Made by a program: the position numbers and the translations under genes. DNA of 64,000 nucleotides from an uncultured Clostridium sp. (lineage in GTDB: Bacteria > Bacillota > Clostridia > TANB77 > CAG-508): the NCBI GenBank assembly GCA_900554365.1, contig USGY01000005.1, positions 3,720 to 67,719 on the forward strand, given 5' to 3'. Position 1 is the stretch's first letter; every line of letters starts with the position of its first letter. Below are positions 1-64,000 of this stretch, in pieces. The notes beneath the pieces are model-generated. The model searched no databases, had not been told where the DNA came from, and was given only the letters and a program-made list of their open reading frames with translations.

Positions 1-1
1 T

Positions 2-277
2 ATAATATCTTCAATAGCAGGAAAAGGCATAAATAATAGGGTAAGAGTAATTTTAGATATAGAAGGATATAAGTTAAAAAGAGAAAAAACATTACGAGAA
101 TTAGCAGAAAAAGTTGCTAAAACAGTAATTAAGACAGGAAAAACTATAAAATTAGAACCAATGCAAGCATATGAAAGAAAAATAATACATAGTCAATTAC
201 AAAATAATGATAAAATTGATACAACAAGTATTGGGGAAGAACCACATAGAAGAATAGTTATATCTTTAAAAAAATAA
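2..277 (+). CDS. jag: C-terminal part of Jag/KhpB-type RNA-binding protein (R3H tail). The 5' end lies outside the window.
   Basis: Open frame from the window edge translates as ...RVILDIEGYKLKREKTLRELAEKVAKTVIKTGKTIKLEPMQAYERKIIHSQLQNNDKIDTTSIGEEPHRRIVISLKK, with TAA at 275-277. It sits in the conserved position directly upstream of mnmE. Confidence 0.75.
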   Translation: MISSIAGKGINNRVRVILDIEGYKLKREKTLRELAEKVAKTVIKTGKTIKLEPMQAYERKIIHSQLQNNDKIDTTSIGEEPHRRIVISLKK

Positions 278-297
278 TATAATATATAAAATCGGAG

Positions 298-350
298 GTC
301 AAAGGTCAGATTTTACAAGAATATTTGTAATTTCTATCTTTGACTTTTTT
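298..350 (+). terminator. Probable rho-independent terminator after jag
   Basis: gtcaaag (298-304) pairs with ctttgac (338-344), with further imperfect inner pairing, and is followed by a T6 run at 345-350. Confidence 0.45.
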
Positions 351-393
351 TGATTTTTTTAATAAAATAAATTATAAAAGGGAGGGTTTTAAT

Positions 394-1765
394 ATGAGCA
401 CAATCGCTTCAATCTCTACGGCTCCTCGGTATTGGGGGAATTGGAATAATAAGAATGAGTGGAAAAGATAGTTTTAAGGTATTAGAAAAAATCTTTAAAC
501 CAAAGAAAAAACAAAAAATAGAGGAAATAAAAGGATATACAATGAAATACGGCAATATCGTTGAAAATGGTGAAGTTGTCGATGAAGTATTGGTATCTTA
601 TTTTAAAGCACCTAAAAGTTATACAACAGAAAATATGTGTGAAATTAATTCACACGGAGGAAACATAGTTGTAAAAAAAATTTTGGAGTTATGCCTACAA
701 AATGGCGCTGAATTAGCAGAACCAGGAGAGTTTACTAAAAGAGCTTTTTTAAATGGAAGAATTGATTTATTACAAGCAGAATCTGTTATAGATATTATAA
801 ATGCTAAATCTGAAAGAGAAGCTAAGAATGGAATACAGCAACTAGAAGGCTTCCTTTCAAGCGAGATTGCTAAAATAAAGAAAGAAATAATGGATGTAAT
901 GGTAAATATCGAAGTGGCTATTGACTATCCAGAATATGACGTAGATGACGTAACCAATAAGCAAATAAGTGAAATGTTAATAAAGGTAAAATCTATGCTA
1001 GAAAAACTAGAAAAAAGTTTTGATAACGGAAAAATTTTAAAAGAAGGAATAAAAACAGCAATAATAGGAACACCTAATGCTGGAAAATCATCACTTTTAA
1101 ATGCGATTTTAAAAGAAGACAGGGCAATTGTAACTGAATATGAAGGAACAACAAGAGATACTATTGAAGAGTTTGTTAATATAAATGGAATACCACTAAA
1201 ACTTGTTGACACTGCGGGTATAAGGGATGCAAAGGATGAAGTAGAAAAAATTGGAATAATAAAATCCAAAGAAGTAGCAAATGACGCTGACTTAATAATA
1301 GCGATATTTGATGCATCTAAAGAGCTTACTAAAGAGGATTTAGAAATATTAGAACTAATAAAAGGCAAAAAGGCTATAATTTTATTAAATAAAACAGATT
1401 TACCGAGAAAATTAGTGATAAATAATGAAAAATTGAAAGATGCTGACGCTAAAATTATAGAAATATCAGCATTGAATAAAACAGGAATAGATGATTTATA
1501 TAATGAAATCACAAAAATGTTTGATTTAAATCAAATAAATTTAGATCAAGATGTGGTAATAACAAATGTTAGACAAAAAAATCTAATAGAGAAAGCATTA
1601 TCAAGTGTAAAAAAAGCAGAAGAAACTATGAGTAAAAAAATGCCTATAGATATAATTGCGATTTTTATAAAAGAAATTTTAGAGGAGCTAGGAAATATAA
1701 CAGGAGAAATTGCAACTGACGATATAATTGATGAAATATTTTCAAAGTTCTGTCTTGGAAAATAA
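394..1765 (+). CDS. mnmE: tRNA modification GTPase MnmE, with an apparent 1-nt frameshift near position 427. The uninterrupted ORF is 455..1765.
   Basis: ATG at 394 follows a GGGAGGG RBS and encodes MSTIASISTAP. After one extra base (c427) the next frame reads GIGGIGIIRMSGKDSF, which is the canonical MnmE N-terminus. The G-domain P-loop GTPNAGKSSLLNA and the C-terminal FCLGK tail are present. Confidence 0.85.
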
Positions 1766-2246
1766 TTTTGGAGCCTTAGGATGCATTTTAAGACAAACTA
1801 ATAACAAATTAATGTAATTTTACACATGAAAAATAAAATGCCTTAAATTTGATTTTAAACACAATAAAAACCAATGAAGAAATTAATAAAAAATAGTAAA
1901 AAAACAGAAAGTGAACCAAATGAGTAATAAATTATCGTGGAGTAAACCGCTGATATAACAGAGAAACAAGTAAAGTAAACATAATATTTCTCAAAAAGTA
2001 TAACTTTTACTTCAACTTAATTTAAATAAAATAGACACCAAATCATTGAAAAAGAAAGATTGGAAAAAAATACCACAAATTAGAAATGACACGAGATAGT
2101 TTAATTTAATTATCTGGAGTTAAAAACGAACCTTTCTTGTTTCACAAGGAATGAAACAAAAGCCGGGAACATTTGGTATAACTCATGTTGATATGACAAA
2201 ATATCTGTGGAACAATATAAAAATAATAAAAAAAGGAATGATAAAA

Positions 2247-4133
2247 ATGGAAATAAAAAAAGGAGAATATTTTGCAGGAGAATATGATGTTGCTGTAATT
2301 GGCGCAGGTCATGCAGGATGTGAAGCAGGATTGGCATCTGCAAGATTAGGAAAAAAGACACTAATCTTTTCAATAAGTTTAGATGCTATTGCAAATATGC
2401 CATGTAATCCACATATAGGAGGTAGTTCAAAAGGACACTTGGTTAGAGAAATTGATGCTTTAGGTGGAGAAATGGGAAAAAATACTGATAAAACAATGAT
2501 ACAAATAAAAATGTTAAATACATCAAAAGGACCAGCAGTTCATTCACTTAGAGCTCAAGCTGACAGAAAAAGATATCAAGCAGAAATGAAACATACATTA
2601 GAGAAACAAGAGAATCTTGAAGTAAAACAAGCAGAAATTGTGGATATTGAAGTAGAAAATGGGCAAATAACGGCAATTAAAACAGATTTAGGAGCAATAT
2701 ATAAAGTAAAAGCTGTTATTGTTGCAACTGGAACATATTTAAAAGGAAAAATATTTATTGGGGAATATTCAAAAGAAAGTGGACCTGATGGCGTATCAGC
2801 TGCTAATAAATTATCAGAAAGTCTAAAAAAATTGGGTATAAATTTAATTAGATTTAAAACAGGAACACCAGCTAGAATTAATAGAAGAAGCATTGATTTT
2901 AGTAAAATGGAGGTACAAAAAGGCGATGAAGGCGTTGAAGCATTTTCTTTTGAAGATAAACCTACGGAATTTAATCAAGTTGACTGTTATTTAACATATA
3001 CAAATGAAAAAACACATGAAATAATAAGAAAAAATTTACATCGTTCTCCATTATATGCTGGAATGATAGAAGGAACAGGACCAAGATATTGTCCATCAAT
3101 TGAGGATAAAGTTGTAAGGTTTAGTGATAAACCACGTCATCAGGCTTTTGTAGAACCTGTTGGACTTGACACAGAAGAAATGTATATTCAAGGAATGAGT
3201 TCATCATTACCAGAAGAAGTCCAAATTGCTTTATATCACACAATCCCAGGATTAGAACATGCAGAATTTACAAGACCAGCATATGCAATAGAATATGATT
3301 GTATAGATCCATCAAATTTAAAACTTTCACTAGAATATAAAGGAATAAAAGGATTGTTTATGGCAGGACAAATAAATGGAACATCAGGATATGAAGAAGC
3401 AGCAAGTCAAGGATTAATTGCAGGAATAAATGCATCACAAGAAATAGATGGAAAAGAGCCTGTAATCCTTGATAGAAGTCAAGCTTACATAGGTGTATTA
3501 ATAGATGATATTGTAACCAAAGGAACAAATGAGCCATATAGAATGATGACATCAAGAGCTGAATATAGACTTTTACTAAGACAAGATAATGCAGATTTAA
3601 GATTAACAGAAATAGGGCATAAAATAGGTTTAATTTCTGACGAAAGATATAATAAGTTTGTTGAGAAACGTGAGGATATTAAAAAGGAAATAGCTAGATT
3701 AAAGAAATTAACTGTAAAACCTGAAAAAAAGGTTAATGATTTATTAGAAAAAGCAGGAACAACACCATTATCAACAGGAACTAAAATGGCAGAACTATTA
3801 AAAAGAACTGAATTAACATATGATATGTTAAAAGAAATTGACTCAGATAGACCAGAATTGACATTACAAGAAAAAGAAGAGGTAGAAATTCAAATAAAAT
3901 ATGAAGGATATATAAAATTACAAGAAGCACAAGTTGAAAAATTTAAAAAACTTGAAACAAAAATATTGCCTGAAGACATTGATTATGAAAAATTAAAAGG
4001 TTTAAGCTTAGAAGCAAGACAAAAATTAAATAAAGCAAAACCACATTCAATAGGCCAAGCTTCAAGAATATCAGGCGTTTCACCAGCTGATGTGTCAGTG
4101 CTTTTAGTATATTTACAACAAAGAAAAAAATAA
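2247..4133 (+). CDS. mnmG: tRNA uridine 5-carboxymethylaminomethyl modification enzyme MnmG (GidA)
   Basis: From ATG 2247 the product reads [35 protein letters not shown] (FAD-binding GxGxxG). It is full-length GidA-like through the C-terminal [15 protein letters not shown]. The track start at 2151 is an upstream extension without an RBS. Confidence 0.95.
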
Positions 4134-4145
4134 AAGGGGCGTAAA

Positions 4146-4865
4146 ATGGAAGAAAAAGAGTTTAAAGAAGAATTTGAAAAATATTTATCAAAAATTGAAG
4201 TAATGTTGAATGAAAAACAATATAATCAATTTTATAAATACATGAACCTTTTGATAGAATGGAATAAAAAAATAAATTTAACAGCAATAATTGAGCCTAA
4301 AGAGATAATTTTAAAACATTTTGTTGACTCTCTTACAATTGCTAAGTATATAAAACAAAATCAAAAAATGATTGATGTAGGCACAGGTGCTGGATTTCCT
4401 GGAATTCCTTTGAAGATATATTGTGAAGAATTAAATGTTACATTAGCTGATTCTTTAAATAAAAGAATAGTATTTTTAAATGAAATAATAAAAGAATTAG
4501 GATTAGAAAAAATAGAAACAATTCATGGAAGGGCAGAAGAACTTGGTCAAAATATAAAATATAGAGAAAAATATGATATAGCTGCATCAAGAGCTGTAGC
4601 AAATTTATCAACACTTTCAGAATATTTGCTTCCTTTTATAAAAAAAAGTGGATATTGTATATGTATGAAAAGTGCAAATATTGAAGAAGAAATAAATAAT
4701 GCAAAATCAGCAATAAATATCCTTGGTGGTAGTATAGAAAAAGTTGAAAAATTTAATTTACCTGAAAGCGAGATTGGAAGAAGTATAATAAAAATAAATA
4801 AAGAAAAAAATACACCTAAAAAATATCCAAGAAAAGCTGGAACACCTGCAAAAGAGCCATTATAA
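4146..4865 (+). CDS. rsmG: 16S rRNA (guanine527-N7)-methyltransferase RsmG (GidB)
   Basis: SAM-binding motif IDVGTGAGFPGIPLKI is present. It sits in the conserved position after mnmG. Confidence 0.9.
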   Translation: MEEKEFKEEFEKYLSKIEVMLNEKQYNQFYKYMNLLIEWNKKINLTAIIEPKEIILKHFVDSLTIAKYIKQNQKMIDVGTGAGFPGIPLKIYCEELNVTLADSLNKRIVFLNEIIKELGLEKIETIHGRAEELGQNIKYREKYDIAASRAVANLSTLSEYLLPFIKKSGYCICMKSANIEEEINNAKSAINILGGSIEKVEKFNLPESEIGRSIIKINKEKNTPKKYPRKAGTPAKEPL

Positions 4866-4877
4866 AGGCTCTTTTTT
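4851..4877 (+). terminator. Rho-independent terminator overlapping the rsmG stop codon
   Basis: aaagagcc (4851-4858) pairs with ggctcttt (4867-4874), followed by a T-run. Confidence 0.6.
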
Positions 4878-4937
4878 CTTATGAAAAAATTAGCAAAAAA
4901 ATAAATATAAAAAAATTAAATATTTGTACTTTTTTTA

Positions 4938-4966
4938 TTGACTTTTTATTTATATTTGTATATTAT
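4938..4966 (+). promoter_or_regulatory. Candidate sigma-A-type promoter for parA-parB
   Basis: TTGACT (4938-4943), 17-nt spacer, TATTAT (4961-4966). Confidence 0.4.
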
Positions 4967-5027
4967 TATAGTGATAGAAAAATGAAACACATCAATAAAT
5001 ATTAACTAAAAAATGGAGGCAATAAAA

Positions 5028-5816
5028 TTGGGTAAAGTAATATCAGTAGCAAATCAAAAAGGTGGCGTTGGAAAAACTACAACCACAGTTAATTTAGGAA
5101 CAATACTCGCAAAAAAAGGTAAAAAAGTATTGTTAATCGATGCAGATCCACAAGGAAATGCAACAAGTGGATTAGGCGTAGAAAAAGAAGTAGAAGCTTC
5201 AACATATGACATCTTGGTAAATGATACAACATTAGAAGAAGCTCTTGAAAAAACAATTATAAAAAATTTGAAAATATGTCCAGCAAATATGAATTTAGCA
5301 GGTGCAGAAGTCGAATTAGTATCTATGATGTCAAGAGAGCAAAGATTGAAAGAAAAAATAGAGCCAATAAAAGAACAATTTGACTATATTTTAATTGATT
5401 GCCCACCATCTTTAGGATTAATAACATTAAATGCATTTACAGCTTCAGATAGTGTTTTAATTCCTGTGCAATGTGAATATTTCGCACTTGAAGGGTTAGG
5501 ACAATTATTAAATACAATAAATTTAGTTAAAAAACATTTAAATAAAAATATACAGGTAGAAGGTGCTTTACTTACAATGTATGATATAAGAACAAATCTT
5601 TCAAATCAAGTTGTAAAGGAAGTAAAAAAATATTTCGATAATAAAGTATATAAAACTGTAATACCTAGAAATGTAAGGGTTAGCGAAGCACCAAGCTATG
5701 GAATGCCAATAACAGAATATGATCCAAGATCTAAAGGAGCTAAAAGTTATACTAAATTTGCAAAAGAATTTTTAAAAATAAACGAAGAAGAGAAAAAAGC
5801 TAAACATATGATTTAA
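5028..5816 (+). CDS. soj: Chromosome partitioning ATPase ParA/Soj
   Basis: Deviant Walker A KGGVGKTTT is present. The likely start is TTG 5028, 8 nt after GGAGG (5015-5019). The longest ORF starts at ATG 5013. Confidence 0.9.
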   Translation: MGKVISVANQKGGVGKTTTTVNLGTILAKKGKKVLLIDADPQGNATSGLGVEKEVEASTYDILVNDTTLEEALEKTIIKNLKICPANMNLAGAEVELVSMMSREQRLKEKIEPIKEQFDYILIDCPPSLGLITLNAFTASDSVLIPVQCEYFALEGLGQLLNTINLVKKHLNKNIQVEGALLTMYDIRTNLSNQVVKEVKKYFDNKVYKTVIPRNVRVSEAPSYGMPITEYDPRSKGAKSYTKFAKEFLKINEEEKKAKHMI

Positions 5817-5847
5817 GTTTAACTAAATAATGATAGGGGGAATAAAA

Positions 5848-6687
5848 ATGGCAAAAATGTCAGGATTAGGAAAAGGACTTGATGCATTATTCGGACCAGT
5901 TCCAGAAGAAGAACAACAACAGGAAAATGACAAATTAAAAAATTTAAAGATAACTGAAGTAGAACCTAATAGAGATCAAGCAAGAAAAAAGTTTGATCAA
6001 GAAGCTTTAGAGGAATTAGCACAATCAATAAAAGAATATGGTTTAATACAACCAATAGTTGTAACAAAAAAAGATGGTTATTATAGTATAGTTGCTGGAG
6101 AAAGAAGATGGAGAGCTTCTAAAATAGCAGGATTAACAGAAATACCAGCTATAATAAGAGAAGATGATGAAAAAGTAAATTCAGAAATATCATTAATAGA
6201 AAATATGCAAAGAGAAGACTTAAACCCCGTAGAAAAAGCAATGGGAATAAAAGTGCTAATGGACAATTATGGAATGTCTCAAGAAGAAGTAGCTAAAAAG
6301 CTAGGAAAAGGAAGAAGTACAATTGCAAATTGGACTAGGGTATTAAATCTTGAACCACGTGTATTAGAAATGGCAAAAGAGGGTAAAATAACAGAAGGAC
6401 ACTGTAAAGCCCTTTTGATGATAACAGATCCAGAAAAACAATATTTGGCAGCTATGCAATTACAAGAAAGAGGCATAACTGTAAGACAAATGGAAGAAAA
6501 ATCAAAAATAAAAATATCAAAAGAGCAAGAAAAAAGAAATCATGTATTATATAAGAAAATAGAAGAAACATTCCAAGGATTTTTTGGCTCAAAGGTAAGA
6601 TTATCCCCAGGAAAAAGACGTGGAAAAATAGTAATAGAATATACTTCAAATGATGATTTGGAAAGGATAATGGGATTATTAAAATAA
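5848..6687 (+). CDS. spo0J: Chromosome partitioning protein ParB/Spo0J
   Basis: Product begins MAKMSGLGKGLDALF and contains the ParB box GERRWRAS and an HTH region. ATG 5848 follows an AGGGGG RBS. The ORF track start 5830 is in frame upstream. Confidence 0.9.
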   Translation: MAKMSGLGKGLDALFGPVPEEEQQQENDKLKNLKITEVEPNRDQARKKFDQEALEELAQSIKEYGLIQPIVVTKKDGYYSIVAGERRWRASKIAGLTEIPAIIREDDEKVNSEISLIENMQREDLNPVEKAMGIKVLMDNYGMSQEEVAKKLGKGRSTIANWTRVLNLEPRVLEMAKEGKITEGHCKALLMITDPEKQYLAAMQLQERGITVRQMEEKSKIKISKEQEKRNHVLYKKIEETFQGFFGSKVRLSPGKRRGKIVIEYTSNDDLERIMGLLK

Positions 6688-6703
6688 GAAAGAGTTGAGA
6701 ATT

Positions 6704-7204
6704 ATGGAAAGTTTAATAAATAATATAGGAGTAAATCAAATAATTGAAATATTATTAGCGCTATTAGTAGTATTGTTTATTGCATTTATAGCTGTTTTAG
6801 TAAAAACAGTATCATTAGATAAAAAATATAAAAAATTTATGAAAAAACTTGGAGAAAGTGAGAATTTAGAAGAAGACTTAGAAAATTTTATGTATAAAGT
6901 TGAAAGAGTTGAAAAGCAAAATGCTGAAATTCTTGGAAAAATAAATGGTCTTGATAAAGATATAGAAGGCTGCATACAAAAAGTTGGAATTGTAAGATAT
7001 AGTGCATTTCAAGATACGGGAAGTGATTTAAGCTTTACACTTGCATTATTAGACGAAAAAAACAATGGAGTTGTACTAAATGGAATATATTCAAGAGAAA
7101 TGTCAAATATATATGCAAAACCAGTAGAAGCAGGAAAGTCACCTTATACACTTTCTATTGAAGAACAACAAGCAATAAATAAGGCTTTAAATGTGAAAAA
7201 ATAA
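6704..7204 (+). CDS. DUF4446-family membrane protein, typically found downstream of parB in Firmicutes
   Basis: N-terminal TM helix, then VGIVRYSAFQDTGSDLSFTLALLDEKNNGVVLNGIYSR, which matches the DUF4446 pattern. Family assignment is from memory of the motif. Confidence 0.65.
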   Translation: MESLINNIGVNQIIEILLALLVVLFIAFIAVLVKTVSLDKKYKKFMKKLGESENLEEDLENFMYKVERVEKQNAEILGKINGLDKDIEGCIQKVGIVRYSAFQDTGSDLSFTLALLDEKNNGVVLNGIYSREMSNIYAKPVEAGKSPYTLSIEEQQAINKALNVKK

Positions 7205-7243
7205 TATGTTTTAAATAAAAAATAAAAAAAGTATAATTTTATC

Positions 7244-7273
7244 TTGACAATTACTACTTGGTTATGCTAAGAT
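7244..7273 (+). promoter_or_regulatory. Promoter for the tRNA-Ser pair
   Basis: TTGACA (7244-7249), 18-nt spacer, TAAGAT (7268-7273) preceded by TGc (extended -10). It lies about 20 nt upstream of the tRNA 5' end. Confidence 0.55.
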
Positions 7274-7293
7274 AGTAATTGTCTTTACGATAT

Positions 7294-7385
<92 letters not shown>

Positions 7386-7438
7386 AATAAAACCCTGAAG
7401 GATTTATTATATACTTTAGGGCTTTAAATTTAATAGTT

Positions 7439-7528
7439 GTAGGTGTACCCAAGTGGTGAAGGGGGCAGTTTGCTAAACTGCTAGGTCGAGCAATCGGCGC
7501 GGAGGTTCGAACCCTCTCACCTACGCCA
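7439..7528 (+). tRNA. tRNA-Ser (anticodon GCT), CCA encoded
   Basis: Acceptor stem gtaggtg/cacctac, anticodon stem-loop gcagt-ttGCTaa-actgc, long variable arm, T-loop ggttcgaaccc, 3' gcca. Confidence 0.92.
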
Positions 7529-7531
7529 GAA

Positions 7532-7567
7532 AATAATATAAGGTTTATGAACTTATATTATTTTTTT
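7532..7567 (+). terminator. Rho-independent terminator after the tRNA pair
   Basis: aataatataag (7532-7542) pairs with cttatattatt (7552-7562), with a T-run to 7567. Confidence 0.7.
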
Positions 7568-7608
7568 GTTACAAAAGTATTACAATTGTATAAAAAAATA
7601 ATTTTTGT

Positions 7609-7637
7609 TTGAAAAAAAAAATAAAGTATAGTATAAT
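7609..7637 (+). promoter_or_regulatory. Near-consensus promoter in front of pilin paralogue 1
   Basis: TTGAAA (7609-7614), 17-nt spacer, TATAAT (7632-7637). RBS cagggag and ATG 7678 lie downstream. Confidence 0.6.
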
Positions 7638-7677
7638 AATAACGAATAACAAAATTTTGTAAAAACAGGGAGTAAAA

Positions 7678-8052
7678 ATGAGCAAAAAAGCAATAAATAT
7701 TTTAATAATATTAATGTTATTATGTGTTTTGGTGATATTGCCATCAGTAGCATATGCATCAAATGGAACATTTGATGCAAGTACATATCAACCAAGTAGT
7801 ACTACAGATGCAACTGGTGCAAGTAAAATACAAGATTTAGGAAATGTAATAATATCAGTTATAAGGACAGTGGGAACGATAATATCAGTTGCTATTTTAT
7901 CAATAATTGGAATAAAATATATGACAGGTAGTGTAGAGGAAAAAGCTGAATATAAAAAAACAATGTTACCATATGTAATTGGTGCTGTAATTTTATTTGG
8001 AATAACAAGCTTCATAGGTATTATAGTAGATCTTGTAAAAGGTTTAATATAA
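7678..8052 (+). CDS. VirB2/TrbC-like T4SS pilin paralogue 1
   Basis: Signal peptide ending AYA|SNG, two hydrophobic helices separated by the loop GIKYMTGSVEEKAEYKKTMLPYVIGA. Size is 124 aa. This is the topology and motif of Firmicute T4SS pilins. Confidence 0.8.
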   Translation: MSKKAINILIILMLLCVLVILPSVAYASNGTFDASTYQPSSTTDATGASKIQDLGNVIISVIRTVGTIISVAILSIIGIKYMTGSVEEKAEYKKTMLPYVIGAVILFGITSFIGIIVDLVKGLI

Positions 8053-8075
8053 TATACTAAAAGGAGGATGATAAA

Positions 8076-8525
8076 GTGAAAAATAAAATTATTATATATA
8101 TAACTACTGCTATAATATTATTGTTTGTTGGAATATTAATTCCTACAAATAATATATATGCAATGTTTACACCTGGAGGAGGAGTAGGATTTTCAAATGG
8201 TACTAAAAATAGTTCTTCTTCATCAACGCCAGATGATGTAATGAAAGATGCAGATGATTTTATAAAACAAGGGGAAAATACAGCTGATATTGATACAAAC
8301 AAATTACATGATACATCCAACTTTTTATATAATTTACTTTTAGCTTTTGGAATAGTAGTAGCAGTAATTGTTGGAATGGTAATAGGAATAATGTATATGG
8401 TTGGAAGTGTAGAAGAAAAGGCAAATATGAAAAAAGCATTAATAGGATATGCATTAGGATGCTTTGTAGTATTTGGAGCATTTGGAATATGGAAGCTTTC
8501 AATTAATATATTATCAAATGTATAG
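8076..8525 (+). CDS. Divergent VirB2-like T4SS pilin paralogue 2, with a longer Ser/Gly-rich N-terminal region
   Basis: GTG start follows an AGGAGG RBS. It has a signal/TM segment and a C-terminal core GIMYMVGSVEEKANMKKALIGYALG homologous to the other three paralogues. Confidence 0.7.
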   Translation: MKNKIIIYITTAIILLFVGILIPTNNIYAMFTPGGGVGFSNGTKNSSSSSTPDDVMKDADDFIKQGENTADIDTNKLHDTSNFLYNLLLAFGIVVAVIVGMVIGIMYMVGSVEEKANMKKALIGYALGCFVVFGAFGIWKLSINILSNV

Positions 8526-8536
8526 GTAGGTGTATT

Positions 8537-8890
8537 ATGAAGAATATCAAAAAAGTTATAATGAGTGCAATAATTATAATAACTATTTTTTGCCTAGGGG
8601 TTACATCTTATGGATTTTCTGTAGGAGATATGACAGGCAAAGATCCATCTAATGATGCTCAAAATTCAATAAATAATTTAGGACAGGGTGTTATAAAAAT
8701 AATAAGTACAGTTGGTACAATAATATCAGTTGTATTTTTAATTATACTTGGAATAAAATATATGACAGGTAGTGTTGAAGAAAGAGCAAATTATAAAAAA
8801 ACATTATTGCCATATGTAATTGGGGCTAGTATATTGTTTGCTGCATCAACATTAACAAGCATTATTTATAATATTGCAATTAATTTATAA
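8537..8890 (+). CDS. VirB2/TrbC-like T4SS pilin paralogue 3
   Basis: Signal peptide plus the core GIKYMTGSVEERANYKKTLLPYVIGA. About 85% nucleotide identity to paralogue 1 over the core, by eye. Confidence 0.8.
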   Translation: MKNIKKVIMSAIIIITIFCLGVTSYGFSVGDMTGKDPSNDAQNSINNLGQGVIKIISTVGTIISVVFLIILGIKYMTGSVEERANYKKTLLPYVIGASILFAASTLTSIIYNIAINL

Positions 8891-8902
8891 TTGTAGTATA
8901 AT
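8874..8902 (+). promoter_or_regulatory. Dedicated promoter for pilin paralogue 4
   Basis: TTGCAA (8874-8879, inside the end of paralogue 3), 17-nt spacer, TATAAT (8897-8902). Confidence 0.55.
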
Positions 8903-8989
8903 AAATAATAGATTATTATATTGTTATTATAATTCTTTGTGCATACAAAGAGATTTAATATATATTTTATAAAGAAAGGGTGAAAAGTT

Positions 8990-9358
8990 ATGAAAATTAA
9001 TGTAGAAAAAACAACAAAAATAGTTGCCATGATAATATTAGCTATTATGGTAGTAGCTGTTGCATCAACAGTATTTGCGTCAGTAGATCCATCAACATAT
9101 AAAGGTGAATCAAGTGTTAGCACAACAAAGATTGATAGTTTAGGTAATACTATTATAAAAATAGTTAGTACTGTAGGTTCAATTGCATCTGTTCTTGTAT
9201 TAGTTGTTTTAGGTATAAAATACATGATGGGAAGTGCTGAAGAAAAAGCAGAATATAAAAAGACTTTATTACCATACGTAATTGGAGCAGCTTTAGTTTT
9301 CGCAGCATCTGCAATTGCAGGAGTTGTTTACAACTTCGCAAATTCATCTATTGTATAG
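8990..9358 (+). CDS. VirB2/TrbC-like T4SS pilin paralogue 4, candidate major pilin
   Basis: Signal peptide ending FA|SVD and the core GIKYMMGSAEEKAEYKKTLLPYVIGA. It has its own promoter and is followed by a strong terminator. Confidence 0.8.
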   Translation: MKINVEKTTKIVAMIILAIMVVAVASTVFASVDPSTYKGESSVSTTKIDSLGNTIIKIVSTVGSIASVLVLVVLGIKYMMGSAEEKAEYKKTLLPYVIGAALVFAASAIAGVVYNFANSSIV

Positions 9359-9371
9359 TAAGGATAAAAAA

Positions 9372-9407
9372 ATACTGTTTAGTTTTAAAACTAAACAGTA
9401 TTTTTTT
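9372..9407 (+). terminator. Strong rho-independent terminator after pilin 4
   Basis: Perfect 13-bp stem atactgtttagtt / aactaaacagtat with loop ttaa, then a T7 run. Confidence 0.85.
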
Positions 9408-9528
9408 GTAAAATAACAGCTTAATAAAGAAAATATATAAGTTAAAGTTACAGAAATGTTACAGATATATTAAAAACATATTAAAACGTAAAAAAAAGCA
9501 TTAAAATGTCGCTTTTTTCTAGAAAGTT

Positions 9529-9537
9529 TGGTATAAT
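9529..9537 (+). promoter_or_regulatory. Extended -10 element (TGgTATAAT) in front of the T4SS structural operon
   Basis: tggtataat at 9529-9537, about 43 nt upstream of ATG 9580. No good -35 element was found. Confidence 0.4.
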
Positions 9538-9579
9538 ATATATGATAAAATAATTGTGTCAAAAAAGGAGGAAATTTAA

Positions 9580-9930
9580 ATGCAAACATATGAAATTCCA
9601 AGGAATTATAAAGGTGAGGGTAGAATATTGTATGTTTTCTCAACAAAAGCTTTAGGGTATACAGCAGCAGCAGCAGCTTTTGGAGGAATATTTTATCTTA
9701 TTTTTAAGGTATTAGGACTGCAAATGATAGGAATAGGAATTGTAGTATTTTTGGGTTTAATTGGATTTTGCATAGGTACATTTAAAATTCCTGATAATAG
9801 AAAATTCAAATTTACAGAAAAAACAGGTGGAGAAGCCATTGATGATGTGATAAAAAGATGGATAAAATTTAAAAGAGGAAAAAAGAAGATATATGTATAT
9901 CTAAAGGAGGAAACAAAAGATGAGCAATGA
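9580..9930 (+). CDS. PrgI/TcpE-type (VirB3-like) small T4SS membrane protein
   Basis: 116 aa. Two adjacent TM helices follow the N-terminal YEIPRNYKGEGRILYVFSTKAL. It lies directly upstream of the VirB4 region, the usual VirB3-VirB4 order. It ends with TGA (9928-9930), overlapping the next gene's start. Confidence 0.65.
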   Translation: MQTYEIPRNYKGEGRILYVFSTKALGYTAAAAAFGGIFYLIFKVLGLQMIGIGIVVFLGLIGFCIGTFKIPDNRKFKFTEKTGGEAIDDVIKRWIKFKRGKKKIYVYLKEETKDEQ

Positions 9931-11146
9931 TGGAATAACAAGTTTATTATCTGCAATATTAATAATAATGGTGAGTATACTGTTTGTGTTAATAATAGTT
10001 TATATTATATTAAGAGCTAAAACTAAAAAAGCAGAAAATTCAAATGGTGAAGAAATGTTGGCAGGAACCAAAAGACAAAAAACTATTCAACCCAAAACTG
10101 TAAATAATACATATTCAAAGCAATCAATATTTTCTTTTATGGAATTTGATAAAATTGAAGATAATATGATTGTAAGAGAAAAGGGAAAAAAATTCTTAAT
10201 GGTTGTTGAATGCCAAGGAATAAATTATGATTTAATGTCCGGAATTGAAAAAAACAGTGTTGAACAAGGATTTCTACAATTTTTAAATACTTTAAGATAT
10301 CCAGTTCAAATATATGTGCAAACAAGAACTGTTAACCTTGAAAGTGGAATTATAAAATATAAAGAAAGAATAAATAACATAAAGGACAGACTAATAAAAA
10401 AACAATTAGAATATACAAAAAAGGAAGCCTTAGGGGTTAGCGAGAAAGAACTAAATGAAGCTAAACTAGAATTAACAAGAGAACAGAACTTATATGAATA
10501 TGGCTCAGATTTAGTAAGTAATACAGAAAGAATGAGTTTGAATAAAAATATTTTAAGAAAACACTATTATGTAATTATAGATTATATGCCAGAAGATATA
10601 AATAATGGAAACTATGGTAGCGAAGAAATTACAAGTATGGCATTTTCAGAATTATATACTAAAGCTCAATCAATAATAAGTTCATTAAGTGTTTGTGGAG
10701 TAAATGGAAAAATATTAGATTCTAAGCAATTAGCTGAATTATTATATGTTGCATATAATAGAGATGAAGCAGAAGTATATGAATTAGATAAAGCATTAGA
10801 TGCAGGATATGATGATTTATATTCAACAGCACCAAATGTATTACAAAAGAGAATGAAAGAATTAGACAAAAAGATAGAAGAAGATGCTCAAAAATTAGTA
10901 AATCAAAAATTAAAAGAAGCTATTTGGGATTCAGAAGAAGAAAAAAGAGTAAAACAAAAAGAAGCACAAATGGATGAATTAATAAATCAAATGGCTCAAG
11001 TAATTATAGAAGAAAACCAAGATATGGTTGGAAAAAATATTGCTGATAGAGCAATAAAGAAAATAAAAGAAGATGGAAATACAAAGGAGGGAAAAGATGA
11101 AAAAGAACAAAAAACAACAAGAGGAAGAAGAAAGAAGATACAATAG
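9920..11146 (+). CDS. T4SS-associated membrane-anchored coiled-coil protein of unknown function
   Basis: AAGGAGG RBS precedes ATG 9920. It has one N-terminal TM helix followed by a K/E-rich, probably coiled-coil region. It is translationally coupled on both sides. No family was recognised with confidence. Confidence 0.6.
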   Translation: MSNDGITSLLSAILIIMVSILFVLIIVYIILRAKTKKAENSNGEEMLAGTKRQKTIQPKTVNNTYSKQSIFSFMEFDKIEDNMIVREKGKKFLMVVECQGINYDLMSGIEKNSVEQGFLQFLNTLRYPVQIYVQTRTVNLESGIIKYKERINNIKDRLIKKQLEYTKKEALGVSEKELNEAKLELTREQNLYEYGSDLVSNTERMSLNKNILRKHYYVIIDYMPEDINNGNYGSEEITSMAFSELYTKAQSIISSLSVCGVNGKILDSKQLAELLYVAYNRDEAEVYELDKALDAGYDDLYSTAPNVLQKRMKELDKKIEEDAQKLVNQKLKEAIWDSEEEKRVKQKEAQMDELINQMAQVIIEENQDMVGKNIADRAIKKIKEDGNTKEGKDEKEQKTTRGRRKKIQ

Positions 11147-13052
11147 TGAGGAAGATATAAGCATTTTAAAAAAAGCAACATTAAAAGATTTAATTGCACC
11201 ATCAGGAATTGATGCTTCAAATATTGACCATATGGAAATTATATCTAATACAAAAAGATATGCAAGAAGTTTCTTTGTTTCAACTCTTCCTAGAATGTGT
11301 ACTTTCCCAGAATTGTTTAGGGATATGTATCTTTTCGGCGATATAAATACATCGATTTATATCACACCAATAAAAGAAGACAGATCACAAAATGATTTAA
11401 ACAGAGTTATTAATGAATTGGAAACAGAGAGAATTGTTGCAGCAGATAGAGGAAATATAAACAGACAAAGTACAATTACTCAAAAAAGATTGGAAGCAGA
11501 ACAATTAAGAGATGAAATTGCAGCAGGATTTAACAAATTATTTGAAGCAACAGTTGTATCAACATTATTTACATATAATTTAGAGGATTTAGACAGATAT
11601 ACAAAAATGTTAGCTGCAGAAATGTCAAAAACTTTAGTTGGAATAAAGAGTGCATGGGGTATACAAGAAGAAGCGTTTCAATCCAATTTACCTTTAATGA
11701 ATAATAAAATAAATAAATCACATACATTTGATAGAAATTCAATGGGAACAGTATTCCCATTTACAACATCAGAAATAGGACATCCAACGGGAGTTCCGAT
11801 TGGATTTAACAAGCAAACTGGAACACCAATATTATTTGATAATTTTGCAAGTTCATTAACAAATTATAATATGGTTATTTTTGCTAAATCTGGTGCCGGT
11901 AAATCTGTTACAATGAAAACATTGGTTTCAAGATCTTCAGTACTTTCTGGAATCGAAAGTTTGGCACTAGATGCTGAAGGTGAATATACAGTTGTTGCTG
12001 AAAGTCTTGGCGGAATAAATGTTGTAATAAGCCCAACATCAAAAACAATTATAAATATCTTTGATATTGAAACAGAAACAATTAAAGATGAAATCACGGG
12101 AAAAGATAGAGTTGTTTTAAATGTTGAAAACAAGGTTGAAGACGTAACTCAAGGTTTACTTACAATGTCAAGAGGTAGTACAAGAAGTACAGAAGTTAAT
12201 GAGTTAACAAAACAAATTATAGCAGAAACAGTTGCAGAAGAATATGCAGCACTTGGTATTACAAGCAATCCAAATAGTTTATATGAAAAAGATTCAGCAA
12301 TGGTTTCAAGAGGAGAAATACTTGCAAAGAAGAAAAAGCCAATGCCAACAATAGGCAGCTGGTATAGAAGATTACAAGCAAAAGCAAAAGATAACAAAAA
12401 CCCAGATTATCAATATCATTATAGTTATTTACTTAAGGTTATGAAACAATACATAAGAGAATATGATGGACAAATGGCATATTTTGATGGACAATCTACA
12501 TTTGAATTATTAGAGGGAGCTCCCTTTATAAATCTTGATATTTCTCAACTAGAAGAAAGATTTGCAAGACCACTTGCTCAACAAATTTTACTTTCTTGGA
12601 TTTGGGAAAAGTTTGTTAAGAAAAATAGTGAAGATAAAACAAGAGCAGCTAAAAAAAGAGTACTAGTTGATGAGGCATGGATGTTACTTCCATATCCAGA
12701 AGCCGTAGATTTTTTAAATAAAATGGCAAGACGTGCAAGAAAAAGAAATGTATCTTTGGCAATTATTTCACAGAGATTCCAAGATTTCTATGAAAAGCCA
12801 GAAGCACAAGCTGTTTTAACATCTTCTGACACCAAGTTGTTCTTAGCACAAGATAAATCAGAAATTCAATACTTGAAGGAAGTATTTAAACTTTCAGATG
12901 GTGAAGCTAATTTCTTAGTTACATGCCAAAGAGGAGAAGGATTATTTAAGGTTGGAGCAGATACAGCAATCTTAAAAATTACACCAACGAGAAAAGAGTT
13001 TGAGTTTGTTGAAACAAACTTAAACCAATTAGCGAAAAGAAAAAATAACTAA
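11097..13052 (+). CDS. virB4: VirB4-family T4SS ATPase (PrgJ/TraE/TrsE type)
   Basis: Walker A FAKSGAGKSVTMK and Walker B KRVLVDEAWMLL are present. The N-terminal region LIAPSGID...RYARSFFVSTLPRMCTFPELF is typical of Gram-positive VirB4. ATG 11097 follows AGGAGGG. The longest ORF starts at 11073. Confidence 0.9.
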   Translation: MKKNKKQQEEEERRYNSEEDISILKKATLKDLIAPSGIDASNIDHMEIISNTKRYARSFFVSTLPRMCTFPELFRDMYLFGDINTSIYITPIKEDRSQNDLNRVINELETERIVAADRGNINRQSTITQKRLEAEQLRDEIAAGFNKLFEATVVSTLFTYNLEDLDRYTKMLAAEMSKTLVGIKSAWGIQEEAFQSNLPLMNNKINKSHTFDRNSMGTVFPFTTSEIGHPTGVPIGFNKQTGTPILFDNFASSLTNYNMVIFAKSGAGKSVTMKTLVSRSSVLSGIESLALDAEGEYTVVAESLGGINVVISPTSKTIINIFDIETETIKDEITGKDRVVLNVENKVEDVTQGLLTMSRGSTRSTEVNELTKQIIAETVAEEYAALGITSNPNSLYEKDSAMVSRGEILAKKKKPMPTIGSWYRRLQAKAKDNKNPDYQYHYSYLLKVMKQYIREYDGQMAYFDGQSTFELLEGAPFINLDISQLEERFARPLAQQILLSWIWEKFVKKNSEDKTRAAKKRVLVDEAWMLLPYPEAVDFLNKMARRARKRNVSLAIISQRFQDFYEKPEAQAVLTSSDTKLFLAQDKSEIQYLKEVFKLSDGEANFLVTCQRGEGLFKVGADTAILKITPTRKEFEFVETNLNQLAKRKNN

Positions 13053-13066
13053 TGGAGGATAACTTT

Positions 13067-16000
13067 ATGAAATTTTTTATGAATAAAAGCATATGGTCTA
13101 AAATTGCTATACTTTTAATAATTGTATTGCTGTTTCAATTTGTAGTAACTAAACCGACATTGGCGAAAGCAGAAGTTGGAGATACAAGAATAGATTTTGG
13201 AGGAAAATTATTATCACCAGTAATGTCATTAGTTGTATCATTAGCTGATGCCATGATGGATATGATGCATTCATCCATAATGGGAACAAATGAATCGCTA
13301 TTGCCCGTTGATGTAGATAGTAAATGGTGGGAGATATTATCCAAGGTATTAGTTATTGGCGCAATAGTAGCAGCAGCAATTTTCGTAACAATAGCTACTT
13401 TTGGAGCAGCAGCTACTGTAGGTGCGGTAATAGGTGCTATTGGAACTGCATTGTGGACAGCATTAGGTGCAGGAGTAGCTAGTATAGGAGCTTATTTTGT
13501 TTTAGATAATGCTTTTGATCAGCTTAAAATTAAAGGTAAAGCAAGTGCTGTATCTTATACTGATGATATTGAATTACCGAGAACACTATATTTACCAGCT
13601 TATACATTAAGCCCAGAAGAAATTTTTGAAGGAAAAATTTTGTTATTTAATGTAGATTTCTTTGGAAAGCCAAAAGAAATAAAAAAAGCTGAAACAACGA
13701 CAGAAGATGGTAATAAAACTGTAAATTATTATTATTATTTGAAAGATACTAATAAAGCTGATACAGAAGATAATAGAGTAAAAACTTCTAACCAAGATGT
13801 TGCAGCTGATTTACAAGGTAATATATCAAAATGGTATGTACAAATAAGAAATATAGTATTGGTATGTATGATGATAGTGCTTTTGTATATTGGTATAAGA
13901 ATATTATTAACATCATTAGCAGGTGAAAAAGCTAAATATAAGCAATTTTTGCAAGATTGGTTTGTAGGATTAATTTTAATATTTTTTATGCATTATATTA
14001 TGACTTTTGCAGTAACGATAGTTCAAAAAATAACGGATATTGTAGATACAAGTGTTGATTCCAATACATATGTTGTAAAATTCCCAGTAGATAAGGATGG
14101 AAAAATAGTTAAATTCTTTAATAATAATAAAATGGCTTATATGATATATGATAAGAATGGAAAGCAAATTACAAGTGATGAAAACGGAAAAGTAAAAGAA
14201 GGAGACGCAGCTTATGTAGTATATCCAACTAATGTCTTGGGATCATTAAGATTAACCCTTCAATTACAAAGTTGGGGTGCAGGTTATATAGGATATGCTT
14301 TAGCATTTGTAGTTCTAGTCTTGTTTACAGTATTTTTTATATTTACATATTTAAGAAGGGTATTATATATGGCTTTTCTAACATTAATTGCACCAGTTGT
14401 AGCATTAACATACCCAATAGATAAAATGAATGATGGTAGTGCACAAGGATTTACTAAATGGTTTAGAGAGTATATATTTAATTTACTAATTCAACCAATG
14501 CACTTAATGTTATATTACATTTTAGTAACTTCAGCATTTGATTTAGCAGGAAAAAATATAATTTATACATTAGTAGCAATTGGATTTATGATGCCAGCAG
14601 AAAAATTATTGAGAAGCTTCTTTGGATTTGAAAAAGCTCATACACCTGGACTTCTTGCAGGACCTGCAGGAGCAGCTTTAACAATGCAAGGACTTCAAAC
14701 ATTATCTAATTTAAGAAGTGGAAAAAGTAAAAGTAAAGAAAGTAGCAAAGGTAATGCTAAACCACAAGTACGACAAGCTAATAATTCAAATAGACTTTTG
14801 AATAAATTAGATGGAGATGTAAATCCAACAAGTGAAATGGCATCATTAGTTGGAAATGCTGAAGAAGGTAAAGCTGCAGGAGCTGTTAATGGAAAAGTAG
14901 GAATAAATGATAGTCAATTAGGAATAGATAAAGATCAAGCAGCATTAGATGCAATGAAGGATAATGACTTAAATGGTGAGCAAAATGCATTAAATGATAT
15001 GATGTTAGAAGACGGAATTGTAACTGCTGGTGAAGTAGGAGCATTAGATAATGACCAAAAGGCAATAGATAATTTAAGAGATGAAATGGGAGATGATCCT
15101 GAAGCAAAGGCATATTTGGCCGAACAACAAGAAGATATAAATAAGAGAAGATTGGAATTAGCAAGAAGAGCTGGATTAGAAGAAGAACAAGCAAATGTAA
15201 GTCAAAATAGAATATATCAACAACCACTTCTTGATGCTGAACAAGATGAAATAAATAAAAGAAAAGCAGAATTATCAAGTGATAGTATTCCAACTGAAAA
15301 AATTGATCCTATTCAACAACAAAGAGAAGCAGTTATTAGAGATGCACAAGCAGAGGCAGCTGAAAAGATTTCACAAGATAGAGCAGAAATTCCAAAAATC
15401 AAGAGAGTTCAGTCTGCAGTTATGAGAGGTGCAATGAAAGCACCGAAAGTTATTGGTGGTGCATCAAGAGTAGCTGGAAGATATTTTGCTACTGGAGCAG
15501 GAGTTGCGTTGGGTGCTGCAGCTGGAATTGCGACAGGAAATCCAAAACAAATGCTTACATATATGGGAGTAGGTGCTGCGACAGGAAATAAAATTGGAGC
15601 AGTATCAGGTGAAAATATTTCAAATAATTTACAAAGTGCAGGACAAGTAATTAGTGATAAATATAATAAAATGCTTGATAAGGATGACGCATTAAGACAA
15701 ATAGAACTAGAAAAAGAAGTAAAAGCTCAAAGAAAAGAATATGTATCAGCTATGAAAGAAAGTGGATTTTCTAAAGATGAAACTAAAGAAATGGTGGACA
15801 AAGGAATAATAGATAGATATATTAAGAATAATGTAAATTCACAAGATGCAGTAGTATCAGAACAAATGAGAAGAGATGATCCAAAGATATCACAAGAACA
15901 AGCAATTGCGACAGCTAAGTATGCAAAAAGAGTTGGAGAAGCTTCTAAAGGACCAGAAAGAAAGAAATGGCAAGAACATTTTGCTGGTGAGTTTAAAGAT

Positions 16001-16096
16001 AAAGCTAACTTAAATCAAGAACAAGCAAATGTAGCAGCCGAACAAACATTAAAGAGGGTAGATGCATTTAATAAATATAAGAAAAAATTAAATTAA
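13067..16096 (+). CDS. VirB6/TcpH-like polytopic T4SS membrane protein with a long hydrophilic C-terminal extension
   Basis: About 1010 aa. It has an N-terminal signal/TM segment and multiple TM helices in the first ~540 aa. The remaining ~470 aa are charged, Q/E/A/K-rich sequence. Its position after virB4 matches the Firmicute T4SS order. The alternative start ATG 13052 overlaps the virB4 stop. Confidence 0.7.
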   Translation: MKFFMNKSIWSKIAILLIIVLLFQFVVTKPTLAKAEVGDTRIDFGGKLLSPVMSLVVSLADAMMDMMHSSIMGTNESLLPVDVDSKWWEILSKVLVIGAIVAAAIFVTIATFGAAATVGAVIGAIGTALWTALGAGVASIGAYFVLDNAFDQLKIKGKASAVSYTDDIELPRTLYLPAYTLSPEEIFEGKILLFNVDFFGKPKEIKKAETTTEDGNKTVNYYYYLKDTNKADTEDNRVKTSNQDVAADLQGNISKWYVQIRNIVLVCMMIVLLYIGIRILLTSLAGEKAKYKQFLQDWFVGLILIFFMHYIMTFAVTIVQKITDIVDTSVDSNTYVVKFPVDKDGKIVKFFNNNKMAYMIYDKNGKQITSDENGKVKEGDAAYVVYPTNVLGSLRLTLQLQSWGAGYIGYALAFVVLVLFTVFFIFTYLRRVLYMAFLTLIAPVVALTYPIDKMNDGSAQGFTKWFREYIFNLLIQPMHLMLYYILVTSAFDLAGKNIIYTLVAIGFMMPAEKLLRSFFGFEKAHTPGLLAGPAGAALTMQGLQTLSNLRSGKSKSKESSKGNAKPQVRQANNSNRLLNKLDGDVNPTSEMASLVGNAEEGKAAGAVNGKVGINDSQLGIDKDQAALDAMKDNDLNGEQNALNDMMLEDGIVTAGEVGALDNDQKAIDNLRDEMGDDPEAKAYLAEQQEDINKRRLELARRAGLEEEQANVSQNRIYQQPLLDAEQDEINKRKAELSSDSIPTEKIDPIQQQREAVIRDAQAEAAEKISQDRAEIPKIKRVQSAVMRGAMKAPKVIGGASRVAGRYFATGAGVALGAAAGIATGNPKQMLTYMGVGAATGNKIGAVSGENISNNLQSAGQVISDKYNKMLDKDDALRQIELEKEVKAQRKEYVSAMKESGFSKDETKEMVDKGIIDRYIKNNVNSQDAVVSEQMRRDDPKISQEQAIATAKYAKRVGEASKGPERKKWQEHFAGEFKDKANLNQEQANVAAEQTLKRVDAFNKYKKKLN

Positions 16097-16114
16097 TAGA
16101 AAGAGGTAATAATC

Positions 16115-17080
16115 ATGCATAATCTAATAAGATTTTATAATCAAAATAGAAAGGCAATTTGGATAGGCATTGGAATTATTGCCTCTCTATTTATATTACT
16201 TCAACTTCTTAATTTTATCGCTAAAAAAAATAATAATAAAATAACAGATTCAAATTATTCAAATTTAGTGCAAGAACATAAAATTCAAAGTGATTCAAAA
16301 GGAAATATAGCAACAGATAAATCAGTGGTAACTGGAGATAAGCTATCTTCTGAATCACTAAAAGATCAAACAAGTGTTATAGAGCAATTTTTAAATTTAT
16401 GTAAAAATAACAATGATGAAGAAGCATATAATATGATTACAGATGAATGTAAAGAAGAGATGTTTAATACTGTAGAAGATTTTAAAAATATATATTTAGA
16501 TTCAATTTTTAAAACAAAAGGCGTTACATTTAAAATATCAAATTGGTTTGGAAATACATATAAAGTTGATTTTACAGTTGGAGATATGTTATCAACAGGA
16601 AATCCAGATGATGTTGAAAACATACAAGATTATATAACTATAAAATCAGAAAATAATGAAACAAAAGTAAATATTAATAAGTATGTAGGAAGATATGAAG
16701 TAAATAGAGAAAAAGAAGACAATAATATAAAAATTTCAGTTATATCAAAAAATATATATATGGACTATGAAAAATATAAAATAAAAGTAGAAAATAATAC
16801 AGATAATGATATTTTACTAGATGAAAGAAAAAATATAAATACAATGTATATTCAGGATGAAAAAGATGTTAAGCATGCAGCCTATACACAAGAATTAACA
16901 ACTCCTGATTTAACTGTTAACAATCATGGTGCAAGAACACTTACAGTTAAATATTATAGTGCATATACTTCAAGCAAAAAAATAGATAAACTAGTATTTT
17001 CAGATGTGGTTTTAAATTATAGTCAAGATTTAGACAATGTATTAAATCCACAAATTGGAGAAATATCAATAAATTTATAA
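16115..17080 (+). CDS. Bitopic T4SS-associated protein, a candidate VirB8/TcpC-type scaffold (unverified)
   Basis: One N-terminal TM helix (AIWIGIGIIASLFILLQLLNFIA) followed by a ~280-aa extracytoplasmic domain. It sits between the VirB6-like and hydrolase genes. The functional call rests only on topology, size and gene order. Confidence 0.45.
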   Translation: MHNLIRFYNQNRKAIWIGIGIIASLFILLQLLNFIAKKNNNKITDSNYSNLVQEHKIQSDSKGNIATDKSVVTGDKLSSESLKDQTSVIEQFLNLCKNNNDEEAYNMITDECKEEMFNTVEDFKNIYLDSIFKTKGVTFKISNWFGNTYKVDFTVGDMLSTGNPDDVENIQDYITIKSENNETKVNINKYVGRYEVNREKEDNNIKISVISKNIYMDYEKYKIKVENNTDNDILLDERKNINTMYIQDEKDVKHAAYTQELTTPDLTVNNHGARTLTVKYYSAYTSSKKIDKLVFSDVVLNYSQDLDNVLNPQIGEISINL

Positions 17081-17091
17081 AAGGAGAAAAA

Positions 17092-20000
17092 ATGAACAAT
17101 AATTCTGAAGCAGTAAGACAAGCAATTAAAAAAGTTGCAAAAAAAGTTGGTAAAGTAGTTTCTAAAATAATGTTTATTCCATTAGTAATTTTTTCTATTA
17201 TAATTATATTGTTAGGCGCGTGTGTATATTTTATAACAGTTGATGATGGGACTTATAAAGAAGGAGATTGGAAAAGTACAGGATATGGTGCAGCAGTATA
17301 TAAATCTGAAGCTAAGGTAAATTCTGATGGTTCAATATCTGCAGGAAAAACAGCTAAAGAAATATGGGATGAATTAAGAAAAAATGGTAGTAGTGTAACA
17401 GATTATTTAAGTGGACCTAAGGCTTTAGCAAAGTTAATGAATGCAGAATTAGTAACTTCTTTTCCAGATACACGTTCTAATCCAGATGAAAAAATAGACT
17501 GGGATAAGGTGGATTTGTTAGGAGATAAATTACAAGGAATAATTAAATTCAAGCGTGGAGATAAAGATGGAAAAACATATACAATGTCATATGTAGATGA
17601 AACAACATTTAGTGGATGGATGGAATGCTATAATTTAACAGGGAGTGAAGAAGCTAAGAAAAATGTATTAAGCCATTTTACAATAGTAAGTGGTGATACA
17701 AGTAGTTCTTCTAATGGTAGTTTGAAAGTTAACCTTTCTAAAGATCAGGTTACAGATGCTTCACAAAAAATATTAGATGCAATTCCTAAAGTGCCATCAC
17801 CCGGACAGGGATATTGTTTGGGATGGGTTAATAAAGTATATCAAGCAGCTGGTGTTGGTTCTCTTAATCAAATAGGAGCATATCAAGCTTTTCAAGCTAC
17901 GCATGTTTCAACAGATAGAAATAATATTCCTGTAGGTGCAGCTGTATATTGTACGGGATCTCAATCAGCAGGAATTTATGGACATGTTGGAATATATGTT
18001 GGTGACAACAAAGTTATGGATAATATTGGATATATTAGGACAATTGATTTAGACAAATGGATAAAAGAAGCTGAAACTTCTGGTAATACCCAATGCGGTG
18101 GAAAACCTGGATGGCTAGGATGGGGCTGGTGGACTGGAGGTTCACCAACTGTAACAGGAACTGGAAGTAGTACAAGTAGTGATGAAACAAAAGATAATTC
18201 TAATACAGATAAAAATACAACAAAAAAAGTTGAAGATGGAAAAATTGAAACCAAAGGAAAATCTTATAGTGTAAAAGTAGCAACATGGAATTCAACAACT
18301 ACAAAAGTTGAATCTAATGATCCAGCTGTAAAAGGATATACGACAACACAATATAACATGACAGCTACAACAATAAATTATCAAGATTTAGTATCTAAAT
18401 ATACTATGCCATTTAATTTATTATATGCGTTTTTAGTAGTTGGAGAAAGTGAAGATTTTGTTTCAGAATTAGCAGATTTAGTATATAATAGTGATATTGA
18501 AATCACTGTATATGATAATTATACTAAAAATACTGATGTAGATAAGTGGACATATACGCGAGTGGTAGAAGACGATGTTAATGCAACTGCAATCTTGGGA
18601 GATAAGATGAAGAGCACCAGTTTTACGAATAAAACTAGTAATCAATATACAACAACAAAGACGGTTATAACAGAAACTAATACATTGGATGTTAAAGTAA
18701 GTAAAGCTAATGTATGGATTGTGGATTATGAGTCAAATGTTGAATATCAATCCAATAAACCAAACAGTACATCATCAGATAATGGACAAGATGATCAAAA
18801 GAAACCTTCTAAAAAAACAACAGTTGGACCAGTATATAATTATAATGCAAAAGAAATTGATGAATTGGAAAAGCAAGTTTTAGATGAAGCGAATGGTGAG
18901 AGTAATGAATATAAGAAATCTGATGTGAAGACGTCTTCATTTTATGATAGATATAAATGGATAACAGATATAAATGATAATGTAACAAATACAACGGAGT
19001 CATCTTCATATACATCAAAACCTGGTACAGTAAAAGAGAAAACAGATCGTAAATCAAAAGATCCTAATTTTGTTACAATATATAATAAAAATAAATATGA
19101 AAGAAATGCTTCTAATATTGAAACTGCTGCATCATGGTTATTTGAAATAATTCAGATAAATCAGGATACAACAGATATGTTAGATTTAATAAAATATTTA
19201 TTATATAAGGCAACGGGGATAAGTTATGGAGTAACAGAATTTGATTTTAGTATTTTTGATCCTTCTAATTTTCAAAAGGTAACAACAGGTTCAGAGGGAG
19301 GATTATCATTAAATACGACAATGTTTACAAAAGATGTATTTAAAAAGGCATTAGAATCTTATTACAATAAGACACACAATCAAGCCTTTTATAATAATTT
19401 TGTATTAAAAGCAGATGAGATTTATGATGCGTCAGTAAGAAATAATGTTAATCCTGAGTTAGTTGTAGTAACCGCAGGAACAGAACAAGGATGGAAACAA
19501 GGAGGAGGAGCTTATAATTATTGGGGAATAGGAGTATATAATGGCTCTAATGTTGGACAAAGTTTTAGTAGTATGTCTGATGGAATAGCAGCATTTGCTA
19601 ATATTATAAAAAAATATTCTCCAGGTGGATCTATGGCTAATCTGATAATGCAAAGATACGAGGAAAGAAAAAATTCGGGTTGTGATCCTACAGGATATGG
19701 TATGCCAGGAACTTTGAGTGGATGGCAATCAGTATATTCTTCTTTAGGATATCATGTAACAGGAAGTGCAGGGGCAGGTGGATATTATTACATGGATCCT
19801 GGTGTAGCAGGAGTAACTAAAATATATAAAACACATAGTGAGTTTTTACAAAAATGTTATAATGTAGGTGGAGCACATGCGTATGGAACTATAACAACAG
19901 CATGGGAACAAGGGCAATATACTGCATATCAACTTGAACAAAAATTAAATTTATGGAATGCTATTTTTGGAGACTTCGGAACTTTAAGCTCAACATCAAC

Positions 20001-20352
20001 GGATGGAACTGGAAAAGGAGCTCAAGTCGTTGCAGAAGCAAGAAAACAAATTGGAAAACCATATGTATGGGGAGCTGCAGGGCCAAATAGTTTTGATTGT
20101 TCTGGTTTAACAATGTGGTGTTATAACAAAATTGGAATAAAAATATCTCATAATGACAGATGTCAAAAAGCTGAAGCTAAAAAAGTTGTTCCTGTATCAC
20201 AAGCAAGAGTAGGAGATATCTTATGGAAAGATGGACATGTTGGAATCTACATAGGAAATAATCAATATATACATGCACCAACTCCTGGACAAACAGTAAC
20301 AATAGCCAATGGAGCAAATTCGATGTTTGTAAATGCATTACAATTCTTTTAA
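17092..20352 (+). CDS. T4SS peptidoglycan hydrolase (PrgK/TcpG-like) with three putative hydrolase modules
   Basis: N-terminal TM helix. A CHAP/NlpC-like Cys...His module (QGYCLGWVNKVY...GHVGIYVGDN, roughly nt 17764-18067). A glucosaminidase/lysozyme-like segment (VVVTAGTEQGWKQGGGAYNYWGIGV, roughly nt 19300-19700). A classic C-terminal NlpC/P60 domain (GKPYVWGAAGPNSFDCSGLTMWCY...GHVGIYIGNNQYIHAP). Confidence 0.85.
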   Translation: MNNNSEAVRQAIKKVAKKVGKVVSKIMFIPLVIFSIIIILLGACVYFITVDDGTYKEGDWKSTGYGAAVYKSEAKVNSDGSISAGKTAKEIWDELRKNGSSVTDYLSGPKALAKLMNAELVTSFPDTRSNPDEKIDWDKVDLLGDKLQGIIKFKRGDKDGKTYTMSYVDETTFSGWMECYNLTGSEEAKKNVLSHFTIVSGDTSSSSNGSLKVNLSKDQVTDASQKILDAIPKVPSPGQGYCLGWVNKVYQAAGVGSLNQIGAYQAFQATHVSTDRNNIPVGAAVYCTGSQSAGIYGHVGIYVGDNKVMDNIGYIRTIDLDKWIKEAETSGNTQCGGKPGWLGWGWWTGGSPTVTGTGSSTSSDETKDNSNTDKNTTKKVEDGKIETKGKSYSVKVATWNSTTTKVESNDPAVKGYTTTQYNMTATTINYQDLVSKYTMPFNLLYAFLVVGESEDFVSELADLVYNSDIEITVYDNYTKNTDVDKWTYTRVVEDDVNATAILGDKMKSTSFTNKTSNQYTTTKTVITETNTLDVKVSKANVWIVDYESNVEYQSNKPNSTSSDNGQDDQKKPSKKTTVGPVYNYNAKEIDELEKQVLDEANGESNEYKKSDVKTSSFYDRYKWITDINDNVTNTTESSSYTSKPGTVKEKTDRKSKDPNFVTIYNKNKYERNASNIETAASWLFEIIQINQDTTDMLDLIKYLLYKATGISYGVTEFDFSIFDPSNFQKVTTGSEGGLSLNTTMFTKDVFKKALESYYNKTHNQAFYNNFVLKADEIYDASVRNNVNPELVVVTAGTEQGWKQGGGAYNYWGIGVYNGSNVGQSFSSMSDGIAAFANIIKKYSPGGSMANLIMQRYEERKNSGCDPTGYGMPGTLSGWQSVYSSLGYHVTGSAGAGGYYYMDPGVAGVTKIYKTHSEFLQKCYNVGGAHAYGTITTAWEQGQYTAYQLEQKLNLWNAIFGDFGTLSSTSTDGTGKGAQVVAEARKQIGKPYVWGAAGPNSFDCSGLTMWCYNKIGIKISHNDRCQKAEAKKVVPVSQARVGDILWKDGHVGIYIGNNQYIHAPTPGQTVTIANGANSMFVNALQFF

Positions 20353-20371
20353 TATGTAGGGAGGATATAGA

Positions 20372-21121
20372 ATGAAAAAGATAATGATAAGTATTTGTAT
20401 AACTATTTGTGTAATATTATTAATATTATTGATAATTATGTTTAATAATAAAAATTCTCAACATAGGACTAATAATGTAGAAACAAATGGTGATAGCAAA
20501 AATATTACATATACTACAGAAAAATTGAGAGATGCTACAAAATTTTATGCAATTGAAAAATGTATTCAAGAAAATAAAGACCAAAATTTTGTTGCAAAAG
20601 AAATGAATGTATTAGATGAATATGAATTTACTAGTTATGCTGTTTATGGAAAAAGTAATAATGCTGATAAATATTATATAGTTAGAACAGATTTATCAAG
20701 TGATGCATTTAGAATTGAAGATGTAAATGTAAGTAATATAGATAGTATTGATTTAAAGACTAATTTAAAAGAAATAAAAGATGATGGTAATAATAAGATT
20801 AATTATAGTACCATTACACCTAATGATATGGGAGAAAGATATTTACAAGAATTTCTAAATTTAGAAATATCAAATCCTGAAGAGGCATATAAATTATTGG
20901 ATGAAAATAGTAAGAAAAATAAATTTTCAACTTTGGATGACTACAAAGATTATATAAAAAATAATTTGGATAAAATAAAAAATGAGAGTTTTAAAACTTG
21001 CAATTATGAATATGATGATGATTATACTATGTATTGGATAGAAACAACTGAAAATAATATGTATACATTTAAAGAAAATAGTATAGAAAATTATACAGTA
21101 CTAATAACAGAATTAAATTAA
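20372..21121 (+). CDS. Bitopic membrane-anchored protein, short paralogue of the next gene; unknown function
   Basis: N-terminal TM helix. Shared blocks with the 21139 gene: FYAIEKCIQE vs FYTIENCIKK, and YLQEFLNLEISNPEEAYKLLDENSKKNKFSTLDDYKDYI vs YFQEFKELVINKPEEAYDKLDVNYRNKRFGSLDEFENYI. Confidence 0.6.
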   Translation: MKKIMISICITICVILLILLIIMFNNKNSQHRTNNVETNGDSKNITYTTEKLRDATKFYAIEKCIQENKDQNFVAKEMNVLDEYEFTSYAVYGKSNNADKYYIVRTDLSSDAFRIEDVNVSNIDSIDLKTNLKEIKDDGNNKINYSTITPNDMGERYLQEFLNLEISNPEEAYKLLDENSKKNKFSTLDDYKDYIKNNLDKIKNESFKTCNYEYDDDYTMYWIETTENNMYTFKENSIENYTVLITELN

Positions 21122-21138
21122 TAAAGTGGAGATATAAT

Positions 21139-22509
21139 ATGTCAAAAATGAAAAAAATAATTATTGTTGCAATTATTATTATATTAATAATAATTGCTGC
21201 AATAATAGGATATATGGTGACTAACCAAAAGAAAGATTTGGTAGATAAAGATAATAATAATGTAAATACTACCCCAAATAATAATATAGTTGAAAATAAT
21301 GTTCAAACAGTTAAAGACAGTGCTTTATTTTATACAATAGAAAATTGTATAAAAAAATATGAAGGATATGTAAATACAAATTATGAAAAACAAGTTGATG
21401 AAAGAAATCTTCCATCATTAGCTGCATCATATGGATTTTCAACTCAAGAAGATAAAAATAGTGCTATAATGAATTTTTTAGATCAAGATTATATTAAAGA
21501 AAATAATATAAATAAAAATAATTTAAATAATTTTATTGAAGAAACTAATAATGAAGATATTATAGTTACAGCATTAAAAATAAATAAATTGGAAAGTGAT
21601 AATTCTGAAGTAAATTCTTATAGTGTATATGCTAAAAAAAGTGATGGGGACAATGAAAAAAATATATATTATATTATAAAATTGGATGAAAGTAATGAAG
21701 CATTTTGCATTTATCCATTGAATAAAGATTATAAAAATATCGATGAAATAAATGTAAAAAATCAAACTAAAAACATTGAAAAAAATAATCAAAATGCTAT
21801 TATACAAAGCGATGTAAGTGATGCTGAGATTACAACTAAATATTTTCAAGAATTTAAGGAGCTAGTAATAAATAAGCCAGAAGAAGCTTATGATAAGTTG
21901 GATGTAAACTATAGAAATAAAAGGTTTGGTAGTTTAGATGAATTTGAAAATTATATAAATGCAAACATAGATGATATCGAATTATCACAAATTTTAAAAT
22001 ATTTAAAAGAAGAAAATGATAATTATAATGAATATGTAGCAAAAGATAGATATGAAAATTTATATATTTTTGATGAAGAATCACCAAATAATTATACTGT
22101 AAAATTAGATACATATACAATTGTTACGGATAAATTTAAAAGTGAATATAGCCAATCTGAAGAAGAAAGAAAAGTTCAATTACAATTAGATGTGTTTAGA
22201 CAAATGATAAATAATCAAGATTTTAAATCTGCATATAATGTATTAGCGGATGGATTTAAAAATAACTATTTTAAGACACAAGATAGTTTTGAAGAATATA
22301 TGAGAAAACATGCATTTAAATATAATAAGATAAATTTTGAAGATATTAATCAACAAGGTAATTTGTATGTATGTAAAGCCAATTTTACAGATTTAAGTGA
22401 AGGAAATTATGAAGATGAAAGTAAAAAAGATGTTAATCAATATGATTGGACATTTATAGTACAACTAAATGATGCTGAAAATTTTAAATTATCATTTAGT
22501 ATTGAATAA
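21139..22509 (+). CDS. Bitopic membrane-anchored protein, long paralogue of the previous gene; unknown function
   Basis: N-terminal TM helix and an N/K/D/E-rich extracytoplasmic region. It shares motifs with the 20372 gene. It is the last gene of the tightly packed operon. Confidence 0.6.
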   Translation: MSKMKKIIIVAIIIILIIIAAIIGYMVTNQKKDLVDKDNNNVNTTPNNNIVENNVQTVKDSALFYTIENCIKKYEGYVNTNYEKQVDERNLPSLAASYGFSTQEDKNSAIMNFLDQDYIKENNINKNNLNNFIEETNNEDIIVTALKINKLESDNSEVNSYSVYAKKSDGDNEKNIYYIIKLDESNEAFCIYPLNKDYKNIDEINVKNQTKNIEKNNQNAIIQSDVSDAEITTKYFQEFKELVINKPEEAYDKLDVNYRNKRFGSLDEFENYINANIDDIELSQILKYLKEENDNYNEYVAKDRYENLYIFDEESPNNYTVKLDTYTIVTDKFKSEYSQSEEERKVQLQLDVFRQMINNQDFKSAYNVLADGFKNNYFKTQDSFEEYMRKHAFKYNKINFEDINQQGNLYVCKANFTDLSEGNYEDESKKDVNQYDWTFIVQLNDAENFKLSFSIE

Positions 22510-22510
22510 A

Positions 22511-22536
22511 AAGAGAGAATGTGATATTCTCTCTTT
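22511..22536 (+). terminator. Hairpin terminator closing the T4SS operon
   Basis: aagagagaat (22511-22520) pairs with attctctctt (22526-22535). The T-tail is short. Confidence 0.5.
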
Positions 22537-22558
22537 AAATTATATATAGGAGATCAAT

Positions 22559-24157
22559 ATGTTTAAGAAAATCAAATCATTAACCAATATTTTTGCCAAA
22601 GATTTTTTACAAAGAACAAAATTAATAGATCCAGAAACAAATAAAAAAACAATATGGTTTTGGATGATAATAATATTAGCAATAGCAATGGTATATATTA
22701 GTAATGAAGCCATAATTAAATTAAAATCAATAAATCAACCAGAAATATTTTTAAATTTGTATATGGTATTTTTATTTTTATTAGTAACATTTCAAACAAT
22801 AGCAATAAGTACTAATATATACTTTTTCTCAAAAGATTTAGAATTTGTTATGCCGTTACCAATAGAGCCTAAAATATTATTAATATCAAAATTTAATACT
22901 ATAATAATTCTAATATATGTAACAGAAGCACTATTCGGTTTTATACCATTAGTATTATATGGATTTTTAAATTTTACAACTTTTGGATATTTTTTATGGA
23001 CAACATTATTTTTATTATTTATACCAATTATAATAGCTTCAGTAATAAGTTTTTTAACTATTATATTAATGAGATTATTTGGATTTATAAAAAGTAAAAT
23101 AATAGTTCAAAATTTAGTAACTTTTATATTAATATTTTTAATGATAGGTGTTGAATATTTATTATTTGGTAATTTGAAAAATATACAAGAAGAAAATAAA
23201 ATAATTTCATATATTACATCAATATTATGTAGTAAAGATTTTTTCTTTGTAATTAAAAGTTTATTTTTTATAATATTAATTGCTTTAGTGGTATTTAATT
23301 TATTTATTTATTTGTCTAAAAAAAATTATTTAAAAATCATATTAAAAAGTTTATCTATAGGAAATGGAAAAGTAAAAAATATAAAAAGATTAAGAGTAAA
23401 AAATAATAAAGTTGCAAAATCATATATAAAAAAGGAATTTAAAAATTTAATAAAACATCCAATATTTTTCATGGAAACAATTTTACCTGTAATAATGACA
23501 ATGATTACTATCGTAATGCTAGCTAATGTTTTAATTCCAGCTATAGATAGTACAATTCAAGCTGATGAAGAAATAAGTACTTCCTTGGCATCATTAAGTT
23601 TTAATAGCGAAATGATTTGTGTTATTTTAGGAATCTTACAGTTGTTATTTTCTATTTCTAGTTTGTCAGTAACAGCATTTTCTAGAGATGGAAAGGAAGC
23701 AATTTTTACAAAATATATTCCTCTAAGTTTATATAAACAATTTTTATATAAAAATGTATTACAAATTGTATTAAATATAATTGTATCAGCTGTTATTTTG
23801 ATATTAATATATAATTTTATTCCTAAAATAGGATTAATAAATATTATTTTTATATTTGGAATATCAATTATAATTAATTTAATAAATAGTTTTTTAATGG
23901 TTGTAATAGATTTAAGGAAACCATATTTAAATTGGAATTCTGAACATTCTGTTGTAAAGAAAAATGATAATAAATCTTTTCAATATGCATTAACAGTAAT
24001 AATGATTTTATTATATATGTATATTTCTAATATTTTTAAAGAATTAAATGTTACTTTAACTTTGTGTTTAGAAGGAATTATATTATTATTTATATTTATA
24101 ATAATAAATGTGTTAATAAAGAAAAATATAAAAAAATTATTTAATAAAATAAATTAA
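22559..24157 (+). CDS. Polytopic membrane protein resembling 'putative ABC exporter' permeases; no ATPase partner nearby
   Basis: 532 aa and almost entirely hydrophobic helices. The motif FFSKDLEFVMPLPIEPKILLISKF recalls ABC-exporter-type permeases (from memory). It has its own RBS (taggaga). Confidence 0.5.
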   Translation: MFKKIKSLTNIFAKDFLQRTKLIDPETNKKTIWFWMIIILAIAMVYISNEAIIKLKSINQPEIFLNLYMVFLFLLVTFQTIAISTNIYFFSKDLEFVMPLPIEPKILLISKFNTIIILIYVTEALFGFIPLVLYGFLNFTTFGYFLWTTLFLLFIPIIIASVISFLTIILMRLFGFIKSKIIVQNLVTFILIFLMIGVEYLLFGNLKNIQEENKIISYITSILCSKDFFFVIKSLFFIILIALVVFNLFIYLSKKNYLKIILKSLSIGNGKVKNIKRLRVKNNKVAKSYIKKEFKNLIKHPIFFMETILPVIMTMITIVMLANVLIPAIDSTIQADEEISTSLASLSFNSEMICVILGILQLLFSISSLSVTAFSRDGKEAIFTKYIPLSLYKQFLYKNVLQIVLNIIVSAVILILIYNFIPKIGLINIIFIFGISIIINLINSFLMVVIDLRKPYLNWNSEHSVVKKNDNKSFQYALTVIMILLYMYISNIFKELNVTLTLCLEGIILLFIFIIINVLIKKNIKKLFNKIN

Positions 24158-24170
24158 AAAATGGGTACTA

Positions 24171-24893
24171 TTAATTAGCACCCATTTTAAATATGTTTAA
24201 AAAAATATCAACAATAAATTTAATAAAAAAGTTTTCTTCATATAATTCATGTAAAAAATTTTTAACAAAAGGTATTTGACAAATAAGAATAACAATAAAA
24301 ATTGTAATTATTAAAGCAATAAAATTTTTAAATATTTCTCTTGGTGTTTTTTTATATCTAATTTTATATCCTCTATTTTTTAAATCTTGAATATAAGCAT
24401 CATGATATGCTTTTTGTCTAGCGCGTTGCATTTCTTCTTGATATTCAAGTTCTTTTTCATATGCTTCTTGCGCAGCCATTTGCTTAGCTAATTCTTGTTG
24501 TTGGAAGTCTTGGTTAGTCTGATTTTGTGTGGTATTATAATTTATTTGTGAATTATAAGTTGAACCTGGATTTGTTGAACGATTATTTTTTTCATTTTTT
24601 AAATTATTTAATTCATTATATAAAATTTGGTTTTCTTGAGCCATTTTATTAAAGTCTTCTTCAGAAATTGTAGAGGCTTTTAAAGTTTTATCAAAATTTG
24701 CTCTAGATTCTGGATTTGATAATATTTCATAAGCTTCATTTATTTCTTTTAATTTTTCACTTGCTGCTTCTTTTTGACTTTCTTCTTGTAAATCTGGATG
24801 ATATTTTTTGGCTAAAGCTTTATATGCTTTTTCTATAACTTCTTGAGAAGCACTTGAATCAACTTCTAGTGTTTTATAATAATTTTTGCTCAT
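24171..24893 (-). CDS. Membrane-anchored J-domain protein (DnaJ-like co-chaperone, non-canonical)
   Basis: N-terminal J domain [31 protein letters not shown]. There is no Zn-finger or Gly/Phe region. The middle is N/Q-rich and there is a C-terminal TM helix [19 protein letters not shown]. Confidence 0.8.
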
Positions 24894-25011
24894 TTATAAA
24901 CTCCTTAATTATTTTTTTACATATCAAAATAAATATAACACAAAAATCAAATTGCTTCAAGTATATGAACAATAAATATGTTTTAATCATATTTTATAAT
25001 GGGTGATTATT

Positions 25012-25872
25012 ATGAAGTTAGGATTATGTTTGGCTGGTGGTGGGGTTAAAGGTGCTGCTCATATTGGCGTGTTAAAAGCTTTTGAAGATGAAAATATAAA
25101 ATTTAATTACATAGCTGGTACTTCATCTGGTAGTATTGTTTCGGCTTTATATGCTTGTGGTTTTTCAGCAGATGAAATTTATAATATATTTAAAAAATAT
25201 TGTAAAAAAATAAAATATGTTGATTTTTTAAATATATTAAAATTAATTTTTGGTATTGTTTTTACTGGTGATATAAAAATAGATGGATTTAATTCTGGTA
25301 AAAAAATAGAAAAAATGATTAATAAGGTTTGCAATCAATATGGTTTTTATACAATGAGAGACATTAAAAAAATATTAGCTATTCCAAGTGTTAACTTATG
25401 TAATGGTGAAGTGGTTTGTTTTACTTCATGTCAAAATAGAAAAAAGCCGGTAGATAATACTGTTTTTTGTGATGACATTGAAATAGGGAAGGCTGTAAGA
25501 GCAAGTTGCAGTTATCCAGTTGTTTTTTCACCATGTAATTATAGAAATATAAAGTTGATTGATGGTGGAATTAGAGAAAATGTACCTTGGCGTGAGTTGG
25601 AGTTTTTGGGTGCAGATAAGATTGTAAATGTTGTTTTTGAAGATGAGGAAGAAGAAAGCTGTGAAAAAAATATAGTTGAAGTTGCGTTTAGATCTATTAA
25701 TTTATTGTGTAAAGAATTGTCTGGTTATGAAATAGATAGTGCAGGATATGTTTTGAAAATTTCGAGTAAAAAAGTTGGATTACTTGATATGAAGAAAATT
25801 GATTATTTATATAATTTAGGTTATAAAGTTGCAAAAAGTAAAATTAATGAAATAAAAAAATTTATTGATTAA
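25012..25872 (+). CDS. Patatin-like phospholipase family protein
   Basis: Oxyanion motif GLCLAGGGVKGAAHIGVL, nucleophile elbow GTSSGS and the catalytic Asp context IDGGIRENVP. Confidence 0.85.
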   Translation: MKLGLCLAGGGVKGAAHIGVLKAFEDENIKFNYIAGTSSGSIVSALYACGFSADEIYNIFKKYCKKIKYVDFLNILKLIFGIVFTGDIKIDGFNSGKKIEKMINKVCNQYGFYTMRDIKKILAIPSVNLCNGEVVCFTSCQNRKKPVDNTVFCDDIEIGKAVRASCSYPVVFSPCNYRNIKLIDGGIRENVPWRELEFLGADKIVNVVFEDEEEESCEKNIVEVAFRSINLLCKELSGYEIDSAGYVLKISSKKVGLLDMKKIDYLYNLGYKVAKSKINEIKKFID

Positions 25873-25874
25873 TA

Positions 25875-25910
25875 AAAAGATGCGGAATTTTTGTTATTTC
25901 CGCATCTTTT
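25875..25910. terminator. Bidirectional terminator between convergent genes
   Basis: 13-bp stem aaaagatgcggaa / ttccgcatctttt, flanked by A-runs and T-runs. Confidence 0.8.
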
Positions 25911-25923
25911 TTATAATATAAAA

Positions 25924-28900
25924 TTATTTTTTAATAGTTATTTTTTCTTTTATATCACTGTTTTCTTTATCAATTGCTTTTTTAGCATTATTTTTTTCTT
26001 TTAAATTATCTTTGGCTACAGTCATTAGAAGTTTTATTCTATTTGTTTGATTTGTTTCACTTGCACCAGGATCGTAGTCAACAGGAGAAATATTTGCATC
26101 TGGATATTTACTTCTAATTGTTTTTATAACACCTTTACCAACAACGTGGTTAGGTAAACAAGCAAATGGTTGAACACATACTATGTTTGGAATTCCATGT
26201 TCGATATATTCAATCATTTCAGCTGTTAAGAACCAACCTTCACCTGTTTGGTTTCCTATTGATAATATGTCTTTTACTTTGTCTTCTAAATGCCATATAT
26301 CACAAGGTGGTAAGTAACCTTTTTTAGAATTTGATAAAGCTATTTTTAGATCTTTTTCCATTATATCTATTAATTTGATTGCTATTTTACTTATTTTTGA
26401 TGATGTTTTATTTGTATTTAAAAGTTTATTAAATGTTATTTTATGTGTTGCCATAAATTTTATGAATCCCATAAAATCAGGTAATACAACTTCTGCACCT
26501 TCTTTTTCTAATAAGTCTGCAACAAAATTATTTCCAAATGGATGATATTTTATTAAAACTTCTCCAACTATACCAACTTTTGGCTTTTCTACAGAAGTAT
26601 CTAATTCTATTTTTTCAAAATCATTTACAATATCATAAATACTTTGTTTAAATTCTTTATTTTTTGTTTTAGCTAGAATTTCCTTGCATTTTTTAATCCA
26701 TTTATTAAATAATGCTTCGGTTTCTCCTTTGTGAACTTCATATGCTCTATTTTTTGTAAGCATTTTTTGCAATAAATCTGCATATATAACGCATTTTAAC
26801 ATTTTATCCATTAAAGGAACTGTTATTTTAAATCCAGGCATTTTTTCCATACCTACTACATTTAATGATATAACAGGTACTTGTTCAAATCCAGCATCTT
26901 TTAATGCTTTTCTTATAAATCCAATATAATTTGTTGCTCTACATCCACCGCCTGTTTGTGACATTATTAAAGCTGTTCTATTTGGATCATATTTTCCAGA
27001 TTGTAAAGCTTCAATCATTTGTCCTGTAACTAATATTGATGGATAACATGCATCATTATTTACATATTTTAAACCTGTTTCTACAGTTTTTTGTGTACAT
27101 TCACGTAATAGTTCTACATTATATCCGCAAGATTTAACAGCTGTTTCTAGCAATTCAAAGTGAATTGGAGCCATTTGAGGGAATAATATAGTATAATTTT
27201 TTCTCATATCTTTTGTAAAGATTTTTTTATGTATTCCATAATCTCCAGTTGTTTTTTCTTCATGTTTTTCATGTTCACGTTTTTTCATACTTGCAAGTAA
27301 TGAACGGATACGTATACGTACAGCACCTAAATTGTTTACTTCATCTATTTTTATTAATGTATACATCTTATCATAACTTGATAAAATTTCTTCAACTTGA
27401 TCTGTTGTTACTGCATCTACACCACATCCAAATGAATTTAGTTGAACAAGCTCTAAACAATCATGTTTTCCAACAAAGTCGGCAGCTGCATATAATCTAG
27501 CATGAAATACCCATTGGTCAACAACTCTTATTGGTCGTTTAGCTTCTGATTTATCTGAAACACTATCTTCTGTTAATACACATAAACCTAAAGATGTTAT
27601 TAATGTATCAATACCATGATTAATTTCTGGATCTACATGATATGGACGTCCTGCTAACACAATACCTTTTAAATTATTTTCCTCTATGTATTTTACAGTT
27701 TCAGCACCTTTTTGACGTATGTCATTTTTACATTTTTGATATTCTGCTTCAGCTTTATCAGCTGCTTCATTTAATTCTGATTTTGTAAAGTTATATTCCT
27801 TAAATTCGTCAAGTTCTAATATTTTTTTAACTAAGTTTTTCTTGTCTAAAGGTAAAAATGGATTTAAGAATTTTACTGATGGATCTTTTAATTCTTCAAT
27901 ATTATTTTTTAATACCTCTGAATAAGAAATTACTATTGGACAGTTATAATGGTTATCTGCTTTTTCATATTCTTTTCTTGAATAAGGTATACAAGGATAG
28001 AATATAGTTTTTATTCCTTTTTCTAATAAGCTTTCTACATGTCCATGAGAAAGTTTGGCAGGGTAACAAACAGATTCAGATGGCATTGATTCCATTCCTT
28101 TTTCATATGTTGCACGAGTACTTTTTTCTGAAAGAATTACTCTAAATCCTAAACTTGTTAAAAATGTAAACCAGAATGGATAATCTTCATACATATTTAA
28201 AACTCTAGGAATTCCAATAACTCCTCTAGGAGCGTCTTTTTCTTCTAATGGTTTATAATCAAAAATTCTTTCATATTTATATTTAACTAAGTTTGGAAGA
28301 TTTTTGTTCTTAGAAACAATTCCAGCTCCTCTTTCACAACGGTTTCCGGAAATATGTACTTGTCCATTACTAAATCTATTTATTGTTAATAAACAATGAT
28401 TTTCACATATTCCACATCTTGTGTGTGTTACTTTTATTTTTAAATTATCTAATTCATTTTCTTTTAATATTGTTGACTTGTATTCCATATCTAAATTTGT
28501 TTCGTATTGTTCTTTAGATAAAAGAGCCATTCCATATGCTCCCATAAGTCCTGCAATATCAGGTCTTACTACATTTTTACCAACAATTAATTCAAATGCA
28601 CGTAGAACGGCATCATTGTAGAAAGTACCACCTTGAACAACGATGTGATCTCCAAGTGTTGAAACATCTCTTACTTTCATAACTTTTTGAATTGCATTTT
28701 TTATAACTGAGTATGAAAGACCACTTGAGATATCACCAACTGAATATCCTTCTTTTTGTGCTTGTTTTATCTTTGAATTCATAAATACGGTACATCTTGA
28801 TCCTAGGTCGACAGGTGTTTTTGAATGTATTGCTTCATCAACAAATTTTGATATTTCTAAGTTTAAACTTTTAGCAAATGTTTCTATAAATGAACCACAT

Positions 28901-30243
28901 CCAGATGAACATGCTTCATTTAGCATGATGTTATCTATTGAACCATTTTTCATACGAATATATTTCATATCTTGTCCACCAATATCAACAATACTTGTAA
29001 CATCTGGTTCGAATTTTTTAGCTGCTGTATAGTGAGCTATTGTTTCGATTTCATTTATATCAACATTTAAGGCTGTTTGTATTAGTTTTTCACCATATCC
29101 TGTAACGCCACTGAATCTAAGTACGGCTTTTTCTGGTAATTCATGATATAATTTTCTTAACATGTTCATAACACTGTTTAATGGATTACCTTCGTTACTT
29201 CCATATAATGAATAAAGTAGATTTCCGTCTCTATCAATTAATACTAATTTAGTTGTTGTAGAACCTGCATCAATTCCTAAGAAACAATCACCTTCATATG
29301 TTTTTAAATCTTTTTTTGTAATTTTGTCCTTATCATGTCTTTCTTTAAACTTTTTATATTCTTCTTCATTTTTAAATAAAGGAGCTAAAGGTTTTGTTGT
29401 TGTGTCATGTGAGTTACGTAAGTTTTCTATTTTTTTAGCAAGTTCGTCAGGAGTGATTTCTGCTGTACCAATAGAATCTAAGGCAGCTCCTTTGGCAACT
29501 AATAGGTGGGCTTCTTCTGGAACAATAATTTCATCATCAGTTAAGTGTAAAGTTTCGATAAATCTTTTTCTTAATTCTGATAAGTAATTTAAAGGTCCTC
29601 CTAAAAATGCTACATTTCCACGAATTGGTCTACCACATGCTAGTCCACTAATTGTTTGATTTACAACTGCTTGAAAAATAGAAGCAGCAATATCTTCTTT
29701 AGCGGCACCTTCATTAATTAAAGGTTGTATATCTGTTTTTGCAAAAACACCACAACGAGATGCAATTGGATAAATTGTTTTAAAGGTTTTAGCTAATTCA
29801 TTTAAACCTTGTGTATCTGTGTGTAATAATGATGCCATTTGGTCTAAAAACGCACCTGTACCACCAGCACATGTTCCATTCATACGTTGTTCAATTGATT
29901 GATCAAAATAAATTATTTTTGCATCTTCGCCACCAAGTTCTATAACTACATCTGTTTGAGGTATGTATTTTTCAACAGCACGTTTGCAAGAAACGACCTC
30001 TTGAATAAAGTCTACTCCTAAAAATTTAGCAGCAGACATTGCACCAGAACCTGTTAAGGCTATTGTAAAAGTGTTAGATGGATATTTTAATAATAAGTCC
30101 TCTAATACGCTACAAACAGTATTTTTTGTATCTGAAAAGTGCCTTTGATAATTTTTATATAATGTATTGCCATTTTTGTCCATAACAATAATTTTTACTG
30201 TAGTTGAACCTACATCTAATCCAACATGTAATAATTCACTCAT
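25924..30243 (-). CDS. Large fusion protein: two BcrAD/BadFG-type activase ATPase domains plus a 2-hydroxyacyl-CoA-dehydratase-related C-terminal region
   Basis: Repeated actin-fold ATPase starts: GLDVGSTTVKIIV and GIDAGSTTTKLVL. The size and architecture match clostridial 'CoA-substrate-specific enzyme activase' fusions. ATG 30243 follows AAGGAGA. The longest ORF starts at 30267. Confidence 0.7.
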   Translation of the reverse strand: MSELLHVGLDVGSTTVKIIVMDKNGNTLYKNYQRHFSDTKNTVCSVLEDLLLKYPSNTFTIALTGSGAMSAAKFLGVDFIQEVVSCKRAVEKYIPQTDVVIELGGEDAKIIYFDQSIEQRMNGTCAGGTGAFLDQMASLLHTDTQGLNELAKTFKTIYPIASRCGVFAKTDIQPLINEGAAKEDIAASIFQAVVNQTISGLACGRPIRGNVAFLGGPLNYLSELRKRFIETLHLTDDEIIVPEEAHLLVAKGAALDSIGTAEITPDELAKKIENLRNSHDTTTKPLAPLFKNEEEYKKFKERHDKDKITKKDLKTYEGDCFLGIDAGSTTTKLVLIDRDGNLLYSLYGSNEGNPLNSVMNMLRKLYHELPEKAVLRFSGVTGYGEKLIQTALNVDINEIETIAHYTAAKKFEPDVTSIVDIGGQDMKYIRMKNGSIDNIMLNEACSSGCGSFIETFAKSLNLEISKFVDEAIHSKTPVDLGSRCTVFMNSKIKQAQKEGYSVGDISSGLSYSVIKNAIQKVMKVRDVSTLGDHIVVQGGTFYNDAVLRAFELIVGKNVVRPDIAGLMGAYGMALLSKEQYETNLDMEYKSTILKENELDNLKIKVTHTRCGICENHCLLTINRFSNGQVHISGNRCERGAGIVSKNKNLPNLVKYKYERIFDYKPLEEKDAPRGVIGIPRVLNMYEDYPFWFTFLTSLGFRVILSEKSTRATYEKGMESMPSESVCYPAKLSHGHVESLLEKGIKTIFYPCIPYSRKEYEKADNHYNCPIVISYSEVLKNNIEELKDPSVKFLNPFLPLDKKNLVKKILELDEFKEYNFTKSELNEAADKAEAEYQKCKNDIRQKGAETVKYIEENNLKGIVLAGRPYHVDPEINHGIDTLITSLGLCVLTEDSVSDKSEAKRPIRVVDQWVFHARLYAAADFVGKHDCLELVQLNSFGCGVDAVTTDQVEEILSSYDKMYTLIKIDEVNNLGAVRIRIRSLLASMKKREHEKHEEKTTGDYGIHKKIFTKDMRKNYTILFPQMAPIHFELLETAVKSCGYNVELLRECTQKTVETGLKYVNNDACYPSILVTGQMIEALQSGKYDPNRTALIMSQTGGGCRATNYIGFIRKALKDAGFEQVPVISLNVVGMEKMPGFKITVPLMDKMLKCVIYADLLQKMLTKNRAYEVHKGETEALFNKWIKKCKEILAKTKNKEFKQSIYDIVNDFEKIELDTSVEKPKVGIVGEVLIKYHPFGNNFVADLLEKEGAEVVLPDFMGFIKFMATHKITFNKLLNTNKTSSKISKIAIKLIDIMEKDLKIALSNSKKGYLPPCDIWHLEDKVKDILSIGNQTGEGWFLTAEMIEYIEHGIPNIVCVQPFACLPNHVVGKGVIKTIRSKYPDANISPVDYDPGASETNQTNRIKLLMTVAKDNLKEKNNAKKAIDKENSDIKEKITIKK

Positions 30244-30448
30244 GACAAATTCTCCTTTTTTATACATAATTTATGCTTTTTAACACCCTCATTTTATACG
30301 GAAAAAGGCTTTTTGTCAAATGGTAAATATTAGAAGGCAACATAAAAAATATATGAAATTTATATGATAAAAATTTTATATATTTGAGTATTAATAAAAT
30401 TTATGTTAAAATATAATTTGTAAAAAAATTGGAAAGTAGGAACTTAAA

Positions 30449-31150
30449 ATGGATAGATATTCAAAAATAGAAACAAAAGATAAAAGAGAAATAGTTTTAT
30501 TAATTGGTAACGGGTGTAAGTGGAAAAAATGTACTTTTTGCAATTATTATTTAGATGCAAATAGTAATGAAGAAGAGCAATATAATATAAATAAAAAGGT
30601 ATTAGATCAAGTAACAGGAAAATACGGTGTGCTTGAGGCAATTAATTCTGGTAGTATTTTTGAATTAAATAAGAGAAGTTTAAATGAGTTAATAAATACA
30701 TGTTTAAAAAAGAATATTAAAAAATTAATAATTGAAAGTCATTATATGTATAAAAGACAAATAAAAGAGTTTAGAAAAAAATGTAATGAATTAGGAATTA
30801 TATTAAAAGTCAAAGGTGGCGTAGAAACTTTTGATGCTCATTTGAGAGAGGATGTTTGGAAAAAGGGATTTGGAAAAGTAAGTCTTGATGAGTTTAAGGA
30901 AGCTTTTGATGAAATAAATTTATTAGTTGGAGTAAAAGGACAAAATTTGGAACAAATAGAAAAAGACATAGAAATAGGAAGGAAAAATTTTGAAAGAATA
31001 TGTGTTAATGTTTATAAGGAAATGGATGATATTATACCAGCTGATAAAAAATTAGAAGAAGAATTTGTAAAAAAATTATACCCTAAATATAAAGATGATC
31101 CTAATATAGATATTTTACTTCAAAATACTGATTTTGGCGTAGGGGATTAA
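30449..31150 (+). CDS. Small radical-SAM-like protein with a CX4CX2C cluster motif (tentative)
   Basis: The N-terminal segment LLIGNGCKWKKCTFCNYY contains three Cys spaced 4 and 2 residues apart. The rest could be a partial TIM-barrel-sized domain. No confident family assignment. Confidence 0.35.
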   Translation: MDRYSKIETKDKREIVLLIGNGCKWKKCTFCNYYLDANSNEEEQYNINKKVLDQVTGKYGVLEAINSGSIFELNKRSLNELINTCLKKNIKKLIIESHYMYKRQIKEFRKKCNELGIILKVKGGVETFDAHLREDVWKKGFGKVSLDEFKEAFDEINLLVGVKGQNLEQIEKDIEIGRKNFERICVNVYKEMDDIIPADKKLEEEFVKKLYPKYKDDPNIDILLQNTDFGVGD

Positions 31151-31253
31151 TAAAAAAGTGCATATTAAATATGCGCTTTTTATTTTTATAAGTTCTAAAA
31201 AGGACAAACAAATAATAATATTGATAATAAATAAAAGTTTAAGGAGGAAAAAA

Positions 31254-31799
31254 ATGAAAAGTAAAAAAATTGTTATCATATTTGGATTATTATTTGTTTT
31301 ATTAATTACTGGGGGATATTTTATAATTCAAAATATGAGACAAAATCAAGATAAAGTGAATAATCAAGAATATACACCACAAGAAGAAATATCTGAAGAG
31401 CAATCAAGACAAACAATTGTAAGTTTATATTTTAAATCAAAAGAAAATCAAGAATTAATTCCTGAAGCTAGATTGGTTGATATAAAAGAAATGATAAATA
31501 ATCCATGTGATAAATTAATAAATTTACTACTTGATGGTCCCAAGAGTGATAAACAAGAAAGGGTAATACCAGAAAATACAAAACTATTAAAAACAGAAAT
31601 ACAAGGTGATTGTATAACTATAGATTTTTCATCTGAATTTTTAAATTATGATAAAACAAATAGTAAAAATAAAGAAAATATGATTAATAGTATTGTAAAT
31701 ACAGTAACACAATTAACAGAAATAAATAATGTAAAAATATTAATAGATGGAAATGTTAATAGTGATTTTAATGAAGTATATTCTAAAAAAATTACTTAA
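31254..31799 (+). CDS. gerM: GerM-like (GerMN domain) lipoprotein or membrane-anchored germination/sporulation protein
   Basis: AAGGAGG RBS before ATG 31254. It has a signal/TM segment, then VSLYFKSKENQELIPEARLVD...LLDGPKSD...ITIDFSSEF, the typical GerMN pattern. Confidence 0.6.
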   Translation: MKSKKIVIIFGLLFVLLITGGYFIIQNMRQNQDKVNNQEYTPQEEISEEQSRQTIVSLYFKSKENQELIPEARLVDIKEMINNPCDKLINLLLDGPKSDKQERVIPENTKLLKTEIQGDCITIDFSSEFLNYDKTNSKNKENMINSIVNTVTQLTEINNVKILIDGNVNSDFNEVYSKKIT

Positions 31800-31956
31800 A
31801 TAATTTTAAAAAATGTACATACCAATTAAATTTTTGAAAATCATTTAAAAAACATTCAACATCATTTAATGATTTTAGGGTATTATCTTTACAAATTTTT
31901 ATTTTTGATTTTTTCTTAGGAGGTGGTTTAGGTCCGCCTCTATTATTTTGAATCAT
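31792..31956 (-). CDS. Small hypothetical protein (54 aa), below the ORF-track size threshold
   Basis: On the minus strand an AAGGTGA RBS lies 4 nt before the ATG (31956). Product: MIQNNRGGPKPPPKKKSKIKICKDNTLKSLNDVECFLNDFQKFNWYVHFLKLFK. The stop codon overlaps the gerM 3' end. Confidence 0.35.
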   Translation of the reverse strand: MIQNNRGGPKPPPKKKSKIKICKDNTLKSLNDVECFLNDFQKFNWYVHFLKLFK

Positions 31957-32032
31957 GATATCACCTTCTATGGATTTTTTTTAATATTTATAGTATAATA
32001 TGAAAATAATTAATAAAGGTGATATAAAATAA

Positions 32033-32776
32033 ATGAATGATTTTTTAAAAGAAAATGAAAGAATAGATGATTTAGAATTTAAAAATTTAAAAATAATTCA
32101 AAATAAAAATGGATTTTGTTTTGGAATAGATAGTGTACTTTTAGTGAATTTTGCAAAAGAAATAAAAAAGCAAAGTAAAATATTAGATTTAGGAACTGGC
32201 ACAGGAATAATTCCTATATTACTAAGTGGAAAAGTGGAGCTAAAAAAAGCTATTGGGGTAGAAATACAAAAAGATGTTGCAAGTATGGCTAAAAGAAGTG
32301 TTAGTTTAAATAATTTGGATGATAAAATAGAAATAATAAATGAAAATGTAATTAATATAGGTAAATTATATCCAAAACAATATTTTGATGTAGTAATTAC
32401 TAATCCTCCTTATAAAAAAATGGGAACAGGAATTATAAATGAAAGTGAAGCTAAAATAATATCAAGACATGAAATTACTGCTAATTTAGAAGATTTTATA
32501 AAAACAGCTAGAGATATGTTAAAAGATAAAGGAGAATTTTTCATGGTACATAGGCCAGAAAGATTAGTTGATATTATAAGTTTAATGCGAAAATTTAAAA
32601 TTGAACCTAAAAAATTAAGATTTGTTTGTCCTAATAAAAATAAAGAGCCAAATATGGTTTTAATAAAAGGAATAAAAAATGCGAAGGAATTTTTAAAAAT
32701 AGAAAAAAATTTATATGTGTATAATGAGGACGGAAATTATACTGATGAAATTTTAAAAATATATAATAAAATATAA
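32033..32776 (+). CDS. SAM-dependent N6-adenine methyltransferase, YabB/TrmN6 (tRNA m6A37)-like
   Basis: SAM motif ILDLGTGTGIIPILL and catalytic VITNPPYKK. It lies upstream of rsmI, as yabB does in Bacillus. Confidence 0.75.
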   Translation: MNDFLKENERIDDLEFKNLKIIQNKNGFCFGIDSVLLVNFAKEIKKQSKILDLGTGTGIIPILLSGKVELKKAIGVEIQKDVASMAKRSVSLNNLDDKIEIINENVINIGKLYPKQYFDVVITNPPYKKMGTGIINESEAKIISRHEITANLEDFIKTARDMLKDKGEFFMVHRPERLVDIISLMRKFKIEPKKLRFVCPNKNKEPNMVLIKGIKNAKEFLKIEKNLYVYNEDGNYTDEILKIYNKI

Positions 32777-32791
32777 TAGGGAGAGTATAAT

Positions 32792-33619
32792 ATGCAAGAT
32801 TATGGAAAATTATATATAGTAGCAACACCGATTGGAAATTTAAATGATATCACATTAAGAGCGATTAATGTATTAAAAAGTGTAGATATAGTGGTAGCTG
32901 AAGATACAAGACATTCTTTAAAATTATTAAATCATTTGCGAATCTCTAAGCCATTAATGAGCTATTATAGACATAAAGAAGAAGTAAAATATGAAAAAAT
33001 ATTAGAAAAAATAAAAGAAGGAAAAAATATTGCAATAATTTCAGATGCAGGTACACCAATAATTTCAGACCCAGGTGAAGTTATTGTAAAAGCTGCAATA
33101 AAAGAAAATATAGAGGTTATTCCAATTCCAGGAGCGTGTGCTGCAATTACAGCTTTAATGGCAGGAGGAGTAGATACAAAGAAATTTGTTTTTTATGGAT
33201 TTATATCAATTAATAAAAAATTGAGAAAAAAAGAATTAGAAGAAATAAAAAAAGAAAATAAAACAATTATTTTATATGAAGCACCACATAAAATAAAAAA
33301 CACATTAGAAGATTTAAAAGAATATATTCCAGAAAGAAAAATAATTATATGTAGGGAATTAACAAAAATTCATGAAGAATTTATAAGAGGTACTGCAGAA
33401 GAAGTTGCAAAAAAAATAACAGAACCTAAAGGAGAATATATAATTTTAATTGATTCTAATCCAGAAGAAGTAGAAGAGGAAAATGAATTAAATAAATTGA
33501 CATTAGAACAGCATTATAAATATTACGAAAATCAAGGATTAGAGAAAAAAGAGATAATTAAGAAAATTGCTAAAGATAGAAATGTTAATAAAAATGAAAT
33601 TTATATGCATTTTATTTAG
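32792..33619 (+). CDS. rsmI: 16S rRNA (cytidine1402-2'-O)-methyltransferase RsmI
   Basis: N-terminal GKLYIVATPIGNLNDITLRAINVLKSVDIVVAEDTRHS and the ISDAGTPIISDPG motif. Confidence 0.9.
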   Translation: MQDYGKLYIVATPIGNLNDITLRAINVLKSVDIVVAEDTRHSLKLLNHLRISKPLMSYYRHKEEVKYEKILEKIKEGKNIAIISDAGTPIISDPGEVIVKAAIKENIEVIPIPGACAAITALMAGGVDTKKFVFYGFISINKKLRKKELEEIKKENKTIILYEAPHKIKNTLEDLKEYIPERKIIICRELTKIHEEFIRGTAEEVAKKITEPKGEYIILIDSNPEEVEEENELNKLTLEQHYKYYENQGLEKKEIIKKIAKDRNVNKNEIYMHFI

Positions 33620-33758
33620 CAGTAAAAGCGTGAAAATGCTAAATAATATTGAAAAAAAATAGTTGCAAACATTAAATGTTTATGGTATATTTGTTAAATA
33701 GATAGAGTGTAATATGATACACTCTATTTTATATAGGATATTAATGGGGGTAATATAA

Positions 33759-35027
33759 TTGGAAAAATTAGTAGTTACAGGACCAACTCAATTAAAGGGA
33801 GAAGTAGTAATAAGTGGAGCTAAAAATGCTGCAGTAGCAATTTTACCAGCAACACTTTTAATAGACGGAGTATGTACAATTGAAAATTTACCAAATATTA
33901 GTGATATAAAAATATTGTGTGAAATACTAGAAAAATTAGGAGCAAAAATCACATGGAAAGATAAACATACAATATCAATAGATACAACAGAAATTAAAAC
34001 AACAAAAGCACCTTTAGATTTAACAAGCAAATTTAGAGCATCTTATTATATAATAGGAGCAATGCTTGGTAGAAAAGGTGAAGTAGAAGTTGGAATGCCT
34101 GGTGGATGTAAACTAGGTGCAAGACCAATAGATCAACATATAAAAGGATTTGAAGCACTAGGAGCAAATGTTGTTGTAGAAAAAGGAACAATAAATGCAA
34201 AAGCTAAAAAAGGATTAAAAAGTGCACCAATTTATATGGATATAGTATCTGTTGGAGCAACAATAAATGTAATGCTTGCAGCTGTTTTAGCTAAAGGTAC
34301 AACTGTTATTGATAATGCTGCAAAAGAACCACATATAGTTGATGTAGCAAACTTCTTAAACACAATGGGAGCAGATATTCGTGGAGCTGGAACTGATGTT
34401 ATAAAAATAAATGGAGTTGAAAAATTACATGGAAATGCAACATATTCAGTTGTTCCAGATCAAATAGAAGCAGGAACATTTATGCTTGCTGCAGTAGCAA
34501 CTAGAGGAGATTTAACTTTAAAAAATTGTATAACAAAACATTTGGAATCAGTAACTGCTAAAATAATAGAAGTTGGTGGAAATGTTGAAGATTATGGCGA
34601 TAGTATAAGAGTATGGTGTAATAAAAGACCAAACAAAGCAAATATTAAAACTTTACCATATCCAGGATTTCCAACAGATTTACAACCTCAAATGGGTGTT
34701 GTTTTGTCAATTGCAAATGGTACAAGTATAATAAATGAAAGTATATGGGATTCAAGATTTCAATATACAGAAGAATTAAATAAAATGGGAGCTAAGATTA
34801 CGGCTCAAGGAAAAACAGCGTTTTTTGAAGGTGTAAAAAAATTAAAAGGAGCACCAGTATTTTCATCAGATTTAAGAGCTGGGGCAGCATTAGTAATTGC
34901 TGGAACAGTTGCAGAAGGAAAAACAGAAATTTATAATTTACAACATATTGATAGAGGATATGAAAATATAGAAGAAAAATTCAGAAAAATTGGTGCTAAA
35001 ATAGAAAGAGTAACAGAAGAGGATTAA
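33759..35027 (+). CDS. murA: UDP-N-acetylglucosamine 1-carboxyvinyltransferase MurA
   Basis: TTG start. The product is full-length EPSP-synthase-fold MurA, with LKGEVVISGAKNAAVAILPATLL and the active-site region GGCKLGARPIDQH. Confidence 0.93.
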   Translation: MEKLVVTGPTQLKGEVVISGAKNAAVAILPATLLIDGVCTIENLPNISDIKILCEILEKLGAKITWKDKHTISIDTTEIKTTKAPLDLTSKFRASYYIIGAMLGRKGEVEVGMPGGCKLGARPIDQHIKGFEALGANVVVEKGTINAKAKKGLKSAPIYMDIVSVGATINVMLAAVLAKGTTVIDNAAKEPHIVDVANFLNTMGADIRGAGTDVIKINGVEKLHGNATYSVVPDQIEAGTFMLAAVATRGDLTLKNCITKHLESVTAKIIEVGGNVEDYGDSIRVWCNKRPNKANIKTLPYPGFPTDLQPQMGVVLSIANGTSIINESIWDSRFQYTEELNKMGAKITAQGKTAFFEGVKKLKGAPVFSSDLRAGAALVIAGTVAEGKTEIYNLQHIDRGYENIEEKFRKIGAKIERVTEED

Positions 35028-35031
35028 AAAT

Positions 35032-35820
35032 ATGTTTAATTTTTGTAGCTTATATAGCGGAAGTAGTGGAAATAGCCTTTTTGTAGAAACAGAAAATACA
35101 AAAGTATTAATAGATGCAGGTGTAAGTTGTAAAAAAATTGAAACAGCATTAAAGGATATTAATATTGATCCAAAAGAACTTAATGGAATATTAGTTACAC
35201 ATGAACATATAGATCACGTACAATCATTAGGGAGCTTTTCTAAAAAATTTGACATACCTGTGTTTGTGAACCAAGAAACATTAGATGCTATGCCAGTCCA
35301 AAGAGATAAGATAGCAGAAAAAAATATTAATTTATTTAAAGTAAATGATAAATTTGAGGTTGGAGATTTATTAGTAAAACCTTTTGCTATACCACATGAT
35401 GCAGCAAATCCTTGTGGATTTAGTGTATATAAAGGTGACAAAAAAATAAGTGTTGCAACTGATGTTGGGCATATGACAAATAGTATAGTAAAAAGTATGG
35501 AAGAGAGTTTATTTGTATTATTAGAAGCAAATTATGATCCAGAGGTTTTACGTTGTTCGCCATATCCATATTCATTAAAAACAAGAATTGCTGGACCAAC
35601 AGGACATTTACCAAATGAAATGGCAGGAAAGACACTAACTTATTTATTACAATCTGGTTTAAAAAATGCAATGTTGGGACATTTAAGTAAAGAAAGTAAT
35701 TTTCCAGAACTTGCATATCAAACTGTTTTAGATGAGTTATTAGCTAAAGAAGGAAATACTGATAAATTATCACTTAGTGTAGCTGCTAGGGATAAACATA
35801 GTAAAATAATAGAAATATAG
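35032..35820 (+). CDS. MBL-fold metallo-hydrolase (YycJ/WalJ-like)
   Basis: HxHxDH motif (THEHIDHVQ) in a 262-aa beta-lactamase-fold protein. Confidence 0.8.
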   Translation: MFNFCSLYSGSSGNSLFVETENTKVLIDAGVSCKKIETALKDINIDPKELNGILVTHEHIDHVQSLGSFSKKFDIPVFVNQETLDAMPVQRDKIAEKNINLFKVNDKFEVGDLLVKPFAIPHDAANPCGFSVYKGDKKISVATDVGHMTNSIVKSMEESLFVLLEANYDPEVLRCSPYPYSLKTRIAGPTGHLPNEMAGKTLTYLLQSGLKNAMLGHLSKESNFPELAYQTVLDELLAKEGNTDKLSLSVAARDKHSKIIEI

Positions 35821-35880
35821 AAAAATAATAAGATATAATGCATTTGTGTTATATCTTTTATATTAATATAAGGAGGAAAA

Positions 35881-36360
35881 ATGTTAAATATCCATATTGT
35901 TTGTGTTGGAAAAATAAAAGAAAAATATTTAAAAGATGCAATAAATGAATATAGTAAAAGATTGTCTAAATTTTGTAAAATAGATTTTATAGAATTAAGT
36001 GACGAGAGAGTGCCAGATAAAATAAATGATAATATAGAAAATGAAATAAAAGAAAAAGAAGCAGCAAAAATTTTATCACATATTCCTAAAAATTCATACA
36101 TATGTGCTTTAGATTTAGGTGGAAAACAACTAACTTCTGAAGAATTTTCAAAAAAAATTGAAGATATATCAATGCAAAATAGCCATGTAAGCTTTGTAAT
36201 TGGTGGAACTTTAGGTTTAACAAAACAATTACTTGACAAATGTGACTTTAAAATTTGCTTTTCAAAAATGACTTTTCCACATCAACTTATTAGAGTATTT
36301 TTATTAGAGCAGATTTATCGTGCTTTTAAAATATCTTATGGTGAAACATATCATAGATAA
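35881..36360 (+). CDS. rlmH: 23S rRNA (pseudouridine1915-N3)-methyltransferase RlmH
   Basis: 159 aa SPOUT protein: [28 protein letters not shown] ... FVIGGTLGL ... [27 protein letters not shown]. Confidence 0.92.
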   Translation: [159 protein letters not shown]

Positions 36361-36602
36361 AATGAATTGTAGAGAAAATAACAAAATAAGGGCTAACCAA
36401 TAAAAAATATTTTCCCTACAAAATTAATAACTATTTAATTATTGAAATATTTTTTGATAATTTTTTTGATAACTTTTTGATTATAAAATATCTAACTATA
36501 AAAAATGTAAGAATAAATAATAAGATTTTAATCATAAATATTGTCCTTTTTAAAAATTTTTTATAATTATATTTTATAAAAAAGAAATTGTCAATAAAAA
36601 CA

Positions 36603-37130
36603 TTACGACATAATTCGACAAACCACAGTACTTACAATCATTCCAACTATATCAGAACAAAGTGAGGCAATTAAAATAAACCTCATTTTTTTTATTTTTA
36701 CACAACTTGTATAAATAGCAATTGTATACAAAGTTGTTTCTGTTGATCCCATAATTGTTGATGCTATTTTACCAATTAAACTATCAACACCATAGTTTTT
36801 CATAATATCTGTTGCAACTGCAATGGAACCACTTCCTGATATTGGTCTAAGTAAAGCAAGAGGCATAAGCTCAGGAGGAAAGTTAAGAAAACTTAATATT
36901 GGAGAAGCTAAATTTGTTATAAAATCTAAAACACCAGAACTGCGTAAACAGCTAATAGCTACAAAAAGGCCAATTAATGTTGGAAGAATATTTAATGTAA
37001 TTTCAATACCTTCTTTGGCACCATCTAAAAATATATCAAAAACTTTAGCTTTTTCAGATATGCCATAGAGAATAATAATTAAAATTACCATAGGCATTGC
37101 TAAATTTGAAATGAAGTTCATTAAATTCAT
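36603..37130 (-). CDS. spmB: Spore maturation protein B (nucleoside-recognition-domain membrane protein)
   Basis: 175-aa polytopic membrane protein immediately downstream of the spmA-like gene, matching the usual spmA-spmB pair. Confidence 0.7.
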   Translation of the reverse strand: MNLMNFISNLAMPMVILIIILYGISEKAKVFDIFLDGAKEGIEITLNILPTLIGLFVAISCLRSSGVLDFITNLASPILSFLNFPPELMPLALLRPISGSGSIAVATDIMKNYGVDSLIGKIASTIMGSTETTLYTIAIYTSCVKIKKMRFILIASLCSDIVGMIVSTVVCRIMS

Positions 37131-37144
37131 AAAAATTCACCTTT

Positions 37145-37732
37145 TTAAATTTTTGATTTTGTAATTTTAATAAGTAGTTTTACTACAATTATTCCAGATA
37201 TTCCGGCTATTATGGTGGCAATCCAAGTTGGGAATACAATTGCAGTTGGATTTTGGGAGTTAAGAGAATTTCTAATTGCAATAACTGTTGTTGGAATTAA
37301 TTGAATGGAAGCTGTATTTATTACTATAAAGGTCATCATTGAATCAGATAAAGTATCTTTTTTTGTATTTTCTTTTTGCATTGAGTTCATAGCTTTAAGT
37401 CCCAGGGGAGTAGCAGCGTTTCCAAGTCCCAAAAAATTTGCAATTATATTCATTGAAATTTCTTTTTTTATTTTTAAATTATTTTTTAATTTAGGAAATA
37501 ATATGTTGAGCAGTGGATTTAATATCTTTACTAAATTTTCTACCATGGATGTTTGACTGGCAATTTGCATAATTCCACTCCATAAACATAGAGTGCCTAG
37601 CAAACCAATAGATAAGTTTACTGCATCATTTGTCCCTTGAAAAATTGAATTATTTAAATTTTCCAAGTTTCCAGTAAAAATAGCAAAAGAAAATGATATA
37701 ATTATAAAAATTGGCCAAACTATATTTAACAT
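37145..37732 (-). CDS. spmA: Spore maturation protein A
   Basis: 195-aa polytopic protein beginning MLNIVWPIFIIISF. It is the first gene of the spmAB-type pair. Confidence 0.7.
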   Translation of the reverse strand: MLNIVWPIFIIISFSFAIFTGNLENLNNSIFQGTNDAVNLSIGLLGTLCLWSGIMQIASQTSMVENLVKILNPLLNILFPKLKNNLKIKKEISMNIIANFLGLGNAATPLGLKAMNSMQKENTKKDTLSDSMMTFIVINTASIQLIPTTVIAIRNSLNSQNPTAIVFPTWIATIIAGISGIIVVKLLIKITKSKI

Positions 37733-37873
37733 ATATAAACATCACCTTAACAATTTTATGCAAAAATTTACTTTTTATGCCAAATATGATTGACCAAGTA
37801 CCAATTTTATGTTATTATATGTATACAATAAATTGGATTGAATACGATAATTTTTAAGGAGGTTATAATAATT

Positions 37874-38128
37874 ATGAAATCTACAGGTATTATAAGAAGA
37901 ATGGACGAGTTAGGAAGGGTTGTTATTCCTATAGAAATTAGAAATCAATTTAATATAGCGCAAAGAGACCCTATTGAAATATATGTAGACGGTTCATCAA
38001 TAATATTAAGAAAATTTGAGCCGAATTGTATTTTCTGTGGAAATACAAAAAATCTAGTTGCATATCATGATAAATTAATTTGCCATGAATGCTCAACCAA
38101 AATAGGAAAATTAAAACCAGAAGCATAA
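37874..38128 (+). CDS. abrB: AbrB/SpoVT-family transition-state regulator with a C-terminal Cys4 motif
   Basis: AAGGAGG RBS. The N-terminal MKSTGIIRRMDELGRVVIPIEIR is a swapped-hairpin SpoVT-AbrB domain. The C-terminus carries CIFCG...CHEC. Confidence 0.85.
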   Translation: MKSTGIIRRMDELGRVVIPIEIRNQFNIAQRDPIEIYVDGSSIILRKFEPNCIFCGNTKNLVAYHDKLICHECSTKIGKLKPEA

Positions 38129-38142
38129 AAAAAGACTGATTA

Positions 38143-38811
38143 TCAGTCTTTTTTTGCTGTTATTAAATCTTGTTTATTAAATAATTCTAACAATTTAAAC
38201 TTGAATTGTATTTCTGCATTAGATTTATCGGAAACTAAAGCAAATTCTTCTTCTGACAAATTATTTTCTAGCATTTCTTTAGAATCTTCTGGGACGACAC
38301 CTGAGGATACATCAACAAAGCATAAAGGAGGAAACATAACACACCACCAGTTTTGACCTTTTGCTTCACCAATTTCTACTCTTAATGCATCATAATATCC
38401 TGATGGTAAAGAAATGTCTCCATAATGCTTGGTTGGAAATTCAAAATTGCCAATATTAATTTTTACATTATAAGAATAACCTTCATTTTTTATTGTTTCT
38501 AAAGCAATATTTTTAAAATCATTTTCATGTTTTTTTGCTATTTCTATTGCTTCAGATTTACTTTGTGCATTTTTACATATTTTATTCATATAAGAAAGTA
38601 AATTATCACGAACTTTATATTTTAAATTCTGATCTTCTTGTGAATCACTATTTGCAATAACGTGTAATCTAAAAACACTATTAGCAATATCTGTTGATAT
38701 GTTTTGTGCATAAGATACTGCACAAATTGTTGTATATATAAAAAGTAAGAATGTTAAAATAATAAACATTTTTATTTTTGAATTTTTAAATAAATTAAAT
38801 AATTTTTTCAT
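38143..38811 (-). CDS. spoIIR: Stage II sporulation protein R
   Basis: Signal/TM segment then VFRLHVIANSDSQEDQNLKYKVRD ... GQNWWCVMFPPLCF, the diagnostic SpoIIR motifs. Confidence 0.88.
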   Translation of the reverse strand: MKKLFNLFKNSKIKMFIILTFLLFIYTTICAVSYAQNISTDIANSVFRLHVIANSDSQEDQNLKYKVRDNLLSYMNKICKNAQSKSEAIEIAKKHENDFKNIALETIKNEGYSYNVKINIGNFEFPTKHYGDISLPSGYYDALRVEIGEAKGQNWWCVMFPPLCFVDVSSGVVPEDSKEMLENNLSEEEFALVSDKSNAEIQFKFKLLELFNKQDLITAKKD

Positions 38812-38934
38812 AGCATTTCCTCCAAAAAAACTTTTTTGTAAAAAACTTCTTTTAATTAATTATTTCCAACTTTAAAAAATTTATACATTGACGATTTTTG
38901 TCGGTAATTTTTTTGAAATATGTTTGAAATATTA

Positions 38935-38963
38935 TTGACATATTTGTAAAACAATGGTAAAAT
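38935..38963 (+). promoter_or_regulatory. Near-consensus promoter for the 39032 gene
   Basis: TTGACA (38935-38940), 17-nt spacer ending in TGg, TAAAAT (38958-38963). Confidence 0.55.
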
Positions 38964-39031
38964 TTACCAGTAAACAAAAAGCGGAGAAACCTTAAATCCG
39001 TATAACAAAAGATTGAAGGAGAGAAGTTTTT

Positions 39032-39505
39032 ATGGAAATTTTAACTAAAGAAAAAACTTGTGCATTTTATGCAAGTGATTATCATTTTGAAATGATAAGC
39101 TTACCGTTTATTGAAAAAAATATTGAAGAGAATAAAGAAATAATAATATTAACTGAAAATAATTTAGAAGATACAATAAAAACTTTAATGAAAAATATTA
39201 ATTTTAATAAAAATAAAAAAGAAAAAATAATTAAAATAAATTGGGAAAATAATGATTTAAATAAATTTAAAAAAATAAAAAAATGTGTAGAAAATAAAAA
39301 AGATATAATTATTTTTATAAAAGGAAAGGAAAATTATATAAAAAATATAAATAGTAATATTGAAAAATGGACAGAAAATTATAAAAAGGCTAGAATTATA
39401 GATTGTTATGATATAGAAGAGATTGGAAATAGAGTAGTTGATGTAATGAATAATTATAAAAATATCCTAAATACTACGGGAGAAACAAAAATAAAAAAAT
39501 TATAG
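39032..39505 (+). CDS. Hypothetical cytoplasmic protein (157 aa)
   Basis: GGAGAG RBS. The product is K/N/I-rich. The N-terminal CAFYASDYHFEMISLPFIEKNIEENKEIIIL only faintly resembles MEDS-type domains, so it is not assigned. Confidence 0.5.
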   Translation: MEILTKEKTCAFYASDYHFEMISLPFIEKNIEENKEIIILTENNLEDTIKTLMKNINFNKNKKEKIIKINWENNDLNKFKKIKKCVENKKDIIIFIKGKENYIKNINSNIEKWTENYKKARIIDCYDIEEIGNRVVDVMNNYKNILNTTGETKIKKL

Positions 39506-39569
39506 AAAAACATTGATATTTTTTTATAAATGGTATATAAATTAATAAAACATTAATTAAGGAGGATTT

Positions 39570-40820
39570 ATGGACGAAAGATTGAATAATATAAAAGCCA
39601 TTTTAAAAAAATATGATCAAGAACATTTATTAAATAATTTTGAAAAATTAGATGATATACATAAAGAAAAATTATTAGAAGAAATTGAAAATATTGATTT
39701 TGAACTTATGAATAGTTTATATGAAAAAACCAAAAAGGAAATATCAAATAATAAAGATGAAATAACACCTATTGAATATTTGGATAAGTTTAAATTAGGA
39801 GAAAAATATAAATATTATGAAGAACTTGGAAAAAAAGCTATAAAAGAAGGACAATTAGCAGTTGTTACTATGGCCGGAGGTCAAGGAACAAGATTAGGAC
39901 ATAATGGACCTAAAGGAACATATGATATTGGCTTAGATTCACATAAATCATTGTTTGAATTATTAAGTGACAGTATAAAGTCAGAAGGAAAAAAATACGG
40001 AGTTAATATTCCTTGGTTTATAATGACAAGTAGAGAAAATAATAAAGAAACTATAGAATTCTTTAAACAAAATAGAAATTTCGGGCATCAAAAAGATAAG
40101 GATTTATTCTTTTTTATTCAAGGTGAATTACCTATGATGGATACAGAAGGAAAAATTCTAATCGGAGAAGATGGTTTAATTAAATTAGCAGCAGATGGAC
40201 ATGGTGGAGTTTATGAATCACTTGTAAAAAACGGAATGACAGAAAAGATGAAAGAATTAGGGGTAAAATGGGTTTTTGTTGGAGGAGTAGATAATTGCTT
40301 GGCTAAAATGGTAGACCCTGTACTAATGGGAATTGCAATTGACCAAAAAGTTACTGTTGCATGTAAATCTGTTGTAAAGGTTAATCCACATGAAAGAGTA
40401 GGAGTATTTTGCAGAAGAAATGGAAAACCAGGAATTGTAGAATACACAGAAATAACAGATAAAATGGCAGAAGCAATAGATAAAGATGGTGAATTATTAT
40501 ATGGAGAAGCTAATATATTGGCACATTTATTTAGTGTGGATGCAATTGAAAGAATGGGAGCTGAACCTTTACCATATCATGTTGCATTTAAAAAAGCTAA
40601 ATATATTGATAAAGATGGAAATTTAGTAGAACCAGATTCACCAAATGCATATAAATTTGAAGCATTTTTATTTGATTCATTTAATGAAGTAGATGAAATG
40701 GCGATAATGAGAGTTAAAAGAGAAGAAGAGTTTGCACCTGTTAAAAATTCAGATTCAGCAGGAGTAGATTGTCCTAAAACTGCAAAAGAATTATACGAAA
40801 AATTTTATAAATTAAAATAA
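39570..40820 (+). CDS. UDP-sugar pyrophosphorylase (UDPGP/UAP1 family uridylyltransferase)
   Basis: VVTMAGGQGTRLGHNGPKGTYDIGL nucleotide-binding loop and the size typical of the family. Confidence 0.8.
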   Translation: MDERLNNIKAILKKYDQEHLLNNFEKLDDIHKEKLLEEIENIDFELMNSLYEKTKKEISNNKDEITPIEYLDKFKLGEKYKYYEELGKKAIKEGQLAVVTMAGGQGTRLGHNGPKGTYDIGLDSHKSLFELLSDSIKSEGKKYGVNIPWFIMTSRENNKETIEFFKQNRNFGHQKDKDLFFFIQGELPMMDTEGKILIGEDGLIKLAADGHGGVYESLVKNGMTEKMKELGVKWVFVGGVDNCLAKMVDPVLMGIAIDQKVTVACKSVVKVNPHERVGVFCRRNGKPGIVEYTEITDKMAEAIDKDGELLYGEANILAHLFSVDAIERMGAEPLPYHVAFKKAKYIDKDGNLVEPDSPNAYKFEAFLFDSFNEVDEMAIMRVKREEEFAPVKNSDSAGVDCPKTAKELYEKFYKLK

Positions 40821-40885
40821 AAAGAGGGCAACTATTAAGAATGTATTCTTATATAAGTTGCCTTTTATAAATGGAGGTAAAACAT

Positions 40886-42613
40886 ATGAATTATTTAGAA
40901 GTATACAAAAAATGGTGCGAAAGCCCAGAATTTGATGAAGAAACAAAAAAAGAATTATTAGCAATAAAAGATGATAAAAATGAAATTGAAGATAGATTTT
41001 ATAAGGAATTAGAATTTGGAACAGCAGGATTAAGAGGAGTTATAGGTGCAGGAACAAATAGAATGAATATATATACAGTTGGAAAAGCTACTCAAGGTCT
41101 TGCAAATTATATTCTTGAACAAGGAACTCAAGATCAAGGAGTTGCAATAAGTTATGATTCAAGAAGAATGTCAAAAGAGTTTAGTAGATTAACAGCATTA
41201 ATATTAAATGCTAATGGAATAAAAACATATTTATTTGAAAATTTAAGACCTGTTCCTGAATTATCATTTACTGTAAGAGAATTAAAATGTACAGCAGGTG
41301 TAATGATAACTGCAAGTCATAATCCACCAAAATATAATGGATATAAAGTTTATTGGAATGATGGTGCACAAATTGTTGAACCACGTGATAAAGAAATAAT
41401 CGAAAAAGTAAAAGCTGTAAAAGACTATTCTGAAATAAAGAAAATATCACAAAAAGAAGCAGAAGAAAAAGGATTATTTAATATAATAAAAGGCGAAATG
41501 GATGACAAATATATCAATGTTTTAAAAAGCAAAGTACTTAACCCAGAAATAGTTAAAGAAGAAGGGAAAAAACTAAAAATTGTATATACACCATTACATG
41601 GAACAGGAAATACAATAGTTGAAAGATTATTAAAAGAAATAGGGTTAAAAAATGTGTATGTTGTACCAGAACAAAAAGATCCTAATGGAGAATTCCCAAC
41701 AGTTAGTTATCCAAATCCTGAAGATAAAAATGCTTTTAAATTAGCTTTAGAATTAGCCCAAAAAGAAAATGCAGATGTTGTTCTAGCAAATGACCCAGAT
41801 GCAGATAGATTAGGAATATTTGCTAAAGATTCTAAAACAGGAAAATATATGGGCTATACAGGAAATATGTCAGCATTATTAATTGCTGAATATAGAATTT
41901 CTCAAATGAAAGAAAAAGGAATTTTACCTTCAAATGGTCTATTTGTAACAACAGTAGTTTCATCAGATTTAGCAAAAGCAATTGCAAAAGAATATAATTT
42001 AAAATGTGTTGAAGTATTAACAGGATTTAAAAATATTGGAAAAGCAATGCGCAAAGCAGAAGAAAAAGGAGAAAATCCATATGTATTTGGATTTGAAGAA
42101 AGTTATGGTTGCTTAATAGGTGATTATGCACGTGATAAAGATGGAATTTCAGCTGTTATGGCTTTATGCGAAGCTGCTTGTTATTATGCTTCAAAAGGAA
42201 AGACATTATGGGATGCAATGGAAGATATTTATAAAAAATATGGTTATTATAAAGAAACACAAGTTGCAATTGTTATGGAAGGTGCAGAAGGTGCAAAAAA
42301 AATAAAAAATATGATGACCCAAACAAGAAATACAGATGTAGAAAAAATTGGTGATTATAAGGTGTTAGAATTTAAGGACATTGAAAAAGATATAGTAAAA
42401 AATATTGAGACAGGAGAAATAACAAAAACAGGTTTACCAAAATCAAATGTATTATATTATGCATTAGAAAATAATAGTTGGTGTGCTGTAAGACCATCAG
42501 GTACAGAACCTAAAATCAAATTATATATGGGTGTAAAAGGAACATCAGATGAAGATGCAGAAAAGAAATTGGAAGGATTAAAAACAGCAATGGTTGATTT
42601 AGTAACTAAATAA
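40886..42613 (+). CDS. pgcA: Phosphoglucomutase/phosphomannomutase family phospho-sugar mutase
   Basis: Active-site TASHNPPKYNGYKVY and metal-binding NDPDADR. ATG 40886 follows GGAGG. The longest ORF starts at 40871. Confidence 0.9.
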   Translation: MNYLEVYKKWCESPEFDEETKKELLAIKDDKNEIEDRFYKELEFGTAGLRGVIGAGTNRMNIYTVGKATQGLANYILEQGTQDQGVAISYDSRRMSKEFSRLTALILNANGIKTYLFENLRPVPELSFTVRELKCTAGVMITASHNPPKYNGYKVYWNDGAQIVEPRDKEIIEKVKAVKDYSEIKKISQKEAEEKGLFNIIKGEMDDKYINVLKSKVLNPEIVKEEGKKLKIVYTPLHGTGNTIVERLLKEIGLKNVYVVPEQKDPNGEFPTVSYPNPEDKNAFKLALELAQKENADVVLANDPDADRLGIFAKDSKTGKYMGYTGNMSALLIAEYRISQMKEKGILPSNGLFVTTVVSSDLAKAIAKEYNLKCVEVLTGFKNIGKAMRKAEEKGENPYVFGFEESYGCLIGDYARDKDGISAVMALCEAACYYASKGKTLWDAMEDIYKKYGYYKETQVAIVMEGAEGAKKIKNMMTQTRNTDVEKIGDYKVLEFKDIEKDIVKNIETGEITKTGLPKSNVLYYALENNSWCAVRPSGTEPKIKLYMGVKGTSDEDAEKKLEGLKTAMVDLVTK

Positions 42614-42614
42614 C

Positions 42615-42827
42615 TGTGAAGAAGAAAGTACTAAATTATTATGGCTTAGAGATAATATGTCAACTATTGTATGTAATTGTTTAGAAAATTTCGGATTTGT
42701 TTTTGGAGCTTTTTTAGGGGTATATCCTTTAGCAGATGTTGTTATGATAGCTGTTTCTACAAGTATTTTGGAAATTATTATATCTATTTGTAGTACACCA
42801 TTTATCTATTTAGCTAAAAAAGTTTAA
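42615..42827 (+). pseudogene. 3'-terminal remnant of a YhhQ/VUT-family queuosine-precursor transporter gene
   Basis: An open frame with no credible start translates as ...KLLWLRDNMSTIVCNCLENFGFVFGAFLGVYPLADVVMIAVSTSILEIIISICSTPFIYLAKKV, with TAA at 42825-42827. This matches only the last ~70 aa of ~230-aa YhhQ proteins (LWLRN.STl.sq..D...F ... TPfiY). It begins 2 nt after the pgm stop. Confidence 0.6.
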
Positions 42828-42829
42828 GT

Positions 42830-42876
42830 AATAAATAAGCTATATTTTGTATAGTAATATAGCTTATTTATTTTTA
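42830..42876 (+). terminator. Strong rho-independent terminator
   Basis: Perfect 17-bp stem aataaataagctatatt / aatatagcttatttatt, then a T-run. Confidence 0.85.
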
Positions 42877-42915
42877 TTTTAAATTAACATACAGTTAAAA
42901 TTTCACAAAGATAGT

Positions 42916-42944
42916 TTGACTTTTTATATTTAAATTGGTATAAT
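42916..42944 (+). promoter_or_regulatory. Promoter for tRNA-Arg, possibly also tadA
   Basis: TTGACT (42916-42921), 17-nt spacer ending in TGg, TATAAT (42939-42944). The tRNA starts 12 nt downstream. Confidence 0.65.
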
Positions 42945-42955
42945 CAGTGTGTTAT

Positions 42956-43031
<76 letters not shown>

Positions 43032-43061
43032 ATATGACATATATAGAAAGTAAAAATAAAA

Positions 43062-43532
43062 ATGGAAAATGAAGAAAAATATATGCAAGAAGCATTAAAA
43101 GAGGCAAAAAAAGCATATAAAAAATTAGAAGTTCCAGTAGGAGCTATAATTGTAAAAAATGGTGAAATAATTGCTAAAGCACATAATTTAAAAGAAACTA
43201 AAAATGATACAACAAAACATGCTGAAATATTAGCAATTCAAAGGGCTAGTAAAAAATTAAAAAGCTGGAGATTATTAGATTGCGAAATGTATATAACATT
43301 AGAACCATGTTCAATGTGTGCCGGAGCAATAATAAATTCAAGAGTAAAAAAAATATATATAGGAGCATTAGACTATAAAACAGGAGCAGCAGGATCTGTT
43401 TTGAATTTATTTGAAGACTATAAATTTAATCATAAAGTAGAAGTAGAAAAAGGAATATTGCAAGAAGAGTGTGAAAATCTTTTAAAAAGTTTTTTTAAAG
43501 AATTAAGACAGAAAAAAAGAAAAAGTTTATAA
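43062..43532 (+). CDS. tadA: tRNA-specific adenosine-34 deaminase TadA
   Basis: Deaminase zinc motifs HAEILAI and TLEPCSMCAGAI, 156 aa. Confidence 0.92.
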   Translation: MENEEKYMQEALKEAKKAYKKLEVPVGAIIVKNGEIIAKAHNLKETKNDTTKHAEILAIQRASKKLKSWRLLDCEMYITLEPCSMCAGAIINSRVKKIYIGALDYKTGAAGSVLNLFEDYKFNHKVEVEKGILQEECENLLKSFFKELRQKKRKSL

Positions 43533-43564
43533 AGAAGGGAGAATGTCTTTTTAGGCAAACAAAT

Positions 43565-44320
43565 ATGAGAGATAATTTTAGACGATTGATAAACACTAAA
43601 GCATTTCATGTAGCAATGGTTATTACAATAATTGCAATAATTTTATTTGTGGTTGGAATTATTATTTTAAAATATCAAGTAGAGGGCGAAACTAATATGC
43701 CATTTTGTGTGACTAAAGTAGCATTAATAAGTTCTTCTGAAAGTATGGATAAAGACTCTGGAGAAAATAGATGGGCTTTTGATATAAATCAAAATAATGA
43801 CATATATATTTATATAGAAAAAAATAAAAATTACACATCAAAAGAAATAATAAAAAGTGTAACTATAGATAATATAAAAGTAGAAAAAGAAAAAGAATTA
43901 GGAAAAATTAATTTTTATAGACCAAATATTTCAGATCAAGGTGGGACTTTTAGTAATACAGAGGAAAACTTGATTCAAACAATAAAATATGATGGTGATA
44001 TGGAATCAAATTTAAAAAGTTTAAAAATTGCTAATCAAGGTGGAATAATCGCTTTTAGATATGCAAATGATAAAATAGCTGAATATACATCAAATGAAGA
44101 AGAAATAAATCATAATGAATTATTAAAAAAATCTAATATTAAAGAAGAAGATTTAAAAGCTAAAATTAATTTTGATTTAACAATAGAAACTGTATCAGGT
44201 AAAGAATATAAAGCAAATTTATCTTTTGAATTACCTATTCAGGGAGTTGTTGATAAAGGAATTTCTTCAACAGAGATAACTGATTTTAAAGATGTAATTT
44301 TTAAGAGAACGAAAAATTAA
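43565..44320 (+). CDS. Hypothetical bitopic membrane protein (251 aa)
   Basis: One N-terminal TM helix (AFHVAMVITIIAIILFVVGIIIL) followed by a soluble domain. No family recognised. Confidence 0.55.
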   Translation: MRDNFRRLINTKAFHVAMVITIIAIILFVVGIIILKYQVEGETNMPFCVTKVALISSSESMDKDSGENRWAFDINQNNDIYIYIEKNKNYTSKEIIKSVTIDNIKVEKEKELGKINFYRPNISDQGGTFSNTEENLIQTIKYDGDMESNLKSLKIANQGGIIAFRYANDKIAEYTSNEEEINHNELLKKSNIKEEDLKAKINFDLTIETVSGKEYKANLSFELPIQGVVDKGISSTEITDFKDVIFKRTKN

Positions 44321-44328
44321 TTTTTTAC

Positions 44329-44357
44329 TTGATTAATATTAGTTTTCATTATATAAT
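44329..44357 (+). promoter_or_regulatory. Promoter for the SRP RNA
   Basis: TTGATT (44329-44334), 17-nt spacer, TATAAT (44352-44357). Confidence 0.6.
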
Positions 44358-44363
44358 ACAGAT

Positions 44364-44500
44364 GGTATGTATTTAATCTTTGTATGGAGAGTAAACCAAT
44401 AAAGACCTATGAATCTTGTCAGGTCCGGAAGGAAGCAGCAATAAGTAGTTTATCTTTATGTGGGGTACTTTCCATAGAGAGATTAGATACCTACCATTTT
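44364..44500 (+). ncRNA. ffs: Signal recognition particle RNA (small, hairpin-type 4.5S-like)
   Basis: Contains the universal domain IV sequence gtcaggtccggaaggaagcagc (44418-44439). The 5' arm ggtatgtatttaatctttgtatggagagta pairs with the 3' arm tactttccatagagagattagatacc. It ends in a T-run. It lies upstream of dnaX, matching the conserved Firmicute ffs-dnaX-ybaB-recR synteny. Ends are approximate. Confidence 0.8.
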
Positions 44501-44525
44501 TTAAGATATAAAGGATGTGAATAAA

Positions 44526-46145
44526 ATGGGGTACACAGCGCTTTATAGAAAATTTAGACCAATGACATTTTCAGAAATTGTTGGTCAAGAACATATTACA
44601 AAAACTCTGAAAAATCAAATTATGGCAGGTAGAGTTGGACATGCATATTTATTTAATGGTGGAAGAGGAACAGGAAAGACATCTGCTGCAAAAATTCTAG
44701 CAAGAGCAATAAACTGTTTAAATCCTAAAGATGGAGAGCCATGTAATGAATGTGAAATTTGTAAAGCTGCTATAAATGGTTCTTTAACAGATATTGTTGA
44801 AATGGATGCTGCTTCAAATAATAGCGTTGAGGATATTAGAAGTATTCGAGAAGAGGTGAATTTTTTACCTACTAAAGCTAAATATAGGGTTTATATTATA
44901 GATGAGGTACATATGTTATCAACAGGTGCTTTTAATGCATTATTAAAGACATTAGAAGAACCACCTGAACATGTAAAATTTATTTTAGCAACAACAGAAC
45001 CACAAAAATTACTTGCAACAATTTTATCAAGATGCCAAAGATTTGACTTTAAAAGAATTTCAAATGAAAACATAATAAAAAGGCTAAGATTTGTTTGTGA
45101 AAAAAGTAATATAGAAATTACTGATGGAGCATTAAATATTATAGCAGTTTTGTCAGAAGGTGCAATGAGGGATGCCCTTTCAATTCTTGAAAGATGTATT
45201 CAAGATGGAGAAAATAAAATTGATGAAGATAAAATAAAAGATTTAGTTGGAATTCCAAAGACTACATATGTTCATAATATTATGGATAGTTTATTTAAAT
45301 ATGATGTTGATAATACTTTAAAAAATATTGATGTTGTATTAGATGAAGGAAAAGACATAAATAATTTGCTATGGGAAATGATAAAATATACTAAGGATTT
45401 GCTTATATATAAAGCATCACAAAAATTAGATATTTATAGTGAAGACGAAATAAATAAAATAAAAGAAATTTCTGAACAAGTATCTAAAGAAGATTTAATT
45501 AATATGGTATATCAATTATCAGAATTAGAAAATGATATTAAATGGTCAACTCAAAAGACTATAATTTTCCAAGCTGGAATGATTAAATTATGTAATAAGC
45601 AGGCTAATGAAAATAAAGGGCTTGAGGAAAGAGTTGAAAAAATTGAAAAATATTTAAAATCAGGAAAAGCAAATATGATGTCAAATGGAATTATGCAAAC
45701 ACAAAGAGTTCAATCAGCACCAACAAGTTTTGGACCAAGAACTATGCAACAACCAGTATCTAGAAAGCAGCCAAATGCTATTAAAAAGCCAATTACAAGG
45801 AATTATTCTAAAAATTCAAATGAATATTGGCCTGAGATTTTAACAGATTTAAAGCAAAGTGGAAAAATAGTTTTATATACAAATTTAATGAATACTAAAG
45901 CTAAAGAATTGAATGATATGACAGTTGGAATTGAATTTCCAGGAGGAATGTCTTCTTTTGGAAAAACAATATTAGAAAAGCCAGAAAATATTAGAGAAAT
46001 TTCTAAAATGGTATCTATAGCATGTGGTAAACCAATGGAAATAAAATATTTATCACAAAATAATCAAGTAAATCAGATGACTCAAGAAGAAAATTTACAA
46101 CAATTTGCGAATGATTCGGATATACCTTTTAATATAATAGATTAA
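44526..46145 (+). CDS. dnaX: DNA polymerase III subunit gamma/tau
   Basis: MGYTALYRKFRPMTFSEIVGQEH, Walker A GGRGTGKTS, the Zn module CNECEIC and the SRC motif (LSRCQRF). The track start at 44517 is a GTG too close to the RBS, so ATG 44526 is preferred. Confidence 0.93.
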   Translation: MGYTALYRKFRPMTFSEIVGQEHITKTLKNQIMAGRVGHAYLFNGGRGTGKTSAAKILARAINCLNPKDGEPCNECEICKAAINGSLTDIVEMDAASNNSVEDIRSIREEVNFLPTKAKYRVYIIDEVHMLSTGAFNALLKTLEEPPEHVKFILATTEPQKLLATILSRCQRFDFKRISNENIIKRLRFVCEKSNIEITDGALNIIAVLSEGAMRDALSILERCIQDGENKIDEDKIKDLVGIPKTTYVHNIMDSLFKYDVDNTLKNIDVVLDEGKDINNLLWEMIKYTKDLLIYKASQKLDIYSEDEINKIKEISEQVSKEDLINMVYQLSELENDIKWSTQKTIIFQAGMIKLCNKQANENKGLEERVEKIEKYLKSGKANMMSNGIMQTQRVQSAPTSFGPRTMQQPVSRKQPNAIKKPITRNYSKNSNEYWPEILTDLKQSGKIVLYTNLMNTKAKELNDMTVGIEFPGGMSSFGKTILEKPENIREISKMVSIACGKPMEIKYLSQNNQVNQMTQEENLQQFANDSDIPFNIID

Positions 46146-46161
46146 ATAAGGAGGAATTAAA

Positions 46162-46506
46162 ATGTCAAAAAGAGGTGGATTCCCAGGAATGGGCGGATTC
46201 GGAGGAATGAATCTAAATAATTTAATGAAAGAAGCTAAAAAAATGCAAGCAGATATGGAAAAATCTCAAGCAGAACTATCAACAAAAGAATTTGAAGCTT
46301 CAGCAGGTGGAGGAGCTGTAAATGTAAAAGTTACAGGAGATAAAACAATTAAAGAAATAAAAATAAAACCAGAAGTTGTTGACCCAGATGATGTTGAAAT
46401 GTTAGAAGATTTAATTTTAACATGTGTTAATGAGGCTTTAAGACAAGTTGATTCAGCACAAGCTGCATCACTTGGTAAGTACAATATTCCTGGATTAGGA
46501 TTATAG
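46162..46506 (+). CDS. ybaB: Nucleoid-associated protein YbaB/EbfC
   Basis: 114 aa with [23 protein letters not shown]. It sits between dnaX and recR. Confidence 0.9.
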
Positions 46507-46537
46507 TATTTATGAACTTAGTTGGAGGAAAAATAAA

Positions 46538-47137
46538 ATGTCATTATATTCACCATCAATAGAAAAATTAATAGAGAGCTTTGAAAGATTACCAAGTATA
46601 GGACATAAAACTGCAGCAAGATTGGCTTTTTATATATTAAATTGTTCAGAGGAAGAAACAAATGAATTTATTACTGCAATAACAAATGCAAAAAAGAATT
46701 TAAAATATTGTAGTAAATGTTTTAATATATCAGATACTGATCCTTGTTCTATTTGCAGTAACCCTAAAAGAGATCAAAGTATTATATGTGTGGTAGAAGA
46801 TGTAAGAGATATAATTGCAATGGAGAAAACACATGAATTTAAAGGTGTATACCATGTTTTACATGGATCAATTTCGCCAATGAATGGTGTTGGACCAGAT
46901 GATATAAAAATAAAAGAATTGTTAGCACGTTTAATGGATGGAGAAGTAAAAGAGGTAATTTTAGCAACGAATCCTAGGGTAGAAGGAGAAGCCACTGCTA
47001 TGTATTTATCAAAACTTATTAAACCATTAGGGGTAAAAGTAACAAGAATTGCTCATGGTATTCCTGTTGGTGGAGACTTAGAATATACAGATGAAATTAC
47101 ATTAACTAAGGCTTTAGAAGGAAGAAGAGAAATATAA
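46538..47137 (+). CDS. recR: Recombination protein RecR
   Basis: [24 protein letters not shown] (HhH), the Cys4 zinc finger [16 protein letters not shown] and a Toprim domain. Confidence 0.95.
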
Positions 47138-47170
47138 AGAAGGGATTTTTTAGATCCCTTCTTTATTTTT
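47136..47170. terminator. Bidirectional terminator between recR and the convergent glycosyltransferase gene
   Basis: 11-bp stem aaagaagggat / atcccttcttt, followed by a T-run. Confidence 0.7.
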
Positions 47171-48297
47171 TATGAATTTAATAATATATTACAAATATCA
47201 CTAGTAGAATTAGGCTTAGCTAATAATTTTGTGTTTTCTTTCATATTATGAAGTTTTACTGTATTAGATAATAAATTTTCTATAATTAATTTGGCGTTAT
47301 TATTTTTTCTTAACCAAACTGCTATTCCTTTATCTTCTAAAAATTCAGCATTTTCTTCTTCTTGACCGGGAATAGGATTTATAATAACCATAGGTAAATG
47401 TGAAGCTAAACTTTCAGATGTTGTTAGTCCACCTGGTTTTGTTACAACTAAATTAGAAATACTCATTAATTGAGGAACTTCATTTGTAAATTCTAGAATC
47501 TTAACATTTTGAGCTGAATTATTTTTTACTATTTCCTCAAAACTTTCTTTCATTTTTGGATTTTTTCCAGCAATAGCAATAATTTGAATTCTATCGTCTA
47601 AACTTTCTTTTACAAATATATCAAATATTTCTGCTGTTTTAGTTTTTCCTAGTCCAAATTCTCCACCACCAAAGAATAATATAGTGAATTTATCATCTGC
47701 TAGATTATATTTGTTTAAAATTTTTTCTTTATTATATTGTTTTAAAAATCTATTAGAAATTGGAATTCCGGTAACAAATACTTTTGTATCTGGAATATTT
47801 TTTGTTATTAAATATTTTTTCATTTTATCATTTGCTACAAAATAATAATCTGTAAAGTCATGACCCACAAGCCATTGATCATGAGGAGAAAAGTCAGTCA
47901 TAATTGTTGCAATTTTTGCAGTAATTTTATTTTTTCTTTTTAAATAACTACACATTTGGCTTCCAAAAGGATGTGTAGAAATTATTAAGTCAGGCTTTTT
48001 TTCTCGTAATAGTTTTAGAAGTTTTATAGCCATAATTTTATTTGATCTAGAAGATAGATGTGCCAAAGGACCTTTTTGTGAATCTGAATAAATTTTTCCC
48101 CAAGCCCAAGGCATTTTTTTTGCCATTTCTCTATATGCAGCTGTTGTTAATTTTTCAATAGCTTTATTTACGTATTTCATACAATCTATTAATTCAACAT
48201 CATAGTTTGGGTAATTATTTAAAATATATTCATTTATAGATTTTGCAGCATTTAAATGTCCACCACCGTATGATGCATAAAAAATTAAAATTTTCAT
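47170..48297 (-). CDS. Diacylglycerol glycosyltransferase (MGDG synthase/UgtP-like, GT28 family)
   Basis: MKILIFYASYGGGHLNAAKSI, then the MGDG_synth-like N-domain and a GT28 C-domain (TKPGGLTTSESLASHLPMVIINPIPGQEEENA). ATG 48297 follows AAGGAGA. The longest ORF starts at 48354. Confidence 0.7.
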   Translation of the reverse strand: MKILIFYASYGGGHLNAAKSINEYILNNYPNYDVELIDCMKYVNKAIEKLTTAAYREMAKKMPWAWGKIYSDSQKGPLAHLSSRSNKIMAIKLLKLLREKKPDLIISTHPFGSQMCSYLKRKNKITAKIATIMTDFSPHDQWLVGHDFTDYYFVANDKMKKYLITKNIPDTKVFVTGIPISNRFLKQYNKEKILNKYNLADDKFTILFFGGGEFGLGKTKTAEIFDIFVKESLDDRIQIIAIAGKNPKMKESFEEIVKNNSAQNVKILEFTNEVPQLMSISNLVVTKPGGLTTSESLASHLPMVIINPIPGQEEENAEFLEDKGIAVWLRKNNNAKLIIENLLSNTVKLHNMKENTKLLAKPNSTSDICNILLNS

Positions 48298-48415
48298 AAT
48301 TGTCTCCTTTTTAATGTTTTGTAGCATTTTATCACATAAATAAAAAAATTTCAAAGAATGGAATATTTTTATTAAATTTTATGCAAAATAAAATAAATAT
48401 GAAAAGGGTGATAAA

Positions 48416-48892
48416 TTGAAAAAGATTTTAAAAATTATATTTATATTTGTTTCGTTAATAGTTCTTTTAATAAGTATTGCTATATTAAGTAAAAATTCAA
48501 ATGAAGATATATCAACATATGCAGCTGGTTCAGGTAATCCTGATATTCAACTTATGGCAAGAGCGATAAATGGAGAAGCAAGAGGAGAACCATATGAAGG
48601 ACAAGTTGCTGTAGGAGCAGTTATTTTAAATAGGGTAAAAAGTCCCAATTTTCCAAATACGGTATCTGGAGTAATATATCAGTCAGGAGCATTTACAGCA
48701 GTTAGTGATGGTCAAATAAATGTGCCAATTTCTGAAAATTCATCTGTATACAAAGCTGCTAGAGATGCAATGAACGGATGGGATCCAACAGGTGGTTGTA
48801 TTTATTATTTTAATCCAGATACAGCAACTAATAAATGGATTTGGTCAAGACCATTGGTTAAAGTAATTGGAAAACATAGATTTTGCAAATAA
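48416..48892 (+). CDS. sleB: Spore cortex-lytic enzyme (SleB/CwlJ Hydrolase_2 family)
   Basis: Signal peptide, then ARAINGEARGEPYEGQVAVGAVILNRVKSPNFPNTVSGVIYQSGAFTAV. It is followed by ypeB. Confidence 0.8.
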   Translation: MKKILKIIFIFVSLIVLLISIAILSKNSNEDISTYAAGSGNPDIQLMARAINGEARGEPYEGQVAVGAVILNRVKSPNFPNTVSGVIYQSGAFTAVSDGQINVPISENSSVYKAARDAMNGWDPTGGCIYYFNPDTATNKWIWSRPLVKVIGKHRFCK

Positions 48893-48906
48893 TTAGGAGG
48901 AAAATA

Positions 48907-50280
48907 ATGAATAAATTAATTGATTGGAAAAACAGATTAAAAAAAGGGCATATGTTAAGTATAATTTGTGTTCTTTTGATAATTGTGGCTGTTTTAGGAA
49001 TTATTCTGTATAAAAAACAAACAGAATATAGACAAGCATCTGAAAATAGTTATAATTCGGCTTTTTTTGAATTAGTAGATTATGTTCAAAATGTAGAATC
49101 ATATTTGGCTAAATCAATGATATCTTCTACACCAGAACATGGAGCAGAAACACTTACGGAATTATGGCGTGAAGCAAACTTAGCTCAAGCATATTTAAGT
49201 AGATTGCCAATAGAGAGTCAAGAACTTTCAAATACTGAAAAATTCTTAAATCAAGTAAGTGATTATAGCTATAGTTTATCTAAAAAAAATATTTATAATG
49301 AAAAATTAACAGATGAAGATTTTAATAATTTAAAAGAATTACACACATATAGTTTAGAGCTTGAAAATACTTTAAATCAATTATCTGAAGATTTAAATAA
49401 TGGTAGAGTAGCATGGGGAGAATTAACTAAAAAAGGAACTGTTGCATTTGCTCAGCAGGTAGATAATATTTCAAAATCAAGTTTTAGTAATATGGAGCAG
49501 AATTTTCATGAATATTCAGGTTTGATTTATGATGGCGCATTTTCAGAACATTTAACTAATTCAGAGCCTAAAGGTTTAACAGGTGATGAAATTGACGAAG
49601 ATGTTGCCAAACAAAAAGCTGAAGAATTTGTTGGTTTTGAAAATATAAAAGAAACATCAAATTTAGGATATTTTGAAAACGCAACAATACCTTCATATGG
49701 ATTTTCTATAAAAAAAATAAATGGTCAAAATGTTAATATATCAATATCTAAAAAAGGTGGACATATTATATATATGAATGCCAATAGAGAAGTTAATAAT
49801 GAAATAATTAGCCAAGAAGATGCAGATAATAAAGCCAAAAGCTATTTAGATACTAAGGGATTTAACAATATGAAAGAAACTTATTATTTGAAACAAGATG
49901 GAATTGTTACAATAAATTATGCCTATAATCAAGATGGAGTAATAATGTATCCTGATTTAATAAAGGTAAAAGTTGCACTTGATAATGGAGAGATATTAGG
50001 ATTAGAATGTACAGGATATTTAAATAATCATACCCAAAGAGATGTTTCAAAAGTGAAAATAACTAAAGAAGATGCCAAAAAGAATTTAAATAAAAATCTA
50101 GAAATTATTGGTGAAAATATGGCCGTAATTCCAACAGAGTGGAAAACTGAAATTTTATGTTATGAATTTAAAGGAAAAGTAGATGAAAAAGAATTTTTAG
50201 TTTATATTAATGCTGAAAATGGAAAAGAAGAAGATATATTAGTTATAACTAATACTCCAAATGGAACACTTACCACATAA
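48907..50280 (+). CDS. ypeB: Germination protein YpeB
   Basis: N-terminal TM helix and a ~450-aa protein with PepSY-like C-terminal repeats. It sits directly downstream of sleB. AGGAGG RBS before ATG 48907. Confidence 0.75.
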   Translation: MNKLIDWKNRLKKGHMLSIICVLLIIVAVLGIILYKKQTEYRQASENSYNSAFFELVDYVQNVESYLAKSMISSTPEHGAETLTELWREANLAQAYLSRLPIESQELSNTEKFLNQVSDYSYSLSKKNIYNEKLTDEDFNNLKELHTYSLELENTLNQLSEDLNNGRVAWGELTKKGTVAFAQQVDNISKSSFSNMEQNFHEYSGLIYDGAFSEHLTNSEPKGLTGDEIDEDVAKQKAEEFVGFENIKETSNLGYFENATIPSYGFSIKKINGQNVNISISKKGGHIIYMNANREVNNEIISQEDADNKAKSYLDTKGFNNMKETYYLKQDGIVTINYAYNQDGVIMYPDLIKVKVALDNGEILGLECTGYLNNHTQRDVSKVKITKEDAKKNLNKNLEIIGENMAVIPTEWKTEILCYEFKGKVDEKEFLVYINAENGKEEDILVITNTPNGTLTT

Positions 50281-50286
50281 AAAATA

Positions 50287-50321
50287 GGATTTAAAACTTT
50301 TTAGTTTTAAATCCCTTTTTT
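50287..50321. terminator. Bidirectional terminator between ypeB and the vanW-like gene
   Basis: 12-bp stem ggatttaaaact / agttttaaatcc, then a T-run. Confidence 0.75.
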
Positions 50322-51919
50322 TAGTGTCTTTTATAAGTATCTTTAGATAAAAGCTGTGTGCTGATGGTTTTTCCATCTTTTTTTAATATTTTATAAGCTT
50401 CTGAATAAATTGCGGTAGATGTTCTTCCTGTTTCATATGATGAAATTTCTATATCACAATCATCATCTTGTTTTAATCCAAAAATTTGAAAATTAGCAAT
50501 TCCTCCAGAAACTGAGCAATTTATTTTTATTGGATAATTTCTATTGTTTTTAAATTTAAAATCTAATGAACCATATACAACAGTTGCATCTCTGCTGGCA
50601 CCTACATAAGATGGAACAAATTGATGGTTAGTTCTTTCAACAACATCTAGGTTTGCATATACAACGGCATTGTATAAGGTTGAAGTGATTTGGCAAATTC
50701 CTCCGCCTAATCCATCTACAACTTCTCCACTAACATAAATAGGTGCTTCTTTATAGCCAGCTGCGATTGTTCTAGCACCTACGACTTTGTTATAAGAAAA
50801 AGTTTCGCCAGGCATTAGTACAGTTCCATTTATTTTACTTGCTGCTAATTTTAAATTTGTTGTTCTAGCTGTTGCTCCGACTGAATATTTAGTTGAAAAA
50901 CTAGATAATAAGTCTGGAAAAGCTTCACTACCTATCATATTAGTAGTAACATTAGGATAAAGAACTTTTAAAGGTATAGTATATTCTTCTGCGTCTTGGC
51001 TTAAAATGTTTTTAGCTTCTTCTATAGAAACTTTAAAATCCAATCCATTTTCAGAAGGATAAACTGTGAATGGGTTTTGTGAATAATAAGCATCTTTAGG
51101 TTCTTTATAAATTTCATTATGTACTTTTTCAATATCAATTTTTTCTGGTTCTTGAGTTTTTACAGAAAGTTCTATAGGTTGGTCAAGATTATATAAATTT
51201 ACTAATGCTTTTTTTATATTTTTAATACTTGATTCAACATCAACAACATTTCCTGTTTTTCCAGAGGTAACAATCAAATTATTACCATCTATATAATAAC
51301 TGCTATCTTCAACTTTATCTGGTAATTGAGCACTCATTTCTGATAATGTTTTAGAAAGTTGTTCTTCATCGACTTTTACAGTAGGTTCTATATTTACTTT
51401 TCCAAATATTGTTGATAATACATAAAAATTATTTTGAAAAATATTACCTTGTCTTCCAACAGTATATGCTTTATTTACAGCAGATTTTATATCATATTCA
51501 GTAGAAATTTGTGATGTTGATAATGTAGCTTCAAAATCTCCGTGTTTAACTTTAATTTCTGCAGGTAATTTATCTTTTATATAATTTTCAACTTGATATT
51601 TTGCATCTGATTTACTTAAATTAGATACATCAACATCTTTAATATGTACACCTGAAACAATATTTTGATTTAATGCATTATATCCTGTAAAACCTATCAA
51701 TGCTACTAATATAATAATAATTAATATTCCTAAGATTATTCCTAAAATAGACATAATACTTTTTTTGGACTTTTCTATCTTTACAGGCTTAAAATCTGAA
51801 ATCGGATCAATATTAGATGTATTTTCTTCTTTTTGGGCATCCTCTAAAGATGTTGTTTCAATAGGTGTTTCAATGTTTTTTATAATTTCATCTTCAATAT
51901 TTTTTTCTTTAAGCTCCAT
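50321..51919 (-). CDS. VanW-family (YoaR-like) cell-wall-associated protein
   Basis: N-terminal TM helix and a C-terminal VanW domain with GGGICQITSTLYNAV. Confidence 0.75.
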   Translation of the reverse strand: MELKEKNIEDEIIKNIETPIETTSLEDAQKEENTSNIDPISDFKPVKIEKSKKSIMSILGIILGILIIIILVALIGFTGYNALNQNIVSGVHIKDVDVSNLSKSDAKYQVENYIKDKLPAEIKVKHGDFEATLSTSQISTEYDIKSAVNKAYTVGRQGNIFQNNFYVLSTIFGKVNIEPTVKVDEEQLSKTLSEMSAQLPDKVEDSSYYIDGNNLIVTSGKTGNVVDVESSIKNIKKALVNLYNLDQPIELSVKTQEPEKIDIEKVHNEIYKEPKDAYYSQNPFTVYPSENGLDFKVSIEEAKNILSQDAEEYTIPLKVLYPNVTTNMIGSEAFPDLLSSFSTKYSVGATARTTNLKLAASKINGTVLMPGETFSYNKVVGARTIAAGYKEAPIYVSGEVVDGLGGGICQITSTLYNAVVYANLDVVERTNHQFVPSYVGASRDATVVYGSLDFKFKNNRNYPIKINCSVSGGIANFQIFGLKQDDDCDIEISSYETGRTSTAIYSEAYKILKKDGKTISTQLLSKDTYKRH

Positions 51920-52109
51920 GTTATTCTCCTTTAAAATTTGTCTTTTTAATTATAACATAAAACTTTTATAAAAAACATAAAATTTTATAAAAATTTGTTG
52001 AAAACTATTGTAAAAGGTTGGATACTTTTTATTATTAAATTGTTGCAAAACTTATATAAAAGACATATAATTAAAAAAGAATTTTGTATTAATGAGAGGA
52101 AGTAAAATC

Positions 52110-53507
52110 ATGAAAGATTTAACAATAAAAAAAATCGTAGAAATTACAGGTGGAGAGCTGGTTACAGGAAATTTAGAAGATATATGTAAATCATATTCTA
52201 AAGATACAAGAACAATAAAGTCAGGAGATTGTTATATTGGAATAAAAGGAGAAAGTTTTGATGGAAACTGTTTTTGGGAAAAAGCTTTAGAAAATGGTGC
52301 TAATACAGTTATAGTTCAAAATATAGATTTTAATGAGGGTGATAAAGAAAAGTGGAAAAAGAAAAATATAATTAAAGTAAAAGATTCATTAGAAGCTTTA
52401 TATGCAATGGCAAGATATAAAAGAAGTTTATATGATGTTCCAGTTGTTGGAGTAACAGGAAGTGTTGGAAAAACAAGCACTAAAGATATGATTGCAAGTG
52501 TATTGTCAGAAAAATATAAGGTATTAAAAACACAAGGTAATAATAATAATAATATAGGGTTACCTTTTACAATATTAAGATTACAAGATGAAGAAGCAAT
52601 GGTAATAGAAATGGGAATGAATCATTTTGGAGAAATAAGTTTACTTACTTCAATTGCAAAACCTACAATATGTGTAATTACTAATATTGGTACATCACAT
52701 ATTGGAAATTTAGGATCAAGAGAAAATATTTTAAAAGCAAAATTAGAAATATTAGAGGGAAGTAAAAATCCAACAATTGTAATTAATAATGATAATGATT
52801 TACTACATAAATGGTACATTGAAAATAAAGATAAATATAATATAAAAACATATGGAATTAATGAACCAAGTATGATAAACGCTAAAAATATAAAATTAAA
52901 ACAAGAATCAAGTGATTTTGAATGTGAACTAAATGGAAAAAATGAAAAAATAACAGTAAATGTTAGTGGTGAGCATTTTGTATTAAATTCATTGTGTGCA
53001 TTATCAGTTGGTTCAATCTTGAATATAGAAAATAATAAATTGGTAGATGGTGTAGAACATTTTGAATTAACAAAAAAAAGAATGGATATATATGATTTAA
53101 AAAATAATATAAAAATAATAAACGATGCTTATAATGCAAGTTTGGAATCAATGAGAGCAGCTTTAAAAGTATTATCTGAATTTAAAGAAAATAGAAAAAT
53201 AGCTGTGTTAGGAGATATGTTTGAATTAGGTGATTTTTCTACAGATCTTCATAAAAAAGTTGGAGAAGAAGTTGCTAAAAATAAAATAGATATTTTAATT
53301 GCAAGTGGAGAATATTCAAAAAATATTGTTGAAGAAGCAAAAAAAGGATTAAAAGAAGAAAATATATATTATGTTCAAGATAGCAAAAAAATAGTTAAAC
53401 TATTAAAAGAGATAGTAAAACCAGGAGATGTAATTTTATTTAAAGCATCAAATGGAATGAGATTTTATAAAATAGCAGAAGGGTTGGTAGAGTTATGGAA
53501 AAAATAA
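52110..53507 (+). CDS. murF: UDP-N-acetylmuramoyl-tripeptide--D-alanyl-D-alanine ligase MurF
   Basis: Mur ligase P-loop VGVTGSVGKTSTKDM. It sits directly upstream of and overlapping ddl. Confidence 0.9.
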   Translation: MKDLTIKKIVEITGGELVTGNLEDICKSYSKDTRTIKSGDCYIGIKGESFDGNCFWEKALENGANTVIVQNIDFNEGDKEKWKKKNIIKVKDSLEALYAMARYKRSLYDVPVVGVTGSVGKTSTKDMIASVLSEKYKVLKTQGNNNNNIGLPFTILRLQDEEAMVIEMGMNHFGEISLLTSIAKPTICVITNIGTSHIGNLGSRENILKAKLEILEGSKNPTIVINNDNDLLHKWYIENKDKYNIKTYGINEPSMINAKNIKLKQESSDFECELNGKNEKITVNVSGEHFVLNSLCALSVGSILNIENNKLVDGVEHFELTKKRMDIYDLKNNIKIINDAYNASLESMRAALKVLSEFKENRKIAVLGDMFELGDFSTDLHKKVGEEVAKNKIDILIASGEYSKNIVEEAKKGLKEENIYYVQDSKKIVKLLKEIVKPGDVILFKASNGMRFYKIAEGLVELWKK

Positions 53508-54544
53508 AATTAGGTGTTATTTTTGGTGGAATGTCAACAGAAAATGAAGTTTCTATTGTTTCTGCAAGTTATGTATTAAGTAATTTAAACAAGGATAAAT
53601 ATGATATTTATCCAATATATATTGATAAAAATGGAAACTGGTGGGAATATAAAGAAGAATTTCAACCAAGAGAATTTGGAAAAGAAATTAATAAAAAAGA
53701 AAAAATAGAAAATGTATTTAATTATTTAAAAAAATTAAATGTTATTTTCCCAGTATTGCATGGATTATATGGTGAAGATGGAACAATTCAAGGATTATTT
53801 GAATTGTTAAAAATCCCATATGTAGGATGCCATGTATTAGCTTCAAGTGTTGGAATGGATAAAGTTTATGCAAAAATTATATTTGAAAAGGCAGGATTAA
53901 ATCAAACAAAAAGCAAATATCTTAGAAAATTTGGAGATAAATATATTTTAGTAGATGATAATTTTAATGAAACTATAATGGAAGATAAAGAAGTAGCTAA
54001 AAAAATTGCTAAAGAAATAAAATTCCCTATGTTTGTAAAACCATCAAATTCAGGATCAAGCGTAGGAGTAAAAAAAGCTACAAACGAAGATGAATTGGTA
54101 TTTGCAATAAATTATGCTTCAAAATATGATAAAAAAATATTAGTTGAAGAGGGAATAGATGGTAGAGAAATAGAATGTGCTGTACTTGGAAATGAAGATG
54201 TTATTGCTTCTGGTGTAGGAGAAATAAAGTCAGCAGAAGAGTTTTATACATATGATTCTAAGTATAATAATGTAGAATCAAAAACTGATATTCCTGCAAA
54301 TATCTCAAAAGATATTTCAGAAGAAGTAAGAAAATTAGCAATAAAAGCCTTTAAAGCAATAGATGGAAAAGGACTATCAAGAGTTGATTTCTTTGTAGAA
54401 AAAGGAACAAATAAAATTTATATTAACGAAATAAATACTTTGCCAGGATTTACAAGCATAAGTATGTATCCAAAATTGTGGGAAGAAAGTGGAATAAAAT
54501 ATAAAGATTTGCTAGACAAATTAATAGAATTAGCAATGAATTAA
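53495..54544 (+). CDS. ddl: D-alanine--D-alanine ligase
   Basis: KLGVIFGGMSTENEVSIVSA, the ATP-grasp FVKPSNSGSSVGV and the C-terminal EINTLPGFTSISMYPKLW. Confidence 0.93.
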   Translation: MEKIKLGVIFGGMSTENEVSIVSASYVLSNLNKDKYDIYPIYIDKNGNWWEYKEEFQPREFGKEINKKEKIENVFNYLKKLNVIFPVLHGLYGEDGTIQGLFELLKIPYVGCHVLASSVGMDKVYAKIIFEKAGLNQTKSKYLRKFGDKYILVDDNFNETIMEDKEVAKKIAKEIKFPMFVKPSNSGSSVGVKKATNEDELVFAINYASKYDKKILVEEGIDGREIECAVLGNEDVIASGVGEIKSAEEFYTYDSKYNNVESKTDIPANISKDISEEVRKLAIKAFKAIDGKGLSRVDFFVEKGTNKIYINEINTLPGFTSISMYPKLWEESGIKYKDLLDKLIELAMN

Positions 54545-54617
54545 AAGTGAAAAAACTATGGATTTTTAAAAAAAATTATGATAAAATGTGCTTACCTAAT
54601 TTGGGAGGATGTTAAAA

Positions 54618-55490
54618 ATGGTTGTAAAAAATTACTATAAAATATTGGACTTAGAAACTAGCAGAGTTTCTATAGATGAAATAAAAGTTGCATACAGACA
54701 GGCTGCTAAAAAATATCATCCTGATTTAAATGTGGGAGATAGCTTGGCAGAAGAAAAAATAAAAGATATAAATGAAGCATATAAAGTATTATCAGTACCA
54801 TCATCAAAAAGAAAATATGACAGAATGTGGAATTCAAAATTTGGTAAAGGACAAAAAGCTTTTACAAAATCTCAAAAAGGTGCAATTATAGATATGTTTT
54901 TAGGAAATGTAGAACCATCAGAAAAAGAAACAACAGAAAAGAAAGCATTACCTGTAAAAGGAGATAATATTGATACAAAAATAGATGTGAACATATATGA
55001 TGCTTTTTATGGATTAGATAAACAAATTGCATTAAAAACAGTTGATGGAAATTTAAAAACTTATATAGTAAAAATACCTAAAGGAATTCAAAATGGTGAA
55101 AAAATAAGATTAATAGGTCAAGGAAAACCAGGAAAAAATGGTGGAAAAAATGGTGATTTATTAATTGAAATACGTATACAAGGAGATAGTAAATTTAGAT
55201 TAGATGGATTTAATATAAATACAGATTTATTTATAACACCTTGGGAAGCAGCTTTAGGAGTAAGAACATCTGTAAAATCTATTGATGATGAAGCTAAAGT
55301 TTATATACCAGAAGGAACACAAAGTGGAGAAAAAATACGTATACCAAATAAAGGATACTATATAAATAAAGATGAAAGAGGAGACTTGGTGGCTGAAGTT
55401 AAAGTTGTAGTACCAAAACATATAACTGAAAAAGAAAAAAAAATATACAAAGAATTAAGCAAAATATCTAATTTCAATCCAAGAGCTTAA
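54618..55490 (+). CDS. CbpA-like J-domain co-chaperone (J domain plus DnaJ C-terminal domains, no Zn finger)
   Basis: NYYKILDLETSRVSIDEIKVAYRQAAKKYHPD, then DnaJ_C-type beta domains (GDLLIEIRIQGDSKFRLDG). GGGAGG RBS before ATG 54618. Confidence 0.8.
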   Translation: MVVKNYYKILDLETSRVSIDEIKVAYRQAAKKYHPDLNVGDSLAEEKIKDINEAYKVLSVPSSKRKYDRMWNSKFGKGQKAFTKSQKGAIIDMFLGNVEPSEKETTEKKALPVKGDNIDTKIDVNIYDAFYGLDKQIALKTVDGNLKTYIVKIPKGIQNGEKIRLIGQGKPGKNGGKNGDLLIEIRIQGDSKFRLDGFNINTDLFITPWEAALGVRTSVKSIDDEAKVYIPEGTQSGEKIRIPNKGYYINKDERGDLVAEVKVVVPKHITEKEKKIYKELSKISNFNPRA

Positions 55491-55510
55491 CGGATTTACA
55501 TAATTATTTG

Positions 55511-55539
55511 TTGACAATTTGTTGAATTTTAGCTATAAT
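55511..55539 (+). promoter_or_regulatory. Perfect consensus sigma-A promoter for the coupling-protein operon
   Basis: TTGACA (55511-55516), exactly 17 nt, TATAAT (55534-55539). Confidence 0.7.
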
Positions 55540-55602
55540 TATAAGTGGTTATGTAACAAATGATAAACTATGGATTTGATACATAGAAATGAGGTGTAAA
55601 AA

Positions 55603-56118
55603 ATGAATGCAATAGAAGGAAAGCATTTTAGTATTACAGACCCTGAAGGGATAAAAACTGTTATATATCAAGTTAATAAAACTAAAAAAGAATATTTAAA
55701 GCAATATCCTAAATATACAGTTGAAAGGCTTGACTATACAGAAGAAATTATAGGAAATTATAATAAAAAGACTTTTTATGTTGAAGATCCACAAAAAGAC
55801 GGAAATCAATTGGTAATTTTATCTTTTGGACATGATAAAGTTGTTATTAATAATGGAATTTTACTAAACGATGAAGTAAAAATAACAAAAAAGCCAACTC
55901 CGTTTAAGTTTAATACAATTTATTCAGAAAAACCTATGGAATATAAGGAATTTCAATATACACCAAATTTAAAGAGACCAATATCTATTATAGACCCAGA
56001 AACTACAGAAGAGATAAAACCTGTGCTTTATTATGATGAAAAAACAAATGAAGTAAAAGGAAAATGTAAATTAAAGCCAAATAAATCTTATTTTGCGTTT
56101 GAAATAAGAGATGAATAG
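55603..56118 (+). CDS. Hypothetical protein (171 aa), first gene of the coupling-protein operon
   Basis: GAGGTG RBS. The product is soluble and K/E/Y-rich. No recognisable motif. Confidence 0.55.
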   Translation: MNAIEGKHFSITDPEGIKTVIYQVNKTKKEYLKQYPKYTVERLDYTEEIIGNYNKKTFYVEDPQKDGNQLVILSFGHDKVVINNGILLNDEVKITKKPTPFKFNTIYSEKPMEYKEFQYTPNLKRPISIIDPETTEEIKPVLYYDEKTNEVKGKCKLKPNKSYFAFEIRDE

Positions 56119-56131
56119 GGAGGAATTGCGA

Positions 56132-56371
56132 ATGGCTCATAAAAAAGAAGATTACGTGGACAAACCGGCCGGAAAGGATGATGATTTTTCAGTTTTAGTA
56201 GCATCAATTGAGTTGCATGAACTTGATAAAGGTAAAGAACAAGTAAGAACAACAAAAAATACTAAAACAGAAGTACAAAATGCTACAAAAAGAGAAATAA
56301 TAAGTACAGAATTAGCAGAAGGTGTTCGTATAGCAGTTCATGATAATGTAAAAGAAGAAAAAGATAGATAA
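56132..56371 (+). CDS. Hypothetical small acidic/basic protein (79 aa)
   Basis: GGGAGG RBS 7 nt before ATG 56132 (the longest ORF starts at 56111). No recognisable motif. Confidence 0.5.
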   Translation: MAHKKEDYVDKPAGKDDDFSVLVASIELHELDKGKEQVRTTKNTKTEVQNATKREIISTELAEGVRIAVHDNVKEEKDR

Positions 56372-56393
56372 TACAAAAGAGTAGGTGAATTGT

Positions 56394-64000: not shown

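Follow-up and report, generated by a model that had tools for sequence, protein, structure and literature searches.

A complete, putatively pilus-forming T4SS close to the origin of replication in an uncultured gut Clostridium with a small genome

Why would a chromosome retain the apparatus of conjugation where no gene for mobility is recognised around it? The question is raised by a window of 64 kb (64,000 nucleotides, the whole stretch of DNA analysed) from an uncultured gut Clostridium with a small genome, where a complete, putatively pilus-forming T4SS lies approximately 10 kb away from the origin of replication. The cluster comprises 12 co-directional genes on the + strand at 7678–22509, with a possible thirteenth at 22559–24157; the initial annotation had counted 14. 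The first pilin gene is approximately 10.3 kb from the dnaA–rpmH spacer. As the annotation had stated, the run begins directly after two tRNA-Ser genes (anticodons tga and gct; 7294–7385 and 7439–7528, + strand, ARAGORN and Rfam), and core genes stand on both flanks: mnmE, mnmG, rsmG, parA, parB and DUF4446 upstream, and murA-type, dnaX, recR, murC/ddl and prf genes downstream. The explanation favoured here, with a probability of roughly 60%, is that of a domesticated, vertically inherited T4SS of the MPF_FATA type, fixed in the chromosome, with a probable role in contact-dependent exchange or attachment.

Gene content of the cluster

The cluster opens with four VirB2/TrbC-like pilin genes, all on the + strand. 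Pilin 1 (124 aa, 7678–8052) scores 36 bits against Pfam TrbC and 27.8 bits against T4SS_pilin, both above the cut-off, and pilin 2 (149 aa, 8076–8525) scores 29.3 bits against T4SS_pilin, also above it. Pilin 3 (117 aa, 8537–8890) matches T4SS_pilin at 39.4 bits and TrbC at 37.8 bits, and pilin 4 (122 aa, 8990–9358) matches TrbC at 44.4 bits and T4SS_pilin at 39.5 bits. The early recognition of four VirB2-like pilins is thus upheld, as each protein passes the Pfam gathering score of one or both families. Pilin 1 has a signal peptide followed by a variable N-terminal segment and two hydrophobic helices, and pilin 2 is the most divergent paralogue, with 24–30% identity to the other three. The loop G-I-K-Y-M-x-G-S-x-E-E-K-A-x-x-K-K is a conserved feature of the family (245 members), whose entropy peaks in two hypervariable parts, the N-terminus of the mature protein and the tail.

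It appears that the four divergent pilins form their own transcription unit. A promoter-like site, TTGAAA-17-TATAAT (7609–7637, + strand), lies 5′ of the first pilin gene, matches 11 of 12 sigma-70-like positions and is the top-scoring site within 7200–25000. Since shuffled sequence yields promoter-like sites at least as often overall, its status as a promoter is suggestive only. On the 3′ side of the array, an intrinsic-terminator-like hairpin followed by a T-run (9364–9409, + strand) has an RNA folding energy of −22.3 kcal/mol and a z of −7.4, with none of 200 shuffles equally stable; it was missed by a consensus scan because its stem is A+T-rich. The extended −10 element TGGTATAAT, read off the sequence at 9529–9537 (+ strand), is found 5′ of the machinery genes and may represent a second promoter.

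The tight packing of the machinery genes, reported at the outset, stands: at 9580–22509 adjacent genes overlap or are 11–19 nt apart. They number eight and not ten, and GGAGG-like sites precede most of them rather than each. The first (9580–9930, + strand) encodes a PrgI/VirB3-like small membrane protein of 116 aa, in which two adjacent hydrophobic segments form a two-helix hairpin. Its match to Pfam PrgI does exist, but at 23 bits it is below the 27-bit cut-off. The protein is 51–77% identical between species, and its gene lies directly 5′ of the VirB4 pair. The first of this pair encodes a TrsD-like protein (408 aa, 9920–11146, + strand) with one N-terminal membrane helix and a domain similar to the N-terminal region of VirB4/TraC. 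A product of equal length and position on strain-level contigs carries a precomputed Pfam match to PF26593 (TraC-like). The TrsD-like protein weakly matches positions 47–403 of an NCBIfam VirB4 model, and is 25% identical to the product of the gene directly 5′ of virB4 on the C. botulinum plasmid p12/29.

The VirB4-type ATPase itself (651 aa, 11097–13052, + strand) lacks the usual N-terminal domain and carries the Walker A GAGKS and Walker B VLVDEAW motifs by which it had originally been identified. The identification is supported by Pfam P-loop_TraG (1.5e-15), AAA_10 and DUF87 and by NCBIfam VirB4 families, of which the CD1110 family matches at 1.2e-61 over model positions 176–729. A AAGGAGGG site is located upstream of its start at 11097 (P0001). 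The detectable affinities, namely PrgI, TrsD-like and CD1110, are with MPF_FATA-type families, and the earlier assignment to MPF_FA is not borne out.

The next gene encodes a VirB6-like polytopic membrane protein (1014 aa, 13052–16096, + strand), possibly with its true start at 13067. The VirB6-like label is consistent with at least six hydrophobic segments in residues 9–431 and with weak matches to two NCBIfam families of conjugal membrane proteins, MMCAP2_0566 and pLS20_p028. The protein also has a sub-threshold T4SS_pilin-like hairpin, and its C-terminal half is long and hydrophilic. Its gene occupies the position of that for an 864-aa protein on p12/29.

A membrane-anchored cell-wall hydrolase of putative VirB1-like function (1086 aa, 17092–20352, + strand) had been credited with three hydrolase domains. 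Only the C-terminal NlpC/P60 domain is above threshold (4.1e-28); two further stretches score below it, one N-terminal and NlpC/P60-like (E 1.8e-4), the other glucosaminidase-like (E 6.5e-3). Among the PDB matches are the Tn916-like hydrolases CTn1-Orf17 and CTn7-Orf16. The hydrolase gene is accompanied by genes for three single-anchor membrane proteins of 321 aa (16115–17080), 249 aa (20372–21121) and 456 aa (21139–22509), all on the + strand. The 321-aa protein, a candidate VirB8-like scaffold, has a membrane helix followed by an alpha+beta domain and a beta-sandwich domain, and belongs to a clade-restricted family of 381 proteins without a Pfam domain. Its AlphaFold2 model (61 sequences, mean pLDDT 85.2) gave only weak beta-sandwich matches in a Foldseek search of the PDB, with none to VirB8, TcpC or PrgL, and this search did not confirm a VirB8-like fold for the three proteins. 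The 249-aa protein has one N-terminal hydrophobic helix and no Pfam family, and is a paralogue of the 456-aa protein (BLASTP E 1e-24, 37% identity). The latter contains repeated alpha+beta modules common to all three; hhalign relates the 321-aa and 456-aa families with a probability of 91.8% (E 7e-7). A profile search of the PDB with the 456-aa protein returned no match, and its single-sequence AlphaFold2 model has a pLDDT of 37.

The gene at 22559–24157 (+ strand) may be the last of the operon, its membership being uncertain. It follows after a 49-nt gap with a GGAG site 5′ and encodes a polytopic membrane protein of 532 aa with approximately 10 hydrophobic segments and a sub-threshold ABC_tran_2 match. 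Homologues (33–59% identity) lie 3′ of the cluster in 25 of 80 species loci. Directly 3′ of this gene is a terminator-like hairpin (24158–24188), called on the minus strand, whose A-run/T-run symmetry suggests that it could terminate transcription in both directions.

Inheritance and selection across the clade

The clade consists of uncultured gut Clostridia with small genomes of approximately 1.5–1.7 Mb, in which the cluster is inherited like a housekeeping gene in at least 80 species. Its genes are collinear in 78 of the 80 species-level genomes compared. At 31 of the 80 loci, those with a flank long enough to include the neighbours, the cluster lies after parA–parB, usually with DUF4446. 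Both tRNA-Ser genes are present at all 13 parA–parB loci scanned for tRNAs, and the pair precedes the cluster in 13 of 26 other species scanned; in a second subclade, the cluster follows a peptidase-M16 pair. VirB4 is 80–91% identical between species, the level of conservation of MnmG and ParA. Its distances correlate with those of MnmG (Mantel r 0.72, 0 of 2000 permutations), and the mean divergence of the two is about equal (0.161 vs 0.168).

Integration classically occurs next to tRNA genes, two of which directly precede the cluster, and the components come from conjugative families. A still-mobile ICE at tRNA-Ser, with an integrase and a relaxase beyond what was recognised, would account for both, but this explanation is largely refuted and very improbable. 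Position and order are the same in dozens of species, divergence equals that of the neighbouring core genes, and sequence composition continues unbroken across the upstream boundary. Among window ORFs of at least 120 aa, no relaxase, Rep_trans, recombinase or transposase family, nor any integrase, reached threshold, and neither tRNA-Ser 3′ end recurs in the window at up to three mismatches, both in line with the initial annotation. The tRNA-Ser pair is context only, without an att-like repeat. Near-identical copies on mobile elements, which could have overturned that annotation, did not appear: for VirB4 the nearest relative on a plasmid or other mobile element has 43% identity, and for VirD4 the nearest on a plasmid has approximately 35%. 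Among 1.84 billion representative proteins, identity to the VirB4 clade falls from 65% to 41% without intermediates.

That the genes are under selection had been argued from their open reading frames, and a comparison of the locus in relatives proposed. This comparison supports the argument. Purifying selection acts on the T4SS genes, all of them intact, and across species they keep their order among core genes. All 12 genes are full length and in identical order in six strain-level contigs; virB4 is intact in all 80 genomes, and the PrgI-like and TrsD-like genes in 77 of 79. Within species, dN/dS is 0.008 for virB4, 0.04 for the TrsD-like gene (mnmG, 0.04), 0.08 for the 456-aa gene, 0.09–0.14 for the hydrolase and 0.15 for the 321-aa gene. 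A functionless, decaying remnant of an old element might be suspected from a virB4 nonsense codon in one strain-level contig and from the strong divergence of several components between species. However, the intact virB4 allele is found on at least 72 contigs, and the conservation of the genes across species together with a dN/dS of 0.008–0.15 in the large genes led to the rejection of decay, which is scarcely credible. Identity between species is 33–72% for the pilins and 23–57% for the VirB6-like protein, hydrolase and single-anchor proteins, against 80–91% for VirB4; the fast-evolving parts are those predicted to be exposed.

The coupling protein and the substrate

The initial annotation described a T4SS without DNA-processing genes. 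The absence of a relaxase holds, with no relaxase-like family either in the 64 kb or, for other species, in flanks of 10 kb, but a substrate-handling part had been overlooked. A VirD4-type coupling protein (674 aa, 56385–58409, + strand; Pfam T4SS-DNA_transf 1.3e-81, TraG-D_C 2.2e-39) is encoded 34 kb downstream in a core-gene context, unlinked to the main cluster. It has two N-terminal membrane helices, the Walker A motif GSGSGKS and an acidic C-terminal tail, and scores 451.5 bits against the NCBIfam CD1115 family (cut-off 250 bits). Two small conserved proteins of 171 and 86 aa are encoded directly 5′ of virD4 (55603–56371, + strand). The order DnaJ-like gene, 171-aa gene, small gene, virD4 and prf is kept in other species at 74–75% identity. 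The 171-aa protein is 71–75% identical there, invariably 5′ of virD4.

Such strong conservation of a coupling protein is equally compatible with the transfer of DNA and of protein. Among the roles first suggested, effector delivery, DNA release or uptake, adhesion and mobilisation in trans may each apply. It is possible, though unlikely, that the system exports or conjugates chromosomal DNA within the clade, with a relaxase elsewhere in the genome of approximately 1.6 Mb or of an unrecognised family, possibly involving the 171-aa protein. VirD4 of a conjugative family is retained at 74–82% identity among clade species, and the two small conserved genes stand beside the coupling-protein gene, a frequent position for relaxosome genes. 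T4SS-mediated secretion of chromosomal DNA has a precedent in Neisseria. The closest plasmid with this type of system, p12/29, is itself typed "non-mobilizable" and likewise lacks a recognised relaxase, so this T4SS subtype may use a relaxase missed by current models. However, the 171-aa protein has no match in Pfam, NCBIfam, the PDB or plasmids and shows no HUH-type motif on reading of its sequence, and protein-secreting systems also use coupling proteins.

A DNA-uptake apparatus built from T4SS parts, as in Helicobacter ComB, would provide a reduced genome with nucleotides or genes, and a conserved chromosomal system without a relaxase in a small genome is consistent with this. It is nonetheless improbable, as VirD4 is conserved here and ComB-type systems are not known to include a coupling protein. 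The T4SS loci of one patescibacterial class are close to comF, recG and radA (PMC12102498), but no competence genes adjoin the present cluster, and in Southlakia the loss of comEC did not account for T4SS essentiality (PMC12857230).

A parallel with epibiotic Patescibacteria

The closest known parallel, as judged from genes, is the "domesticated" T4SS of epibiotic Patescibacteria, for which the same architecture has already been described (PMC12102498); no description of such a T4SS in Clostridia was found in the literature. Both systems are chromosomal near the origin, lack a relaxase (here within the 64 kb), and have a TrsD homologue beside VirB4, a PrgI-like protein, a divergent VirB2 pilin array (2–11 pilins in Patescibacteria) and a coupling protein encoded far away (PMC12102498). 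The named nearest relatives of the clade VirB4 are Firmicutes and not Patescibacteria, so the parallel may be convergent. The clade has kept sporulation genes (spoIIR, ypeB, sleB-type and gerM-type), which does not suggest an obligate epibiont.

In the favoured explanation, the locus would derive from an MPF_FATA-type conjugative element of Firmicutes, whose mating apparatus became fixed in the chromosome. The hydrolase would open the thick wall, while VirB4, with the TrsD-like and PrgI-like proteins, would provide the energy to assemble a channel and a pilus of VirB2 type. Contact with other cells could be made through the exposed pilin N-termini, the C-terminal half of the VirB6-like protein, the hydrolase and the single-anchor proteins. 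VirD4 would load the channel with a cytoplasmic substrate, either protein or nucleic acid. The purpose would be contact-dependent exchange or attachment with neighbouring cells rather than transfer of a mobile element. If this is true, the T4SS of this clade parallels the essential system of epibiotic Patescibacteria.

Anatomy of the cluster and its coupling protein

The window holds a complete monoderm T4SS gene set with a coupling protein; the system has a fixed place in the chromosome, is inherited vertically and shows purifying selection. Twelve co-directional genes occupy positions 7678–22509, a count that replaces the 14 of the initial annotation. The tightly packed portion, from 9580 to 22509, comprises eight genes rather than ten; here the genes overlap or are separated by gaps of 11–19 nt, mostly with GGAGG-like sites upstream. 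Two tRNA-Ser genes (7294–7385 and 7439–7528) lie upstream of this run of + strand ORFs.

The run opens with four pilin ORFs (7678–9358, + strand), each scoring above the Pfam gathering threshold for TrbC/VirB2, T4SS_pilin or both. Topology prediction gives each a signal peptide and two hydrophobic helices, and the four paralogues are mutually 24–47% identical. After the fourth pilin gene there is an A+T-rich, very stable hairpin followed by a T-run (9364–9409; −22.3 kcal/mol, z −7.4), which a consensus terminator scan did not detect, and an extended −10 element is located at 9529–9537, ahead of the PrgI-like gene. Together, the hairpin and the extended −10 element suggest that the pilins and the machinery may be transcribed separately; the promoter scan was at chance level overall in the A+T-rich DNA of the window. 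Rfam returned neither a riboswitch nor a regulatory RNA near the cluster.

The PrgI-like gene (9580–9930, + strand) encodes a small membrane protein with a two-helix hairpin, located beside the virB4 pair, and scores 23 bits against PF12666 (PrgI), where the cut-off is 27. The VirB4-type ATPase (11097–13052, + strand) carries the motifs GAGKS and VLVDEAW, is recognized by Pfam P-loop_TraG, AAA_10 and DUF87, and matches NCBIfam VirB4 families at 1.2e-61. Among NCBIfam models it scores best with the CD1110 family (208.9 bits, under the 325-bit equivalog cut-off) and the Mycoplasma ICE VirB4. The alignment to the CD1110-family model starts only at position 176. The 408-aa TrsD-like protein (9920–11146) possesses one membrane helix and a TraC-like domain (precomputed PF26593 annotation) and aligns weakly to positions 47–403 of the NCBIfam VirB4 model. 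Given the TraC-like character of this protein and the late start of the VirB4 alignment, VirB4 is divided here between an ATPase and a TrsD-like protein for the N-terminal part, an arrangement known from the pGO1 subclass (PMC12102498).

The VirB6-like polytopic protein (13052–16096, + strand) has at least six hydrophobic segments and matches conjugal membrane families weakly, at 33.9 bits against a 90-bit cut-off; an exact-sequence look-up of the 1014-aa product returned no record. The 1086-aa wall hydrolase (17092–20352, + strand) had been assigned three hydrolase domains. The C-terminal NlpC/P60 domain is well supported (4.1e-28) and matches the hydrolases CTn1-Orf17 and CTn7-Orf16 in the PDB; the other two fall below threshold (E 1.8e-4 and 6.5e-3). 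The NlpC/P60 domain resembles the hydrolases of Tn916-like elements.

The remaining three proteins, of 321 aa (16115–17080), 249 aa (20372–21121) and 456 aa (21139–22509), each have one helix anchor and share a common domain. BLASTP aligns the 249-aa protein with the 456-aa protein (E 1e-24), and hhalign pairs the 321-aa family with the 456-aa family at a probability of 91.8%. AlphaFold2 models the 321-aa protein (61 sequences, pLDDT 85) as a membrane helix, an alpha+beta domain and then a beta-sandwich. With this model Foldseek retrieved no VirB8, TcpC, TraM or PrgL structure at E below 0.001, and for that reason the protein is not called VirB8-like; that a single-anchor protein might act as a VirB8-like scaffold is conjecture from the model. 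Single-sequence AlphaFold2 of the 456-aa protein gave no usable model (pLDDT 37). Sequence and profile searches of the PDB returned nothing usable for the TrsD-like, VirB6-like, 321-aa and 456-aa families.

The VirD4-type coupling protein is encoded at 56385–58409, 34 kb downstream of the cluster and among core genes (T4SS-DNA_transf, 1.3e-81). The initial annotation recognized the pilins and VirB4 among the T4SS parts but overlooked this gene. VirD4 reaches 451.5 bits with the NCBIfam CD1115 family, where the cut-off is 250 bits; two membrane helices lie at its N-terminus, and it carries a Walker A motif. Two small genes (171 aa and 86 aa) precede it, and the resulting module (55603–58409) lies beside a CbpA-like DnaJ gene (54609–55490). 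Homologues of VirD4 that are 74–82% identical are found in the same clade as the VirB4 cluster, and the record of one of these equals in length the contig holding a VirB4 locus. The common context in other species is a DnaJ/CbpA-like gene, a ~173-aa gene, a ~92-aa gene, virD4 and prf. Across those species the 171-aa protein is 71–75% identical, exceeding the adjacent SbcC, SbcD and DnaJ-like genes in conservation. It has no match in Pfam, NCBIfam or the PDB, and tblastn against 72,556 plasmids returned nothing. The VirD4 proteins of plasmids come no closer than about 35% identity. On sequence comparison, the coupling protein is also core in the clade.

Chromosomal setting, conservation and selection

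On a contig with a ParA identical to that of the window, the upstream order is dnaN-dnaA and then, divergently, rpmH-rnpA-yidD-yidC-jag-mnmE-mnmG-rsmG-parA-parB-DUF4446, followed by the pilins. About 10.3 kb separate the dnaA-rpmH spacer from the first pilin gene. With the exception of virD4, the remainder of the window is housekeeping in nature (murA-type, dnaX, recR, Mur ligase, ddl, prf and sporulation genes). A Pfam search of every window ORF of 120 aa or more found no relaxase, Rep_trans, tyrosine or serine recombinase, or transposase above threshold, and a second copy of either tRNA-Ser 3′ end is absent from the window at up to three mismatches. The previously noted absence of a relaxase, recombinase, transposase and att-type tRNA-Ser repeat is upheld within the scope of these searches. 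Likewise, the flanks of the virB4 and virD4 loci in other species contain no MOB relaxase or Rep_trans/TcpM-type equivalent. Over this search range, the T4SS locus has no linked DNA-processing or integration genes.

Beyond the cluster, a gene on the − strand (24171–24893) encodes a membrane-anchored J-domain protein that converges on the cluster end, with a patatin-like lipase gene after it; this pair also lies downstream of the cluster in several other species (loci L030, L047, L066 and L074). J-domain proteins flank both T4SS loci, the second being the CbpA-like gene beside virD4. Further along the − strand (25924–30267), a 1447-aa fusion combines two BcrAD_BadFG ATPase domains with DUF2229 (CoA-enzyme activase type). 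A sub-threshold IS110-transposase match on this protein was judged a false positive from the BcrAD_BadFG-type ATPase region. The window is A+T-rich, with a GC of about 0.20–0.33 and a mostly positive GC skew; the lowest G+C occurs at 59001–61000 (about 0.18, SbcC-like gene) and at 21001–25000 (about 0.20, last cluster genes). Among 45 + strand genes checked, the stop codon is TAA in 36, TAG in eight and TGA in one.

The VirB4 protein of the window occurs with 100% identity on at least 72 human gut metagenome contigs, and six strain-level contigs have the same 12 genes, full length throughout. When one genome per GTDB species was scanned, 535 relatives were recovered. The best 80 loci all belong to MAGs of uncultured Clostridia, sampled from the guts of humans, mice, rabbits, chickens and sheep, and complete chromosomes of 1.57 and 1.70 Mb are among them. 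Identity to the window is 80–91% for VirB4, 78–86% for MnmG and 78–90% for ParA. Gene order is collinear in 78 of the best 80 loci, and three to five pilin genes are present in 56 of the 58 with sufficient upstream sequence. Where the flank is long enough, parA-parB, usually with DUF4446, precede the cluster (31 loci), and both tRNA-Ser genes were found in all 13 parA-parB-type loci scanned for tRNAs. In a more distant subclade, the cluster follows a peptidase-M16 gene pair with a GH25/LysM gene, which is another non-mobile context. Among 1.84 billion representative proteins, the VirB4 clade reaches down to 65% identity, with the next drop to 41%; in the 65%-identical member, whose locus adjoins pgi and ssb, pilins and a TrsD-like gene are likewise found.

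Across 21 species, VirB4 sequences differ pairwise by 0.161 on average and MnmG sequences by 0.168, and VirB4 distances are correlated with MnmG distances (Mantel r 0.72, 0 of 2000 permutations). The patchy distribution of a horizontally transferred locus was not seen, as position and order are fixed in 78/80 loci and VirB4 divergence equals and tracks that of neighbouring core genes. An ICE seated at tRNA-Ser is rejected on the basis of the fixed position and order, and the lack, within the window, of an integrase and of a tRNA-Ser 3′-end copy. A live ICE fits the data poorly and is highly improbable.

Two further loci may be recorded here. In L081:4319-6352 (complete genome OZ007016.1), an IS21-type element (istA/istB) lies between the peptidase-M16 genes and the pilin genes. 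L014 and L075 are virB4 loci that differ from each other (identity to the window 86% and 82%) and come from one MAG (CANQES01, Lapin-007 bin29), which reflects either two copies in a genome or a mixed bin.

Selection was measured as dN/dS against three strain-level contigs, with dS of about 0.04–0.11 for the longer genes. The within-species values are 0.007–0.008 for virB4, 0.04 for the TrsD-like gene, 0.08 for the 456-aa gene, 0.09–0.14 for the hydrolase and 0.15 for the 321-aa gene, with mnmG at 0.04 for comparison; changes in the small cluster genes are too few for judgement. Only within-species values are used, since dS between species is saturated (about 0.7–1.2) and alignments slip, making dN/dS unreliable. 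The VirB4 ORF is uninterrupted in all of the best 80 loci. This integrity and the within-species dN/dS of 0.007–0.15 lead to the rejection of a decaying remnant, a reading that fits the data so poorly as to be scarcely credible. One strain-level contig has a virB4 nonsense allele, in which GGA (Gly242) is changed to TGA, leaving 241-aa and 393-aa products (L095:16074-18029; contig ERZ27280262:k141_11795). The ParA of that contig is identical to that of the window. At least 72 contigs carry the intact allele, and the nonsense change is a rare exception.

In comparisons across species, conservation is found in the cytoplasmic and membrane core, and the parts predicted to be exposed are fast-evolving. 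Identity is 33–72% for the pilins and 23–57% for the VirB6-like, hydrolase and single-anchor proteins. In 245 pilins, the inter-helix loop is nearly invariant, with a hypervariable mature N-terminus and tail.

Relationship to known T4SSs

The prototypes of MPF_FATA systems are found on Firmicute plasmids and ICEs and include pGO1 Trs, pCF10 Prg and C. difficile CTn2/CTn4. The present system resembles these in that VirB4 matches the CD1110 model, though below its equivalog cut-off, VirD4 matches the CD1115 model and the NlpC/P60 hydrolase is of the Tn916-element type. Two MPF_FATA traits are present, the TrsD-type protein (PF26593) and the cell-wall hydrolase (NlpC/P60). Membership of MPF_FA is rejected, as the affinities that can be detected (PrgI, TrsD-like, CD1110) are with families of the MPF_FATA type. 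Unlike the plasmid and ICE systems, the present one is chromosomal, has no relaxase or integrase that could be found, and carries four pilin paralogues rather than one.

The nearest named VirB4 relatives are from Firmicutes (Heliorestis, Peptostreptococcaceae and Clostridium plasmids). The nearest on a plasmid, at 43% identity, belongs to C. botulinum p12/29 and its relatives. The gene order of p12/29 is like that of the cluster (pilin-like, small membrane gene, TrsD-like, VirB4, 864-aa membrane protein, peptidase/hydrolase), but BLAST detects only VirB4 and the TrsD-like protein between them. A tblastn search of pilin 4 against 72,556 plasmids returned nothing. As p12/29 is itself typed non-mobilizable, the lack of a recognized relaxase in this subtype has to be read with care. 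This bears on the main rival explanation, in which the system transfers chromosomal DNA using a distant or unrecognized relaxase: the typing of p12/29 means that a relaxase of the subtype could go unrecognized, yet no relaxase family occurs in window ORFs of 120 aa or more nor in the locus flanks of other species. On balance, this explanation is considered unlikely.

The closest parallel in architecture is with the Patescibacteria, in which about 80% of genomes have a chromosomal T4SS derived from MPF_FATA systems (PMC12102498). These systems have TrsD and PrgI homologues beside VirB4 and arrays of 2–11 divergent VirB2 pilins; the coupling protein is usually distant, relaxases are almost absent and dnaA is often near (PMC12102498). 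A 2025 review of T4SSs called VirB2 in monoderm systems unique to Patescibacteria, and described theirs as the first T4SS shown to be essential, with the pilin array and the T4SS essential in Southlakia (PMC12857230). The coupling protein of Southlakia epibionticum is not essential (PMC12102498), whereas that of the present clade is strongly conserved. Both the Patescibacteria systems and the present locus are chromosomal and vertically inherited in monoderm, small-genome hosts, and no relaxase is found near virB4. They also have in common a TrsD homologue beside VirB4 and arrays of divergent VirB2-like pilins matching the same Pfam models (PF04956, PF18895); on matches that are sub-threshold in the present locus, a PrgI/VirB3-like and a VirB6-like protein would be shared as well. 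In both, the coupling gene is far from virB4 and the origin is close by, the latter being frequent in Patescibacteria. Peptidase or lysozyme genes lie just downstream in Patescibacteria, and the cluster likewise has a wall hydrolase. The host here is a spore-forming member of the Clostridia (Bacillota) and not a CPR bacterium. At the level of predicted genes, the present locus matches the Patescibacteria architecture point by point, but in Clostridia. The Firmicute affinity of the nearest named VirB4 relatives argues against membership in the monophyletic Patescibacteria VirB4 clade, and the two systems may be independent domestications. Literature searches found no report of such a system in Clostridia or TANB77.

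The rvh system of the Rickettsiales is chromosomal and vertically inherited in reduced genomes, with split loci, no relaxase and duplicated pilin and VirB6 genes. It belongs to the diderm MPF_T class, includes a core complex in the outer membrane and delivers effectors into eukaryotic host cells. The cluster is rvh-like in its chromosomal and vertical nature, its split loci, the failure to find a relaxase and its pilin duplication. One related species (L060:11978-21953; CANRGT010000006.1) has four tandem VirB6-like paralogues after virB4, resembling the Rickettsiales VirB6 arrays. The sequence relationship between rvh and the present system is limited to the universal VirB4 and VirD4. The GGI of Neisseria gonorrhoeae (DNA secretion) and ComB of Helicobacter (uptake) are chromosomal T4SSs with roles other than plasmid transfer, both in diderms; the GGI is a variable island that keeps its relaxase, and ComB is without a coupling protein. 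In the present system, unlike the GGI, the locus is fixed and no relaxase was found and, unlike ComB, a coupling protein is present. DNA uptake as the function here fits the data poorly and is improbable.

A Tad-type pilus cluster (CpaF/TadA, TadB/C, TadZ) has been reported as conserved across the uncultured order TANB77, in a paper that mentions neither T4SS nor VirB (PMC11680825). It is likewise a surface-filament locus in a small-genome, low-GC order of gut Clostridia, but a different machine from the T4SS. The NCBI names of the TANB77 genomes (PMC11680825) resemble those of genomes carrying the cluster.

Proposed role and significance

The role favoured for this system is contact-dependent exchange or attachment rather than self-transfer, with a probability of roughly 0.6. 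In the proposed mechanism, the hydrolase would breach the wall, and a channel would be assembled by VirB4 and the TrsD-like and PrgI-like proteins, together with the VirB6-like and single-anchor proteins. An external filament would be built from the pilins, and VirD4, perhaps with the 171-aa protein, would deliver a cytoplasmic substrate.

Patescibacteria-type architecture now extends to ordinary Clostridia of the human and animal gut, in 80 species or more, and the phenomenon reaches beyond the CPR. This provides a second, possibly independent lineage in which to ask the function of a relaxase-less monoderm T4SS with a pilus, and Firmicute plasmid systems with pilin-like genes are plausible ancestors. 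The hosts are abundant, uncultured gut bacteria with reduced genomes, which may belong to or resemble the order TANB77, linked to immunotherapy response. The four fast-evolving pilins, predicted to be exposed, are candidate surface antigens, and co-culture strategies gain a concrete starting point in the conserved machine, which is predicted to be contact-dependent.

By analogy with epibiotic Patescibacteria, it is tentatively suggested that the T4SS could be a lifestyle-defining and possibly essential organelle throughout a large clade of uncultured, small-genome gut Clostridia, which attaches to bacterial or host partner cells and exchanges macromolecules, as those bacteria appear to do. If so, classical Gram-positive spore-formers would gain their first example of such a system, and the Patescibacteria machine would seem to derive from Firmicute systems of this subtype, in which VirB2-like pilins are already present. 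Such an organelle would also help to explain the resistance of these bacteria to cultivation.

Follow-up and report, generated by a model that had tools for sequence, protein, structure and literature searches.

A tandem array of VirB2-family pilin genes in a chromosomal type IV secretion locus of uncultured gut Clostridia, with one putative major subunit

We present a computational analysis of four tandem genes, termed P1 to P4, located in a stretch of 64,000 nucleotides (the window) from an uncultured Clostridium sp. and shown by family profile and gene context to encode VirB2-family pilin subunits. The reading that we favour, albeit by a modest margin, is that they are the pilins of a type IV secretion system (T4SS) or pilus machine of the monoderm type, comprising one major and several minor pilins and fixed in its host clade, a large group of uncultured, low-GC, small-genome gut Clostridia.

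Family and topology of the four pilins

Four intact tandem ORFs were found on the + strand at 7678-9358, with coordinates exactly as in the original prediction, which had read from the sequence alone four adjacent VirB2-type genes (124, 149, 117 and 122 aa) of shared topology and loop. P1 (7678-8052, 124 aa) falls into the 'first' (F) class of these pilins and is a probable minor pilin; P2 (8076-8525, 149 aa), whose GTG start is preceded by AAAGGAGG, falls into the 'middle' (M) class as a probable specialised minor pilin; P3 (8537-8890, 117 aa) represents the 'third' (T) class; and P4 (8990-9358, 122 aa), of the 'last' (L) class, is the probable major subunit. Ribosome-binding sites accompany all four intact copies, and neither silent cassettes nor invertible elements were seen at the array. 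Alignment of P1-P4 yielded 17 invariant columns, G-I-x-Y-M-x-G-S-x-E-E-x-A-x-x-K-K among them, and hydropathy analysis displayed in each protein an N-terminal hydrophobic signal-like segment followed by two further hydrophobic segments, so that the genes, topology and loop as originally described were upheld. The AF2 model of P4 is a helical hairpin (helices 5-25, 46-80 and 83-121; mean pLDDT 79), and its residue A30, predicted to stand at position -1 of the cleavage site, is conserved at 90% or more, the cleavage itself not being shown.

All four proteins exceed the cutoff of 26.6 bits for PF18895 (T4SS_pilin), with P1 at 27.8, P2 at 29.3, P3 at 39.4 and P4 at 39.5 bits, and three exceed the cutoff of 27.9 bits for PF04956 (TrbC/VirB2; P1 36, P3 37.8 and P4 44.4 bits), P2 lying just under it at 25.2 bits. 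The E-values range from 1e-6 to 2e-11 and the scores as such are modest, at 25-44 bits. The VirB2-type assignment thus held, and placement by HMMs in an unrelated family, for instance a holin-like one, which would have refuted it, was not observed. Of the 223 ORFs in the window that encode 40 aa or more, the pilin profile matched only P1-P4 and a VirB6-like protein. P1-P4 were not placed in the NCBIfam Mbov_0395 pilin-like family, all four scoring 17-33 bits against a cutoff of 40. A Foldseek search of the PDB with the P4 model matched no pilin (best E 1.1; short helical hairpins are poor queries), and a profile of the pilin alignment gave 0 matches against PDB sequences at E up to 10; structural membership in the pilin family consequently rests on topology alone.

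The mature N-termini had been described as unrelated, which held in part: they are strongly divergent, yet D-x-S-T-Y is common to P1 (FDASTYQPSS) and P4 (VDPSTYKGES). P2 has an N-terminal extension of about 50 aa and a C-terminal helix reading GCxVVFGAFGIWK. Its extension, earlier characterised as a Ser/Gly/Asp-rich stretch, is not merely of low complexity and also holds a class-conserved GADDFIxxGK-type motif, so the former description is corrected. The M-class extension is as long as 200-250 aa in other species, and in comparisons between species the N-terminal segments evolve much faster than the core.

Conserved transcription signals and three transcription units

Transcription signals conserved across species were shown at three points of the locus, all on the + strand. 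A promoter-like site for P1-P2-P3, TTGAAA-N17-TATAAT (7609-7637), matches 11/12 consensus positions, and the TTGAAA and (G)TATAAT blocks 5' of the first pilin gene are kept in most of the relatives aligned. The P4 promoter, TTGCAA-N17-TATAAT at 8874-8902 as originally predicted, matches 10/12 consensus positions, its -35 hexamer falling within the last codons of P3; across 16 species-level loci its hexamers are invariant at 65-87 nt 5' of the ATG while the remaining spacer diverges. The machinery operon has its promoter region at 9506-9537, with an extended -10, TGgTATAAT, at 9529-9537, and TGnTATAAT is kept 5' of the prgI-like gene in 14/15 aligned loci. From these three conserved promoters we deduce three transcription units, namely P1-P3, P4 and the machinery. 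A palindrome at 8861-8909 over the P4 promoter was considered as an operator and rejected, its left arm being conserved coding sequence for the P3 C-terminus.

The P4 5'-UTR contains a GTTATTAxAA block, conserved across species, followed by a small stem-loop (8922-8952, + strand; 8933-8939 pairs with 8946-8952), for which RNAalifold found compensatory changes in 3 of 7 pairs, at a weak energy of -4.35 kcal/mol. That the stem-loop acts as an mRNA stabiliser is inferred, and is no more than a possibility. Downstream of P4 lies an intrinsic terminator (9366-9407, + strand) composed of an A-tract, a perfect hairpin with 21-nt arms (dG -22.3 kcal/mol, z -6.5) and a T-tract; the perfect 13-bp terminator at 9372-9407 of the original prediction was thus confirmed and found to be longer. 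Of 71 loci, 99% have a hairpin of -10 kcal/mol or lower 3' of the last pilin gene, as compared with 8% for the other pilin genes and 21% for random sites, and those of the relatives are equivalent but differ in stem sequence. The median gap 5' of the last pilin gene is 72 nt versus 19 nt for the other pilin gaps. Cross-species comparison therefore strongly supports the earlier claim that P4 is a separate unit, while its high expression, claimed alongside, remains inferred.

Ancient positional classes of pilin paralogues

We found 462 relatives and based the comparisons on the best 80 species-level loci, derived from MAGs; the array counts depend on ORFs that we called ourselves in the MAG contigs. 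An array in this clade normally holds three or four pilin genes, 43 loci having three and 25 having four. The class structure of these arrays was shown directly, since 60/68 F, 59/67 M and 64/68 L genes have as their nearest neighbour a pilin from the equivalent position in another species, and each class carries motifs of its own. P1 has as its nearest relatives the first-position genes of other species, and in 68/73 loci the last gene is orthologous to P4, L being the most conserved class. The deepest-branching class is M, that of P2, with 70 genes in about 74 loci that occupy nearly always one array position. We conclude that the paralogues constitute ancient classes of positional orthologues. 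The T class, to which P3 belongs, was found only in four-gene arrays; in the core, T and L genes are 65% identical when they share a locus and 51% when they come from different loci, and for 6/25 T genes the nearest relative is the L gene of the same array. P3 is accordingly regarded as a younger duplicate of a P4-type (L class) gene.

Probable major and minor roles of the pilins

C-ending NNY codons account for 6/14 (43%) in P4 versus 3/70 in P1-P3 (0-7% each), the window median being 9%, and over 68 species they account for 26% in the L class versus 12-15% in the other classes. GNN-anticodon tRNAs are known to favour NNC codons in highly expressed genes. The direction of the codon preference is uncalibrated here, as the window is devoid of ribosomal-protein genes, and rests on that general knowledge. 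The codon bias of P4 is in all likelihood of the kind typical of high expression, the expression level itself being inferred without expression data. On account of its conserved promoter, wide 5' gap, hairpin and codon bias and its place in the most conserved class, P4 is taken as the major subunit, and the assignment of P4 as major and P1-P3 as minor pilins fits the evidence; it remains an inference, as expression, polymerisation and surface exposure have not been shown. Of the two inferences originally offered for a four-gene cassette, a major pilin plus minor pilins is the one that agrees with old positional classes bearing class-specific motifs.

The other of the two, surface variation, was not seen within the species. 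In this rival explanation, for which the trwL copies of Bartonella Trw and the virB2 paralogues of Anaplasma have been proposed as models, the array would be a device whose N-termini are swapped, converted or alternately expressed. In its favour, the N-terminal segments outpace the core in divergence between species, T genes often have their nearest relative in the L gene of the same array, and an excess of synonymous identity marks a tract of about 140 nt common to P1 and P3. Regarding the last point, P1 at 7907-7985 and P3 at 8748-8826 are 87% identical in nucleotides, close to the roughly 85% formerly estimated by eye, and their identity is 83% over 141 nt and 75% over 198 nt; identical codons number 32/43 in the tract, against 17/39 and 22/43 in other pairs. 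The excess is absent for the same pair in two relatives (L009 and L020). Gene conversion between P1 and P3, which the original prediction had raised on the strength of that identity, is hence a possibility with modest support from a weak signal.

Against surface variation, more than 12 independent assemblies of the species, human and bovine ones included, agree at 96.8-100% protein identity over the whole array, and the few differences fall mostly in the signal peptides. This within-species sample was partly chosen through identical or near-identical P4, which biases it toward similarity. The classes are moreover ancient positional orthologues with class-specific motifs, and every copy is intact with its ribosome-binding site, without silent cassettes or invertible elements having been seen. 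We consequently regard surface variation as very improbable, and a major pilin accompanied by minor pilins is the interpretation retained.

Machinery genes and neighbourhood of the array

The left border of the locus is set by two tRNA-Ser genes (tga and gct; 7294-7528, + strand; ARAGORN and Rfam), beyond which nothing in an Rfam scan of 7200-9700 reached the gathering score. On the 5' side of this pair lie mnmE, mnmG, rsmG, parA, parB and a DUF4446 gene (Pfam), the usual oriC-proximal genes. Downstream of the pilins and on the same strand, 9580-9930 encodes a PrgI/VirB3-like membrane protein, whose PF12666 match (E 1.2e-4, 23 bits) is below the cutoff of 27 and which is conserved in all related loci at 48-77% identity. 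It is followed by a VirB4 ATPase (9920-13052, + strand; Pfam and NCBIfam) in two overlapping ORFs, a split found in all relatives: the first (9920-11146, 408 aa) is an N-terminal TraC-like part matching PF26593, and the second (11073-13052) is a 659-aa ATPase part with the Walker A sequence AKSGAGKS. VirB4 matches the P-loop_TraG, AAA_10 and DUF87 domains, and scores against CD1110 with E 1e-61 and 209 bits, under the cutoff of 325, and is thus not an equivalog.

Next in order is a VirB6-like polytopic membrane protein of 1014 aa (13052-16096, + strand; NCBIfam MMCAP2_0566 and pLS20_p028). Its residues 243-326 form an embedded pilin-like hairpin, matched by the pilin profile at E 1e-6 among the 223 window ORFs, and the same match recurs in the VirB6-like protein of about 40 related loci. 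Membrane-anchored extracellular components occupy 16115-22509 (+ strand): proteins of 321, 1086, 249 and 456 aa, each with a single N-terminal TM segment. The 1086-aa protein is a cell-wall hydrolase (NLPC_P60, 97.9 bits) in the VirB1 role, and the 249-aa and 456-aa proteins cross-match in tblastn. These components are fast-evolving (23-50% identity) and their order is syntenic in the relatives. A separate conserved unit at 55603-58409 (+ strand) consists of two small unknown ORFs (171 and 86 aa) and a VirD4-like coupling protein (56385-58409; PF02534, 275 bits; orthologues 73-82% identical); it is set among housekeeping genes, 32 kb away from the T4SS cluster, and in other species the three-gene unit adjoins dnaJ/cbpA and prfA. 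SpoIIR, YpeB and GerM are encoded in the window, which places the host in a spore-forming Clostridia lineage. No VirB5-like tip protein was identified.

A probably fixed chromosomal system rather than a mobile element

Conservation of the system at the level of housekeeping genes was shown, VirB4 being 79-91% identical in the best 80 species-level loci, as compared with 79-86% for MnmG and 79-90% for ParA in the same loci. The left flank, on the mnmE to parB side, is common to about 35 of the 80 loci and the right flank (dnaJ, patatin) to 5, and in the relatives the locus is often at the same place, beside parB and tRNA-Ser. The GC of the T4SS cluster equals that of its flanks. No repeats of the tRNA-Ser 3' ends were found downstream, hence no att-like repeat. 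Conjugative-type parts are present in the form of the VirB4 ATPase and VirD4/T4CP; no relaxase or integrase was found in the 64-kb window, where ORFs of at least 100 aa were scanned save six antisense ORFs nested in larger ones, and this negative result does not cover the rest of the genome. Given the housekeeping-level conservation, shared flanks, flank-like GC and lack of att repeat, integrase and relaxase in the window, the locus does not look mobile, and we interpret it as a vertically inherited, fixed chromosomal system. The original framing by typical conjugative clusters therefore needs correcting.

The rival explanation is an ordinary ICE inserted at tRNA-Ser, with the extra pilin copies as incidental duplications. 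It is supported by the start of the locus directly after the two tRNA-Ser genes, by the membership of VirB4 and T4CP in the CD1110/CD1115 ICE-type families and by related plasmids with the same gene order. It is countered by the absence of integrase, relaxase and att repeat from what was found in the window, by GC unchanged relative to the flanks, by VirB4 conservation at housekeeping level over 80 species with both flanks shared, and by the position of the T4CP, 32 kb off and inside a conserved housekeeping neighbourhood. We deem this explanation highly improbable and retain the fixed chromosomal system.

Proposed mechanism

The mechanism set out here is inferred by analogy with pili whose structures are solved (VirB2, TraA, Ced and Ted). 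Inferences, too, are how strongly the genes are expressed, that the subunits polymerise, that they are exposed at the surface, and what the machine does or carries. Sec would insert each precursor, and signal peptidase I would cleave it behind an AxA-like site (in P4 after VFA30), leaving as mature pilin a two-helix membrane hairpin whose charged EEKAxYKK turn faces the cytoplasm. Extraction of the subunits, and their polymerisation into a filament or conduit that crosses the cell wall, would then be the work of the VirB4 ATPase together with the VirB6-like platform, and the N-termini, which are short, rich in Ser/Thr and fast-evolving, would finish on the outer surface. P4 would be the bulk subunit, producible in large excess over the machinery because of its own promoter, 5'-UTR stem-loop and strong terminator. 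P1, P2 and P3, co-transcribed from a separate promoter, would be minor pilins, each with a role that the others cannot fill, for example in nucleation, at the tip or as an adaptor, the P2 class bearing a variable displayed extension.

An unlikely alternative is that these are VirB2 homologues without an extended pilus, serving as membrane or channel components of a translocon or as a short stalk. Several T4SSs do need VirB2 for substrate transfer though making no pili (PMC12857230), and this requirement in pilus-free systems speaks for the alternative, as do the pilin-like hairpin in the VirB6-like protein, suggestive of intramembrane packing between pilin and VirB6, and the lack of a structural match to solved pili in Foldseek. 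On the other hand, the own promoter, terminator and codon bias of P4 imply a stoichiometry far above that of the machinery, with which a polymer fits better, and the fast-evolving N-termini and the 200-250-aa M-class extensions suggest extracellular exposure. The pilus-forming reading is accordingly preferred.

Relation to known systems and significance

The closest likeness is to the T4SSs of Patescibacteria (Southlakia epibionticum ML1 and TM7x), which are chromosomal and have VirB2-like pilin arrays (PMC12102498, PMC12857230). Both systems occur in monoderm hosts of small-genome, uncultured lineages, both have an MPF-FATA-like core with VirB3, VirB4, VirB6 and VirD4, both contain tandem divergent VirB2-like arrays, neither cluster has a relaxase, and both loci are often near the replication origin. 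The Patescibacteria arrays comprise 2-11 genes with a mean identity of 25% and a maximum of 54%, those described here 3-4 genes at 30-51%. The differences are that the present host belongs to a spore-forming Clostridia lineage, that its cluster includes a cell-wall hydrolase, VirB1 being absent from most CPR clusters, and that the T4CP is unlinked from the cluster. The description of the Patescibacteria-type non-conjugative T4SS, a relaxase-free chromosomal cluster with a divergent array and often near the origin (PMC12102498), fits the present locus.

The closest plasmid system is C. botulinum p12/29, which shares the order pilin-like, PrgI-like, TraC-like, VirB4, VirB6-like and hydrolase, with VirB4 43% identical; it differs in being plasmid-borne and in having a single pilin-like gene, which was found only through the VirB4 neighbourhood and a profile. 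A tblastn search of 72,556 plasmids with P4 gave no match. Bartonella Trw, with multiple trwL/virB2 and trwJ/virB5, and Anaplasma virB2 resemble the present locus in having tandem, sequence-variable VirB2 paralogues and in T4SSs thought to be non-conjugative. They differ in their diderm hosts, in the amplification of VirB5 as well and, for Trw, in the lack of a T4CP; variation there is tied to host-cell binding and immune evasion, whereas the classes here are ancient and stable within species. The best NCBIfam matches are to the Mycoplasma ICE (Mbov_0395/MMCAP2_0565 pilin-like, MMCAP2_0566 VirB6-like and Mbov_0397 VirB4), but all scores are below the family cutoffs and that system is, according to the NCBIfam family names, a mobile ICE. 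Archaeal Ced/Ted likewise has VirB2-like pilins in a chromosomal, non-conjugative, T4SS-derived DNA-import machine of monoderms, CedB and CedD weakly matching the VirB4 part (19-24 bits against cutoffs of 600-700). It differs from the present system, which has a VirD4-type coupling protein; such a protein argues for export rather than import. A paper on a TANB77 'conserved pilin' (PMC11680825) was excluded as an account of this T4SS, since it describes a Tad (type IVc) pilus cluster.

Current reviews hold Gram-positive T4SSs to be without VirB2 pilins, Patescibacteria being the single recent exception (PMC12857230, PMC12102498), and a 2025 review goes no further than to say, in view of the pilin array of Patescibacteria, that a Gram-positive T4SS might bear a pilus (PMC12857230). 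A Bacillota clade with VirB2 arrays in a T4SS conserved like housekeeping genes contradicts this view. The major/minor multi-pilin arrangement has been described among single-membrane bacteria so far only in Patescibacteria, and the present arrays, with their conserved regulatory signals, offer a clear architecture of one putative major and several minor pilins. The locus allows pilus building by monoderm T4SSs to be put to the test, suggests a dependence of small-genome gut Clostridia on cell-cell contact, and could make P4 usable as an abundant surface antigen or marker, its abundance and exposure being inferred.

A bolder reading, which we put forward only as possible, is that a clade of at least 80 species-level lineages of uncultured, reduced-genome gut Clostridia domesticated, as a core system near the origin, a conjugation-type T4SS that builds a multi-pilin VirB2 pilus, and uses it to make obligatory contact with other cells or to exchange with them, in the manner of epibiotic Patescibacteria. 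If this were true, T4SSs that form pili would be found in classical Gram-positive bacteria as well, and a need for partner cells could be the reason for the cultivation resistance of these abundant gut organisms. The clade in question may perhaps be a TANB77-like group.

The relatives come from gut MAGs of human, bovine, rabbit, sheep, chicken and mouse origin. At 1.5-1.7 Mb, the clade's closed or near-closed contigs suggest small genomes.

Pilin family assignment and topology

The array at 7678-9358 comprises four tandem ORFs on the + strand, P1 (7678-8052), P2 (8076-8525), P3 (8537-8890) and P4 (8990-9358), with products of 124, 149, 117 and 122 aa, respectively. It is evident from the four-protein alignment that 17 invariant columns centre on G-I-x-Y-M-x-G-S-x-E-E-x-A-x-x-K-K and then Y-x-x-G-x-x-x-x-F, and the original prediction of four adjacent genes with these lengths and a shared loop was upheld by the ORFs and the alignment. 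Each product bears a hydrophobic signal-like N-terminal segment with an AxA-like site at its end, and two more hydrophobic segments. For P4, an AlphaFold2 model built from 61 homologues (mean pLDDT 79) predicts a first helix (residues 5-25) followed by a helical hairpin (46-80 and 83-121).

A search against Pfam T4SS_pilin/TrbC had been proposed; it was run and the family assignment held, the PF18895 (T4SS_pilin) cutoff being passed by all four proteins and the PF04956 (TrbC/VirB2) cutoff by P1, P3 and P4, with P2 just short of it by 2.7 bits. The best NCBIfam match of the pilins was a Mycoplasma-ICE pilin-like family, with a score below its cutoff. Of the 223 ORFs in the window with 40 aa or more, a pilin profile matched only P1-P4 and the VirB6-like protein. 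Neither a sequence match nor a Foldseek match was found for the pilins among solved structures and, therefore, family membership rests on HMMs, topology and gene context. The mature N-termini, earlier read as unrelated, were only partly so, as P1 and P4 have D-x-S-T-Y in common; the P2 N-terminal stretch, described as Ser/Gly/Asp-rich, is a long extension that also holds a class-conserved motif.

Locus organization and machinery genes

The genes upstream of the pilins make up the set commonly found near the origin: mnmE, mnmG, rsmG, parA, parB, one encoding a DUF4446 protein, a pair for tRNA-Ser and, on a longer contig from this species, yidC and jag. Downstream are a PrgI/VirB3-like protein and VirB4, the latter in two overlapping ORFs (9920-13052) encoding a 408-aa TraC-like N-terminal part, which has a single TM segment, and the ATPase of 659 aa, a split present in 80 of 80 relatives and in a C. 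botulinum plasmid. On L089, a metagenome contig from this species, the ATPase gene (5108-6369) was called as two pieces of 241 aa and at least 393 aa, possibly owing to a frameshift or an assembly error.

The VirB6-like protein (1014 aa; 13052-16096) aligns to the pilin profile over residues ~243-326, loop motif included (E 1e-6 among the 223 window ORFs), with IVLLYIGIRILLTSLAGEKAKYKQFLQDWFVGLILIF placed against GIKYMxGSxEEKAEYKKTLLPYVIGAxLVF. The segment recurs in ~40 related species, and NCBIfam pLS20_p028 and MMCAP2_0566 match the same stretch. Judged from sequence alone, it could be a pilin-like hairpin built into the protein as a docking template for pilins.

The VirB6-like gene is followed by those for a 321-aa anchored protein and a 1086-aa NlpC/P60 hydrolase, then by two encoding N-terminally anchored proteins (249 and 456 aa; 20372-22509) and by one for a polytopic membrane protein. 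The 249-aa and 456-aa proteins cross-match in tblastn and have overlapping match sites in relatives, as if paralogous; they are fast-evolving (23-40% identity between species) and have no family assignment. The right border is formed by a DnaJ-domain protein (24171-24893, - strand) and a patatin-like phospholipase (25003-25872). Just past it, a 1447-aa BcrAD/BadFG and DUF2229 protein of the CoA-enzyme-activase type is encoded at 25924-30267 (- strand), with an NNC codon fraction of 23%, among the highest in the window.

The VirD4-like coupling protein (674 aa; 56385-58409; PF02534, 275 bits) is encoded 32 kb from the T4SS cluster, in a three-gene unit (55603-58409) where it follows two small unknown ORFs of 171 and 86 aa. 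The unit has ddl, a cbpA-like dnaJ, sbcD, an SbcC-like AAA_23/27 gene and prfA as neighbours, and is found in other species at 73-82% identity in a similar neighbourhood. The window also encodes SpoIIR, YpeB, a SleB-like hydrolase and GerM, which places the organism among spore-forming Firmicutes.

A core chromosomal system rather than a mobile element

No relaxase or integrase was found in the 64-kb window (scan of all ORFs from 100 aa upwards except six antisense ones nested in larger ORFs), nor was any att-like repeat of tRNA ends, and the GC of the T4SS locus equals that of its flanks (window GC 26.8%). Tests for a relaxase and for mobility features were negative in the window, which places the locus outside the conjugative-element class. 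A VirB4 query with one genome per species returned 462 relatives, of which the best 80 were compared; all are MAGs of uncultured gut Clostridia (human, sheep, rabbit, chicken, mouse), one being a closed 1.70-Mb chromosome. Identity to the window in these loci was 79-91% for VirB4, 79-86% for MnmG, 79-90% for ParA and 62-85% for ParB. The left flank is common to ~35 of the 80, and five other species have the right-flank dnaJ-domain/patatin pair after the T4SS cluster. On this evidence the locus belongs to the chromosomal core and is not a mobile element. Its extracellular components (VirB6-like, hydrolase and anchored proteins) reach only 23-57% identity and are fast-evolving, whereas the ATPase is not.

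Comparison with known systems

The closest plasmid system, C. botulinum p12/29, has a VirB4 43% identical to that of the window and the same gene order but, unlike the window with its four, a single pilin-like gene; the one-pilin rule, which the original prediction took as usual, therefore holds outside this clade. According to a 2025 review (PMC12857230), Gram-positive T4SSs are without VirB2 and VirB5 except for the recently found Patescibacteria systems, where epibiotic growth depends on an array of six divergent VirB2-like pilins as an essential component. In a Patescibacteria survey, arrays held 2-11 pilin genes with a mean identity of 25% and a maximum of 54%, and most T4SS clusters were without relaxase and often near the origin (PMC12102498). 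The window locus shows these features (pilin array, no relaxase in the window, origin proximity) in a Clostridia clade and, by analogy, likely works like the Patescibacteria system; its cargo and purpose are unknown and there are no microscopy or processing data. No description of this Clostridia pilin-array T4SS was found in the literature searched. A TANB77 "pilin" paper was rejected as a description of the locus, as its subject is another machine, a Tad pilus cluster (PMC11680825).

Array size and pilin classes across the clade

Arrays were counted upstream of prgI with a profile built from the four window proteins. As a rule the clade has multi-pilin arrays: 43 loci carry three pilins and 25 carry four, whereas arrays of one or two genes (4 loci) or of five or six (2 loci) are few. 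The counts derive from MAG contigs and our own ORF calls, and miscounts are possible, for example with fused or elongated genes.

Pilins were classed by array position as first (F, P1), middle (M, P2), third (T, P3) and last (L, P4). On clustering of the core region the M class separates first, with 70 genes among ~74 loci and nearly always one position, namely the middle gene of three-gene arrays or the second of four-gene arrays, P2 included. The nearest neighbour was a gene of the same class in another species for 60/68 F, 59/67 M and 64/68 L genes. The paralogues are old and form positional orthologue classes, with labels that are imperfect in unusual arrays. The T class, confined to four-gene arrays and represented by P3 in the window, is a younger derivative of the L class: T and L genes share 65% core identity within a locus against 51% between loci, and 6 of 25 T genes are closest to the L gene of their own locus.

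Each main class has its own motif: NPddYKP in F, GADDFIxxGK and GCxVVFGAFGIWK in M, and d-P-s (VDPSTY in P4) directly after the predicted cleavage site in L. In some species M-class members carry N-terminal domains of 200-250 aa, which would fit a displayed, specialised minor subunit, an inference drawn from sequence only. The first or second pilin gene is named for long N-terminal domains in the compared loci L067, L052, L066, L072, L065, L075 and L061. C-terminal extensions occur on some other pilins, being Cys-rich and zinc-ribbon-like in L041, L042 and L034; unusual extensions or fusions are listed for L042, L034, L036 and L041, the last with two pilin hairpins fused in a single 242-aa ORF.

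Variation and gene conversion

Eight contigs of the species have arrays with 99.1-100% DNA identity, and five more, among them a bovine sample and a MAG assembly deposited at NCBI (GCA_934120555.1), have 96.8-100% protein identity. Most of the few changes fall in signal peptides, and the sample is biased to identical or near-identical P4. Between the window and L009 and L020, two compared loci with VirB4 91% identical, the pilin cores are conserved and the N-terminal segments largely replaced. Alignment of the locus across strains for mosaicism, as earlier suggested, thus returned near-identical arrays; the proposed surface variation was not seen within the species, and it is between species that N-termini diverge fast, without sign of cassette-type variation.

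The P1/P3 nucleotide identity estimated at ~85% held, at 87% for 7907-7985 against 8748-8826, with 75% over 198 nt and 83% over 141 nt in longer stretches. Identical core residues use identical codons in 32/43 cases for P1-P3, 17/39 for P1-P4 and 22/43 for P3-P4, and a stretch over which P1 and P3 are 78-84% identical in the window gives only 51-76% for the same pair in L009 and L020. The suggestion of gene conversion was partly borne out, the signal being modest.

Transcription units and the putative major subunit

Phylogenetic footprinting identified a conserved promoter before the first pilin (TTGAAA...(G)TATAAT), a conserved extended -10 element before prgI (TGnTATAAT), and TTGCAA-N17-TATAAT, which 16 species-level loci keep at 65-87 nt upstream of the last pilin. 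The last of these, predicted for P4 at 8874-8902, is present there. The median gap is 72 nt before the last pilin gene versus 19 nt for other gaps, and 193 nt from the last pilin gene to prgI. The P4 terminator, predicted as a perfect 13-bp hairpin, held and is longer than claimed (9366-9407; perfect, 21-nt arms, dG -22.3 kcal/mol, z = -6.5). Hairpins of -10 kcal/mol or stronger follow the last pilin gene in 99% of 71 loci (median -15.4; T-rich 3' side in 48/71), other pilin genes in 8% of 171 (1/171) and random sites in 21% of 213 (2/213). Because the stems after the last pilin gene are unrelated in sequence, it is the terminator structure itself that is conserved. The P4 leader (8922-8952) combines the conserved sequence GTTATTAxAA with a small stem-loop of 7 pairs, 3 of them compensatory across species, with weak energy (RNAalifold); this 5'-UTR hairpin may be an mRNA stabiliser.

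C-ending codons for Tyr, Phe, Asn, His and Asp make up 6/14 in P4 versus 3/70 in P1-P3; for comparison, 48 other genes reach at most 24%, with a window median of 9%. Over 68 species, the L class reaches 26% versus 12-15% in the other classes. NNC preference marks highly expressed genes, these amino acids being read by GNN-anticodon tRNAs. High P4 expression may be inferred on this basis, the measure being uncalibrated in this organism and expression data lacking. Together these signals would agree with a major-subunit role for P4, with production in excess from a separate terminated unit; if so, P1-P3 would be minor pilins.

A 22-nt imperfect palindrome (8861-8909; 86% complementary) spans the P3 end and the P4 -35/-10 elements, perhaps by coincidence, since its left arm is conserved P3 C-terminal coding sequence.
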